A stretch of 64,000 nt of DNA from Sphyrna mokarran (Eukaryota). The notes below the pieces were generated by a model. The model was not told the origin of the DNA and ran no database searches. It saw only the letters and a program-made list of their open reading frames with translations. The translations under genes and the position numbers were made by a program. This document shows positions 1 through 64,000 of the stretch, piece by piece (position 1 is the first letter of the stretch; each line of letters starts with the position of its first letter). The stretch spans positions 12,834,001 to 12,898,000 of the forward strand of contig JAGIQG010000016.1 of NCBI GenBank assembly GCA_024679065.1, given 5' to 3'.

Positions 1-467
1 CCAAGGATATTTAGCATTTATCTGAGTGTACGAGGCTGGGAAAGAGTTCAGTTGTACTTTGTATCTTATTTTGTCAATGTGAAACAGTGAGGCTATCCTT
101 GAACAAGACGTTCTAAAGCAAATCCCAGAAACAAAATAAGTTAATAAAACTGAATGGACATGTTAAGAAAATTACTTGAAATTGCTTCGATTTTACTTGA
201 AATTGTGCAGCAAAACAATAAGTAGGATATGAAATTCCGACATAGAGATTCATCAATCTTGAGATATCAATATGTGTTATCATAATCGCAGTTGCTTATT
301 CAGTGTAACACTTTAATCTGTTGCATGCACTTTTCTGTTCAGGATTCCAAATTTATATATTTTTTTGTTTTCAGGATTTAATGTCTCATAATTACGCACT
401 GTTTCAACACAACTGAAAACTGTACTTGGCATTACTTGAACCATCTACACAATCTATACGGCTAGGG

Positions 468-555
468 TTATTATTATTATCATCATCAACAACATCATCA
501 TCATCATCAACATCATCCTCATCGCTATCATGATCATGATCATGATCATCATCAT
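468..555. repeat. Compound (TTA)n/(ATC)n/(ATGATC)n microsatellite
   Basis: Directly visible; explains the Asp-rich 404..598 ORF. Confidence 0.9.
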
Positions 556-1606
556 TAAAGCACAGAATACCTGAATGAAATTTGAAGCTAATTTTCACGA
601 TTCAATGTCACAATTTTGGAATGCTGTTTTTAGCTAACATTAAATGAATAAGTAACAATGATTTGTGGTATAATGAAAACAAGAAATGAAAAGATGAATT
701 ATCGTGATCACAAAAGCATATGTACGCATTAACATTGAACAATTGGAAGGCGGGCTCAAGGAGCATTTTTTTTTAATATTGTCAAAGTTACATAAGTGCT
801 TCCAGATTCCTTCGGTATAATAGTGATTTGAGGATTGTTGAAAGGCTACTGCATGAAACCCTTGATTGAAAGAAATACTGAGATCCACTTTATGTTCCTA
901 TACTTCAAACAAATACACTGGCATTTGATTTGCGAAGAATTGACTTTCAATTGCTCACTTTTTCTTAATCTCAAATAACTATCGTTAGATCTGTTAAAGC
1001 ACCACCTTCCAGATATATATTCCTCAAAAAGTCAACCGTATTTTTTTTTTTTGCAAAATCGATGTACACGGTGTGGCTGACGACAGACGTCATTAGTAAA
1101 ACTTGAAGTAAAGAAAGATTAAACTCATGATTAGACGGAAGAATTGTTGGACGTGACAAGTCATTTCATTAATAAGCTTGAATATTAATCTGGCTTTAGA
1201 AGTATATTGTGAGACTATTTATGTGAATGCACAACTCCAGCGGAGATGACTTACTCTTTTATTAAAAAATCGGGACAGAATATGCTTAAATGCAAAATTG
1301 TTCAGCGAATTAACTGACTTGATCGCAGATCCTACAGATCTCACAATAAGCGGGAATAGTAAGGAAAACATGCCTTAGGTGATCAGGTAGGCCTATATGA
1401 ACATGCTTATGTCTGTATTTTTGAGGTAAACAGAGGCATAAAGAGAGAGGGAGAGAGAGAGAGAGAGAAAGAGAGAGAACATTACCTGAGTTTCTGGATT
1501 AATCGTCTAGCGTTAACATAGGCAGACCACCACTTCCCTATGTTGATCTTTCATCTGAAATTAAATAAACCAGAGATATCTTTTTTTTATGTCCTTAATG
1601 ATCCAG

Positions 1607-1627
1607 AACAAAAGAAGTCGGCAAACG
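1607..1627 (+). pseudogene. Degenerate 21-nt heptad microexon (EQKKSAN), donor GT>AT
   Basis: ttttttttatgtccttaatgatccAG|AACAAAAGAAGTCGGCAAACG|ATgagg; same length and phase as, and similar to, the 6724 and 26105 exons. Confidence 0.45.
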
Positions 1628-3294
1628 ATGAGGGCGAAATTGTAGTTATTGTGACAAGTATAAGAAACACACAAACAAATGACTTTTTCTCTTCTAGTGT
1701 GGTATTTAATTAGAGATAGAGATCGGTTTCATTTAATAATAGCTGAGGCCCATGTGACAAGTGATCTGTTTTGATGTTAGTAACATGAACTATATTGCTG
1801 TGCAATTGCAAAGGCGTTCAAGGTGATAGCATATGTTTTCCACAAATGCCTTCTGCCATTTTCTCGGCTGGTTTATTTCAGATGAACATTATTAATAGGT
1901 TGAAAAGGGATATTTTGAACTGCTACTATAAGAACAAAATTAGCATTGAGCAGTGTGCAGCACAGAGAACACTCATTCTCTGTGCAGCCCTCAATATAGT
2001 TAAAAAAAAATCAGCTTCCCAGATATTATTCGAACATATGTCAATCATCTGGTCCCGGCTACATTCACCCAACAGAATCATTTGCAAAATGAATCCCACG
2101 TTATGATGATAGAGGCCGAAGTTTTAATAGTGATAACAGAATAGTTTCACAAATGTCGTCGTTTAATAAGTCAAAACATCATTTGCTTGGCAATTGTCAA
2201 TAAATTGTATTGCAACCATGGAAATACAAACATTCTTACACATCCAATAGGTCTGTCACATGATCTCGGACAAGGATCACTGCATTATTCTTCCATGAAA
2301 CTGAATTCAACTAGTTGCAGTTTAATTAGTATGCTGATAGAAGCAGAAATCACTGACATTCAGCTACCTTCTGCAATCATGATCTTCGTACCTCCAGAAT
2401 CACCGATTCATCACGTAATATTCCAAAATGGAAACATTGTTCCGCAGTAAAAGAATGTTCTAAAGTCTGGCAACGTCCCTTTAAAATAAGCATTCCAGTT
2501 GACTTCTGACTCAGTAATTTGGCACATGAATATCACCAAGTCAGAATGTCGTGTGCGTGCGTGTGTATGAGTGTGTATGTGTTTGTGTGCATGCGTGCGT
2601 GTGCAGGAGGTAGTGACAAACTTTAATTGATCACATATTAATAAATGGATTTTTTTAAAAAAATTACGCGCTGATATTCTTGACATTTCTGATGACTTAT
2701 TCTCTTAATCTAAGCATCTTATGTGCTGCTACTGAGCGCCTTCTGCCACTACGTTTCAATTTATGTAATGATATCATACTTTGTACTGGCACAAAATGCG
2801 AAGAACAGACTTAGCATAATGTTGTTTTAAACAGCTTTTAAACATGTATACATTAATTCCAAAAGTCATGTCAAAGTATCAAAATGGCGAGACATGGAAT
2901 TACTTGGAATTTCCCCCCAAAATTGCAAGCATTTTCAGGGATGATCTACTCGAAAAAATGAGAAGAGATTAAAAAGGAGGGAAAAAAATGAGATCAGACA
3001 CTAAAGACAAGCCAACATCAATTCAGAAAGACCAAGCGACCAACCCTGATCTACTTTGTAAATGCGATATTCATTAATTCTGAAAGTGCAAGCTATGTTC
3101 TTTAATGATATCATTGTTGTTTAGAGTTTCGGTAATCGTATTATTTATTCGTCTTTTTATACGTTATTTATTTGCGTTATTTATGCGTCTTTTATTTTTT
3201 GATGTCTTTCAAAATGCAGGACCGAAACAATCGTTATTAGATGAAAGATGCAGCAATATAGACATTTCAATTTATAAATTGTTTACCAATGCAG

Positions 3295-3315
3295 AACTGA
3301 ATAAGTAATCAGAAA
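3295..3315 (+). pseudogene. 21-nt heptad microexon with in-frame stop (ELNK*SE)
   Basis: gtttaccaatgcAG|AACTGAATAAGTAATCAGAAA|GTgaga; aligns to the 31765 exon (AACTGAAGATGTA-TCAG) with one extra A creating TAA. Confidence 0.5.
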
Positions 3316-3589
3316 GTGAGAAAGGAGTGGCACTATCACGATGTAATTCAGCAACGCACGCTCCAGCCACTTGTTTCAGCTTTTAAAAATGGCGCCCTCA
3401 ATGAATACCTTTGAACAGCAGAGAAAAAAACAAAATCAATTGGAGACTCTGATTGACATAATGCTGTCAAATTTCCTAAACCAAACAAATTGCACCCAAG
3501 GCGGTTTTTGGTCTGGAAATGGGTAATTTTAGGTTCTGATACATGATTTTTTAAATTCTTCCCCGTCCACCAAAAAAAAAGTGCTGGAT

Positions 3590-4870
3590 GAATGGATGAG
3601 GACAAATACAGTTCACATTGCTAATGACCGTGCAAGAGATGAACTATCGAACTAGAAGGGATCATGAGTCATTCGTACGGCAACAATTGGGCACAGTTCC
3701 GAAAAAAAAACAGATTCATGACCACTTGGAAAGTTTTTGTTTTTCAAGCAATGGTCAACAAAACATTGCTATATAGACCTCATGGCTAATAAATTGACTA
3801 AATGTTTCATGTAATATGGAAAAGTCTGCGGGTGAAGGAAGTTCATCATAGTGATTTTAGAATGTGTTGACAATGAGCCTCTTGGGAGATTAGTTGAACA
3901 GTTTCACGTTCTTGCATGTATTGCAATTCTGACGAGATATCAGAAACTGGCCGAGTAATAGAATTAAAGCGCATTCGTGTAAGTCTGGTCAAGTGACTGA
4001 GACCTAATGTGCAATGACGTGCAACAACGATTAGTAATGAAACTCTTATTGTGAGTTACATACATGGACGACAAAATGTGATTGAGTAATGATAATTAAG
4101 TTTGCAGACAACATTAACATTGGCATGACGGTTAATGTGAAGAAGATCGTTATAGGTTGTAGGATAGCATCATAGCGACAGGCCCTTCTGCACAAATAGT
4201 GCACGCTGCTTTTTTTTTATTATTAATCTGGTCCTAAATTGCTGATGTTTAGCCCATATCACCTGGTAACATCCTTAGCCATGTAACATTGTTATTCATG
4301 TAACCGTCTAGATGTCTTTTTTTGTTATTATTAAACATAAAAATGCACCCGACTCCACCACTAACTATGGAATTTCGTCCGAGGAACTCACAACACTCTC
4401 TGTGAAGAAATTCCCTCTGGATCCTTTTGCGTCTCTCTTCAAACCTATATCCTCTAGAATTAGACTGCTCTCGCTTTGGAATACATGTTGACTATCTACT
4501 TTTACGATGAGGGCAATCAGTGATGATGGAGTTCTCCAGAGTGTAGGTTCGGTGACAACTGCGGTAGAATGTGCAACTTTGTTAATCTCATAATCGGAGG
4601 GATGTGATAGCACACGAGTAAGTACAGAGTATGTTTGCAGGAATATTCCATGAGAGAAGGATTCGATCTACAAGAAGAGAATATGCAACGTAATAAGTGA
4701 GTGGGGAGCAGCTATTCCTATGAGCTGAGAGTCCAATCACGAGGGACCACAGCATTTGGGTAAGGTACAGGAGATTCAAAGGAGATTTGAGATAAAATGG
4801 TCTCACTCAGACTGCTGTGCGAACTTGGAATGATATGTCTGGGAAGTTCGTCGAACACTCAAAACTTTTT
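3590..4870. mobile_element. Cluster of highly decayed CR1 LINE fragments (mixed orientation)
   Basis: RT-region remnants on + (aagtttgcagacaac = KFAD); an inverted 3' end from ~4185 (caggcccttc...). Confidence 0.65.
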
Positions 4871-5279
4871 ATCTTTTAATACTCTAGGAATAATGATTTG
4901 GAACTTCATAATAACCAGGACCTTTGGACAGTGCAGAACATTTACGTGCTTTGCATGTTAGATATAATAGATACATATTCAATTTTTCGAAGTGTTTTTG
5001 CGACGCAGAGTAGTTAAATGACCCAAGAGTCCTTCATAGCAGACACATCAACGAAGGGAACATGACAAACCGAACGGCCGATATGATTTTTTTTTACTCG
5101 TCTCTACACAAGACACTGCGGAAAATGTATACTGCAAAAGGGAACAAAAATGTAGCAACTTTGGATAACTCAAGTAAAAAAAAAGTGTTGAGAAGATGTT
5201 ACCCGGTAACATTAGATGGATTTGCTCTTGTTATTGCTTTCCTCGGGGTTTATTAGTATTGTTTTATTACCTCCCACAA

Positions 5280-5300
5280 AATTGAAAAAGTGGCAACAAG
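5280..5300 (+). pseudogene. 21-nt heptad microexon (ELKKWQQ) with acceptor AG>AA
   Basis: gttttattacctcccacAA|AATTGAAAAAGTGGCAACAAG|GTaagc: strong donor and pyrimidine tract, but no AG. Confidence 0.6.
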
Positions 5301-5559
5301 GTAAGCAATAAAGACAAATGTTGTGCACCTAATGTGAAGTGAAGGGGTGTCTGCGAAGAAAATGTTTGGGGATACAATTATAGATCGAGAGTCAGAAAGG
5401 TAGACAGACTGAAATAATAGGATAGATAAATAGTAGGAATCACAAAGATACATGGGTTGAACATTTAAAAAAAATCCACGTCGATAGTAAACTAAGAGCA
5501 GAATTGAACGAGCATGCCTGGTGCTGTGAAATAATACTGCTAAGGACTGTGATACTGTG

Positions 5560-5852
5560 TCTCCAATAGAGAGATAGATAGACAGATAAACAGATGGCTG
5601 GGTTACGGACGGATGGAGAGAAGGATGGATGGATGGATGGATAAATGGGGGGCAGATGGACTGATGGAGGAAGAGATGGGCGGATGGTGGCAGAAATGGC
5701 TGAATAGAGGTATGAAAGTTTGGAGATTTAGCATTGGATCGACGGGAAAAGAAGGACATGAAACGACGGATTAGCAAGAAAGATGAAAAAGTGAAAGAAA
5801 GAGAAAGAGTGAAAAAGTGAGAGAGAGAAAAAAAGAGAAAGCGAAGGGGACA

Positions 5853-5920
<68 letters not shown>
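5560..5920. repeat. Purine-rich (GGAT/AGAT/GA) low-complexity tract ending in (CA)n at 5856-5920
   Basis: Directly visible; produces the spurious CVCV ORFs. Confidence 0.95.
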
Positions 5921-5922
<2 letters not shown>

Positions 5923-6723
5923 TTTGGAATGGAGAGAGAGTTTCAAAAGTCAATAAAATTCGTGATTTCTACATAGTTTTATGAAACTGTTGTCTTACAA
6001 CCAGTGGCAAGCAATACCACAAATTGAGCAATCAACTCAACTTTAATTGGACAGTCTGAACTTCACTGCCGAAATCAAGCATCATCTAAACGGCACGGTT
6101 CAAGTACTCCTGGCACAACGCTATAAAGCATGCCCAGGAAAACACATCTTAATGATTCCAAGGTGAATATCACTGAACTCGATCTCCAACACAAAGTGGA
6201 CGCAACTTAAAATTTTTGCATTCAAGGTTGTCCCGAACATAACAGAGACTCTTCAGCTAGTGGCATCATGATTCACTCGTGCTATACGCAAGGCTGAGCA
6301 AAGGCTCAGCCAAATGGTTGAAAGAAACGCAAATATGACATTACATTCTTCCACAGAGGATATGATAGTCGTAGTGGAAGTCAGAGGCGACTTTCGTCAA
6401 TTGCGTGGATGGCTGATCACTGACAGAGAGCAACACCACATGAGTTATACTTCTTGAATCAGTTGTTTTTACTTTTAGAAGCCAGCCTTACTAATCATGA
6501 ACTTTGGCTGAGATGTAGTGATCCCCAGAATTCGGATTTCTGCCTCAAATCAAAGAGAAACCTTTAATGCCTGGGAGTATTGCTACCCAGCTTTAATAAA
6601 CATAATCTACGCATTATTTACTGATATTTACATTGGTTGTAGTACAATGTCAATTGATTATTCGAGAATGATTGCAAGTAGAAATATATTGCTGCTTTTA
6701 GTTTTTTTTAATGATCAATGTAG

Positions 6724-6744
6724 AACTAAATATGTCGGGAGATG
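6724..6744 (+). CDS. 21-nt phase-1 heptad microexon (ELNMSGD), GC donor
   Basis: ttttttttaatgatcaatgtAG|AACTAAATATGTCGGGAGATG|GCgagt; similar to the 16568 and 26105 exons. Confidence 0.55.
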
Positions 6745-6889
6745 GCGAGTGCGGAACAACATTGTTTACCTGCAACATTTCATTTCAGCCTTCTTGAAAA
6801 TATTTCATTTTCAAGCATTGTCCACATTGACAAATAGAATGTGTTTGCACAAAATTACTTTTCTGATACTAGTCAATCATACTAGTTAC

Positions 6890-7110
6890 TAGCTCCATGA
6901 CCCTATAAATTTATCGAGCTAACTCCGTGATTCAAAGAGATGATTTGACATAGGAAATCAAACTAAGTAGAAACTGGAATGTCGAGAACAAGATTACACA
7001 AACACACGGAGAGCGTGCAAATTACATGCATGCAATCACCAAAGGCTGCAATTAAGATCGAGTCTCTGATGCTGTATAGAAGTGCAGCTGGACACCATCT
7101 CACTTTGCCG
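6890..7110 (-). mobile_element. Decayed tRNA-derived SINE (V-SINE/HE1-like)
   Basis: Resembles the better-preserved copy at 29230-29541. Confidence 0.55.
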
Positions 7111-7309
7111 CTAATGTACTGTGATGTGCTGAATGGCACACACGTTGATTAATTACATTTTTTTTGGAGATTGGCAAAGGAAAACGAATTACATGTCAAT
7201 TTACCAACATTGTGACATCAAGGGCAAACAAATTTTACCGATGATTAAAATGGGGAGATTGAAGTAGTGTTTTCCAACTTTGCTTTTTAAAATAAAATCG
7301 AGGGAGTGG

Positions 7310-7715
7310 CACATTTTCCTAGTCCATAAGAAAGTACAAAGAGTCGTGAATGAAGCCAACACATCGCTCAAGCCAACTACACATCCATTAAACTTTATAT
7401 AATGTTCTTGCCTCCACAAGGCAGCCAGCATAAACGTCATGCACCACGGAAATGTTGTCTCCTCCTACTCGATAAAAAAAGCAAATATCTAGTCTATTAT
7501 CAACCGTCTCAATAAAACCCTCTTCCCTGCTGCCGTCAGAATTTGACTAGACATACTCATAACAAGTTGAGTTTCCTCTGAACCCGAACTTAGCTATCTA
7601 AGATTGTATTTTGCATCCTCATCGTTCTTTCTACGTGGATTTTATGGTTAATTAAATCACGGGCATGAAACATATTTTCACTATTTAATAATATGAGAAT
7701 AATAAATCTCATCAA
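7310..7715 (+). mobile_element. Decayed 3' end of a non-LTR element (Rex1/Babar-like)
   Basis: Remnants such as aaggcagccagcataa...cttccctgctgccgtcag, ending in aataataaatc; clade assignment is from recalled similarity. Confidence 0.4.
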
Positions 7716-7732
7716 ATAATCTCTTTGCTTTT

Positions 7733-8400
7733 GAGGTCACTGAAAGTAGGCAGTCAAGTGGATAAAGTTGTTAAGAAGGCATATGGAGTCTTAGCTTTTA
7801 TTGGTAGGGGGATTGAATTTCGGAGCCGCAGCATCATGTTGCAAATGTACAAAACTCTAGTGCGGCCGCACTTGGAGTATTGTGTGCAGTTCTGGTCGCC
7901 ACATTATAAGAAAGATGTGGAGGCATTGGAGAGGGTACAGAGGAGGTTTACCAGGATGTTGCCGGGTATGGAGGGCAGGTCTTATGAAGAGAGGCTGAGG
8001 GATTTGAGGTTGTTTTCGTTAGAAAGGAGGCGGCTAAGAGGGGACCTTATCGAAACATATAAGATGATTAGTGGTTTAGATAGGGTGGACAGTGATAGCC
8101 TTTTTCCTAGGATGGAGAAAGCTAGCACGAGGGGACACAGCTTAAAATTAAGGGGTATGAGTTATAGGACGGATATCAGAGGTAGGTTCTTTACTCAAAG
8201 AGTGATTAGGGAGTGGAATGCCCTGCCTGCAGCTGTTTTAGATGCGCCAAGTTTGGTGGCGTTTAAGAGGTTAATTGATAAGTATATGGAAGAGAAGGGA
8301 ATGGTTTAGTTTGGAGGGGAATTGCTTTTTATTTTGGTCGGCACAACATCGAAGGCCGAAGGGCCTGTTCTGTGCTGTATTGTTCTATGTTCTATGTTCT
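7733..8400 (+). mobile_element. Young 5'-truncated CR1 LINE (ORF2 C-terminus intact to stop at 8309)
   Basis: YKTLVRPHLEYCVQFWSPH...TRGHS...FFTQRV; 3' UTR hairpin AGGCC-GAAG-GGCCT; (TTCTATG)n tail. Confidence 0.97.
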
Positions 8401-8679
8401 ATATAACCATAATAAATTATATCAGCTGCATCTGATCCTCTTGGTAAATAGCACTGCGCTAGTTTCCTCAATAAAAAAAGTAAAACAGTTCAAAAATCGG
8501 GCATCATACTTGAAATGTGTTTGCAATTATATCAGCCAAAATAATGTATTCCAATAACTAAATACCGTCGGTAACCTGAATGAATAATGGTTGAAATACA
8601 CCAAATCAACAATCTCGAGGGAAGGAGTCATGAAGGTTCATTATTTCAGCAACTGATGTCTCAAGTGAGGATTGTACTA

Positions 8680-8900
8680 ATACTGCAATCAATTTATTGT
8701 GAAATGCTACAAACCGCCACGTTCTGGCGCCTGTGTGGGTTATCAAGTCTAGCCACCACATCTTTCAAACTGTGGGAGTAATCCCGAGCTTCTGGCGCAA
8801 AACCATGCGGTCACAAGGACGGCGTGCAAACTCCATTGAAACAGTATTCGCAACCCTGGTCGCTGATATTGTGAGGCAACAGTGGTAACCATTATGCACC
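8680..8900 (-). mobile_element. Decayed SINE
   Basis: gccacgttctggcgcctg...cacatctttc...actgtggga...gtgcaaactcc motifs shared with the other SINE copies. Confidence 0.55.
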
Positions 8901-9822
8901 GTGAAATGATGTGTTTGATGTGCTGTTAATGAAGCAGACTACTATGATTGATGTAGAAACAACACCGCGATGATCATATACAGTATATATTAAGGAACAT
9001 TTGATGGCACATTTGCGCATTATCTTCATACGATAGTCGCGCATCCTTAATGGATTCCTCATCAGCGTAAACAGAACATGTATGGCTTGGCATCGGCTAT
9101 CTTCTCTATATTTTGTCACTTCACAATTTAGCCAAATATTAACAACGGCAACGTTTTCGTTGTAAAATATCAGTCAATATGCTAGGAGATAGTCGACGCT
9201 GAAAATGACTTTAAACGATTGTGTTGTATGTTCGCATCAAAATTGGCCTAACTATTCTGAACTTACAGGGAATTCGTCCTATTTTGATGGCAAGTAGTAG
9301 TAGAGAGTAAAATGTCTCGAGATCCCTCTCAGACGTTCCAAATTTTTTATGCAAATACACGAGGGTAGCTGGGGTAAGTTGATGTCTTCCTATATTAATA
9401 TCCAACCGTGGAAGGGTACGGAAATTGTTTCCTATCGTGTGAGCAAATTCAGGTTACTTTTTTTTTCAATAATAGATATTTCGTTTTCAGAAATGCTGCA
9501 TTATATTGACGTCTTCACAATGTTTTGCATGTAAGAAATGGAGGACGGTCGTATTCATTTGCAAATTAAATTACTCATCAGGTTAAAACGCGGATGATAT
9601 GCGCTTTTTCTTGCCACGTGAAGTTTTTGAGGCATAAAAAGTACAATATTATGTATTAAAGAGCAAATAATATTGAAGGACTGTCATGTTATGGCATGAG
9701 TAAATGTGAGCCAATGATTAGACTTACATTGGTTGGTGTCATGCGTTGTTAACGTCGTCTAACAATTGTGTTCCTCTCACGTTGTACTGAATCTTGAAAT
9801 ATATTTCTATAAAACCTTACAG

Positions 9823-9843
9823 CAATGACAGCGTGCCAGAAAG
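9823..9843 (+). CDS. 21-nt phase-1 heptad microexon (AMTACQK)
   Basis: atttctataaaaccttacAG|CAATGACAGCGTGCCAGAAAG|GTaaga; phase 0 gives a stop. Confidence 0.6.
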
Positions 9844-10949
9844 GTAAGACAAAAAAAAGTCTACTCTTTTCTTGAATCTCGTTCAAGAAAACAGGGAATA
9901 TAAATCACGGGATAAACTGGTAAGCGGAGACAAGGTCCATTGCTGTTGGTAGAATATGTAACAAAAACAAATACATCTGTGGAGAACACAACAATTCAAA
10001 AATCGAGTTTGTACTTTCTCGTTCAGGGGATTTAAAGTGGCGCCATCTGGGATCGAAAAATTAGGGCTTCTTGTCTCTCCCCAGATGTTGCAGGACCTGT
10101 TTTTTTTTTCCTTTCAGATTTCCAGCAATATTTTGCTTTTGTTAGTGGAGGTATTTACTGAAGTCTGAATTGTTCTATTGAATCGCATAATTAGCAGCAA
10201 CATAAATAATCTCTTCTGCAGCGATTTCTTTCCTGAAGATTGAATAAGTTTATATTGATGGCATAACGGTAGCTAATTGAATTGGAACTCTTCCGGATAT
10301 ATTTGAGAACTAATAACCATGATACAAATGAGGAGAAGAGCCGGCAATAATTGGTTCAGAGTTCCAATGTTGCAATGAATCTAATGCAGAAAGATGTATC
10401 AGTTCAATACAGAACAAGAGCAGAGGGAAGAGTTGAATAACAATATTTAACAAGATCACCCGATTTCGTGACAAGTAATCTATTTTTGTAAACATGTGGC
10501 AATATGTTGAATTAATGCAAAAGCTTTTGAATTATTATATTTCTCTATTGTCAACAATATAAAATGAGCATTGACAAATTCGAATAAATGAATGTTCCCG
10601 TAACTTACGGTGTTGGAACTAAATCTTGCAGTTCACAGTCTAAAACCGGGTTGAATGATATGGGATCAGTAAAGAGCTGACTAACATCAACAAACGTTAT
10701 ACAGGAATGGTGAGAATATTTTTTGCAATGATTTCTTTAATGCTAGAGTGCAAACAGAATATGGGATCGGACAACGTTTATAACTATGGTGGAATGAGAT
10801 GAGAAGTGTATTTATTTTCTCTCTCTACCAGTTTCAGTGTCTGAAAAATCATTGTGTCAAGCAGGAAAGAGCATCCGACTTTAGGCAAAACACGTTCAAC
10901 TATTGTGATAGTGTGCAATTCAGGGCAACGTACAATATTCTAATTTAAT

Positions 10950-13900
10950 GCGTCAGAAATCCAAGGTAACACCATACGAAATTGTCCTGAAGTATTTGTT
11001 GATTTGGGAATGCAGTCGGCATTGACCATAGTGCTATTACTTGTAAGATAGCTATAGAGAGTGATATGTTTGACTCAAAAGTTAAAATTCTAAATTGGGT
11101 TAAGGCAAATTTTGATGCTGCCAAGCGGAATATTCAACAGTTACTTGGAGAGTATGTGAGAAGGCAAACGGAAGACTGGTAAGGGGCAGGCTTTCAAAAG
11201 AGCGTTAACCAGGAAACAGGGTAAACACATCCCTTTTATAGTGAAGGGCAAGACTAGCAGAAGTAGCTATCGCTGGATGACTGGGGATATTGAGGCTCTA
11301 GTCAAGAAGCAGAAAGAGGTGCATGCCATGTATTGGCAACTGGAATCAAGCGAATCCCTTGATGAATATAAGAGGTATAAGTATACAGTTAAGAGAAAAA
11401 TCAGCAGAGCAGAAATGAGGCATCAGATTGTTTTGGCACATAACAAAGGAGAATCCAGAGATTTTACAAATACATAAAGCGCGAAAGAGTAAAGGGAGAG
11501 AGAGGGCAGGACCGTTCAGGATCAGTAAGGTCATGTGTGGATCCACAGGAGATGGGTGAGATCCCAACTGGATATATCTCATCTATATTTATTATGTTAG
11601 GAGAGTTGTGGAAACAATTAGTGGCATATCACAGAGAAGGATTTCCTAAGAATCTTACAGCACATCACGGTAGATAAATTCCCGGGAAGTGATGACATGT
11701 ATCCCAGGACCTTGTGGGAGGGAGGGAAGGACATTGCAGGTCCCCTAACAGAGATATTTGAATCATCCATAGTGATGGATGAGGTGTCTGAAGATTGGAG
11801 AGAGGCAAATGTTGCATGTTTGCTTAAGAATGGCTGCAGCGAAAAGCTTGGAAACTACCGGGCAGTAAAACTCACATCTGTTGTGGATAAGCTGTTGAAA
11901 GGTATTTTGAGAGACGTTTTTTACAGGCATTTAGAGACGCAGGAACTGATTAGGGCAGTCAACATCACTTTGTGAGTGGAAAATCATGTCGCACAAATTT
12001 AGTTGAGTTTTTGAAGGGGTAATCACAAATGTAAATGGGGGCAGTGTAGTTGATAGTTTCGACTTTGAAAAGGTATTCATTGTACATAGAACATAGAACA
12101 TTACAGCACAGAACAGGCCCTTCGGCCTTCGATGTTGCGCCGACCAATATAAAAAGCAATGCCCCTCCAAACTAAACCATTCCCTTCTCTTCCATATACT
12201 TATCAACTAACCTCTTAACGCCACCAAACTTGGCGCATCTACAACTGCTGCAGGCAGGGCATTCCACTCCCGAACCACCTTTGGGTAAAGAACCTACCTC
12301 TGATATCCGTCCTATAACTATCACCCCTTAATTTAAAGCTGTGTCCCCTCGTGCTAGCTTTTTCCATCCTAGGAAAAAGGCTATCACTATCCACCCTATC
12401 TATACCTCTAATCATCTTATAGGTTTCGATTAGGTCTCCTCTTAGCCGCCTCCTTTCTAACGAAAACAACCTCAAATCCCTCAGCCTCTCTTCATAAGAC
12501 CTGCCCTCCATACCATGCAACATCCTGGTAAACCTCCTCTGTACCCTCTCCAATGCCTCCACATCTTTCTTATAATGTTGGGACCAGAACTGCACACAAT
12601 ACTCCAAGTGCGGCCGCACTAGAGTTTTGTACAGTTGCAACATGACGTTGCGGCTCCGAAATTCAATCCCGCTACCAATAAAAGCTAAGACTCCATATGC
12701 CTTCTTAACAACCTTCTCGACTTGACTGCCTACTTTCAGGGATCTACGCACATACACACCAAGATCCCTCTGTTCATCTAGACTACTAAGAATCCTACCA
12801 TTTGCCCTATACTCTACACATTTATTATTTCTGCCATAGTGCATTACCTCACACTTTTCCACATTAAACTTCATTTGCTACCTCTCGGCCCAGCTCTGCA
12901 ACTTGTCCAAGTCCCTCTGCAAACTAGAACACCCCTCTTCACTGTCTACCACTCCACCGACTTTAGTGTCATCTGCAAATTTACTAATCCATCCTTCAAT
13001 ACCCTCATCCAGCTCATTTATAAAAATTACCAACAGCAGGGGCCCCAAAACAGACCCCTGAGGTACACCACTTGTCACCGAACTCCACGATGAATATCTC
13101 CCATCAACCACCACCCTCTTTCTTCTATCTGCTAGCCAATTCCTAACCTAATTAGCTAAATCACCCTCTATCCCATACATCTGCATTTTCTGCAGAAGTC
13201 TTCCATGGGCCACCTTATCAAACGCCTTACTAAAGTCCATATATACCACATCAACCACCTTACCCCCATCCCCCTCCTTAGTCACTTTTTCAAAAAACTC
13301 AATGAGGTTAGTAAGGCACGACCTACCCTTCACAAAACCATGCTGACTATCTCCAATCAATTCATTACTCTCTAAATAACTATAAATCCTATCCCTAATT
13401 ATTCTCTCCAATGCTTTGCCCACCACAGAATTAAGACTCACTGGCCTATAATTCCCTGGAAGGTCTCTCTTCCCCTTCTTGAACAACGGGACCACATTCG
13501 CTATCCTCCAGTCCTCCGGAACCACACCCGTAACCAACGAATCTCCAATCTCTTCAGGCTCCACGCACAACTTTCCATTGCTGTCTATGACTGGCCCTAA
13601 TCTTGTCCTAACCAATCTTCTATTCTTAACATATCTAAAGAAAGCTTTAGGATTCTCCTTAATCCTATCAGCCAAAGTCTTCTCGTGCCCTCTCTTAGCT
13701 CCCCTCAGTTCACTCTTTAGCTCCCTCCTGGCTAATCTATAGCTATCCATTGCACTAACCGAGCCTTCAAGCCTCATCCTGACATAAGCCTCCTTTTTCC
13801 TTTTAATCAGCGAATCAACTTTTTTCGTACACCAAGGTTCTCTTACTCGAGCATTTCCTCCTTGCCTGACAGGGACATACTTAGCAAGGACTCGCAGCAG

Positions 13901-15510
13901 CTGCTCCTTGAATAAGCTCCACATTCCAGATGTTCCCAGTCCCTGTAGTTTCCTAGTCCAATCTATGCACCCTAATTCTCTCCTGATGGCCTCATAATTA
14001 CCCTTCCCCCAGCTATAACTACTGCCCCCAGCTTCACGCCTATCCCTATCCATCACTAAGGTGAACATAACCGAATTGTGGTCACTATCACCAAAATGTT
14101 CACTAACTTCCATGCCTAACACCTGGTCTGGCTCATTGCCCAGCACCAAATCCAATGTAGCCACACCTCTAGTTGGCCTATCCACATACTGAGTCAAAAA
14201 ACCTTCCTGCACGCTTTGTACGAAAACTGACCCCTCTAACGTGCTAGAGCTATAGCTATTCCAATCAATATTAATAAAGTTAAAGTCCCCCATAACAATT
14301 ACACTATTACATTCACTCCTGACCAGAATTGACTTTGCAATCCTTTCCTCAACCTCTCTAGAACTTTTAGGAGGTCTATAAAAGACTCTCACGGGATCCA
14401 GGAAAATGTGTGTATTTGAATTCAAAATTGGGCTTCTTGAGAGAAGGTAAACAGTGGGTGTCGAGTGTTTATTTTTTTCAATCTGGAATCCTGTGGCCAG
14501 CAGTGTGTCTCTCAGATCAATGCTGGCTCCACTGTTATTTGTTATTTATCTTAATGATTTGGATGAAAATATAGGAAACATGGTTAGTAAGTTTGCAGAC
14601 AACACAAAGATTATTGGCGTAGAGGAGAGTAAATAAAGTTATCTCCGATTGCAACTGGATCTTGATAAATTCGGCTAGTGGGCTAGCGAATGGCAGAAGG
14701 AGTTTCATTTAGACAAATACGAGGTGATGCATTTCGAACGAGGCCAGAACTTTCTCAGTTAGTAGTTGGGCGTTGGGAAGAGTTGCAGAACAAAGAGATC
14801 TATGGGTACATATTCATAGCTCCTTGAATGTGCAGTCACAGGTGGACCGAATAGTGAAGAAGGCATTTAGCATGCTTGTTTCCATCGGTCAGAGCGTTTA
14901 ATGCAGGGGTTGGAGGGTTTTGTGAAGTCTTACAAGAATTGCTAAGGCCAAACATAGAATACTGTGTGCAGGGTTGGTCACCATATTATGGATAGGATAT
15001 TATTAAAATAGAAATAACACAGAAAAAACGGATTATTGGTGATGCTACCGGGATATGATGGTTCGAGTTATAAAGAGAGGCTGCATATGCCGGACCTTTT
15101 ATCTCTGGTGCATTGTGGAGTCATATTTTAGAGGTCAATAAAATAATAGGGCACATATCAGCTAAATAGCCAATAAATTTTACCAAAGATGAGAGAGCCT
15201 AAAACTAGAAGGCATAGTTTTAGGGTAAGAGGAACGAGATACAAAAATGTCCACAGGGGCAACTTTGTCACACAGATGGTGGTGCGTGTCTGGAACAAAC
15301 TGCCAGAGGTAATCGCAGAGACGAGTGCAATTTTGCCTTTAAAAACACTTAGATCGTTAGATGTATAAGATGGTATAGAGAATATAGGCCAAATGCTGGC
15401 AAGTGGGATCAGTTCACGGGTTTAAAGAGGGTGGCATGGAAAAGTTGGATCGAAGCATATTTTTTTTCTTGTTTTGTTTTCCAATCGGTAATCTCCTATG
15501 ATTCTCTGGT
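10950..15510 (+). mobile_element. Older CR1 LINE (ORF2 remnants) interrupted by a younger antisense CR1
   Basis: YPRTLWE...EDWREANV...NYRAVKLTSVV before 12083; LAPLLFVIYLNDLD...SKFADNTK after 14390; 3' end near 15500. Confidence 0.9.
12084..14390 (-). mobile_element. Young CR1 LINE, truncated within the APE endonuclease; ORF2 pseudogenised
   Basis: APE motifs GDFN, LDLV, SDHN; RT motifs [14 protein letters not shown]; the three ORF pieces share one frame, split by two TAG codons; tail acatagaacatagaac. Confidence 0.98.
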
Positions 15511-16567
15511 TGAGACTCCAGTTCCAAGCCTAAAGTTCTTTAAATGGTTGAGGTGTATTGGATAGATAAATGTACATTTCTATGTTTAAAACAGCACATC
15601 TCGTTAATAATAATAATTTTAAAAATGAAGTTCTGTGAGATTGATAATTCATGCAGTTGATTATGGAATGGAGATTTGTACTTACGAGCTAAAGCAATGC
15701 ATTGCCTCATATGATCTGATACATAATTTTGACACTAAATTGATATGCAATAATAACGAAAATACGTTATTCAGCAATGATTTTGAGTGTTTGTTAAAAA
15801 TGTGAGGATCATTAAAGAAAGTAGGTGATATCAAGAGCCATGCATCCCAGAGATCAAGTTTCATGATTTGTGTTAAATGACCAGAGTTTCATACATCGCA
15901 CTTGCCATTAAGTTTTGCAATTAGAATCTAAAATTGAATGCTAGTCCCACTAATTGTGACGTATGAAATAACGAAGAAGTATTGAAGTATATCAATTTGG
16001 CTGTTTAGGGAATGTTAAATGGCGCCTCTCTTTCTTTGGTAACACGACACAGTTAGGATGTTTCCACGCAAGGCACTCATCATCCCAACATGAAAATAAT
16101 CCACCGTCTCATCACGGTTGATGGGTCAACGTAGTGGAATATTCAAAATAACGAATTTGTGGTTGTTCATCTATCTAAAGGACCGCCGTTCCTCAAAATG
16201 GCAGCTCTCTCTGAAGGGCATCTCTGGATTGGTAATACTTTCTGACTCTAAAAGTTATTTTAAACTAAATTGTAGTCGGCTGTGCTTACTTCCCATGATG
16301 AAATAAATTAAACTTTAGAGAACCCTTATTTTCATGTTTTTTTTTTTCACTTTCAGATCCCCAAATCGGGACAACTGTACTTGTTGCTCTCAATTGGGAA
16401 TCCTTGCACTGGGGTGCCTAAATTCACCATGAACGTTTGAAGGTTTTGGCTCTTAGGATCTAGTTCTGAAAAGCAGCATAGCTTCTGGCGATAGCATTCC
16501 TGATGCCTAACGTTGGCATTACAAAATAATGCTGAAATGCTTCTATGTTTGCCTTTTCATGACGCAG

Positions 16568-16588
16568 AATTAAAGACAATTGGAGGAG
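16568..16588 (+). CDS. 21-nt phase-1 heptad microexon (ELKTIGG)
   Basis: tgtttgccttttcatgacgcAG|AATTAAAGACAATTGGAGGAG|GTaatt; first 9 nt identical to the 26105 exon. Confidence 0.7.
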
Positions 16589-17479
16589 GTAATTGCATAA
16601 CCACATAAAAATCAAGTTTCCTGTAAAATCTATTTTGGGTTTAGGTGCTAGAATTCTAGATGAAGAATTCGTGAGTTTGTTCATTAAGTTATTTAATTAG
16701 GCACTCACAGTGCTACCGAAGTTGCAGATAATAAATTGGAGTTCACCAATGATTAAAATGTCAGCATTTGCAACACGTTAAACCTAATTTTCAGACTTGC
16801 ATACAACATTGATTAGAGGGCAATCGTTTCACAGCCAGCTGTTCTGCCATCTACTGAGTTGCATTAATCATAGAACATTTGCGGAAATCAGATAATTGTA
16901 TGATTTGCCTTTCCATGCTCAATACAAGCTGGAGTTTTGTCACATATCCTCCGAAATTTGCAGTACAATTATTGTGAAACATGGGTGGAATTTTCCTAGT
17001 GCCTAGTCTTTGTCGACAAAATTAATTCTGAACATGACAATATGTCAGCAAATAAACACATGGACTGAAAACTGTGCACGTTTTCCTTGTCACAAATCTG
17101 CATGAGAACTAATTACATTGTTTTGCTATATAAGTCGCAATGCATCGACAATTATCATTTCAACTGTAGGGTATGCTCAAAATGATGAACAATCATTAAC
17201 AATAACACGTAAAGAAGGAACTGGAGACTATAACACATTTAGCGCAGATGAGGATACGGTACAGGGTCAGCAGGTTGAAGTTAATAATTGTTCTTGTTTA
17301 ATATGGTCATATGTCTATGTAGTTTTTGGTCTAGATTGTTGTAACAGATAAACCTCTGGGTGAAGCATGCACTTGTGACAGTAGAATCAGCACAGTCCAA
17401 AAGAAGCAATTTGTATTAACTTAGTTTTCCTGACACACCGACACGCCCATGTTACTCATGCTCACGTTTTGCATAGAAG

Positions 17480-17690
17480 TCATGGAGATCCACTTAAACA
17501 GCATATTTTGTGACAGTAGAAGGCAAATTTCCATTGCTAAGCAGCATTTTTGAATTGTGGATGGCAACATGAATACCCTGAAGAAACCTACATCAGCAAG
17601 GGGAGAATAGGCAAAGTCCACGCAGACAGATGTCAAGCTGAATTGGAACCTGGGTCTTGGCACTTCGAAGCAGCTATCTCAAATTTCGGT
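17480..17690 (-). mobile_element. Decayed tRNA-derived SINE
   Basis: gggagaataggcaaagtccacgcagaca...aattggaacctgggtc motifs. Confidence 0.6.
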
Positions 17691-19479
17691 CACTAAAAAT
17701 ATTTGTCCTTACCATAGCAACTACCCTCTTCCAATTTTTAAGGACTTCTTCGTAATTTCATTTGTTTTGGAGCACATTAAAATAGATTTAGTTGGGGTTG
17801 GATTCTTCATTCTGAGTGACAGTGACAAATATCTGTTCCTCTCCTTCCACGTCACTGCCGTAGTACGGTTCAGCATGTTCACATGAGGTATTCCGTATTT
17901 CCTTTACTATCCAGCAACTTCACCAGACAATGTCCTTGAATTTGCAGCTTATCAACACGACCCGAACCAATGACACTTCTATTGGAAGTGACCTCCTACC
18001 AGTTGTAATATCATAACGAGATTAACTCCACCGAAACAATATGCGAGGTTTACATGTAATACCTACTCCTGACTTCATTAGGTGTTTGTCTACTTCAAAT
18101 TTTAAGAGCTATTTCACGTGCTAAGTTTAATGTTTCTCTCTTTATCAGTCATGATTTAATGGCGGAGCCAAGTACCTATTTCTGCTCCAATTCTTACGGT
18201 CTAATAGTCTCACATGCGACATATAATCCAACTATGTTTTTTCTAACCGTTAGACCTCCCAGCTTTTCCTTGATTACTGTCGAAAGACTCTTGCTTTCTG
18301 CCTGAATATCAACTCAAAAATGGTAAACTGAATTGATAAATTTAGAGCACGCTTAACTGAATCTCTTAAAAAAAAATATGATATCTTCATCCCAATCAGT
18401 TGCTTAATCTGGGCATTAAATTTCAAAGTGGTCTTATGATCTAATGCCACCTTTCCAATTCCCACCATGATTCAGGACGGTATAGATTCAAAAGAAAAAG
18501 TTTGACACTGAAACTAATTATGGACTCATTAAACCAATTTGGCAGTAAAATTGAACCTTTGTTCTGACTGAATTTCCGGAGTGAAGGTTAAGACAACATA
18601 ACAAATTTCCAACTAACATTTTGCCTTGAAATTTCACAAAGCAATTGCCTCTGCAAACCTGGTAGACAAATCAGTGACGATTATCAAAAAACGGTCCCCA
18701 TGTTTGTTTTATGGAGGCAAACTACACAATCAATTACCGGTACAAATATTCTTCAAATAGCGGGTTTTCATTTCAAATGTGTTTTTTTTTTAACCACCGA
18801 TTGTGGCTGTCGAACCACCGACACGTAGGACAGGTACAGCCAAAAACCACCACATCTTTTTGTAATCCAGGCCACAGAAAAGTGTTTCTGCATCTTAGGC
18901 TGAGTCGTTCTCAACCCAAAAGCTCTACTACAGGAAGTTTGCTTACTAACGGTAATACCTTCAGTCTGTATTTTGCCAGTGATACAATCTGCTGAACCTC
19001 TGTCGTATTCTCATCTGAGCTGAAGTGTCATGGTCTCCAGTTCCTCCTTTGCATTTTATTGTTAATGTATAAGCATTGTGGAATACCACTGATCTCTTTA
19101 CTGAGTAGGCCATCTGATATAAATCGTGTATTGCCTGATCTTTTTGTGGTAACAACAGCTGTGTCTCTGATGTAAACATCTCTGTCTGATTCTCCACTTG
19201 CTCTTTTTTTACATCTCATCTGAGTGTCAGCTAATCGGACATCAATGTCTTTATCTTTTCGTGTCGTTCTTCCATCCTTCTTTTAACTCATGGCTATCGA
19301 ATCTTGTCACCATGCAGTCAGGAAATATTACTGGGCATGATTAGTTTAACTGCTCAGTTCCCTAGTTTGTTTTATTTCCTTTTTTAGTACAATGTGTATC
19401 ACTTTCTCATGTGTTCTGGATATATCATTCAGAATGATAAACTGTATTACTGAAAGTGTCTGGTTGTTAAAAATTCGTA

Positions 19480-20160
19480 AAATCACTTCCCCTGACTGGA
19501 TTGGACATTCCATCCTTAGCTTACACAAGGACCCCCTAATCATTTTTCTATGTGTTCCAGATGAAGCCTTTCGGGGAATATTTCACTAAGAGTTCAAATA
19601 GTCTCGACTCTTACAATGAGGGACAGATAAGCTTCGTTGCCTCCATTATTTAACTTCTATACCTACTTCTGCTGTTCTATCCAAGTAAGCCTTATGCACA
19701 AAGCTAAGGTCTTTGAAAATATTGGGCGTTAACTCGTCATCCAGCCTGTATCCGGGCTGTGCACTCTCCTTCAACTCCATTATTTCTCTCGGGATGTATT
19801 TCACTGCCTTAACTAACCCATTGCTTTAACCTCTTTTTGCACATTTTATTTTTCCCCCAATGTCCTTCTAAAAAGCACTCTGCCTTTATGTATCCCAGCT
19901 TTTTGCAATGAAAATACTCGATGTATTTAACCTCTTTTCCACATCTCACATTTCTGAACGCTTGTCTATAAGATTTTGGTAACAAATCATAAGCAATCTT
20001 TATCTCTTCGCATTATCGTGACACCATCTCTGACAGTGCTGCAAACACTCCTGTCTACCAGTTTGGTCTGAAATAAAAATGCCCACGCATCTTCTTAACA
20101 GTTCATCTGTGTTGTCAAATTCTCAAAAGGTAATGAATAAAGCGTCTACACTCGTTTCGT
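19480..20160 (-). mobile_element. Highly decayed CR1 3' fragment
   Basis: Antisense remnants of the ORF2 C-terminus and 3' UTR. Confidence 0.45.
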
Positions 20161-21049
20161 GCAATGTGGGAATTTTTGGGTACATTTATGCATAACCGTA
20201 CCAGATGGCTAGCTACCACGATTTTACTCTCCATCACTTCTATTTTATATTCTTTCTCCAGTGAATTGAAGTCTTGTTGTTTTCAATTGCAACGTCATGA
20301 TTTCCAACTCAATCAATATTTCCTTCTCTCTTTTTTTCTTACCCGTTCTTCTTTTTCCCCTTCCATTCATCTTTCTTATCTTCCCCTGACAAGAAAACTT
20401 TTTTTTTATCAATCATTTTAAAACAGGTACTCAGCTACCATGGCCTTATAATTTTGGACTTGATGGTGCTGACTACATGAGACCAAACATATTGCAGGGA
20501 AATCGCTACAACGTCACAGCTATAATCGAGAGTGCAGTGAAGAAAAAAAAGAGAAATCTTTGTTCTACAAATGTCTTGCTTCATTCATCGTTATTCTAGC
20601 TCTATTTGTTTCATTTGCTACTTGCCTTTTCCACCGTCAGTGTATTTGACAGTTATTCTAGAATGCATATCGTCTTGGCTAATTTCGTTGCAACTTCAGT
20701 TTTCTTATTATCGATGGAACATTTCAATTTTAGTCTGTTTCCTAATTCTATAAACGTGAAATGTTCTGTTTCTGTACAAATTCCAGAGGAATCTTCGACT
20801 TTCAGAGCCTTTTTGTCAATATTCAAACCAGTTTCCTCACTTAAGGTTTATTTAAAGAGCTTTAACTGTCAGGTCCCGGTCTGTAGGTCCAAATCTGTTG
20901 ATCCCATTTAGTGGAATAGTTCCGAAGAGGAATACAGGGCCACATAATCTGTCAAAATTGTATAGGAAAGTGTGACATGTTTTTTTTCAGTAATGTTTAG
21001 TTGTTATCTAATATAAATAGCTAACGCTCACTTAATTAAAACATATGCG

Positions 21050-21076
21050 TGTAGATAGATAAATAGATAGATATAT

Positions 21077-21123
<47 letters not shown>
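21050..21123. repeat. Compound (AGAT)/(AC)/(AT) microsatellite
   Basis: Directly visible. Confidence 0.9.
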
Positions 21124-21124
<1 letters not shown>

Positions 21125-21944
21125 CCTTGAAATGAATAGTATATCGATTAAATTCAGATTGTTATAAAATGTTGTTCAAATAAATGCAACGCTTATTTGT
21201 TACACAAAATTATATTCATTGAATAAAGTCACTTAAAATTATAACCAAATTTGTGAGTTCGAAATCATCTCTGATTAGGGACCTTTCGCTAGTTGGATGG
21301 CGTATTCGCTTAAGATACTCCCACTTGCGTTGTTCTATTGCCGTCTTTTCTTCTTCATCGCTGCACTTCCGTTTTTATCTTTGACGTTCGATCCGTTTTC
21401 CTGCAAGAGACTAGTCTCATATTGTCGACACCATCAAATTCACATTTAAAAATTTCATGGTAGCTGAATGCCTGCTTTAAAATGATTGGGCGAAATAATA
21501 TAAAAAAAGTACAAGTTGCCTTGCCAAGACGACTACTTGACATGTTGACAGTAATGTTTCCGCTCGGACTCTGTACTTAATTTGCATTCTAAACATTGGA
21601 GTACTGTAACAAAGCATAGCTCTTTTTTTTCCTTCAGCATTCATACATTTTTTTAAAATCATTAACAGCATCAAATTCCATTTTCACAATGTCAACTTCG
21701 CAACAATTGACGTGCGCCCTTCAGAGGCTGCGCATAAACTCTTACACATTTTCTTCTGTTCAGCTCTACGACGAAGCTGCCTTCAAATATGAGGCCAATT
21801 TGTACAGATTATTCACTTGTTTTATGTGCTCTAGAAATCTGCTAATAACTGACATCTTTCGGACAAAGCCTCACAACAGAAACGAACACATATATCTCTT
21901 TCCCCAAATCCTCAACGTTCACTTTTCTGACACGCAACATGGAA

Positions 21945-22750
21945 GCAGAGAACACTCGAAACAGCAGTAGGCCATTCGGACTTTCCGCCTACTCTGCCAT
22001 TCATTTTGAACATGGCTGATCATTGAATTTAGTGCTATTTCACTTTCTTTCTCCGTAGCTTAATTTCTTCCTGAAACCAGATAATGCTTCAGCATCAATT
22101 TATTTCTTTGGTCGTGTAATACATGCATTCATTATCCTCTCAATGATGCATCTTTTTTTTTCCTTAAGTAAGTACTAAAAGGTTTGTCCCTCACTCTCAA
22201 ACAATGCAGACAAGTTCTGTACGCATTCACCATTGGGAAAACATTCTGAATCTACCTTCTTTAACAAGGTTAGGTTATTGTATGTATATATGAACTCGCG
22301 TATTTTTCCTCTAAACTTCAGTGAACATAAACCTAGCCTATAATCTTAATCGACATAATCGCTTTTCATGTGATTTGCCATTGCAGGAATCAGCCTGCTA
22401 AACATTCGCCATATTCTCTCCATAACAAGACATTATTCGTCCAATAAAACTCACCGCAATAGCCATCGTATGGACTCACCTATATAATGCAGCAAAGCAT
22501 CGTGATTCCCCCCAAAAAACGTTTTGAAGAATTGTTTCCTGCTGTATGTGCGTGCTTACTTTTAGGGACTTAATTAGGATGTCACCAAGATCTTTCTGAA
22601 CATCAACCTCTCTCAAATTACTCCTAGTGAAATAATAATCTGTCTGCTATAATAGCTACCAAAGTTAATAACATCATATTTAACCTCATTAAATTGAATC
22701 TGACATTCATATGAGCATACATCCAGCTTGTTCAAATCGCACAGAAACAT
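21945..22750 (-). mobile_element. Decayed CR1 3' fragment
   Basis: cagtaggccattcgg...ctctgccattc...catggctgatc inverted 3' end followed by ORF2 remnants. Confidence 0.65.
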
Positions 22751-24526
22751 CGTCTTTAGAGTTTACGTTCCCAAAAATCGTTCCAGGTTTATTTGCTTCA
22801 CGCTGAACTCGATTATTCTGGATGTGATGCTGTCTGTTGGCCCGTTGTCAAATTATTCCCAGAAACCTTGTCCCGCTGCATCAAGTGTTGTATCTATACC
22901 CGTTTGTTTTCTTGTCTACACCTGGAAGAAAATATCTAGTTCACTTTAAATTTCCACTCTTCTGCCTCTTTCACCTGTTGGCTCCCTTCCTCTGAATATG
23001 CCTGCATTTCACATAATGGAGCAAATGACACAAGTCCTCTTGAGCTCATTTCATCAACGCCCGTTTTCCCGAAAAAAAACTACCCAACTTTCCCACTGTC
23101 TTCGCTTCAGTGATATCTGCCAGAATAATGCAGCATTCCAAACCCACTCCTCTGTAACGTTTTTAGTCTTCATTAACCATGTGCCTGCAATCCACATCAA
23201 TCCCGACAGCATTTAAACACTGTTTCAACTTGAATCAAGAATTAATTAACCAATACATTCAGGGTTCTTCTTTCCCCAGTACCAGTATATGTTCCCCGCT
23301 CTCCTCGTGCTTGAGCACGAAAGCCTCCGCTTTCTCAGGTTCATCAGGAAATCAGCATCAAACACTTACTTTACCAAAATCTACGATCAAGATGGGAAGA
23401 GGAGAGTTTGTGTGGCAAGTGTTGCAATCCATATTCCTCGTAACTTAATCTTCCCATCCCACGGTGGCCCAAGCACAATCACAAAGCTTACCACTTGTCA
23501 CCTTTCCATCAATGCAGTAAACAAACTTTTCTGGTTATGTAGATTTCAATTTCATCTATTAATATTTTGTTTGCCGTCTATTCTCCTCACACATAGTAAC
23601 TCATTCGTTGGGAATATTAAATATTGCATTACTTGTTCAACTGTCAATGTAAATGATGACAGCAAGTTAACAGGGGTGGGTCTTTCGGATATTCCATGAA
23701 TTTATTTCACAATGAATTCATGTAACATTTTGCGTAATATAAAAGCAATGTGGTAGGAAGTGTTTTAGGAGTGCTATTTTCGTGCATACAGTTGAGGAAA
23801 ATACAAGTAAGGTTTGAACAGCAAATCGGAGTCTCCCTGGGAAGACAACAGGCACTTTATCTTATGTACTTCGACACAGAAGGAGAAAGTGATCGTATGC
23901 TTCTAATTTTCCTTTCCTCATCTTGGTGATTTTATCAATAATAATTTACAATTTGAGAATAAACTAAAGTTTGTTCAATCCAAAGTAATGTTAATTTGTT
24001 GGAAGTGACACTACGAACGTAAGTTGTAACAACCACTTACAAGAGTTGGAACTTTGCATAATTTTTTTTTGAAGATTGATTAGAGGGTCGGCGAGTTCGA
24101 AAGGAATACCAATCTCGGTCCTGGGACACAGAATTTAATGCTCTTGCCTTTTTCTTAATCCAAGCAAAACGTCAAATTTTATATGCATACTTTCCAGGAT
24201 CAAGGCTAAATTTTGCTGGCAGTTCCGTGGCCCAGTAAAACTAACCTCTATAATTCCACGACTGACCAAATATTTTGTTTTAACACAGATTGTGATATAT
24301 AAAACACGTTAGCTGATAACTTCACAAATGCAGAACCTTTTGCTTTGCTGATTCTATGGTTCAAAAAAAAATGAATTTTGTTTAAAGACTCACAAATGAA
24401 GTTTTCTATTCAACGAATGACAAGGACGTCAAATAAAATGAATAGCAGTGATTGGATTACTAACATTCAAGCAATGAGCTAATGTTGAAGAAAACATTCT
24501 TAGAGTGTGGTCTTAAAGTTTTCACA

Positions 24527-25680
24527 GTCATAGAGGTTTACAGTGTGGAAAAGGCCCTTCGGCCAACTTGTCCATGCCAATTGTTTTTTAAACCCAGAAG
24601 CTAATCCCAATTACCCGCATTTGGCCCATTTATTGCTATACCCATGTTGTCCATGCAACTATCTAAATTATTTTTTTTAAGACACAAGTGTACCCGCCTT
24701 TACTACTACCTCTAGCAACTTGTTCTACGCACTCATCATCCTAAGTGTGAAAGAATTGGACTCTTTGTATCTCTCCCCGCTCACCTTAAAACACTTGTTT
24801 TAGACTCACCTATCTTTGGGAAAATGTATTGATAATCTAACTTAACTATGGCCTTCATTACTCTATAGATCTCTATAAGAACACTCCTCAGCCTCCTACG
24901 CTCCACAGAAAGAGAAATAAAAGTCCATCCAGTCTCTTCTGAAACCTCAAACCATTGAGTCCCTGTAGCATCCTAATAAATGCATTCTGCTCTCTTTCTA
25001 GATTAATAATATCCTACCTATAAGAGGGTGACCAGAACTGCAGACATTATTCCATTTGTGGCCTTACCAACGCCCTGTACAACTTCAACAGGACGCCCCA
25101 AATCCTGTACTCAGTGTTCTGAACGATGAAACTAAGCAGGTCGAATGCTTACTTCACCTCCCTGTCTAACTGTGACTCCACTTTCAAGGAGATTTGAAGA
25201 CGCACCCCTAGATTCCTTTCTTATGTAACTTTCGCCAATGCCCCACCATTAACTGATTGGGCCCTGCTCTGGTTCAATCCACCAAAATGCGTCACCTCAC
25301 ATTTGTCTAAATTAAACTCCATCTGCCATTCATCAACCCACTAGCCCAATTGATCAAGATTCTATTAGCAATCGAGATAATTTTCCTTGCTGCCCACGGT
25401 CCCTCAATCTCGGTTCATCTGCAAACTCATTAACGATGCTTCCTATGATCTTATCCAAATCATTAATATAAATTACAAATGGCCGAACAATTATTTTCTG
25501 TTCTGGCTGAGTTACGTTGCTTTCTGCTGCGGTACGTTCATCTTCCATTAAAGCAATTCATTTTTTCTACGGAAAAAAAATCTGACCTGCAATTTATTCC
25601 TGTAGAGGATTGGGCCATATTGCAATCACGCAACCCCACTTTTATTCTCTTATTTGCAACTTCACACTAATTTGTCCCAC
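24527..25680 (-). mobile_element. Older CR1 3' fragment
   Basis: gtcatagag...aaggcccttcggcc tail; FVIYINDLD...FADE in the 25354 ORF; same type as the 10950-15510 element. Confidence 0.9.
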
Positions 25681-26104
25681 AATGTCGAAAAGTACCTTCA
25701 TTGATTACACGATCCGTGTCATATCATGCCAGCATAACTTAGAAGATCATTTTTGCTTTGCTTTGTTAATGAACTCATAACTACTGATATGGCCAAATTA
25801 GTATCACTATTGCAACATTGATGACAACTGTTAATTGCGTACACAAACATACAGCTTGTATCTAGGAATGTAGCTACGTTATCAGTAATATTGAGACTAC
25901 CACGTCATATTTTATCTGATTATGGACCAGGGCGTTATGTCTCTGTTCCAAAGCTTTTCAATATTTTTTTTCAAATTTGATAAACTGCAGTGTGAAAAAT
26001 ATTGCTGGATATTCACTCGTGTGATTAAGCGCCTGGTGATACTAATGCATATTGAAGCAACGATACAACAAACAACGTGTTATTTGCCCTTTTTACCCAT
26101 ACAG

Positions 26105-26125
26105 AATTAAAGAGGTCAGGAGAAA
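26105..26125 (+). CDS. 21-nt phase-1 heptad microexon (ELKRSGE)
   Basis: tatttgccctttttacccatacAG|AATTAAAGAGGTCAGGAGAAA|GTaagt. Confidence 0.75.
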
Positions 26126-26354
26126 GTAAGTGTTTGATTGACTTTTCCATTTATATATACGATGCGTCCTCGAGCAAATACCAGTTCCTCTGTCAGATGT
26201 TGAACAACTTGAATTCGCACAGGAATCTGCAAAATCATTTTTTGTTTCCTGAGCCAACGGTGATATGTTCGCAATTGCTGCTGATTAGTTGAAGGAATTT
26301 TCTGCACAAAAATGTTAACGTTCAGTATGATTAATAAACTGGAAAACAATTTTC

Positions 26355-26570
26355 CCCGTGCCTGCGTGGGTTTGCTCTAGGTATCCCGGCTCCTTCTCAC
26401 ATGGCATAGATGTGCGTATTTGTTGGTTGGCCAGATTAAATAGTTTCTTGGTGTCAGGGGACTTGTTAGAGTAAATGCATGGGGTTATGTGAAAATGGTC
26501 TGGGTGGGTGTGTGGACAGTGCAGACTCCAGGGCCGAATGATATCCTTCTGCAATGTAGGATTTCATGAA
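26355..26570 (+). mobile_element. Partial SINE with CR1-like 3' tail
   Basis: tccccgtgcctgcgtgggttt...gggccgaatg...tgtaggatt. Confidence 0.65.
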
Positions 26571-26629
26571 TTACACAAGTCAGAGTGAGGAAGAATTTAT
26601 TTTGTTAACACTAATATTAATAGAGAGAT

Positions 26630-27670
26630 GTACTTGTTCATTCGTGGATCATGGGTGTCTATGGCTGGCTAGCATTTATTACCCATAGGTAGTTGCCCTT
26701 GAGAAGGAAGATTTGGACTGTCTTCATGAATCGCGGCTGTCCACGTGCTGTGTGTTGACCGAAAGGGTCTTTATAGAGAGAAGTCCAGGATTTTGACACA
26801 ACGACTGCAAAGAATTGGCGATGTGTTTCAAAGTCAGGAAGCTCATTCTCTTGGAGTGTAACCACCATGTTATAATGTTTGCGGATATCTGTGGCACTTG
26901 TCCTTCTGGAAGTAACTGGTAATCCGTTTGTAGTTTTCTATTCAAGGATCTTAGGTGTATTGAAGAATTGCCTGTTGTATATAGTACCCACTGCTTTTAC
27001 AAGGTATCAGAGATGGTGGGAGTGGATGCTTGTGGATGAGGTGCCAAGCAGGCGAGTTGCTTTACCTGGATGGTGTAAATCTTCTTGAATGCTGTTGCAG
27101 TTGCACCTATTCAAGAAAGCGGTGACAATTCTGTTAGGCTCCCGACCTCTACCTTGCAGATGGATAGGCTTTGAAGAGGCAGAACGTGAGTTATTCTTCG
27201 CAGTATTCTAATCCTCTGGCCTGGTCTTCTAGCCAGTCTATTTGTGTGGCTAGTCCAGCTGAGTCCAGAGTCAAAAGTGACTCCAAGGATGTTGGTAGTG
27301 GTGGATTCAATGATGTTAACACCATTGAATGTCAAGAGGTGGTGGTTAGTGCCGCTTATTGGTGATGATCTGCGCCTAGCACTTATCTGGCAGAAATGTT
27401 ACTTGCCAGCACAAGCCTGGTTATCTCCAGGTCTTATTGCATTTGAACATAGATAACATCAGTCTCTGAGGAGGCTGTACTGAGCTTTGTTAGGTCAGCG
27501 GCACAGGTTTCAGGAAATGGGTACTGTGGTCGATGCAGAATCGATGTGCCGAATGACAGCCGCTTGCAAATATGAAAGCATGTTTATTTTCTGAGCGCTT
27601 TACTAATCTAGACCAAAAGAAAAATCACTGAGTTCTGACCTTATGATCGAGGGAAGGTCATTGTTTGATT
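26630..27670 (-). mobile_element. Decayed LINE of the L2/CR1 group (post-RT region and 3' end)
   Basis: ILGVTFDSGLSWTSH...GQRIRILRRITH in the 27111 ORF is the typical segment downstream of RT. Confidence 0.8.
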
Positions 27671-28134
27671 TGATTTGATATGATTTATCGTTGTCATTTC
27701 TTTTTGGTACAACGTGAAAAGTGTTATTTCCCCCGTGCTGCACAGATAACATAACTTTCACGTGGAAGGAAAACAGAGACTTTAGAATGAAGATTTTTTT
27801 TTTTTGCTTTTTTTATTCATAGCGAGGGAGAAAAGAAAGGTTAACTAAATAAGATATAGGAAAGGTTCGTTGTTGGAGTGAATTAAAAAAAAAAACACTG
27901 AAATTAGAATTCTAGAAGCATGGGACAAGGGGAAAGATTAAATTGGAGGATATGATGGGCACATCTCTCAAGAAGACGCCACATTCCTGCGTCATCTTGT
28001 GAAGAGTCATCACATTAAATGTTTCTTCAAAGAATTTCTTACACTGAAAATGATGTTTGTCAACATTAGCAAAGCTCCCAGAAAATAAATGCACTTCGAT
28101 ATTTGCAATGAGTTGAGGGTGTAGTGTCAATTAT

Positions 28135-28440
28135 ATCATAGAGGGCCTACAGTGCAGAGGGGTGCCATTCGGCACATCGAGTCTGCATCAATCACAATCC
28201 CACAAAGGATTTATCCTCGCAACCGAACATATTTGGCCTGCTAATCCTCGAAACTTCGCTGAATTTAGCATTACCAATCAACCTAAAACGCACACATTTG
28301 GACTGTGGGAGCAAACGTAGAAAACACACGCAGACATGGGAAAAAAAGTTGTAAACGTCACATAGAGATAGCTCTGAGGCCGGAATTGAACTCTTACCTC
28401 TGGGCACAGTGAGGCTGTCATGCTAAACAGTGCGCATCAA
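28135..28440 (-). mobile_element. tRNA-derived SINE (V-SINE/HE1-like), decayed
   Basis: Collinear with 29230-29541. Confidence 0.75.
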
Positions 28441-29229
28441 TGTAGTTTTTTTTAGACTTGAGAACGGTAACTCCCTGCAGAGCTGAATTCAGGACACTAA
28501 TATAGATTGATGACAAAAAAATGGAGAATATTTTTGTTCAATACTTATTATTATGCAATCAGTTGAAAGTGCCCTTAAGCTAAAAGCTGATAATCGAATC
28601 ATTGCACCTGATAAATGACGCATTCATATTCATTTATTAGATCAGTCCAACTCGTATTCAGATAAATTGATTCTTCTTTTTTTTTATTCATTCTTAGAAC
28701 TTAGGCGTTACAAGTTGGGCAACATTTATTTATCATCCCTAGTTACTCTTGACAAGTAGTGATGAGCCACATTCTTGAACTGTTGAATATCATGTGCTGT
28801 CATTTTATCAACACAGCCGTAAGAGAGGAAATATCTAGAATTTTGATTTCAAAGAAACTGGGATTCATTTTGAAGTCAAGTTGCTGAGTTTATTGCTCGG
28901 GAGCTAGTGCGAACATTGTTGAAGCAGTAGCAGATATTGGGCTTCGGACACAACCTTCAGGGATCTCTGCACAGCTCTCCTGGGGCTTAATCAATTGACC
29001 CTCCACAACCACAACCATCTCCATATAAACAAAACAAGTCCTGACTCCAACCAGCGGATTGTTTGCCCACTGATTATTAGTTCCAGCTTTGCTAGGGTTG
29101 CTTGATATTCGATTGCAGTTACTAAATAAAATATGTCATCTTAAGAGCAATGAAGAACTTGGAATTATTCGAACCAATTTGTTTCAGATTTTTTGGCGTT
29201 AGAGGTAACACTGCACGAAGTGGAAGGGA

Positions 29230-29541
29230 ATCATAGAATCATATGAACTAACAGTGCTGAAAGTCGCTATTCAATCCATCGAGTGTACACCGATTACAAT
29301 CCCACCCAAATATCCGTGTAACCCACGCGTCGCAGGACATTAAGGGGCAATTTTAGCATGGTCAATCAATCTAACCAACACATCTTTAGACTGTGGGAGG
29401 AAAACGGAGCACCAGGAGGAAACACACGCAGGTACGTAGGGAATGTGGAAACTCACACAGACTTTGGCCCAAGTGGAGAATCGAAGCCACGTCCCTGGAG
29501 CTGTGAAGCAGCAGTGCTAACCACCGTGCTATCGTGACGCC
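29230..29541 (-). mobile_element. Near full-length tRNA-derived SINE (V-SINE/HE1-like)
   Basis: Reverse strand reads ...cacggtggttagcactgctgcttcacagctccagggac...ttcgattc (A/B boxes), a central domain and a ...gattctatgatt tail. Confidence 0.85.
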
Positions 29542-29811
29542 TAAACGATGGCGATTCTCAATGGCCTGTCAAGTAATGCAACAATGCGACTATTCTGTAA
29601 TGAACTTTACACACGATTATTATGAATCCCATGCGTTTATTTGCGTGATGAAATAGATTTTTCCTTTCTTTATACTGCAGTGAATGAAGCCAATGTAATG
29701 CTATTGTGAAGTCAAAGAATTATTCAAGACCTCAACTGTCTCAACTGTCTTAATTGCTCATGTAAATGTTGATACAAAAAGTAACACATTTATATCTGTT
29801 CTAACGTTCAG

Positions 29812-29832
29812 GTGAAAGGAAGTTGGAACAAG
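29812..29832 (+). CDS. 21-nt phase-1 heptad microexon (SERKLEQ if joined to 26105)
   Basis: ttatatctgttctaacgttcAG|GTGAAAGGAAGTTGGAACAAG|GTaaga; phase 2 gives TGA. Confidence 0.7.
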
Positions 29833-30177
29833 GTAAGACGCAAAAGCACCATTGGAACCTAGCACATGCATCAAGGTTAGGAAACTGCCTGTTCATATTC
29901 TAGCACTGGCTGCATAAACAAATAAGTTTGGAGTGTGCGGATTTTTTTTTTCTTGTTTTGTTTTGACAGTCAAATAAGATACCCTTCTCCTTTCCAATAA
30001 TTAATTGTAGAGATCTTTTGCACGACAAATTCAAAGGCGGAAACACATTATTATCGGATCCAGGCATGTTTGAAGAGGTGGATATGATGTTGATTTGTGC
30101 GTCATCAGCTTAAATGTGCAGGACGTGGTTACTGACTGAGAGAGAAAAAAAAAATGCTTGTCCAAAGAGTGGAATGC

Positions 30178-30180
<3 letters not shown>

Positions 30181-30216
<36 letters not shown>
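30181..30216. repeat. (AT)n microsatellite
   Basis: Directly visible. Confidence 0.95.
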
Positions 30217-30218
<2 letters not shown>

Positions 30219-30828
30219 CTTTTTTCACAGATTGTTATACTAAATGTCCCAATTGGTTGTTGACTAATTTTTGTTCAGAATAATCAGAACATGATCGAAC
30301 AGTAACATACTGCTGCGGCCGAAATCGAAAACATGCATACGAATCACACAAACACTTTAGGAAACCTATACTGGACATGTTATTTTATTTGAAGATGTTA
30401 GAAAGAATGAGAGAGTGATAGTTGATTATTTCCAAAAAAAAACAAATCACCTAATGTTATTTGATGGTTTGAAAATAACTTAAGAATCAATCGCAATATT
30501 TCTGTTTGGTTAAACAAAAAGCTGAGTTTGCTGATGTTACAGTAGTGAGGAAGAATCGTCTGTTTTATTCTTCTCTGTTTCTTTTTGGCCATTTTCTGGC
30601 AATTGCCAGGATTTGAGATGATTAACTTGTTAACAATTCGATAAACATTAGGAAAATTTAGTGGTCTCCAATTGGTGGGAGTTGAGGAAGTGGATCAACA
30701 GTCTTTCAGAACTCTTGGTAAACCACTCAAAAATCTTTATGCACTTATAACGCCCAGTATAAGCTGGCTGACGTCGAAAGCAGTACCCACTTGCCAGCTG
30801 AGTAGTAAATATGTACTCTTTGCGTTAG

Positions 30829-30849
30829 AACTTAATCGAGATTATGATA
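30829..30849 (+). pseudogene. Possible degenerate heptad exon (ELNRDYD), donor AT; or start of a read-through terminal exon to 30980
   Basis: atgtactctttgcgttAG|AACTTAATCGAGATTATGATA|ATgaaa; the frame stays open to 30980. Confidence 0.3.
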
Positions 30850-31764
30850 ATGAAAGGACATTAGACGAGCAGCGGTCTTTCTCCAGCGCAGAAATCACGA
30901 GTCATTGGGAACGTTTTAATGGATCTGCTCCACAGCCGCTTGATTCACAAATGCAAATCCTGTATCAAAAATGCTTTTGAGCACATCAGAAAGATGAAGA
31001 ATGCAGTTTCCCTAAAACAAATAACGCAAAAGTTCATTGAAAATAGATTAGCCTTTGTTTTTTTTTTCTTCCCAATCAGAATGGAAGATTCTGCAAGAGA
31101 TCGTGTTTGAATATTTCAATCGAAAATCGCAGATAAGAAGGCAACGTGCACCAGCAGATTCATGACTTCGATATAGTGAGCTAAAAATAAACTGCTGCAA
31201 CTATGAAACAAAAAATGAGGTGTCCTCATTTTGCTTTGGTAACAATACTGAAAACAAATTCAACTTTGATTAGAACTGGCATCATTGCACGCGACTGGCA
31301 ATCGGAGCAGATAGTGTATGAGGTGCACATGCGTCAATATCGGATTGAAAGCACGTTGATGAAGCAACTTCCTTACTTTACCATGTTAGTAATGATATTC
31401 AGTGCGCATTCTTGCGTTGATTTTTTTTTATACAACGTGCGGAAAATATTAACAAATCTTCCATTCTGATTGGGAAGAAAAAAAAAACAAAGGCTTATCT
31501 ATTTTCAATGAAATTTGACGGCGGATATATTGTTTCATACCAAATTTTTTGCACTTATCACTGACTGCATTTTTATCTCTGTGTGAAAAGGTGTCGTTCT
31601 TCAGGACATTGCGGTGATATCAGTGCCGTAGATGACTTCCAGAATTGATTGTAAATGTATTTTGCTGATTTGAATGGTACTGGTATTTTACCCAATTCGA
31701 TTTGTTATGAAGTTCGTCAACAAGTGTCCTGAGGTACTCATGACATTACTATTGTTTCCCATAG

Positions 31765-31785
31765 AACTGAAGATGTATCAGGCTG
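31765..31785 (+). CDS. 21-nt phase-1 heptad microexon (ELKMYQA)
   Basis: ttactattgtttcccatAG|AACTGAAGATGTATCAGGCTG|GTaagt: consensus sites on both sides. Confidence 0.75.
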
Positions 31786-32289
31786 GTAAGTGTACAACTG
31801 AAAGTTTCTATGTCTGCTTAACTTTTGGAAGCCTGCTTGTTTGTATAGCTGACAAACGGGAATGAGGTGCGGAGTATGTGTATTAGTGGTTTCTGACTAC
31901 GACTGATGTAAGTAACCTGTCTTGAGCATTTTCAAGCATTCATGCACATATCAGAAAAAAAACAACTGCACTATAATTTGTGCAAATCACATAACCGTGT
32001 ACATAATTTTCCTTAGCAATATAATTAATATTTCATCATGTTTTGGAACTAAAACTCGTATCAAAACCGTGTACTGAATTTTACTTGTATTTGAACTTCA
32101 AAACAGAAGGTTAGTATGCATATCATCAATGGGTCATGCACTGAACTTTCCAATTAGTTCTTTCCGACTCTATAGTAAAGTGTTGCACTGTCTTAATTGA
32201 CAAATCCGATTTTCTCCTCTGTAAAGTTCATCCAATTCGATAAAATGAGCACCAACTAATGAAGTCATGCTAAATACCCTTAGAGCACA

Positions 32290-32655
32290 GTAGCACTAGT
32301 TCAACTCTAGCTTCGGTTGACTGTCAAAACGTTCTACATTCTCCCTGTATGGAGAATGTACAACGTTTGCTTACAATCCTCTGGTTCCTTCCATTTGCTC
32401 CGATTTCATCCCACAGTCGAAAGATGTTCTCTTTTGGTAGATTGACACTACCAAGTTGACTGTTACGGAAGATATAAGAAACATTATAAATAAATGCAGG
32501 AACAGACCTCTCAGACCTTCGACCTTGCACTCCGATTCAACAGGATCATGCAAGTTAAACAAGTGGGGTTACAGGATATGGCTTGCGTGGGATTGCTGCC
32601 AGCGTCAGTAACTTGGGCCGAATGTCTTCCCTTTGTGTGGCAGAAATTCAACGAT
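32290..32655 (+). mobile_element. Decayed SINE region
   Basis: tgtatggagaatgtacaacg...ctctggttccttcc...atcccacagtcgaaagatg...gggccgaatg. Confidence 0.55.
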
Positions 32656-35600
32656 TCTAATCGTTACTAATTATCTCCCTCAATATATTCTCTTTTCGAA
32701 TTATTTCAGGTCATCGGATGTGGTTTTTGCCACATTAAACTCCTCAAAACCTTTGGTACAACCCAAAATCTTATGTCAAAATTTCAAGAACCTCACTGTT
32801 TTATTCCCCGAATTAAGCATTCGTCTCGTGAATCAAGATAGATGTGAACAATCATTTTTACAACCTACTAATGCTATCCAGTTTCGCAAATATTTCTACC
32901 GAAATCCCAAATGTGAATTTCCAAATGTTCATTTTCCCTTTAATAGTTTTTTTTTTAGATAGTCTCGGAATCTCAGTGTTTTCCATGCCAATGATTTGTT
33001 ATGTTCCATAGTTGCTCTCCTTATTGGTTTCATAAATTTCTCCTGCATATTCTGAATTCATCGAAGATCCTAGTTGATTTGTCTTTTTTTTTCGTACGTT
33101 TTAAAAGCTTTTCCTTTCTTTGTTATCCAGCTGAGAGTATTCAGAGGCATCAAATGAAGTCTGGGATCTTTGCACTTTCACTTCTCCCTGAGGAAATATG
33201 GTAGGATTGCACTCTGTCGATTTCATGTTAGTGCACCTATACACTTTCACTGCTGATTTGAAAAAAAAACTCAGACTAGTAAGGCCAGATGTCTCTTAAT
33301 TCTAACACATGAATGTAACAATCCAAAAACTTTTATTCAGATCTTTTTTTTTCTTTTCAATGTCAAGAGTAGATTATACTGTGCTACAATCGATGTCACT
33401 GAAACTGCAAACACCTATTTGGTTCTGTTCCGCAGAAGTAAACCCGAGTTGTTGAACATGCGACATATTTCGTCAAAAATCTTGACTGAATACATTGAAA
33501 GTGATATGCCCTCTATAAACTTTGCGTTATGAGTAAGCAGTATAATTCCCAAATAAAAATTCAAGTTCAGAATTTTACACAATGAAGTACCTGCGTATCT
33601 CCTCCATCACTCCACCCTGAGCATTCGTGGCCCAATAACATTCTGGGAACAATTGACAAAACCATTTTTTTGTTTTGATGTTTTCCAGCACAGCTTCATT
33701 TGATGACTTTTTCAAGATAGTGCGCCTGCTCAATGTAGTTACTGTCTTCTTCGTTAATAATAAAGCAGCATCCGTCTAATATATCGCTTAATCATCCTGT
33801 AGCACAAAATGTTCATTTACCTGTTCTGCATCTCTCACAAATCACAATTCCACGATCATACGCTTAACTCATCAGTCGTATCTTTAACGCACCTAATAAA
33901 AATATAGTCCACCCAACCTTCCCTTATTAGCTTAGGACTACACTTGGCTGAACGTCCACTGTCTCTGCAACTTTACCAATGACTTTCCTAGTCCCTTGAG
34001 GTCTAAACGTCAGAGGTGAATTTCATGCAATTGGAAATACGTTCTGTCTATGCAATCTTTTGGAATAGTGATATGGAATGGTCCATTACTTCTGGCAGAA
34101 ATGTTGCACACCTGATTCGAGTGACCTGACATTGTTATAAACATCCATATTTAGTTATAAGCAACGATTGTTTTGCCTTAATTTAATACTGTTGTCTATT
34201 TTTATTTCGGTCTAAGTGCCATTGCGTTATTTCTAATAATTCCTTATCATTTCATGTTATTTTCTTTATTCTGACATATCATTATCCTTACAGCATATCT
34301 GCGACTTCTATTTCACATAGAACTGATTGCAAGGGCATATTCGCACAATGATTCCTTATGACTTCTGTCACTTCTGGAGCATTTCTGAAAAAAAAATCAA
34401 TCTGATGCTTATCGCGAAGTCACCATTCAGAGACTGTTTCACTGTAATTCAATATGTAAACATCGGAGAGATTGAACAAGTTACGGAAATGAAAACTAAA
34501 TCAACTATGCAGAGGAGTGATTGGAGTGGCTATTATATTTACATGGCAAGCTGTAAGGATACACATCAAATTGTTTCTAAATATATCAGAAATATATCTA
34601 AGTACATCTCATATCTAAACCCACAACCACCTCCATCTAGAAGGACGGGACAGCAAAAACGTAGTAGAGTCGTCCGCGTGTTCCCTTCTAAGTTGCTCAC
34701 AAACCTGACTTTGAAATATATCACCAATGCTTCGCTGTCGTTTGGTCAATACCCTGTAACAGCGTACAAGGTATAGACTGCAGCGATTGAAGGAGGCAAC
34801 TAATTATGATCTGCAAAAGGCCTTCTACGAAAGGGCAATAAATGTTGGCCAACCAGGGAGGTGTAAGTACCACGATTATAGAAAAAAAAACAAATGACTG
34901 TATTGGAAGTTTGAAGATGACATTGTTTTATTTTATTTTTGTCAGCAAAATGCTCATCAGATAAATAAAAGTGATTTTTGAAGGATGACTTCATTTTTTT
35001 GCCGTAAATAACAATGCAATTATAGAGGAATAGGAAAATAAATTGCAGGTATGCTGCTTTTGTATGATTCGGAAGGGAGGAGCGCACCTCAAACATTTCA
35101 GAACATTGGTATGAAACACAGGATCTGTGACTTATTTCTGAGCTTAGATGGTATGAATGATAGCAAATGCAAAAACAAAATGCAGATTTCTTCATTTTTT
35201 CAACAATCAATAAATGTCCGAAAGAAAATAGTCACTTATGTATATAGTAAGCAAAGGGTTAAGATTTCTGAAATCATTCCCAAGTCCGGAAGGTCTCTTT
35301 GAAACACAAAAAAAGTACATTGACTTACTGCCTGATCAGATCCACGTGTTCACGAATGCTGTTGCATGAGTACTTCAGTTGCCCTTAAAGTTATTCATAG
35401 ACCTTAACACCATAATAAAGTAATGGATTTGCAATATCACACTGTCTGAAGAATTTCAGAAGCGTTGTCCTGCTTCTGAAATGATCAGTGCACAGTATTG
35501 AAAACATCACCACTTGAGTAGGATGTGAGGAAAAGGAGTGTGAGTTTATATCATCCTTTAATAGATTTTCCTTTTACTAGGGAACATTCCTGCCAACATC

Positions 35601-36332
35601 GTCCTAATGTTTCCTCGCTCTTCCGTTTAGTCACACTTTCTCCTCTGGAATTCCATTACTTTCTCCATGATTAATACTTTGGATGATGGATTATGCTTTT
35701 GTGAATTTGTTGTAATAGTTACTGCATTGTGAAAGTTCACGTGATTAGACATTCAGAATTCCTCCTTTAATGACTGCATTTTCATGATTTTTTTTGTGTA
35801 TGAAACACTAAATTAACAACAGATCCATCCCCCTAAAATAGGAAGTAGCCAAACAATTCAGCTTTTCAAAGACAGTTTATTCGTCTCAATAAACATTCAG
35901 AATCTCAACAAATATACACTTTTAAATATTCTTGTTCGGATTCAGTAAGTGTATGTTCTTAAGCGTTTACTCCCTTGCACTGCCAACACATGACTTCACA
36001 TCCATTTCATTCAAATATATCAACTGAACTCAATTAAATCTTCCAGAACACCACTATGCAAACAAACACTGAAATTTATGCTGACGTTCAGCTAATCTTC
36101 ACCGACAAGTTTTCTAATAAAAGTGATTGCTCAGTATACAACTCTCAACGTAACAACTGGCGTACCGTTTGAATACCACTCTGTGCAAAGAAAACGGCTG
36201 AACCTTCGCTGTTTGCATGTTCCCCCAGTATCTAATTTGTTTTCTACCGGTTGTTCCACTTTCCTGCGCAGTGAACGCTTAAAAAATTGCACTTACTGAT
36301 TCCGAATAAAAATGGATTAAAAAGGGTTTATT

Positions 36333-36754
36333 AGAGAGGTTGAAGGATTTGAGGTTGTTTTCGTTAGAAAGGAGGCGGCTAAGAGGGGACCTTATTGAAG
36401 CATATAAGATGATTAGAGGTTTAGATAGGGTGGACAGTGATAGCCTTTTCCTTGGATGGAGAAAGCTAGCACGAGGGGACACAGCTTTAAATTAAGGGGT
36501 ATGAGTTATAGGACGGATATCAGAGGTAGGTTCTTTACTCAAAGAGTGATTAGGGAGTGGAATGCCCTGCCTGCAGCTGTTGTAGATGCGCCAAGTTTGG
36601 TGGCGTTTAAGAGGTTAGTTGATAAGTATATGGAAGAGAAGGGAATGGTTTAGTTTGGACGGGCATTGCTTTTTATTTTGGTCGGCACAACATCGAAGGC
36701 CGAAGGGCCTGTTCTGTGCTGTATTGTTCTATGTTCTATGTTCTATGTTCTATG
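36333..36754 (+). mobile_element. Young, short 5'-truncated CR1 3' end
   Basis: Nearly identical to 7990-8400; (TTCTATG)x4 tail. Confidence 0.97.
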
Positions 36755-38639
36755 AATGCTCATTAAGAAGAATATATCATCTTTGAAAAGTTGAATTCGT
36801 AGGCAACGTCCTATTTCAGGGGGATGGATAAGTTTCCTAAGCTTTGGAACAAACATGGACATTTGTATTAATCCATGAGAAGAGGAAATACGACTATCAG
36901 TGAAATAAAATAAAATGGAAATGCCTTTTAACAAATTGATTGAACAGGCTATAAAAATGAGTCAACTCTGTCAGCAGTACTTTTCCTTGGCAACTGTCCG
37001 CTATTTAACTTCAATATCAATCGCATATACACTTCCACTACATTTAACTGGTGCAGAAGCTGTGAGCGTGAATGTCTGAAGATATGAGTTGTGTCATTTA
37101 AAAACAGTTCACTGTTCACTTACGCAATCATTCCTTTTGTTCAACGAATCGTAGAGTTGTACATCCCTGCAGTGCCAAAGGATATCTATCCGTCCTTAGA
37201 ACTGCACAAAAAAACCCATACAGAACACATCTCCTTGAACCTACATACTTACCATACCAATCTGCCTGGCATTAGTTGGTAATTTCGCCTGGCCAATGAA
37301 TATAACCAGAAAGTATTTGGAGTGTGGCGAAATCCTAGCTCTCGAAGGATAACTACACATAGGAAGAATGTGAAAACTCCAGACAGGTCACCATCAGAGG
37401 CTGGAATTAATTATGTGCCTTTGTCACTTTTTTTTTCCTCTGGAGTACCACACTTTTGGATGTTGGAAATTATTTTAATGCTCTTCTGACATGTTTCTAA
37501 CGTATAAGTGGTCCATTGCTTCAAAAGCTTCACCACCCTGAATCCGCAGATTTCAACCAGTATATTGGTTGAAATTAGTCTGACAGTTGCAGCGAAAACG
37601 TACAATGTACATTTCCTCTCAAAAGGAGGTGTAACTTGAGAAGGTCATGGTAGGTATCCGATAATTCTGTTACATTTTGTTCCAAGCAATGAAGGCAATA
37701 TGCACCTTAAAAAATGGACATCTGATGCTGAAGAGGGAAGACAGATTCAATTCTCATTCGACATTATGTTTCAGCCATTCTAAAGAGAGCATTCTTCTTT
37801 TTTTTAAAATGGACTGTGTGCTCTAGGTCAATAATATTATCCGCACATGCAAATATTTGTCATCTTGACGCCTTCACAATTGCATTCACTTTGTTGTGTC
37901 AATCGTGGTTAACGATTAAACGGAATCCCGTAGGATTAACATACTGATAGACATCATTGAACAGAAAAGGAACTGGATTAGCGCGGGAAATGCACATCAT
38001 TTCAGAAATCTAAACTGATCATTAAGCTCCCGATTCCCGAAAATCTATAGACCATGTTCAAGTCATATGCCAGGAACTTTATTCAATCTATGCAGCATGT
38101 TGAAATTAGTGCAAATCCAACATCGCTTAGGGAACATCACACAGTGACTGTCAAGGATTATGTCTTGTTCGCAATCATCTACATGTATTCAATCCTACAA
38201 TCATTAATAATATTCGTGGTATCGTGCGCCATCCACAGGATGCAACAACGTAACTTCCGAAACGTCCATAGACTAACATTTGTAAGGATAAGGACAACAA
38301 CACTTGGAACACTGCCCCATCAATTTTCACTGCTAAATGACCCAAATGCTAGACTTCGAGAACAAATGTTTATAGTCACACTGTCAACAATAAGAAAAAA
38401 AAACCTCGTCGAAGAAACTATGGATGCACCTAAAACATGCTGGCTGCAATAGTTCAGAAGATATACACAGAACCCTCGACATTGATGGGGGTGGGGTGGT
38501 GTGGGCGGGGGTGTAGTGAGCGCTGAATGCTGGCATAGACAGTGATGTCCACATCGCGAGAGTAAGACAACAATGTGGCAATTATTGTTGTCTACTGCGT
38601 TCACATCAAACAAGAGCGACAGCGCATTTGTCAACTAAT

Positions 38640-41060
38640 CAGAAATAAAGATATAATATTAGTCGTCACGCAATTCATTACTTATTCACTGGGGTTCCCG
38701 CTACAGCAGTCGCTCGGGTGGCGAGCAATCTGTTGGATGTGCCCGGGACGGCTTTTCGATGTTGTATGCTGCCATTCCAACCAAGGAAGGGGCCAAACTA
38801 TACTTGATGTTTTTTGGAATGATCTGGGCTAGGATCTTTCAGTGGCGGAGCATAATGAAATAAACGTCCATTGTTCGATAAGATTTTATGTAGCTTTCTG
38901 TATGGAGTGGCCCTGTGGTGAGTGTGACTAATTCTTTGTGAGCTTAATACATCCATATTGGGCAGGAACTGGCGGATATAGACTGATAGCGTATATTTCA
39001 TGGCAAACCCACACCTAGTGTCTGAGGGGGCCGTTAAAGTTTACATGAGTGAAGTATAGGGCATGCATATCCTGTGAAAATGAAGGATGGAAATGGCCGT
39101 ACTGGAGAAGAGCGGATGACAAGGAAATTTGTAAACATTATCAAAAGGGGGAGAACATAAAGAAACTAAGGTCTAAAAAATAAAACTGGCAAGACGCATG
39201 AGGAGTATAGCGAAAGTGGAAGAAAATTAATCGTAGAATTATGAGGGCTCAAATAGACAAACAAATGTATTTTGCAATCAAGGTCAAGGAGAAACCCAAT
39301 GACTTGAATGCTAATAACATAAGCAAACTCGACAACATGAGTATAAGTAGCTCAATCAAGAATGTGGAAAGAAATGTTGTCTGGAGCCACAAGAAGTGGC
39401 TAAAATCTTATTGCATTGGCATTCAATAAATTCAAGGATATGGCACTTGTTGCGGTAAGAAAATGATGTGTGCATGCTTTAGAAAATGACAATGTATAGA
39501 GTTGCTATGTATCCTGGTTACTACAGGAGGCAATGGAATAAACATATTGGGTCTTGACAGATATCTCTCATTCTCTTTGACCATAGTTGTGTTTCCAGAG
39601 GACTAGAACATTCACAATTGTGTTCCCTTGTTTAAGATGAGAAGCGATGATAATCCAGGAATTATAGGACGATGGTCCTCAGTTCTGTCTTGGCAATTTT
39701 ATATATATAGAGAGGGACGAGATGTGTACACGTTTGGAAGAAAACGGCCTATAGACACGCAGAATGGATTTTAACAGGGAATGTCATGTCTCGCTGACTT
39801 TATTGAGGTTTTTGTTTGAAGAAGTGGGAAATATAATTCATGATGGACGTGCTATGGATGCATTTTATCTAGATTTCTATACGATATTTGACAAGGTCCC
39901 GCTTGGCAGATAGTTGGAAACACTATAAGTTCATGGAATTAGTTGGGACATTGGATGGGAATGATGTGCGGCCTGGTAGATGGATATGGAGCTGTCTTAG
40001 TTAGAAAAAAAAACAGGTAGCAACTTTAGATTTGTTTTTTTTTTATGAATTGATGTCTGCGATTTGTGCTGTTCAAAAGTGGTCAGCGTTGAACACTCTA
40101 TTGTTTGTGATATGTAAATAAATGATATGCAGGAACAATTGGGTATTCTTTTTCGTAAGATTGCTGATGACACTACAATTGATTGAATTGTCCATAGTCC
40201 AGGGATTGTCAGAAAATAAAATAGGATAGAGATACATTCTAGATTTGGGGACGGGAACAACATTTTTTTTTTAATCCGACAAATGTATGGTGATGCATTT
40301 TGGAAGATGAAATTTAGGTGTGAATTGTACTGGAAAGGCCAAAACACTTTGGAACGTGATCATACAGTGTGAATTAGATGTGACGGTCAACAGTTCCCTG
40401 AACGTGGCAACACAGGTAGCAAAGATGATTACATTACAAATGGCATGCTCACATTCATCAGCCATGGCATTGAGTACATGGTAGGCAAAACATGTTGAGG
40501 TTATAAAAAACGGTTAGGCCGCATATGGATTATCGGGTGCAGATTTGCTCTTCACACAAGCAAAAACACGAGGGAATTTTGGCGAGGGTGCAAACGGATG
40601 TAGTCTGGCAACGAGGACATCGGCAATGAGGAGTGATTGAGAAAATTAGTTTGTTTTGCGAGGAAAGGTGGAGAATGAAGAGAGATCTAGCAGAAATTTG
40701 TACAATTATGAAAGGTGCAGACCGATAGGATAGATAAAGTTTTTTTTTCCCCCTTTGGAAGTTAAGTGCAAATAGAAGGGAACACATGCTCCAAATAAGT
40801 GATGAGATGTTCAGGGATTGTTTTTTCCTTCTTGCAGAAACTGTTGGGTGCATGGAACGCATTCTGAGAGTAGGTGGAAGGTCAGCCACATTGACAGCAG
40901 TTACGTGACATTTAGAAACGTACACGAATAGGGACGAAAGGTCAGAATATGGGTAGAGTAAGGGCAAATGTGTTTTGGTTTAGTTAGTACATCATGAATT
41001 GCCGCAGGTTTGGAATACCAAAGGGCCGAATCTTATGTTGTATTGGTCTTTGTTCTTTGT
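38640..41060 (+). mobile_element. Highly decayed long CR1 LINE
   Basis: Collinear ORF2 remnants (ccagaggactaga, taatccaggaattatagg, tttgacaaggtccc, ttgctgatgacac) through to the 3' end. Confidence 0.8.
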
Positions 41061-44000
41061 GCTTTGTAAACTGGAAGGAATACGATTTCAAAGCATTTTC
41101 CATGCATACGCTTTAATATTGCAACGATTAAATCAATTTACAATGAATATGACCACGAGAGAAGAAGAACTGAAAAAATAGTATGGAATGGAAAAACGTA
41201 AAGTAGCAGTGAATATCCATATCTTCGACATGTATGTAATGTTTTGAATATTGGTGAAGGGTGGATTTATACCCAATTAGGACATAGAGCTTACTTGCTC
41301 GTCGCAGTAGGTGACATACCTTAGACATTAGACGAAATACGCTCTCTCTCTCTCTCCCTCTCTCTATCGCTCTCTCTCTAATATATACAATATATAGATT
41401 GACTGATGCAGAAACAGCAGTCGGTTTAAATGTTAAGCTTAACATCGATACGGATAAAGGATTTCATCGGTTTCTGATATTAAATGTCAAGACAGATCAT
41501 GTCGGGGTAACGTGCAGTCAATTATTCAAAACGTTGGCACGTAATTGCAGGGATTTTGATTCTATATCGAAGATTAATGTTAAAGTTGTTTTTTAATTGA
41601 TCATAAATAAGGCTTACATTAATACTGAAATGAAGTTATTGTGAAATTTCCCTAGCCGCCACACTGTGGCACCTGTTCGTATTAATGCACTTTACCAGCA
41701 CGTCTTTCAGTGTGTTGGAAGAAACCGGAGCAACGGGAGGAAATACCTTATTTTCATTCTTTCTTCGAGAAACTGATAATTTCAGGAAGTGGATAATTAT
41801 GACTATTATTCAAATGAACTATAAACCAGCAACAATTTGTAAGTTAATTCAATAATGTTGATTTAAAATCAAACTGATAAAAATAAAGTTGTTGGCGGAA
41901 AAGCAACTTAAGTAGCAATAATGAATAGACCGTGCATTCTGACTCGCACTTAGGGATATTCCCGGATTTGCAAAAAAAAATGATTGCAGTTATTCAGAAA
42001 AAGAAAACGGCAAGCTACTTTAAGCATAAACCCTTGATCGTGCACCAAACGGAAGGTCCTTTACAAATAGGTGATTTATTCCTCGAGTCACTCAATGCCA
42101 GTCCAGCTTGAACAGCGGCATTTTAAACTGCAGCTGAATGTTTTTTTTTGTTATGAGTCCCTCATATCACTCAGTGAGAAAGCTTCCACTGCATGAACCC
42201 CACAGGGAGATAAAACAATTCGTTCCCGTGGACGGTATGGCCATCATCAGATCCTTGTCCCATTATATCCGTGAATCTCTCAGCAAATGGAATATTCAGC
42301 AGCTTAGAAATTAGCCTTTGGCCAGTTGAACGCAGGAATGGATCAAGCCAAAGAAGAGACAATCTTTTCTGGAGCACGTGTCGCATGTTTGCCGATGTTG
42401 TTTCCTCACCCGATGTTATTTCAGCTGGAAACCCAGTTTGTCAGCAACATTTTCTGTGTAAGTAAATTCACAAAGTGAAGGGGCTTACACAGAATTAAAT
42501 TAGAGCTAATGACTGACACTAGCAGCTGTCATTATCATAGCTTATCATGTGGGCTGTTCTGTCATGATTTCCTCTCTCTGTAATGCGACAAATGGTTATA
42601 CAAGCTTTAATTTGATCGTGGAAAGCACTGGTCCCTCGATTGCCACCTCAGGGACTAAACTGGGAATGAATCCAGGGTTTCTCAAATTGGAGCTAACACC
42701 GTTGGCGAAATTCATTTCTGTACTTGTAGGATCATGTTTTTCTTTTAACTTTTCTTTATGTCAAGCGTGCAGTTTGCAGACTTAATCTTGTACAATACCG
42801 TCGTCCCTTCACCGGTCTAAAGGTGTAAAATCCGCTACTGCACGCAGTGTCCTTCCATAATCGAACAGAAATCATGCCAAGTTGGTCACCATGGGTGCCA
42901 CCAGTTTTTCGTCATGCGATTTTTAAAGGTTGAACGTTCCTGCCTGTAACGATAACGGTGGGGGCTAAAGTGCAGTTGGAACGTGCTTCAGGTCAATGAC
43001 GAACACGGAATTCTGAAAATTGCCGCTAGTAATTCCAGTGTCATAAGCATACACATCTACTTCCACATGTCAGTGTTCACTCAAGCTTCAGTCTAATTTC
43101 TGGAGCATAGCCTGATTCATTGTGGACGACAAGATCGGCTCCGCCAATCGCTTCATGTGTGTTAAAAAAACAATTGCATATCTTTAAGTTCGTCCTTACC
43201 CACAGTTATCCATGGCCTGTCATACAAATCTTCTCTGTTTGGGAGGATAAAAGTGGAATGTTTTGAATCATCACTTCATTGTGCCAGTGATACCGCAGAT
43301 AAAACCGAACTGCCATCCGTAACTATTATGCAGCGTCTTCATAATTGATACAATTGGTCCCCTTTAAGTAGGTTTGTTTAGGTTGCACGTCGTCCTGATG
43401 GAACAATCACTCGGAGTATAGGACGATTCGGCATTCGTAATGTTGTTGGTTTTCAATTGTTCAGAATGCGAAAAAAGTCGTGAAGGATGGTGTGCCTTAT
43501 CTTAGATAATGTTCTATATTATTAATTCCAGGGCTCAAAACACCATCCTCATAATGCCGATGCTTGCAATAATTTTAGAGTAATCAGAACCTATTAAATG
43601 CTGGCAAATAAGTCATGGTTAAATGCAAAAGAAATGGTGCAATGTGTCAGCATTGACCACCATAAGTGTGCAAGACATTGATCTGAAATGTTTTTTTTGA
43701 ATAAAAAATGCAAGTTTCAGCATTATATCTGTATGTGGGAGATAATGGGTATCCATTTGTTCTATTTGCAAAGTCCGGTTAAGTGTTGATGTTGGGTTAC
43801 AAAAATCAATGCCAATTTAGGACAATTTGACAGGTTTTATCCGACTCCAATGTTAAACGTATCTTTCCACGTAATATTGTGTAATCCAAAACAAAGAAAA
43901 AGTCGATTCAAAATCGATTAAATGAACTGCGATTGATCTACCACTTTCGATAACAAACCCATTCATATAATCCTTACAACATTTTAAAACTAATACTTCA

Positions 44001-46264
44001 ACATTGGCATTTAACTGAAACTTTCCCTGTTTATCTGAAACATTCCCTTATTTCACTGCAAACGATACTATCAGCTTCAGAACAAAATGTCTAAGCCCAC
44101 TCCCTTGTAGATGCGTTCTGTTTTTTTTTCTTGGTTCGAACATCCAACAGGGTAGATTGGAGAGCTTTGTCTCTGGTCGTCGCAGAAGACAAAAGGCTGA
44201 AGCAACAACAAAAATCCCCCAAACTGTCCCAATTTCATAATGTGATATCTCTCAAGGTATTCCGTTGTGATTTCCGCCAAGGCTCAGACTCGTTGATGGC
44301 TCATGATTTCGTAAGATCTGTACTGTTTAAAGTTTTATCATGCTGAAGCTAATGGTCCGCCATTCTGTTAACCATTGCACATCTTGATTTTTTTTTGCTG
44401 TGCCTACTTAAGTGTTGTTAATATGGACGAAGTAATGCATGAGCTGTGTATATTTGGCTCAATAGTAAATGCTACAGTCTTAGTATTCGATTTAACTGAA
44501 TGTTCGTGGAATTCCTTTCTGTTACCAGAGACGTTTCTAGGGGTTGTACTTAGAGACAGATGGATAAACAAATTTCCCTGGTCCCCAAGTGGCAAATCAG
44601 TGAAAAGTCCGATATTTGTCACCAAAAATCACTTTACACCATAAGGCAGGAAGGATCCTCGAGCTTGCGTAAGGATATGATATACATGCGGACGCCCATC
44701 AGTCTTTGTTGCACACCTCCACTGAACAATTCTCATGAAACAAACTTCTGATTACTCAATTCGGAAGCTGGGACTTCATAAAATCCACGAGATTGAGATA
44801 TTGATGATGCCGCTTGGTCTTCTTGGCAACCAGAACATATATAAAACAGCATTAATGAGAGTTATTTTTCCTACGTGATGTAATTAGTTATTCAAACATT
44901 GTTTGATATTATACCCTGCGGAAGAACTGTGAACTAAATGAAACACAACGGAAGGAAAGGAATAACGATGTATTAAATACAGTCTTCTTCTGACTGAACA
45001 GAAATTACCCAAGAACAGATGTAACATTTCGGTGGGATGTCAGAATTCCTAAGTATATGTACGCAGAATTATTAAGTAAATGTCTGATACTGGGGACATT
45101 TTTCTTTCGTCCCATAGGCTATTCTCCGTAATGTTGCGCAGTTTACTCGTCCGACGTGCAAATATGACGGGAAACATTAAATGTGTTGAACTTCAGGAAG
45201 TTGCCTTCGAAAATCAAAACATAAATTGAGGATGGATTTGAAGGGAAGTTAACAAATTATGTTCAATGCAAATATGAATGAAGTGATTTCCTTTGAAACG
45301 AATAGGGTGCACGGTGAACATAAATTATATATACGATTCTGAAATGCCTAGGCGCAGGATAACATTGTTTTTTTTACTTGCGCGTTAGATTCATAGTCTA
45401 AAACCTAGCTAACATGTTTTTTCTTTGTATCTGAGGCAATGTAAGCAAAGAGGAGATAACATTGATATCGTAGATAACATATTTTCGTCAATGTAGTATT
45501 TGGCGCAATGATGAGTGCAAAAATGTGGGAAGTTAGGACGTTAATCGAAAAGTTGGAGAATAAAAGAAAATTCTAACACGTTCCATGTTTCTGGTTCAGA
45601 TTGCATTCTCACTATAATTCATGAAGCAAAGGAAAGCATGCAATGTTTAATTTTTACCTGCTGTCGAATCTTCTAAGCTGTAGCTTCGACTTGTTGCTGC
45701 GTATCAGCAGACAGTGAAACTCTCTGAGTGAAACAAAGTGAGAAGTGGTTTTGAAAAAAAAACATTGACAGGATATTGACAATTACGGCAATTACTAAGA
45801 TATATAAGTTTACGAGTCAAGGAGATTGTTTTCGCCAGAATTTTCAAAACAGATGCTTGTTTCAAAGAAAACGTGAGGGGGCATCACATAGATATGATGC
45901 TACGTATTTAGCAGCCAGCTGTTGTGTAAAATAATCACTTTAGAGAATAGTTCAGTTTCAATGTATGGGGTAGGAAAGCTAGCTTTCCAAAACAAAAATG
46001 CTTGTCACTTTCCACAAATAATTCCTCGATGTTTTTTAATATATATATCAACAGTTGCAAAGATTTTACCACAGTTCCTCCATGGTTATGTCTATATTCT
46101 GGAGAAATATTGTCAAGTACTATATTTTTTCTGTTGTCAATTGAATACGTTAAATACAATCTGAAGTGAGTGTGCTACACACGCGTATGTGATATATAAA
46201 TCGACAAAAGAAAGAAATTGGAATTGGGTTGCAGTTTCTAACCATTTATTTTCTTGTTTTACAG

Positions 46265-46300
46265 ACCTGGAATATTGCAGACAGAGACTAGAAGACCTTG
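46265..46300 (+). CDS. Candidate 36-nt phase-1 exon (DLEYCRQRLEDL), coiled-coil-like
   Basis: tttattttcttgttttacAG|ACCTGG...GACCTTG|GTgcga; strong acceptor, weak donor. Confidence 0.3.
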
Positions 46301-46461
46301 GTGCGAAATACACATTGTTCTTAATAATTTCACACATTTGAGTGTCATATGTCAACATCGATTTATTTTCTCAATATCTTAATTGCATATGGATGCTGCA
46401 ACGTTCTTCTGTTCTCTATAAATGCACATGATAAATATACGAGTCAGAAAACTTAGCTTAC

Positions 46462-46599
46462 CACGTATTTCTCTGCATAGAGCAATGGGAGCACTTGATG
46501 ATGTGAGTTTAATCAAAACGTTGCAAATCTCACGGGGAAACCATTTGAAGGGCACACAGTTATAGGTGAGGAGTTGTGAACAAGGTAATTTTCGAAATT
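46462..46599 (-). CDS. Candidate 138-nt phase-1 Cys-rich exon, product unknown
   Basis: cctttttcattttgttcAG|AATTTCG...ATACGTG|GTaagc; only one frame is open: EFRKLPCSQLLTYNCVPFKWFPREICNVLIKLTSSSAPIALCREIR. Confidence 0.3.
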
Positions 46600-48849
46600 C
46601 TGAACAAAATGAAAAAGGTAACTTCAATTGGAAATAGAGAGAAATAATTATACTTCCACGAAACAAAAAAAGAGAAAGATAACAATGATGGTGGTGATTC
46701 AAATTATTCGTTTTTGGTAACTTACAGAGAAATTATTTCCATGCCCTGGACAATATCGATGTGTGAATATAGTTGTGGGCCTAACCTCTTTACTGCTTCA
46801 TAGTATAGAGCGGCGTTCTATATGAGATTATATGTTCAGCTGGGCCAGGAATAACCAACAGTTTACTCATTTTTTCGTCCAACATGTCCTAAAATTTGCT
46901 CGGATCGTTGAATATAGTCTGTGGCTATTCAGTTTTAATCTCTTTTGAAATACTAATGCCTGTTACATTGTTCAGATTGAGTTCAAGTGAAAGTAGAGGC
47001 GAAATGAATTTATGCTGATGTATCTTTTTGCTTTCGTTTTTAATTTAGCCAAAGGTAGTTAACGTGCCCTCAAAACATTTGTGTATTTTCAAAACTGCTG
47101 TGTACATCTCAGCAGAAAAAAAAACATTTGAGAGAAGGCAAATATACTTACAGGCTCATATGAATTATTGTTTGATCTGCAAAGGGAGATTTATTGTAAA
47201 TGAAAAGATGTTAAAGATCACTTGGCCTTGTCTCCTTTCCTTATTCTGTCCATTCTGTGAATTTTCTCCCCTCGAATAGTCGGTGGAAATTCAATCTGTT
47301 AGCTGCTACTGGATCTCCATCAGCAGAAAGGCTTCTGTTTTACCACAAGAAGCACAACTGAAAACATATACCTGGTTATCTGAGTGCACGAACACGCACA
47401 AGCACACAAACACATACAACAGATTAGTGCACAAACACAAAACTGCGCACACACACACACACACACTTTTATTTTTCCTCAGAATGCCATTTTACGAGTT
47501 ATTATCGCAATTAAGATATATTACTCTTCTATGTCGACGTCAATGGGCATGATTTTAGTAAACTGACGGGATGTTTGTAAATAATTTGAAAACAAAAAGT
47601 CATTGTTCTATCCAGAAAGAATTAGGAGTTCAGAACTCATTGCCTGGAAGGATCTCTCGAAATCTACAAGACGTTTCTTTTGCTGATCCCCGACCCAGTT
47701 ACTATGCAGCAAATGAAAATGATTTCTTCTCCGACATTACCTTTTGAAAGTTAACATCAAAAGTGAACCGAAAAGTCCCACAAAGTTCTATATTTAATGA
47801 GAAAAAAAATCCTGTGTCGAACTGAGTGAAACTAAAAACACTGGAATCAATGATCGTCTCAGCGAATATCTTCCGTCTTGTCATTGGACTCCCAATAATT
47901 TTAACATGTGGCTTATCAATTGGTATGCACATAATTGTTTCTGATAACTTAAGCGCTTTAAGTATAAGATGTATTACACTTGCACGTTGCTTTTCGAGTT
48001 TTTTTTTCAGGAAGAGAGTTGCATTTCAGTATCCATTTAAAAACAAAATGGCAGTATCTTATATTAGTATGAGAATATCCTCTGATATCGCAGATTCTTT
48101 GGTCCGATATGGGCAGACAGTTTCCTCCATTTATGTGAATACATTTTTATATATTAGGAACAATGTTGAGGGTTTAGCATTATTGGTATTAATACCTTTT
48201 TTCCTTCGGATGTCTTCAGTGTGTATGAACAACAGTTTTGTCTTCGACAGCCGGAGTACGATGTGCATAATTTTGTATGACTACTGTGGTACTCATTTCT
48301 GCATATATCTACGGATGCATTCTCCTACTGGTTTTCTATTAGTTTTGTGGCAAGTAACTTCATTGAAATATGAAAACATACATGTGAACTGTACACGGCA
48401 GCAGCATTTCCACCTTTCAATAGAGAATGTTGACTCAACGTCAGCCTGAAACTTCGTCAACAGGATTTGGAGCCCAATGCAAAAAAAAAATTACGCTACT
48501 GCAAGCTTAATTATAATGACATGAATTCTTAAATCCTGAATTTGTGCATATTTATGCTTCGAATTGTCTACTTCGTGGCGCTGTGTTCCCCCATGTTATG
48601 GGTTCCTTTCTGAAAATCCCTCAATGAATCAAGCATTGTCCAATAGGTGTGACGATACATTTAATCACCATATCAAAATGGAATATGCTTTCGTTCAGGA
48701 GGGCAAATTTTTTTTAAAAGCCCTCATGTTGCTCTCCTAAAATATTTTGCATTTCAGGTAGACAAATGGCTTATATACATCATCAGTTTGTAGTTTGGCT
48801 ATTTGGCTAAGATTATTCTCTTTCAATTGTGGCAAAACAAGCTAGGATG

Positions 48850-50340
48850 TTACAAATATATCGACATTTTCAGTGTAGTAATAGATGAAAATACAGCTGA
48901 TGTGGACAGGAAGATGCAAAAAAGGTGCAAAATTAAATTGTGATAAATTCAAGAAGAAAGCACATTGAGAGGTAATCAGCAAACAATAAATGTTCATCAG
49001 GGTATGTGATTATCAAAAAAATAAGTCAGGTCCAGACAAGCGATACTCCAGATTGATGTGAGAGATGAAAATTCAGACACTCTGATCTCAGCTCCATTCT
49101 ATGGCTGGTCATGGGGGAGATACTGGAAGATTCGAAAATAGTGAGCATGTTTTCACTTATTATCAGTGCGTTGAATATATGAAAAAAATCCATACCAGTA
49201 AATCTCGGAATCAATGGTAGAGGATCTATCGTAGAGCAGTACGAACAATGGAATCAATATACATCTGAAAAAAGTTAAAGTTGATCAGTCATTGCTAGTC
49301 TGCCTTAGTAAGAGGAATGCAATGGCAAACACATCAGATTGAATTTGTCAAGGAGATTGATTGCCTGTGCTTCCAAATGTGATGCAGAAAATGTAAATAA
49401 TATGGGTATCAGTAAAGCCTTTCACACATTGCAACATGCAGGACTGATCAAAACGGTATAAGCAGATCAGATTGAAGGTGAAAGGAAAGTTGGATCAACA
49501 TGTATTTCAGTCATAGGAAAAAGGTGATAATAATAGAAGTCTACTTCTTCGACGCAGTCTAGTGTTTTGTGGTCTACACATTCATCCAGACCAGCTTTTA
49601 GGAAAATGTTTAAGGAAAATCGTTCAGGTAAGTGTCAGCTGGAATTTAATCCTGAATTTACGAGCTAATGGAATTTGTATCGAGTTACAAGAAAAAAAAA
49701 ACAGAGTAGTAAACAAATGGTATGACACTGAGGCACTCAGAATAACAGAATAGGAGTTTATGTGATTTTTGGAAAGACCATTAAAGGATGCTGCGTTTGT
49801 TCATCTGTTAGCTGAGACTGCAAATATATCACGTCCATTCATCAGCCGTGACATAGGTTATACAAAAAAGGGGTGTTAAGTTAGTTTTCTTGAAATCTGT
49901 TGTTCTGACAGAGCAGAGGTATTGAGTATAAAGTTTTTCACCTCAGTATAGTCGTCATTTGAATGCACGATGGAACGCAAATACAAGATTTAACTCAATG
50001 CTGACTGGGAGCGAAGCAGAGAGCCTTGTTCGGACCTGTTTGCTTTTAAGTTAACACAAAATGCTCAGTGATGCCGTGATTGCAGTGTGTAGGATATTCA
50101 ACACAAATAATAGAGCGAGGATAGCATATGTCTGTTTTCAGTTGAACAGAAAATGTTCTGGGCAGAATCTGGGGTTTCAGAGATCATAGCAGATAGCCAA
50201 TTATCTCCTGAAACTTCTACAGGAAAACGTGCCACAAATTACAAACACTCGCAGTTACGAAGCAACGTGATAGAATATATTATGATCAGTTATGATCACT
50301 TGAATAACAAATGTATCACAGGACGCACCTTATAGAAGAT
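48850..50340 (+). mobile_element. Very decayed CR1 LINE
   Basis: Faint collinear ORF2 remnants (ccagattgatg, ggaagattcgaaaatagtgagc, cagtaaagcctttcac). Confidence 0.5.
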
Positions 50341-51779
50341 TAATGAAATGTAATGTGTTGTGAGGCTGGTGACATGACTGTAGAACGGGAAGGTTTTTTC
50401 TTCGAAAATATTGTAAAAGTGTCTTTAATGGCAACATACAAACGAATCGTTTTCAATTCTGGAAAGATAGTTACGGAGTTGCAAAAGAAAACATGGAATG
50501 GCATTGAAAATTGTTTCACTGTGGGCAGAGAAATCATGATTCGATGGAGACCAAACAAAATGTAACTTTAAAATAATGATTACTTTTCTATATTATTGAA
50601 CACACCCTATTTACCAAATATTATTTTTCTTTTGTTTTCGCAACAACCATACGAGAAAATATTACATTACGAATACAACGTTGAGGGACGTTTGGTGATC
50701 TGTGAATATGCCTTATTGATTAGCATGGTTCTTTGTCTTTTTAAACGAGAAAAAAAACAGCAGCGAACAATGAAAATTGACTGCAGTTTATGAAGCAGAG
50801 ATATTGTTTCCTTCATTTGATTAACGCATTTGATTTATTTATTGATTGCAACTTGGGGCTGATATTAGTATTCATCTTTATCTGAAACTCAAGCATAAGA
50901 ACATCGTCCCAGCCTATAACGGACCACACTTTTTTTTCTCAATCTAAGTACGATTGAATACAGCAGAACTCTGTATTTTGGAGAGACAGAAGTCTGACCA
51001 AGGGATAAAAATCTCGTTGAGGAGAGACATGAACATATTTAAGCAAGCAACTGTTTCCGAAAGAGTACACTTATATTGAACGACCAAACTATTCTGTCAA
51101 TCAGTTTACCAGCAGAAGAGGATAAATACATTTCTTTTTAGGTGAATGTATCTGGAGTGCTGTCTTTTTTTTTTTCGCGCCAAACAGTGTTCAATGCTGC
51201 ACTGATTGTAATGACTGTGAATGCATTTTCAGAAAAGAACTCTCGAAATGAAAAAAAAACATACTTCATGATTTTCCTGACATATTGTGCCCCACAAAGC
51301 GATTTGTATTACATACACCGTTCAGTCTGGACTAGGCCCGTTAGAGACAATGTCTACCGATTTAATCACTCGTTTCCTGTAACCATGAAACAAAATGATA
51401 GCCGTGTGGACAGGCATTGTATTATTTTTTTGTTTGGTGGAAGTCAGTGGGCTCCGTTGGCAGTTCAATCTAAACTTCCAACCCTATCATCTTGAAAGGA
51501 AATGTCAGGCAAAGGGAACATTAGCTCCTGGAAGTTCGTCTCGAATTAGTTATTATTGGAAACGCTGTTGTTTCTTCACTGTCACTGGCTTGACGTGCAG
51601 CATTGGTCTCCCCACACACACAGTCAGTGAACATGTGAACATTATTCAAGAATGCTACTTTCAGAAGAGTACTTAGGAATTGTGTAGAATTTCGGCCACG
51701 CCAGAAATCCCGATCACAAGGGATAAAAATAATTATAATAACAATAGAAAATGTGTAATCGCCAAAAGCTTTTCATTGT

Positions 51780-54450
51780 AAATAGAATTGGGGCTTTTCT
51801 TCGCTGTACAGATAGGAGCATCTGTGGACGTAAAGAAAGTGACTCCTGGAAAATACGTTGCCTTCCTGGTGCCAGTGTCCTTGATGTCTCTGAATGGGCA
51901 GAAAGCAATCTGAAGGCAAAGAGTGAACAGCAAAAGGCACATTGAAACGAACGGTTTAGGAAGGAAGAATAAAGATGTTCTGAAACAGCAGTTTAGACAG
52001 TTAGGCAGGAAGTTTAAAACAAAAAATCAGGGCGACTCGGATTATAACCTCATCAGTGAGCATTGGAAGAGGACGGTAGTAATTGCCCAGCACGTGGCTA
52101 ATGAACTGATGTAAGAAAAATGGATTCTGACATCTGAACCATTGGGATCTCTTTGGAGCAGGTCGGACCTGCACAAGAAGGACGTGTTACATCTAAACTA
52201 GCGAGGCATAATTATTCCACCAGGAGGTTTGCTAGCATCAAACATGAGGATTTATATTTGTTTCGCAACGGTTTGACAATCAAAGCAAAATTGAATTAAG
52301 TGAATGGGAACGAGTGAGAAGGACCATAAAGGATCAATGAAGGAGTAGACAAGCTGTGGCTGCTGAACAAAGAGGATGTGGAGGACTGAAATGTTTAGAT
52401 ATGAGAAACACACTATGTAAAGCAGAGATTGCATTCGTACTTGGAACTGTGATGTCTTTGCCATTGGGAACACTAGTTTAAGTGGAGCATAGGAGTGGCA
52501 CGTTACCTTTCCAGGACAGAGATATTTCAGTCGAGATAGACGGTGATTATAACAAAAAAATGGGGCGTGCACTTCAGGTTAAGTAGAATATAAGAGCTCT
52601 ATTGTGAGAGGATACCTCAGAAGGCTGATATATCGAGTAAATATGATAAGAGTTCATGAACAGGAAGGGAATAATCAGTATGTAAGAGACTTAATATCGG
52701 CACACAACGGACAGCGTCAGATAAAGGAACCGATGTGTAGGCAGATTTAGATAGGTTTTAAAAGGGGCAGGAATGTTATATTGACTGAAACTTGATTAGC
52801 ACAAAGAAGCTATATGGGATAGTGTTTGTAAGCAGCATCGAGGAGGTCTATTTGAAACCGTATGTGGATAGTCTAACTAGGGAGGAGGCCTTTCCTAACC
52901 TGGTGATATGGAATAAGCGCGGCCATGTTCTCGATGTTTCAGTAAGGGAACAGCTCAGATCAGTGGTCACAATTCTGTAAGCTTTAAAGTAATGATCGAT
53001 ACAGATAGGTGGAGTCCAAGGTGAAGGGGTTAAGTTTGGGATCGGCGAATTACAACAATATTCAGCAGGGAACGAAGAATGCAGATTGTGTTCGTCTTTC
53101 TTTAGGGATAAGTTAATGTCTGGTATGCGGAAAATTCTCAGGTGTAATATTGATACAAATTCAGGACCGGCACGTTCCTGTAGAGATGAAGGAGAGGTAT
53201 GGCAAGTTTCGGGAACCTCGGATAACGAGATCTGTTCTGAACCCAGTCAAAAAGAGAGAGTGAAAAAACAACCAGAGGAATCAAGTGAGGAATACAAGAA
53301 AAGTTGAAAATAACTTTAGCCAAGGGGTCACAAAAAGCCTTTGGCCAGCGGAATTAAACAACATCCGAAGATTTGTTTATACAACAATGAAGAACAAGAG
53401 TACATCTAAGGTGATGATTGACTCACTCAGATGTTGGGATCAAGTATACGTATGAAAACATATGGAATGCATGATGTATCAAACGAATACAGTCTCAAAT
53501 AATAAAAAAAAACTTAGCGAATGATGTTTCTGGGAAAGGTGTGGAGATAATTTGGTTCATGTTTATATCGAGAAAGGGAGGTACTGTGAGTTTTGAAACA
53601 AAACATTAAGATGGGCAAGTCACCAGGGCATTATGGGGTTTAACCCAGAATACTGAGTAAATCGAGGGAGGAAATGATTGGTGCAGTGTGAGAAAACGTT
53701 GGATTCATAATGGTTGGATGAGAATTTCCAACCAATTGGAGATAAAAAAAACTATGCTTTATTTTTGTTTAACAAATGGTAGCAAGGAAATTCAGATAAT
53801 TGCAGAATGGTGATTCTTACATCAGTTGTAGGAAAATTATTGGTGATGATTCTTTAAATGGATTCACTCCCACTTGGAAATCTTTGAACGTTTTAGCGAG
53901 AAGCATATAGTTTTGTGAAAGTGAAGTTATGTCGAACGAAGATGAAAAATCACTTTGAGGAAGTGCGGAAAATTATTGATGAAGACAGGGCAGTTGGATG
54001 CTATCTGCATGGACTTCAGCCAAGCCTTTGACAAAGTTCTTCCACGGCAGACTAGATCATCAGTCATCAGACGGGATTGGATAGAAGTTGGCAAGATGGA
54101 CACAAAACGGGCTCGTTCATAGAAGATTAAGAGCGTCGTGGAAGGCTATGTTTCTGAATGTAAAATGTTACTGGATCGATTCGCAAATTAACAGAAGATA
54201 CTAACTTCGATGGAAGTATGGAAGGTGATGAGGATAGCCAGAGGATAAAGAATGATCTAGATGTTTTGGAAACTGAGGTGTACAGATGGGGGGATTTTAC
54301 CTGGACAAATGTGTGGTAATGCATTTCGGAAGTTCTAATAATTCTGGGAAATACACAGTAAATGGTACAGCACAAAATAATAGAGGGACATATGTATGCA
54401 TGTGCAGAGGTCCCTGAATGAGCAGTGCAAGTGGAGAAGGTTTTTTTGGA
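51780..54450 (+). mobile_element. Decayed CR1 LINE including ORF1 esterase remnant and ORF2
   Basis: TDRSICGRKESDSWKIRCLPGASVLDVSE resembles the CR1 ORF1 SGNH esterase; catggacttcagccaagcctttgacaaagtt = MDFSQAFDKV. Confidence 0.85.
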
Positions 54451-55039
54451 AAGCTTACAACTTTATTTTGATTAATTCGTAGGGTAGAGACGTCGCTGTC
54501 TGGTCAACATTTATTGCCCAACCCGGGATTTTCTTAATGAAGTTTGCTCACGTTCATACGTCTCTGTTGAAGTAGATTTGTTCCACATAAAATTAAACAT
54601 ATTTGCAGTGCGCATATTATCTGGATGGTCAAGAAGAAAACATTGAATGATAACAGACAGATATTAATTCTCAATTTATTAATTCTTCTGATTGAAGCTA
54701 ATTTGCATCGTTTATTAACAACGTTATTCTTGTTCTTCAAAGACAATTGTTAATATTAGTAGTAGGAATAATGCTACCTGTGATACTTCTGGATGTGCAA
54801 ATAGTCTGAAACATGTCCCATTTTCATCATGTTAATCTTGAGTTTATGTGTGTTTTTCGTATTCATCCATTAAAAAAACACTGTCTTTCACATTGAGCGT
54901 GATGAAAAACAACAAATATAATTTCCCAGTTTGTAAATTTTATTTGGCATTACCTCCTTTTCATTTCATATGAACACTTGAGTATTTTTGGTACATTTCA
55001 GGCGATTTTCCTTTTATATAGAAAACCAAGGGTGTCATC

Positions 55040-55280
55040 AATTGTAGAATTCGCCCAAAGTATTATGAATCTATGAAAGTCCCTGTTCAGTTAAGGAGTT
55101 GGAGCTAATTAATTGAATGTATTTTAAGGCAGGGACAGGTAAGTTCTTCGAGAGTAAATTAATGAAGCATTACGTGGGTGGCCGGGTAAGTGGAGCTGAG
55201 CCGATGAAAATGCCTTATCGAATAGGAACAGGAGGGTCGAGTGGACAGAAAACGTATCCGTGTTCCAAGTTCCTATATCC
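55040..55280 (+). mobile_element. Decayed CR1 3' end
   Basis: tttaaggcagggacagg...gtggagctgag...aggagggtcgagtggacagaaa. Confidence 0.55.
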
Positions 55281-56166
55281 TGACGGCTTTACTTTCAAAT
55301 CTCGAAAAAAAATCTGATTCAATTAATAACTTGGACAGTCTGAAAGGACATGTAAGAAAGTCAAAGCAAAGAACGTGAAGTTAGAATGTTAAAATATTTT
55401 TTTTAAAAAACAGGTTACAAATGACATTTTTTTCTTTGAATACGCGATCATCCCTCACCTCAGATTCAAAAATCGAACTTACTGGTCGTTTCCACCTCAT
55501 TTAGTTCCGGGTTCAACTTTCCTCAAGGTTGAGATATGTATCTGAATTTATTTTTCACAAGAATCAGATTTTGTTTGTTGTTGTTGTTCAATTTGATGAT
55601 TGGATAAATTTTCATAGACTAAATACTTAAATTTAGGAGCATCACTGTAAAATAACGCGAACAGTCGCTGATGTGCATAGGATAACTCTAAGCCACAACT
55701 TGCAAGAATGAAACTGATTTTAGAAGCAAATACATTTGAAACCCTGCCGACAATATAGTTCTGAAATAAACACCGAAAACATTAAAAACCTCAGAAGGTC
55801 GTTGAGCATTTGTCAGGAGCAGAACAAAATTAAGATTCAGAATGTTGTTTTTTTATTGTTTGACCGTAATTCATACGGTTTGTCATTATACTCATTTTTT
55901 TCAACAACACGTGAGTAGTAATTTCAACCATTTTAATTCACAACGTATTTTTATTTCAATGTAAATTCCATTCTATGCATTTCATCGGTAGGCTCTGTCC
56001 ATATGAATAAACATGAAACACTTTTTTTTCTACAACAACAGATGATAATAATTTTGCTTATTCATATTGTAGAAGGAAATCTGTGCAAAGATATTCAGGA
56101 GCAGACAGGTACGAGAAAAAATGAAGTTTCCAATCTTGATCAAATGGCATTGTTTTAACTGCGCAC

Positions 56167-56205
<39 letters not shown>

Positions 56206-56227
56206 CGTAATCATAATAATAAATAAC
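56167..56227. repeat. (AAT)n microsatellite
   Basis: Directly visible. Confidence 0.95.
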
Positions 56228-59200
56228 TTGTATGGTATGTTTTCCTGAATTGCAGAATATGTTACCAATTTGCAAATGCACAACAAATCAAATTTACTTG
56301 AGATACTGTTCCATAACGTTCGAGAAACTGTTCCATAACATCAAAGTATATGAAGTCATCTGGAAAGCACATTATAGGCAAAGTAAAACAGAAAAGTGCA
56401 TATTTTGGTATACAACAAATGAGTTATGCAATTCAGAAGCTATGGAGTGATGGAAATAAGACTGGCAAAAGAAGACTTGATAAACTAACGACCGTTAATG
56501 TAAACACAATCCAGAAGACTAAAACAGACATATAGGGGGAAAATGCTACCAAAAGCAGCTGTGCCATTAAAAAAAAAGAAACAAACAGGGAAAATAATGA
56601 CAGATGAAGGCTGAATGTCTGGTGTTGGTGGTAAATAAACAGTGTGAATTTGACTTCAGCAAGTAATGAAATAGCTCGAAAAGTACATATAAAAACAAAA
56701 ATAAATATCATTGTGGCACTGAAGCTTTCTCCACAAATGACATTCGTTCGCCTAAATTTGACTGCTGATTCACATCTTCCTGTTACATAAAAATGTGTTG
56801 ACTGATATTTCGAGAGGTAAGGATTCAGAATGTGAATGAATGATTTCGAAGCGCCTTGTCCACATTCGATATGTCATTGATTCCGGACTACTGAAGTGTT
56901 ACACAAAAATGGGATGTTATCCTGAAAACGAACCACAGATATCTTAGAAGCCATGCTTAAGCATTAGGGATTAAGATTATCTTTGCAAAGAAAAGTCAGA
57001 ACAAAATTACGATTAACTTCAATAAAGATCAACATTTAATTACAACAACAGAATTTCTTTAGGACACTCATTTGATCAAGAACATACGATTATACGAACC
57101 TGAAACATACATAGACCGCATTGCACTTCCGGGACTACAACATTCAATATTATCGCGTTTGAGCTGATTTTCAAATAAAATGTCCTGCCTCGCGATTCAT
57201 GTTCAAGGGGAATAATATTTCTATGTAATGTCTCAATGTTCCGTGAACACGTTTAAACAATTTCCACTGTCAATATCGTCATTTTCACATATTCGCTTAT
57301 GTTACTTCATTTTCCAGAACACTGCCTACTCATGCAATAAATTAACTTATCACTATTCGTCTGTAGCCTCTTTTCCTTTTGGAATATCGCTTACAAACTA
57401 AGATTCTGCTGTAAGCAAATCAACGACGAAAAAAAAATGTTGTCCCCCAAAACAATAAAACGTTGTACCGACTTGAAATCCTAGACATGGGCCTTCTGGA
57501 ACACAACTCAGGACAACGTTCGAAACTAGTCGCTAATGTTGCACAGCACGGACATGTTTGTTTCTAAATCATTCAATTGCAAACATAATTGCTATATGGA
57601 CACTTAGCCATCTTTTCCATTCGTGGGACCGGAAATCGGAGAGTCATGCCTGAGCTCAATGGAGCTTTGCATAGTGCGCCTCCGACCCACTGTAATTCCT
57701 TTGACAGGCAGGACGGGAAAAATCAGGCCAATAAATTTGATTTCACCATGTTGTATCATATGCTGCTTAATTGCGAGTTGTAATGTCTATTCCTTCCTTC
57801 TAATTAATTTCATTATGTTTTTTGACGTGGAAAGTATTAGTTGATCAGCAGAATACAGTTACAGTGGTAGGACTGCATTCCATAAAAAATAAACGATTTA
57901 AGTTCCTAGTCAATGGTGTCAACATAATATATATTTGGTGACGGGATTGTTTTGTATAGAGTAGGAATTTTGATAGGTAACTTGTTCTTGTGGTCTCAGA
58001 TTTCCTTCATATACATCGTTGAAGGGAAATCAAAATTAAGGCCACTAATTCAAAATGTAGGGATAGCAAAAAACGAATACGAGTCATGTTCACCAGAAAG
58101 CGTATCTCAACATTTGATCGGGCCTAACTGCATCTCGCGAATTAGAGGGTGAAAGATACAAATGTATAAAAGCCAGATGCATGACTTGATTGATTCCAAG
58201 TAAGTAGAATATCGATCATACAAGTCGAAAAGAAAACACCTCACGTGGAAGACAAACCGAAGAATCTGCGAATGTATGTGCACACTCACAGAAATCAGCT
58301 GCAGAAACTGGCAGCAGAAAGTTAAATTGATGAGGAAACATGAGCTTTCTATGACAGTTAAAAAGAAATGCGAAATAAGTGGCGTTTTTATGAATCCGGA
58401 TTAAACACTGTTTCTGGCTTATGGTGTTGTCCCGTGTATTATTCTGTGTACCGCTTTCAGTAACGGGGATAGAAATGTGTTGTTTCAGTGGAGAATGATT
58501 TAAGGTTACTTGACAAAGGAATAACAATGACTTGTTCAAATGCCAGTTATTGCTTTGCATGGGTATGTCTGGATTTTGTACATGTATCACTTTGGCCTAT
58601 TCATAAAGGACATACCTGCGCCAAGTGTAAGTCTCAAATCTGATGAATGTGTTGCCTTTGGATGACAAAACAAGTTTAACATGTCAGCTAGAGTCTCAAG
58701 TGTGTTTTAATGGAAAGCATTATACACAAGACTGATATTCGCATGTCTATTGTGTGAGTCAATATTTCGGTGGAGATATAGCATTAAATTTGCCATAAAG
58801 GAGACATAAACCATAAGGGAATTTGATTTCAAAATTCTTGGTTTCAATTTCCCATGGTAGGCAAGTGTGTCATTGATTCGCTCGAAATGAGGCTTGAGGC
58901 TAAATGAACGGAATATTGATGGTTGTTGAGCGCCAGGAACTTAATGCAACTCTACGTTTGAACGAATAGTTGCAATAATTACATTGTATGTGGAAGGATA
59001 ATTTAGTTTTCTTGTTCGACCACAATGTTTTAGATGTAAATGACCAAAGCCAATGTCGTTAAATCTAAATTATGTGAATCATGTATGAACACTTTGATGA
59101 AACAACCTTCTCCGTGTTTATCAATGAACTCAATTTCTCTGGGTTTTCACTCTCCTGCTTCGAATTCACATGATTGTCCAACTACAAAGAACAGCTAGGT

Positions 59201-62200
59201 TTTAATGTTGAACTGCAGTGTACGAGTGGAATGTGATGGCTCTCGTTCATGTTAGCACAGATAATCCCCTTATGAATTGAGCTGTTTCATCCAGAGTGCA
59301 CATTTCTCCCCATTGCAGGTCTCTTTTCATGTTTCTCCTCATTGTAATGATTGAGAGATATTCTTTTTTCTCTCTCTCTCCTTAAGGCCAATTAAAATTA
59401 CAGCAAATTCAGCAGTCTTGACTGTTTCCTAGTTCTCTTCCAATATTTTTCATGCGTTAGTCCAAGCGGTATGTTTCTAATTCCTTTCTTTTCAATTTTG
59501 CGAAAATTAACGTCATGCTGGTTTTCGTCCATCTTATTCAGGACACATCCTGCGATGTACATACTCTGTACAATAACAACAGCTGCAGTTTTCATGTTGA
59601 TATTAATGTTAGAACATTAGAGTATTTCAAAGCATATTCCGAGGGAGGAAGTTAAATATGGAGAACGCCAAGGGAATGAAACTTTTTCACTCCTGTACAT
59701 CCCAATGTAATCCTCAATGAATGATAACATGTCTGAATCATCATTCCGATTGATGGACAACACTGGAACAGAGTGAAAAAATGTTGAACCGATGTATGAA
59801 AAACTTGACAAAGCAACTGCTCAACCGTGATCATACCTGCCGGAACGACCAGTATTAATATTCGACTGGAGTCAAAAAAATTGGATCAGAATATCATTAA
59901 ATCGAACCATCTTATCATTACGGAGCATTCAGTCAAAACATTCCGCAACGTTTGATGGTATCAATATCCAACAGAAGTGTCCATTTTGCGACAGCTTGTG
60001 GCCAGAAACGCATGCAATGCAATGATGGCTAATCTGGTCACCACGCAGTAAAGACATGCTTCCTTTGTAGTGGTGCTTTTCGGCTGTGCTGGGGGAATAA
60101 ATGTCAGAATCCACAAAAACAAAACATATTATCAACACAGAAAATAAAAAACGTCTTTTATTCTGATTATGTTCCATTTAAGTTTGAAGTGAAACTTCTT
60201 ACCTCTTGTTGCAACTTGATGGCGAACGCTAACTATTTCTGAACTATTTCCTGTCAAAAGTGTAGCCTTATGGTTTGATTTTGTCATGTATTTCTAATTA
60301 ACTTTACATCAGCTGGTCAAATAATTTTGACTTTGTTACACTATAAACCAATAGTTTGGTGATTTTCTATGTTGCTCCCATCAATTAGTGAAATATAAGC
60401 AAGATTTGGATAAGATGGGTAAGAACGGTTTCAAACGATCATATTAATAGCTGCAGAATTTAAATTCGACCTGTTCCTGTGGAAAGAAAAACAGTATTTA
60501 CGACACTCACGTAATTTTCACTCTCAGTATTACCATCGGTGGCGCACTTCAACCTGACATTTGAATTCGAAGAGAGTTGCGGCATTAAGCTTGAAGGCAT
60601 GGGTTGCGTGTGGAGCCAAAGACTAAATCCGGCGGCGATTGTCGAACAAGCAAAAGCAGTCAATGCTATGCCAGAAGCATAGCCGGAAAATTTTGGACAA
60701 GTCGTGAAAATTACCGTTGTAATTTCATTTTAGCTGTAAAATCATTTAAGGTTTGCGAAAATGCCCCACAAAGTTTTTGTTTCTGCTTCTTGCTCACAAA
60801 GGAATGACTAGGTTTCTTTTGAGCTATCTATCGGACGTTACTCCTTCATTCTTCACTCTGCTGTCTTGCAGAGAATGGCCTTCTGAATAATGACATAAGG
60901 ATGAACTGTACGAAACATAAAATATCCCATTTATTTGAAGCTTGGTTACATAGCATTTCGTTTAATACAGTAGGGGGAACGTGGGAAAAAAAATAGAGAT
61001 TGTGCACTTCTCAACAAGTTTAATTAGCCTTGCTATATTTTGATAAATCCTAAGCACGTGCCTATTCTGTACATTAATTCCACAGCAGATGAAATCATTG
61101 CAAAAGAGAAGGGTGAGTGTTCAAGAAGCATAGTCAATTGGTGTGGATTCAAACAGAAATGAGTATTTTCCAGAAACTTATGATGAACAAAAATACAAGG
61201 GAAATTTTCAGAGTAGGCGCTATCATTCCGAAACAGAGAAACAACGCACAGTTCCGTGAATAATTGCAATGCGAAGAGCTAATATAAAAAAAAGCACAAG
61301 TTGGTTATTATCCGAACCTCTGATTCCAAATTTCCATTGGTTAAAAAGATTCACATGAATCATGGAGAGACAACAAAAAACATGAGTTGTTATGTTGTTA
61401 CATGCACTGTTTGACTGATAATCTCGGAAGCAAAAATGACGCTTTCAAAAGTAAAATTCATTTGTTAACTAAATTAGATTTTTGGGTTGTAGAGTGCAGA
61501 TTTATGGGCAAGAACATAGTGGAGAAATTATACAATAAACATAAATATGGAATCATGGTACTGTAACTTTTCAAAATGGACACACGGGATAAAGCGTAAG
61601 AAAACCATATGCAACAAATTCTTCATGAAATTATGCCGAAGAGTAGTTTATCTCGTTAGAAGATGGACAGGCATTTGATCTTTTTTTTTTACCGACTGTA
61701 ATTGACAGTGTCGAAATCAGTCAAGAGCAATCCAATAATCCTATCATTTTACAGATTGTATTGTAATTTCACTGATTAAAAGTGTCGCTTTAACTGTACC
61801 GACGAGTGGAGATGAAAGGTTCAGATTACATTCAAAAAATCCAACAACAGTCACAATAAAATAGTTCAACTAATAACATGCCTGATTGAATTTCATGAAC
61901 ATGCAGTAACATGCCATTTTTTTCATCAAGTCTTTCAGTATAGTAACCAATTTCTTTTATTTTGTGTCGTTAATTATGTTGTCTTGTAATATTTTTGTGT
62001 TGCTATTTCATGCTTTCTGCTTTATGGTTATTCTCAACACATGGAGTCATTTTGATTTGGACTGAAGCCATTGTAATTGACATGGAATCAGGATGTTTTG
62101 AACAACTAGAAATTACAACTTGTTCCCTAAATTTGGACCTGTTCTTTGGAATGCTTATTGCAATGAATAGAATAAATTATTGAAATAGAAATGGTCAGTG

Positions 62201-62364
62201 CTGGGGCTGATGAAGTACTGTTTTCAATTGGGATGCAAAAGGCTAATGATATGTTACTCACACATACTTAGCAACATCTCCGAGTGATTGCAGACATTTC
62301 TTGATGAAATTAATTTGAAATTAGAAGAAATGTTTCGCAATACCCACAAACTTCGTTTGTTTCT

Positions 62365-63165
62365 TGATTCCTTCCTAACAACCATCCTTCCAAATTTCCT
62401 ATTCATTCCTCTTTATTTCCCTTCCTTCCTCTTGTCCTTCCTCCATCCCCCTGTTTCCCTCCTTGTCTTCTTTCCTCCTTTCTTCTCTTGTTCACTTCAT
62501 TCCTATTGCCCTCAATTCCTTCCCTCAATTGATTCCCTTAATTGTTTTCTCCCTTCCTTCATTGTTTCTTCCTTCTTTCTGTGCTTTCTTCCTTACACCA
62601 TACTCCCTTCATTCTTTCATTCCTTCCTTCCTTCCGTCCTTCCTTCCTTCCTTCTTTCCTTTTCCCCTTCCTCCTTTTCTTCCTTCATTTTTCCTTCCTT
62701 CTTCCTGTACTTTCATCCTTGTTCCTTCCTTCCTTCTTTTCTTCCTTTCTGCCTTACTTCTTTCCTTCCAAACTTTCTTTCATCCGTCCTACATTCCTGC
62801 CTCTCTTCCTTTCTTCCCGATTTCTTTTTTTTTTCTTTTTATTCCTCCCTTCCTCCCTGCCTTTCTGCCTTCCTTTCGTCCTCCCTATGTCCTTCTTTCA
62901 TTACTTCCTTCATTCATTCCTTCAATTCTGCCTTCTTCCTGCGTCACTGCCTTTCATCCTTCCTTCGTTTCCACCGCCCTTCATTTTTTCCTCCTTCCCT
63001 CCCTCCAGATGATTTCTCCCTTCCTCGCTTCCTCCATTCCTTCCTTCCTTTCGTCTTTCCTTCCTTCATTCATTCATTCTTTCATTCCTTCCCTCTCTCC
63101 TTCCTTCCATTCTTCCATCCTCCCTCGCTTTTCCCTCCCTGCCTCCCTCTCCTTCGTTCCTTTTT
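62365..63165. repeat. Degenerate (TTCC)n/(TTCA)n polypyrimidine tract
   Basis: About 800 nt that are mostly C/T on +; produces three stop-free F/L/P/S ORFs. Confidence 0.95.
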
Positions 63166-64000
63166 TTATCATATGCATATTTCAAATGACTTATCTACGT
63201 CTCCTGTTCAATTTTCTCTTGCTCGATCTCTCTGTGCTTCGCATAATCCTTTCTTGAAACGATTCAATTAATTATAGCTAGTTGTGGTATTGAATTTATT
63301 TTCTTTTGAGGTCTTTTCGGCTACGAGTTTCAATGACCCGGATTCCTACCATGTTTCAATCTCTTTGGATGCCAGTTGCGTGCTCGCTATTTTGGTGCTG
63401 CATCTTAAATAATCTCTGAACAATATTTCACGGTTTGCCAAATCTGTAAAGTAACGTGAATGCAGCGATGTGCACACAATCATATCTGCTTGTGTAAAAT
63501 TGTAATTTGCATACTAAGATGTCAGGAGAGTTCGCGACATTTTTTAAGAAATAATGGTCATTTTAGTTCCATACATTTCAGTGTACTGCAAAACTGTCAG
63601 CGACTCTAGAGAAGTGCATATTTCAAATAGATCATGGTTAACGTATTTATCTCTGCTGCTGATCACCAAGAGTTCCAAATTATTGGGAATCACGTGGAGC
63701 AATAAACTTCACATCACACAGTTTTAATCGGTACCATATAGAAAGACAAGTAGGATTTATATTTCAGGTATGTAGTCACAACTTTTGATGCACCCAATCA
63801 ATACTCTTATATGGTCTTTTTAATCAATACGCAGTGTTTATGTACTTTTCCAATATCGGCCAAACCAAAATCTTGCAGTAACAAGGTGCCTAAAAAACTG
63901 TAGTGAATTAACTTGCCACATTGACAATTCATATTCTTGTATATTAAGCAATTATGACCTAGACAAAATAGGACATCTTACGCCACCTGTTATTTATAAA

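Follow-up and report, generated by a model that had tools for sequence, protein, structure and literature searches.

The question raised by this locus is what a handful of 21-nt segments, each bounded by splice-like signals, belongs to. They lie in a 64,000-nt stretch of the Sphyrna mokarran genome (the window, numbered from its first letter, with negative positions upstream). A preliminary description read six of them as microexons of the coiled-coil tail of a butyrophilin/BG-like receptor, with immunoglobulin (Ig) and transmembrane (TM) exons upstream of position 1. The present analysis indicates that they are microexon-shaped members of a 935-kb array and are likely spliced into one B30.2-tipped coiled-coil rod of ~2,000 residues, and that this rod likely has no Ig or membrane-spanning part.

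All six segments were recovered where they had been placed, with an AG acceptor in each case, GT donors at 9823, 16568, 26105, 29812 and 31765 and a GC donor at 6724. The five GT exons are free of stops in phase 1, while phase 0 brings stops into four of them and phase 2 into one, and four of the six segments start with AAYT[AG]AA. GGTAAG sites on the + strand number 15 rather than the dozen or so first counted; as described, three have an AG exactly 21 nt upstream and one, at 5280, has AA. The predicted excess of 21-nt candidates on the + strand was also observed when a generic splice matrix was applied: this bin held five, while the remaining 109 length/strand bins averaged 0.29 and never exceeded 2. 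The Poisson probability is 1.4e-5, or 0.0016 after multiplication by 110, with thresholds that were set only after inspecting the data.

The 21-nt units are real, but the block comprises 11 of them and not six, with two intact units just upstream of the window and three damaged ones, all within it. No similarity among the introns of the 21-nt units was found by flank alignment. The scale first proposed, an array spread over ~30 kb, proved about 30-fold too small: two 36-nt exons (46265 and 56073) and a 27-nt one (61086) had been overlooked, and the array runs on for another 820 kb past the window end. Nor is 21 nt the prevailing exon size, as 27 and 36 nt make up most exons. The 21-nt observation is genuine, yet it represents a few percent of the whole object. 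The features, in window numbering, are as follows.

1..64000, + strand: predicted gene, covering the whole window and beginning ~54 kb upstream of position 1
-53616, -48960, -43789, + strand: 36-, 27- and 36-nt exons upstream of the window
-1613, -486, + strand: intact 21-nt exons upstream of the window
1607..1627, + strand: damaged 21-nt unit, good acceptor, AT as donor; a weak GC donor 6 nt on would make it 27 nt
3295..3315, + strand: 21-nt unit with intact AG/GT and an in-frame TAA, a dead copy or truncating exon
5280..5300, + strand: damaged 21-nt unit, AA as acceptor, strong donor
6724..6744, + strand: 21-nt phase-1 microexon with GC donor, a weaker call
9823..9843, + strand: 21-nt phase-1 microexon
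16568..16588, + strand: 21-nt phase-1 microexon
19943..19978, + strand: damaged 36-nt copy without AG and with an in-frame stop, modest score
26105..26125, + strand: 21-nt phase-1 microexon
29812..29832, + strand: 21-nt phase-1 microexon
31765..31785, + strand: 21-nt phase-1 microexon, the end of the 21-nt block
46265..46300, + strand: 36-nt phase-1 microexon
56073..56108, + strand: 36-nt phase-1 microexon
60383..60418, + strand: possible damaged 36-nt copy without AG, GTAAG donor, score equal to the control threshold
61086..61112, + strand: 27-nt phase-1 microexon whose acceptor is a tandem NAGNAG; read from 61089 it is 24 nt long
Beyond the window, + strand: ~180 further 36/27-nt exons, up to the B30.2 exon
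881942-882462 (G000:C668:13715942-13716462), + strand: terminal B30.2/SPRY exon with phase-1 acceptor

The predicted gene spans ~935 kb and holds ~200 phase-1 microexon-like units on one strand, mostly alternating between 36 and 27 nt, with the 21-nt exons near its 5´ end and the B30.2 exon 850 kb past the 21-nt block. Across the gene span, calls of 21, 27 and 36 nt number 15, 42 and 57 on the + strand versus 7, 2 and 7 on the other. Of the 114 calls made from splice signals only, 106 have no stop in phase 1, where shuffled exon bodies would give 57; the other two frames are open in 37 and 65. A catalogue model gave 195 non-overlapping calls (median gap 3.1 kb) versus 10 on the opposite strand, a count that is not independent because the model was trained on 111 exons of this same predicted gene. 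Selective constraint appears weak, with dN/dS of 0.65 over 11 duplicated exon pairs, several of which rest on short, possibly repeat-derived flank matches.

The heptad arithmetic follows the exon sizes: 21 nt encode one heptad and 36+27 nt encode three. The 36/27 alternation occurs 104 times (69 +/- 6 expected), periodicity peaks at 3.5 residues, and the register is kept at 117 of 161 junctions; some of the 44 breaks will reflect missed or false calls. The core falls on residues 2, 5, 9 and 12 of the 36-nt exons and on residue 4 and, as Lys, residue 7 of the 27-nt exons, while the peptides of the 21-nt block, rich in Gly and Ser, look less like a coiled coil than those of the 36/27 units. Frame and heptad pattern together support the proposal that these are phase-1 microexons, one heptad in each 21-nt unit, encoding a coiled coil.

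The array ends in the single B30.2 exon of a 1.354-Mb contiguous region, entered in phase 1, which encodes 173 aa followed by a stop, with AATAAA ~230 nt further on. It matches Pfam SPRY (E 4e-17), and its best PDB match is BTN3A1 (E 1e-22), with TRIM58, pyrin and TRIM21 close behind. Two trees were built, one with 42 rows and one with 41, and in both the family B30.2 domains group with proteins of sharks, skate, ray and chimaera in a single clade (100/100); this clade is long-branched, separate from BTN, and does not group with the sampled TRIMs, in trees where BTN is not one clade and no cartilaginous-fish BTN was knowingly included.

Single-sequence searches for longer proteins gave just two distant matches, and the family was recovered by profile searches. 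Most database relatives are short (129–460 aa) and labelled 'TRIM39-like', 'TRIM58', 'TRIM69-like' or 'A33-like'; the N-terminus of one public model is filled with LINE sequence. Where such relatives have several isoforms, whole blocks are present in one and missing from another: 9 and 6 aa in Narcine, 9 and 7 aa in Callorhinchus and 9 aa in Scyliorhinus, where the block edge is an exon edge in the orthologue of this genome. A chimaera relative of 1,697 aa is tiled by the 12- and 9-residue exon profiles of the gene, scoring 294 against 115 +/- 15 (maximum 146) in 40 shuffles, and in this model a family B30.2 follows ~1,500 residues, most of which are rod. In the ESM Atlas, SPRY clusters of long Chordata coiled-coil proteins were seen with scores of 0.79–0.94, which serve as leads only.

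The genome contains seven related B30.2 loci. Six of them, each ~0.45–1.6 Mb, lie in a cluster of ~5.8 Mb, and the seventh is compact and located on another contig among true butyrophilin-like and other B30.2 genes. When the cluster was sampled in 40 pieces of 10 kb, 31 yielded calls, and 71 of 71 calls had the same strand as the family B30.2 exon that comes next. Paralogue V shows a similar layout, with a longer 21-nt block followed by 36/27 units. Judged from these genomic patterns, the array very likely represents one gene with a predicted rod-plus-B30.2 architecture.

What stands at the start of this gene bears on whether the protein reaches a membrane. A variant of the same giant gene in which a short hydrophobic start, without Ig, makes the rod either membrane-anchored (a remnant of the butyrophilin TM) or secreted and stapled by disulphides is unlikely, though the best placed of the alternatives. 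Two of nine relatives scored, Callorhinchus P0173 (1,697 aa) and Leucoraja P0264 (295 aa), have 15 hydrophobic residues at their start (hydropathy 2.3), and the first d position is Cys in 33 of 81 36-nt exons. Inter-chain disulphides could form at such positions. However, the other seven relatives show no hydrophobic segment ahead of B30.2, and such a start is missing from the models of Narcine (five isoforms with three different starts), Scyliorhinus (three) and the short Callorhinchus proteins (four). The Leucoraja start stops just where an exon-like edge lies and looks like the artefacts that acceptor read-through produced in the scans, and N-glycosylation sequons occur at chance (8 versus 8.3). 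Motif, ORF and splice scans upstream of family genes P, M, T and N found no convincing TM, signal or ATG-hydrophobic exon. Such scans upstream gave no Ig or RING exon either. A membrane anchor is likely absent from the predicted protein. Cross-paralogue searches found no shared first exon and a CpG scan singled out no promoter; an unproven candidate start exon at -53268 has a strong donor and internal ATGs and is hydrophilic.

It is also conceivable, although improbable, that the locus produces several transcripts, internal promoters or polyadenylation yielding shorter rods, and that the 21-nt block belongs to a B30.2-less product resembling a BG tail or to a decaying 5´ part. Three of the 11 21-nt units are damaged, one by an in-frame stop between intact splice sites, which recalls the truncated BG tails described in the available text of one report (PMC5938342). 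About 23 of 214 profile hits along the gene are damaged 36/27 copies, the largest gap in the array (42 kb) lies directly before the 21-nt block, and alternative first exons are seen among relatives. Against this, hardly any exon with intact splice sites contains a stop along the whole span (1 of 195, in part a consequence of how the set was made, and 8 of 114 in the unbiased set), the gene span holds no remnant of a B30.2, paralogue V repeats the layout, and the chimaera model joins rod to B30.2.

The receptor first proposed, with Ig and TM exons upstream, is very unlikely. Its phase-1 heptad microexons, its coiled coil and a butyrophilin kinship, by way of the terminal B30.2, hold; the Ig-TM receptor is not supported. 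Heptad exons in phase 1 and a B30.2 domain are butyrophilin/BG features in the portions available of two papers (PMC4046983, PMC5938342), the top PDB match is to BTN3A1, and the compact paralogue shares its contig with butyrophilin-like genes. A fully read 130-kb gap, which separates the gene from a head-to-head paralogue, nevertheless contains no IgV or IgC and no convincing TM or signal exon; over the 1.354-Mb region, profiles built from 36 IgV and 30 IgC sequences gave best E values of 0.66 and 3.2, while the same IgV model found 10 of 10 control exons elsewhere (E 1e-31 to 1e-42). No Ig was found in the fully read gaps upstream of loci P, M and T (those at U, V and W were sampled only), and neither Ig nor RING/B-box occurs in any of 18 database relatives. 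Twelve IgV exons stand out as closest to bichir BTN; 11 are on another contig, within ~8–40 kb of B30.2 exons, and none is on the contig of the gene, whose B30.2 falls outside BTN. The predicted protein very probably lacks an Ig ectodomain. A C-type lectin with neck repeats was also considered and rejected: among the 45 matches listed, no Lectin_C is on the contig of the gene, and the array ends in B30.2. Finally, chance splice-like motifs or a dead gene, to which the damaged units might point, can be dismissed as extremely unlikely given the strand-specific length spikes, the open phase 1, the heptad pattern, the intact B30.2 and relatives across cartilaginous fishes.

For the favoured reading, a B30.2-tipped rod encoded by a single giant gene, a mechanism can be proposed. 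Because all exons are phase 1-1 and multiples of 3, the reading frame would survive the duplication, loss or skipping of any of them. Rod length would change through exon birth and death over evolution and, in the individual animal, through cassette splicing; the heptad register would be kept if a 21-nt exon or a whole 36+27 pair were left out, and leaving out one of the pair would create a stutter. A coiled coil rises 0.148 nm per residue. Least certain are the later steps, in which the protein would be a cytosolic parallel dimer, ~300 nm long if every exon were used, keeping its two ligand-binding B30.2 domains apart by a distance that can be adjusted; along the rod it would bind partners from the cytoskeleton or trafficking, as has been reported for the 'zipper protein', the soluble tail of BG. 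A role as tether or spacer is suggested tentatively.

The same tentativeness applies to a broader picture, in which cartilaginous fishes might possess a family, at least ~420 million years old, of megabase genes, each with 100–300 interchangeable in-frame microexons. In their B30.2-tipped rods, up to several hundred nm long, splicing together with the birth and death of exons would fix length and register in a combinatorial way, as a molecular ruler or variable-length sensor, and the genes would be among the most exon-rich of vertebrates, hidden from annotation. On one chromosome, six genes appear to take up most of a ~5.8-Mb stretch, and annotation pipelines tend to keep a short 'TRIM-like' tail of them. 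No description of the family appeared in the literature listings and abstract openings searched. If the reading is correct, the butyrophilin/BG heptad-exon trick has been enlarged by a factor of five to ten and separated from the receptor, providing a natural system for microexon splicing over a megabase and bearing on how early jawed vertebrates shuffled B30.2 among TRIMs, butyrophilins and 'orphan' proteins. The exon coordinates permit direct testing with existing shark and ray RNA-seq.

Among known systems, TRIM-B30.2 proteins share a coiled coil followed by B30.2. They differ in that the family has no RING or B-box, either in its relatives or convincingly in the DNA of the locus (best E 0.21), and builds its coiled coil from symmetric microexons. 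Guinea pig enterophilins combine an extended leucine zipper with a C-terminal B30.2, without Ig or TM, and are much shorter than the predicted rod. Enterophilin-1 binds SNX1 and alters surface EGFR, according to the accessible part of one report (PMC13749957). These proteins are mammalian, the likeness is one of architecture as described, and convergence is at least as likely as homology beyond B30.2.

Butyrophilins (BTN/BTNL) resemble the gene in having short heptad exons with one B30.2 exon after them, in the BTN3A1-like B30.2, and in a 9-residue segment with an acidic/small-then-aromatic start that precedes B30.2 in several family members and in bichir BTN. Unlike them, the family locus revealed no IgV, IgC or TM exon and its B30.2 belongs to a separate long-branch clade. 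The heptad repeats of butyrophilins are 'a few' in the text available (PMC4046983), versus ~200 exons in the array, and the BTN-like genes of this genome extend ~8–40 kb from IgV to B30.2, compared with 935 kb.

Chicken BG has a long coiled coil built from 21-nt phase-1 exons, variable in number and truncated by early stops, as far as the available sections describe (PMC4046983; PMC5938342). The shared element is a run of such exons, 11 units in this gene and more in paralogue V. BG differs in having IgV and TM, 13–36 exons of 21 (24) nt and no B30.2, whereas the array gene is dominated by the 36+27-nt three-heptad unit and carries B30.2; the core also falls on codons 4 and 7 in BG, compared with 2 and 5 in the 21- and 36-nt exons of the array and 4 and 7 in the 27-nt exon. 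The soluble BG tail, the 'zipper protein', regulates actin-myosin in the portion available of one report (PMC5938342) and would, by analogy, be the closest functional model for the rod. The design is best read as a butyrophilin/BG tail without the receptor.

Direct inspection of the window sequence agreed with the preliminary description, which had recorded six 21-nt segments with their splice sites and phase pattern, and the observation behind it is real. The forward-strand excess at 21 nt that it had suggested looking for was also found: a scan with a generic splice matrix gave five AG-N(21)-GT candidates, whereas the other 109 bins averaged 0.29 and never exceeded 2 (corrected P 0.0016). 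A profile built from the eight intact units recovered 11 units of 21 nt between −1613 and 31785: the eight intact ones (six GT and two GC donors) and three damaged ones, scoring 20.7–28.4 versus an opposite-strand maximum of 15.6. At 3295–3315, an in-frame stop lies inside a heptad exon with intact splice sites, which could serve as a truncating or decay-inducing exon.

Units of the predicted microexon gene P (window numbering)
1607, + strand, damaged 21-nt unit
3295, + strand, damaged 21-nt unit
5280, + strand, damaged 21-nt unit
46265, + strand, predicted 36-nt exon in the window
56073, + strand, predicted 36-nt exon in the window
61086, + strand, predicted 27-nt exon in the window
874973, + strand, last 27-nt exon of the array
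881942, + strand, terminal phase-1 exon encoding a 173-aa B30.2 domain

The introns hold retroelement fragments at 7692–8309, 11160–11975 and 12239–14545, with similar copies throughout the locus; from their endonuclease/reverse transcriptase-like ORFs, we take them to be of CR1/LINE type. A degenerate CCTT simple repeat (62288–63271; 600 bp) is a source of long spurious ORFs.

The DNA around P was read contiguously over 1.354 Mb (−400 kb to +954 kb). From −100 kb to +890 kb, the + strand showed length spikes at 21, 27 and 36 nt (15, 42 and 57 candidates, versus 7, 2 and 7 on the opposite strand). Phase 1 was open in 106 of these 114 candidates, picked by splice signals alone, with 57 expected by shuffling; the other two frames were open in 37 and 65 (expected 52 and 57), and the opposite-strand control (n = 15) had no phase preference. 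A model trained on 111 of P's own splice-only candidates made 195 non-overlapping calls on P's strand versus 10 on the other, among them 83 of 27 nt, 81 of 36 nt and 10 of 21 nt, adding up to ~2,030 residues. Nucleotide profiles contributed up to 25 further intact units, so that about 200 is a fair figure for the array. This array of symmetric exons with a heptad pattern has at its end the only B30.2 domain within the contiguous region.

The 36-nt exons are hydrophobic at residues 2, 5, 9 and 12 (81, 89, 84 and 72%), with Cys at position 5 in 33/81, while the 27-nt exons are hydrophobic at residue 4 in 82% and carry Lys at residue 7 in 52/83. Both classes alternate (104 alternations versus 69 ± 6 in 5,000 shuffles), and one of each in series gives a 3-4-3-4-3-4 core spacing across 21 residues. 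The 21-nt exons encode one heptad each and look like codons 1–7 of the 36-nt class, with the core at 2 and 5. The heptad register is kept at 117 of 161 scored junctions, and 185 exons in genomic order show a hydrophobic period peak at 3.5 and a composition, in part a product of the scoring model, of Lys 20%, Glu 19%, Leu 13% and Pro 0.4%.

In-register intron flanks are common to 22 exon pairs (31/195 exons; best pairs 67–75% over ~300 nt), which shows that exon-plus-intron units have been duplicated. Damage affected 27 of 214 profile hits; three of these are intact exons called out of position and one seems to derive from a LINE, so about 23 remain. Over 11 duplicated exon pairs dN/dS is 0.65, a weak and noisy figure. 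Frame and core pattern appear to be under tighter selection than the precise sequence.

Exactly seven family B30.2 loci were found in this genome (E ≤ 1e-24, two relatives as queries).

Family B30.2 loci
Window contig, 8.56 Mb, − strand
Window contig, 11.34 Mb, + strand
Window contig, 11.88 Mb, + strand
Window contig, 11.93 Mb, − strand
Window contig, 13.72 Mb, + strand
Window contig, 14.32 Mb, + strand
Contig C1548, 101.4 Mb, − strand (paralogue N)

Calls occurred in 31 of 40 sampled 10-kb pieces of the window contig between 8.62 and 14.24 Mb, and 71/71 lie on the same strand as the family B30.2 that follows them. Approximate spans of the paralogues, partly from sampling, are U at least 0.63 Mb, V 1.6, W 0.45, M 0.73, P 0.94 and T 0.55. 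In paralogue V (9.74–11.34 Mb), 21-nt exons extend across some 0.7 Mb of the 5′ part (six pieces, 10 of 11 calls), and the density in 12 sampled pieces suggests close to 300 exons. In M, phase 1 was open in 25/28 calls versus 14 expected. P and M lie head to head across about 130 kb, where two pairs of diverged inverted repeats occur (−107300 to −105700 and −99500 to −97600); T begins about 50 kb past P's end. N is compact (21 calls versus 6 on the opposite strand, most in about 70 kb), and the contig on which it lies holds the majority of B30.2 genes in this genome, together with the BTN (butyrophilin)-like IgV exons. The dense stretch at ~91–113 Mb, where N lies together with ~100 B30.2 exons, 11 BTN-like IgV exons and single-exon C-type lectin genes, is possibly the MHC-linked region.

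The seven B30.2 domains and their database relatives formed one clade (support 100/100 in two trees of 42 and 41 rows), apart from the sampled BTN/TRIM domains, with no cartilaginous-fish BTN knowingly among the rows. Named relatives occur in Scyliorhinus, Cetorhinus, Narcine, Leucoraja and Callorhinchus, which makes it likely that the family arose before chimaeras and elasmobranchs split, about 420 Myr ago. Predicted isoforms differ by clean 9- and 6-aa blocks and three different starts in Narcine, in Scyliorhinus by a 9-aa block followed at once by 12 residues that match one of N's 36-nt exons, and by 9 aa immediately ahead of B30.2, and also 7 aa, in Callorhinchus; isoform models of this kind are usually based on RNA alignments. 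P's 12- and 9-residue profiles tile a Callorhinchus model of 1,697 aa (score 294 versus 115 ± 15 in shuffles). In the public Scyliorhinus model P0007, N-terminal residues 60–118 have many LINE-sequence matches in the P locus, indicating that annotation does not cope with such genes. Gar (Atractosteus, P0085) and bowfin (Amia, P0117) proteins combine an N-terminal TM-like stretch, a short coiled coil and a C-terminal B30.2, and have neither Ig nor RING; by their B30.2 they fall among ray-finned BTN/TRIM, outside the P family. ESM Atlas clusters of 55–137 chordate proteins (1,277–1,802 aa, with SPRY and with names usual for long coiled-coil proteins) may represent the P family or a parallel bony-fish family.

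The Ig exons that the preliminary description had placed upstream of the window did not appear: IgV, IgC and RING/B-box profiles had no match in 53,361 ORFs of the fetched DNA (best E 0.66, 0.45 and 0.21), and Ig or RING/B-box was absent from 18/18 relatives (eight clusters). The IgV profile recovered 10/10 control exons; as these had been chosen for their similarity to one of the model's own sequences, a very divergent Ig could escape detection. On the Ig search P did not match BTN or BG (the chicken BG genes), and on the RING search it did not match TRIM. A hydrophobic segment in two of nine scored relatives would suit an Ig-less rod, anchored or secreted; however, seven have none and one of the two resembles intron read-through, and we regard this reading as unlikely. 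A reading as several shorter products, or as a 5′ block in decay, seems less probable again. A true BTN/BG receptor is very improbable, the profiles having found no Ig in locus or relatives, and chance motifs or a dead gene deserve hardly any weight.

We favour a model in which the whole array would enter one transcript encoding a parallel coiled-coil dimer; skipping of cassette exons and exon turnover would adjust the length and register of its rod. Least certainly, the product may act as a cytosolic tether or spacer that presents B30.2 domains in pairs, the analogues being the soluble BG tail and enterophilin-1.

No description of the P family was found in the openly accessible literature searched. 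BTNs are on record from cartilaginous fishes (PMC12841164), and their layout is given as IgV-IgC-TM, then a short heptad region, then B30.2 (PMC8813856). Enterophilin-1 is reported to be an SNX1 partner (PMC13749957), and the soluble BG tail to regulate actin-myosin (PMC5938342). In its construction P resembles the cytoplasmic tail of BTN/BG, and its exon phase is common to BG. However, the core of BG heptad exons falls at codons 4 and 7 (PMC5938342), whereas that of P's 21-nt exons is at 2 and 5; BG genes are described with 13–36 exons of 21 (24) nt and without B30.2 (PMC4046983), whereas the P array ends in one.
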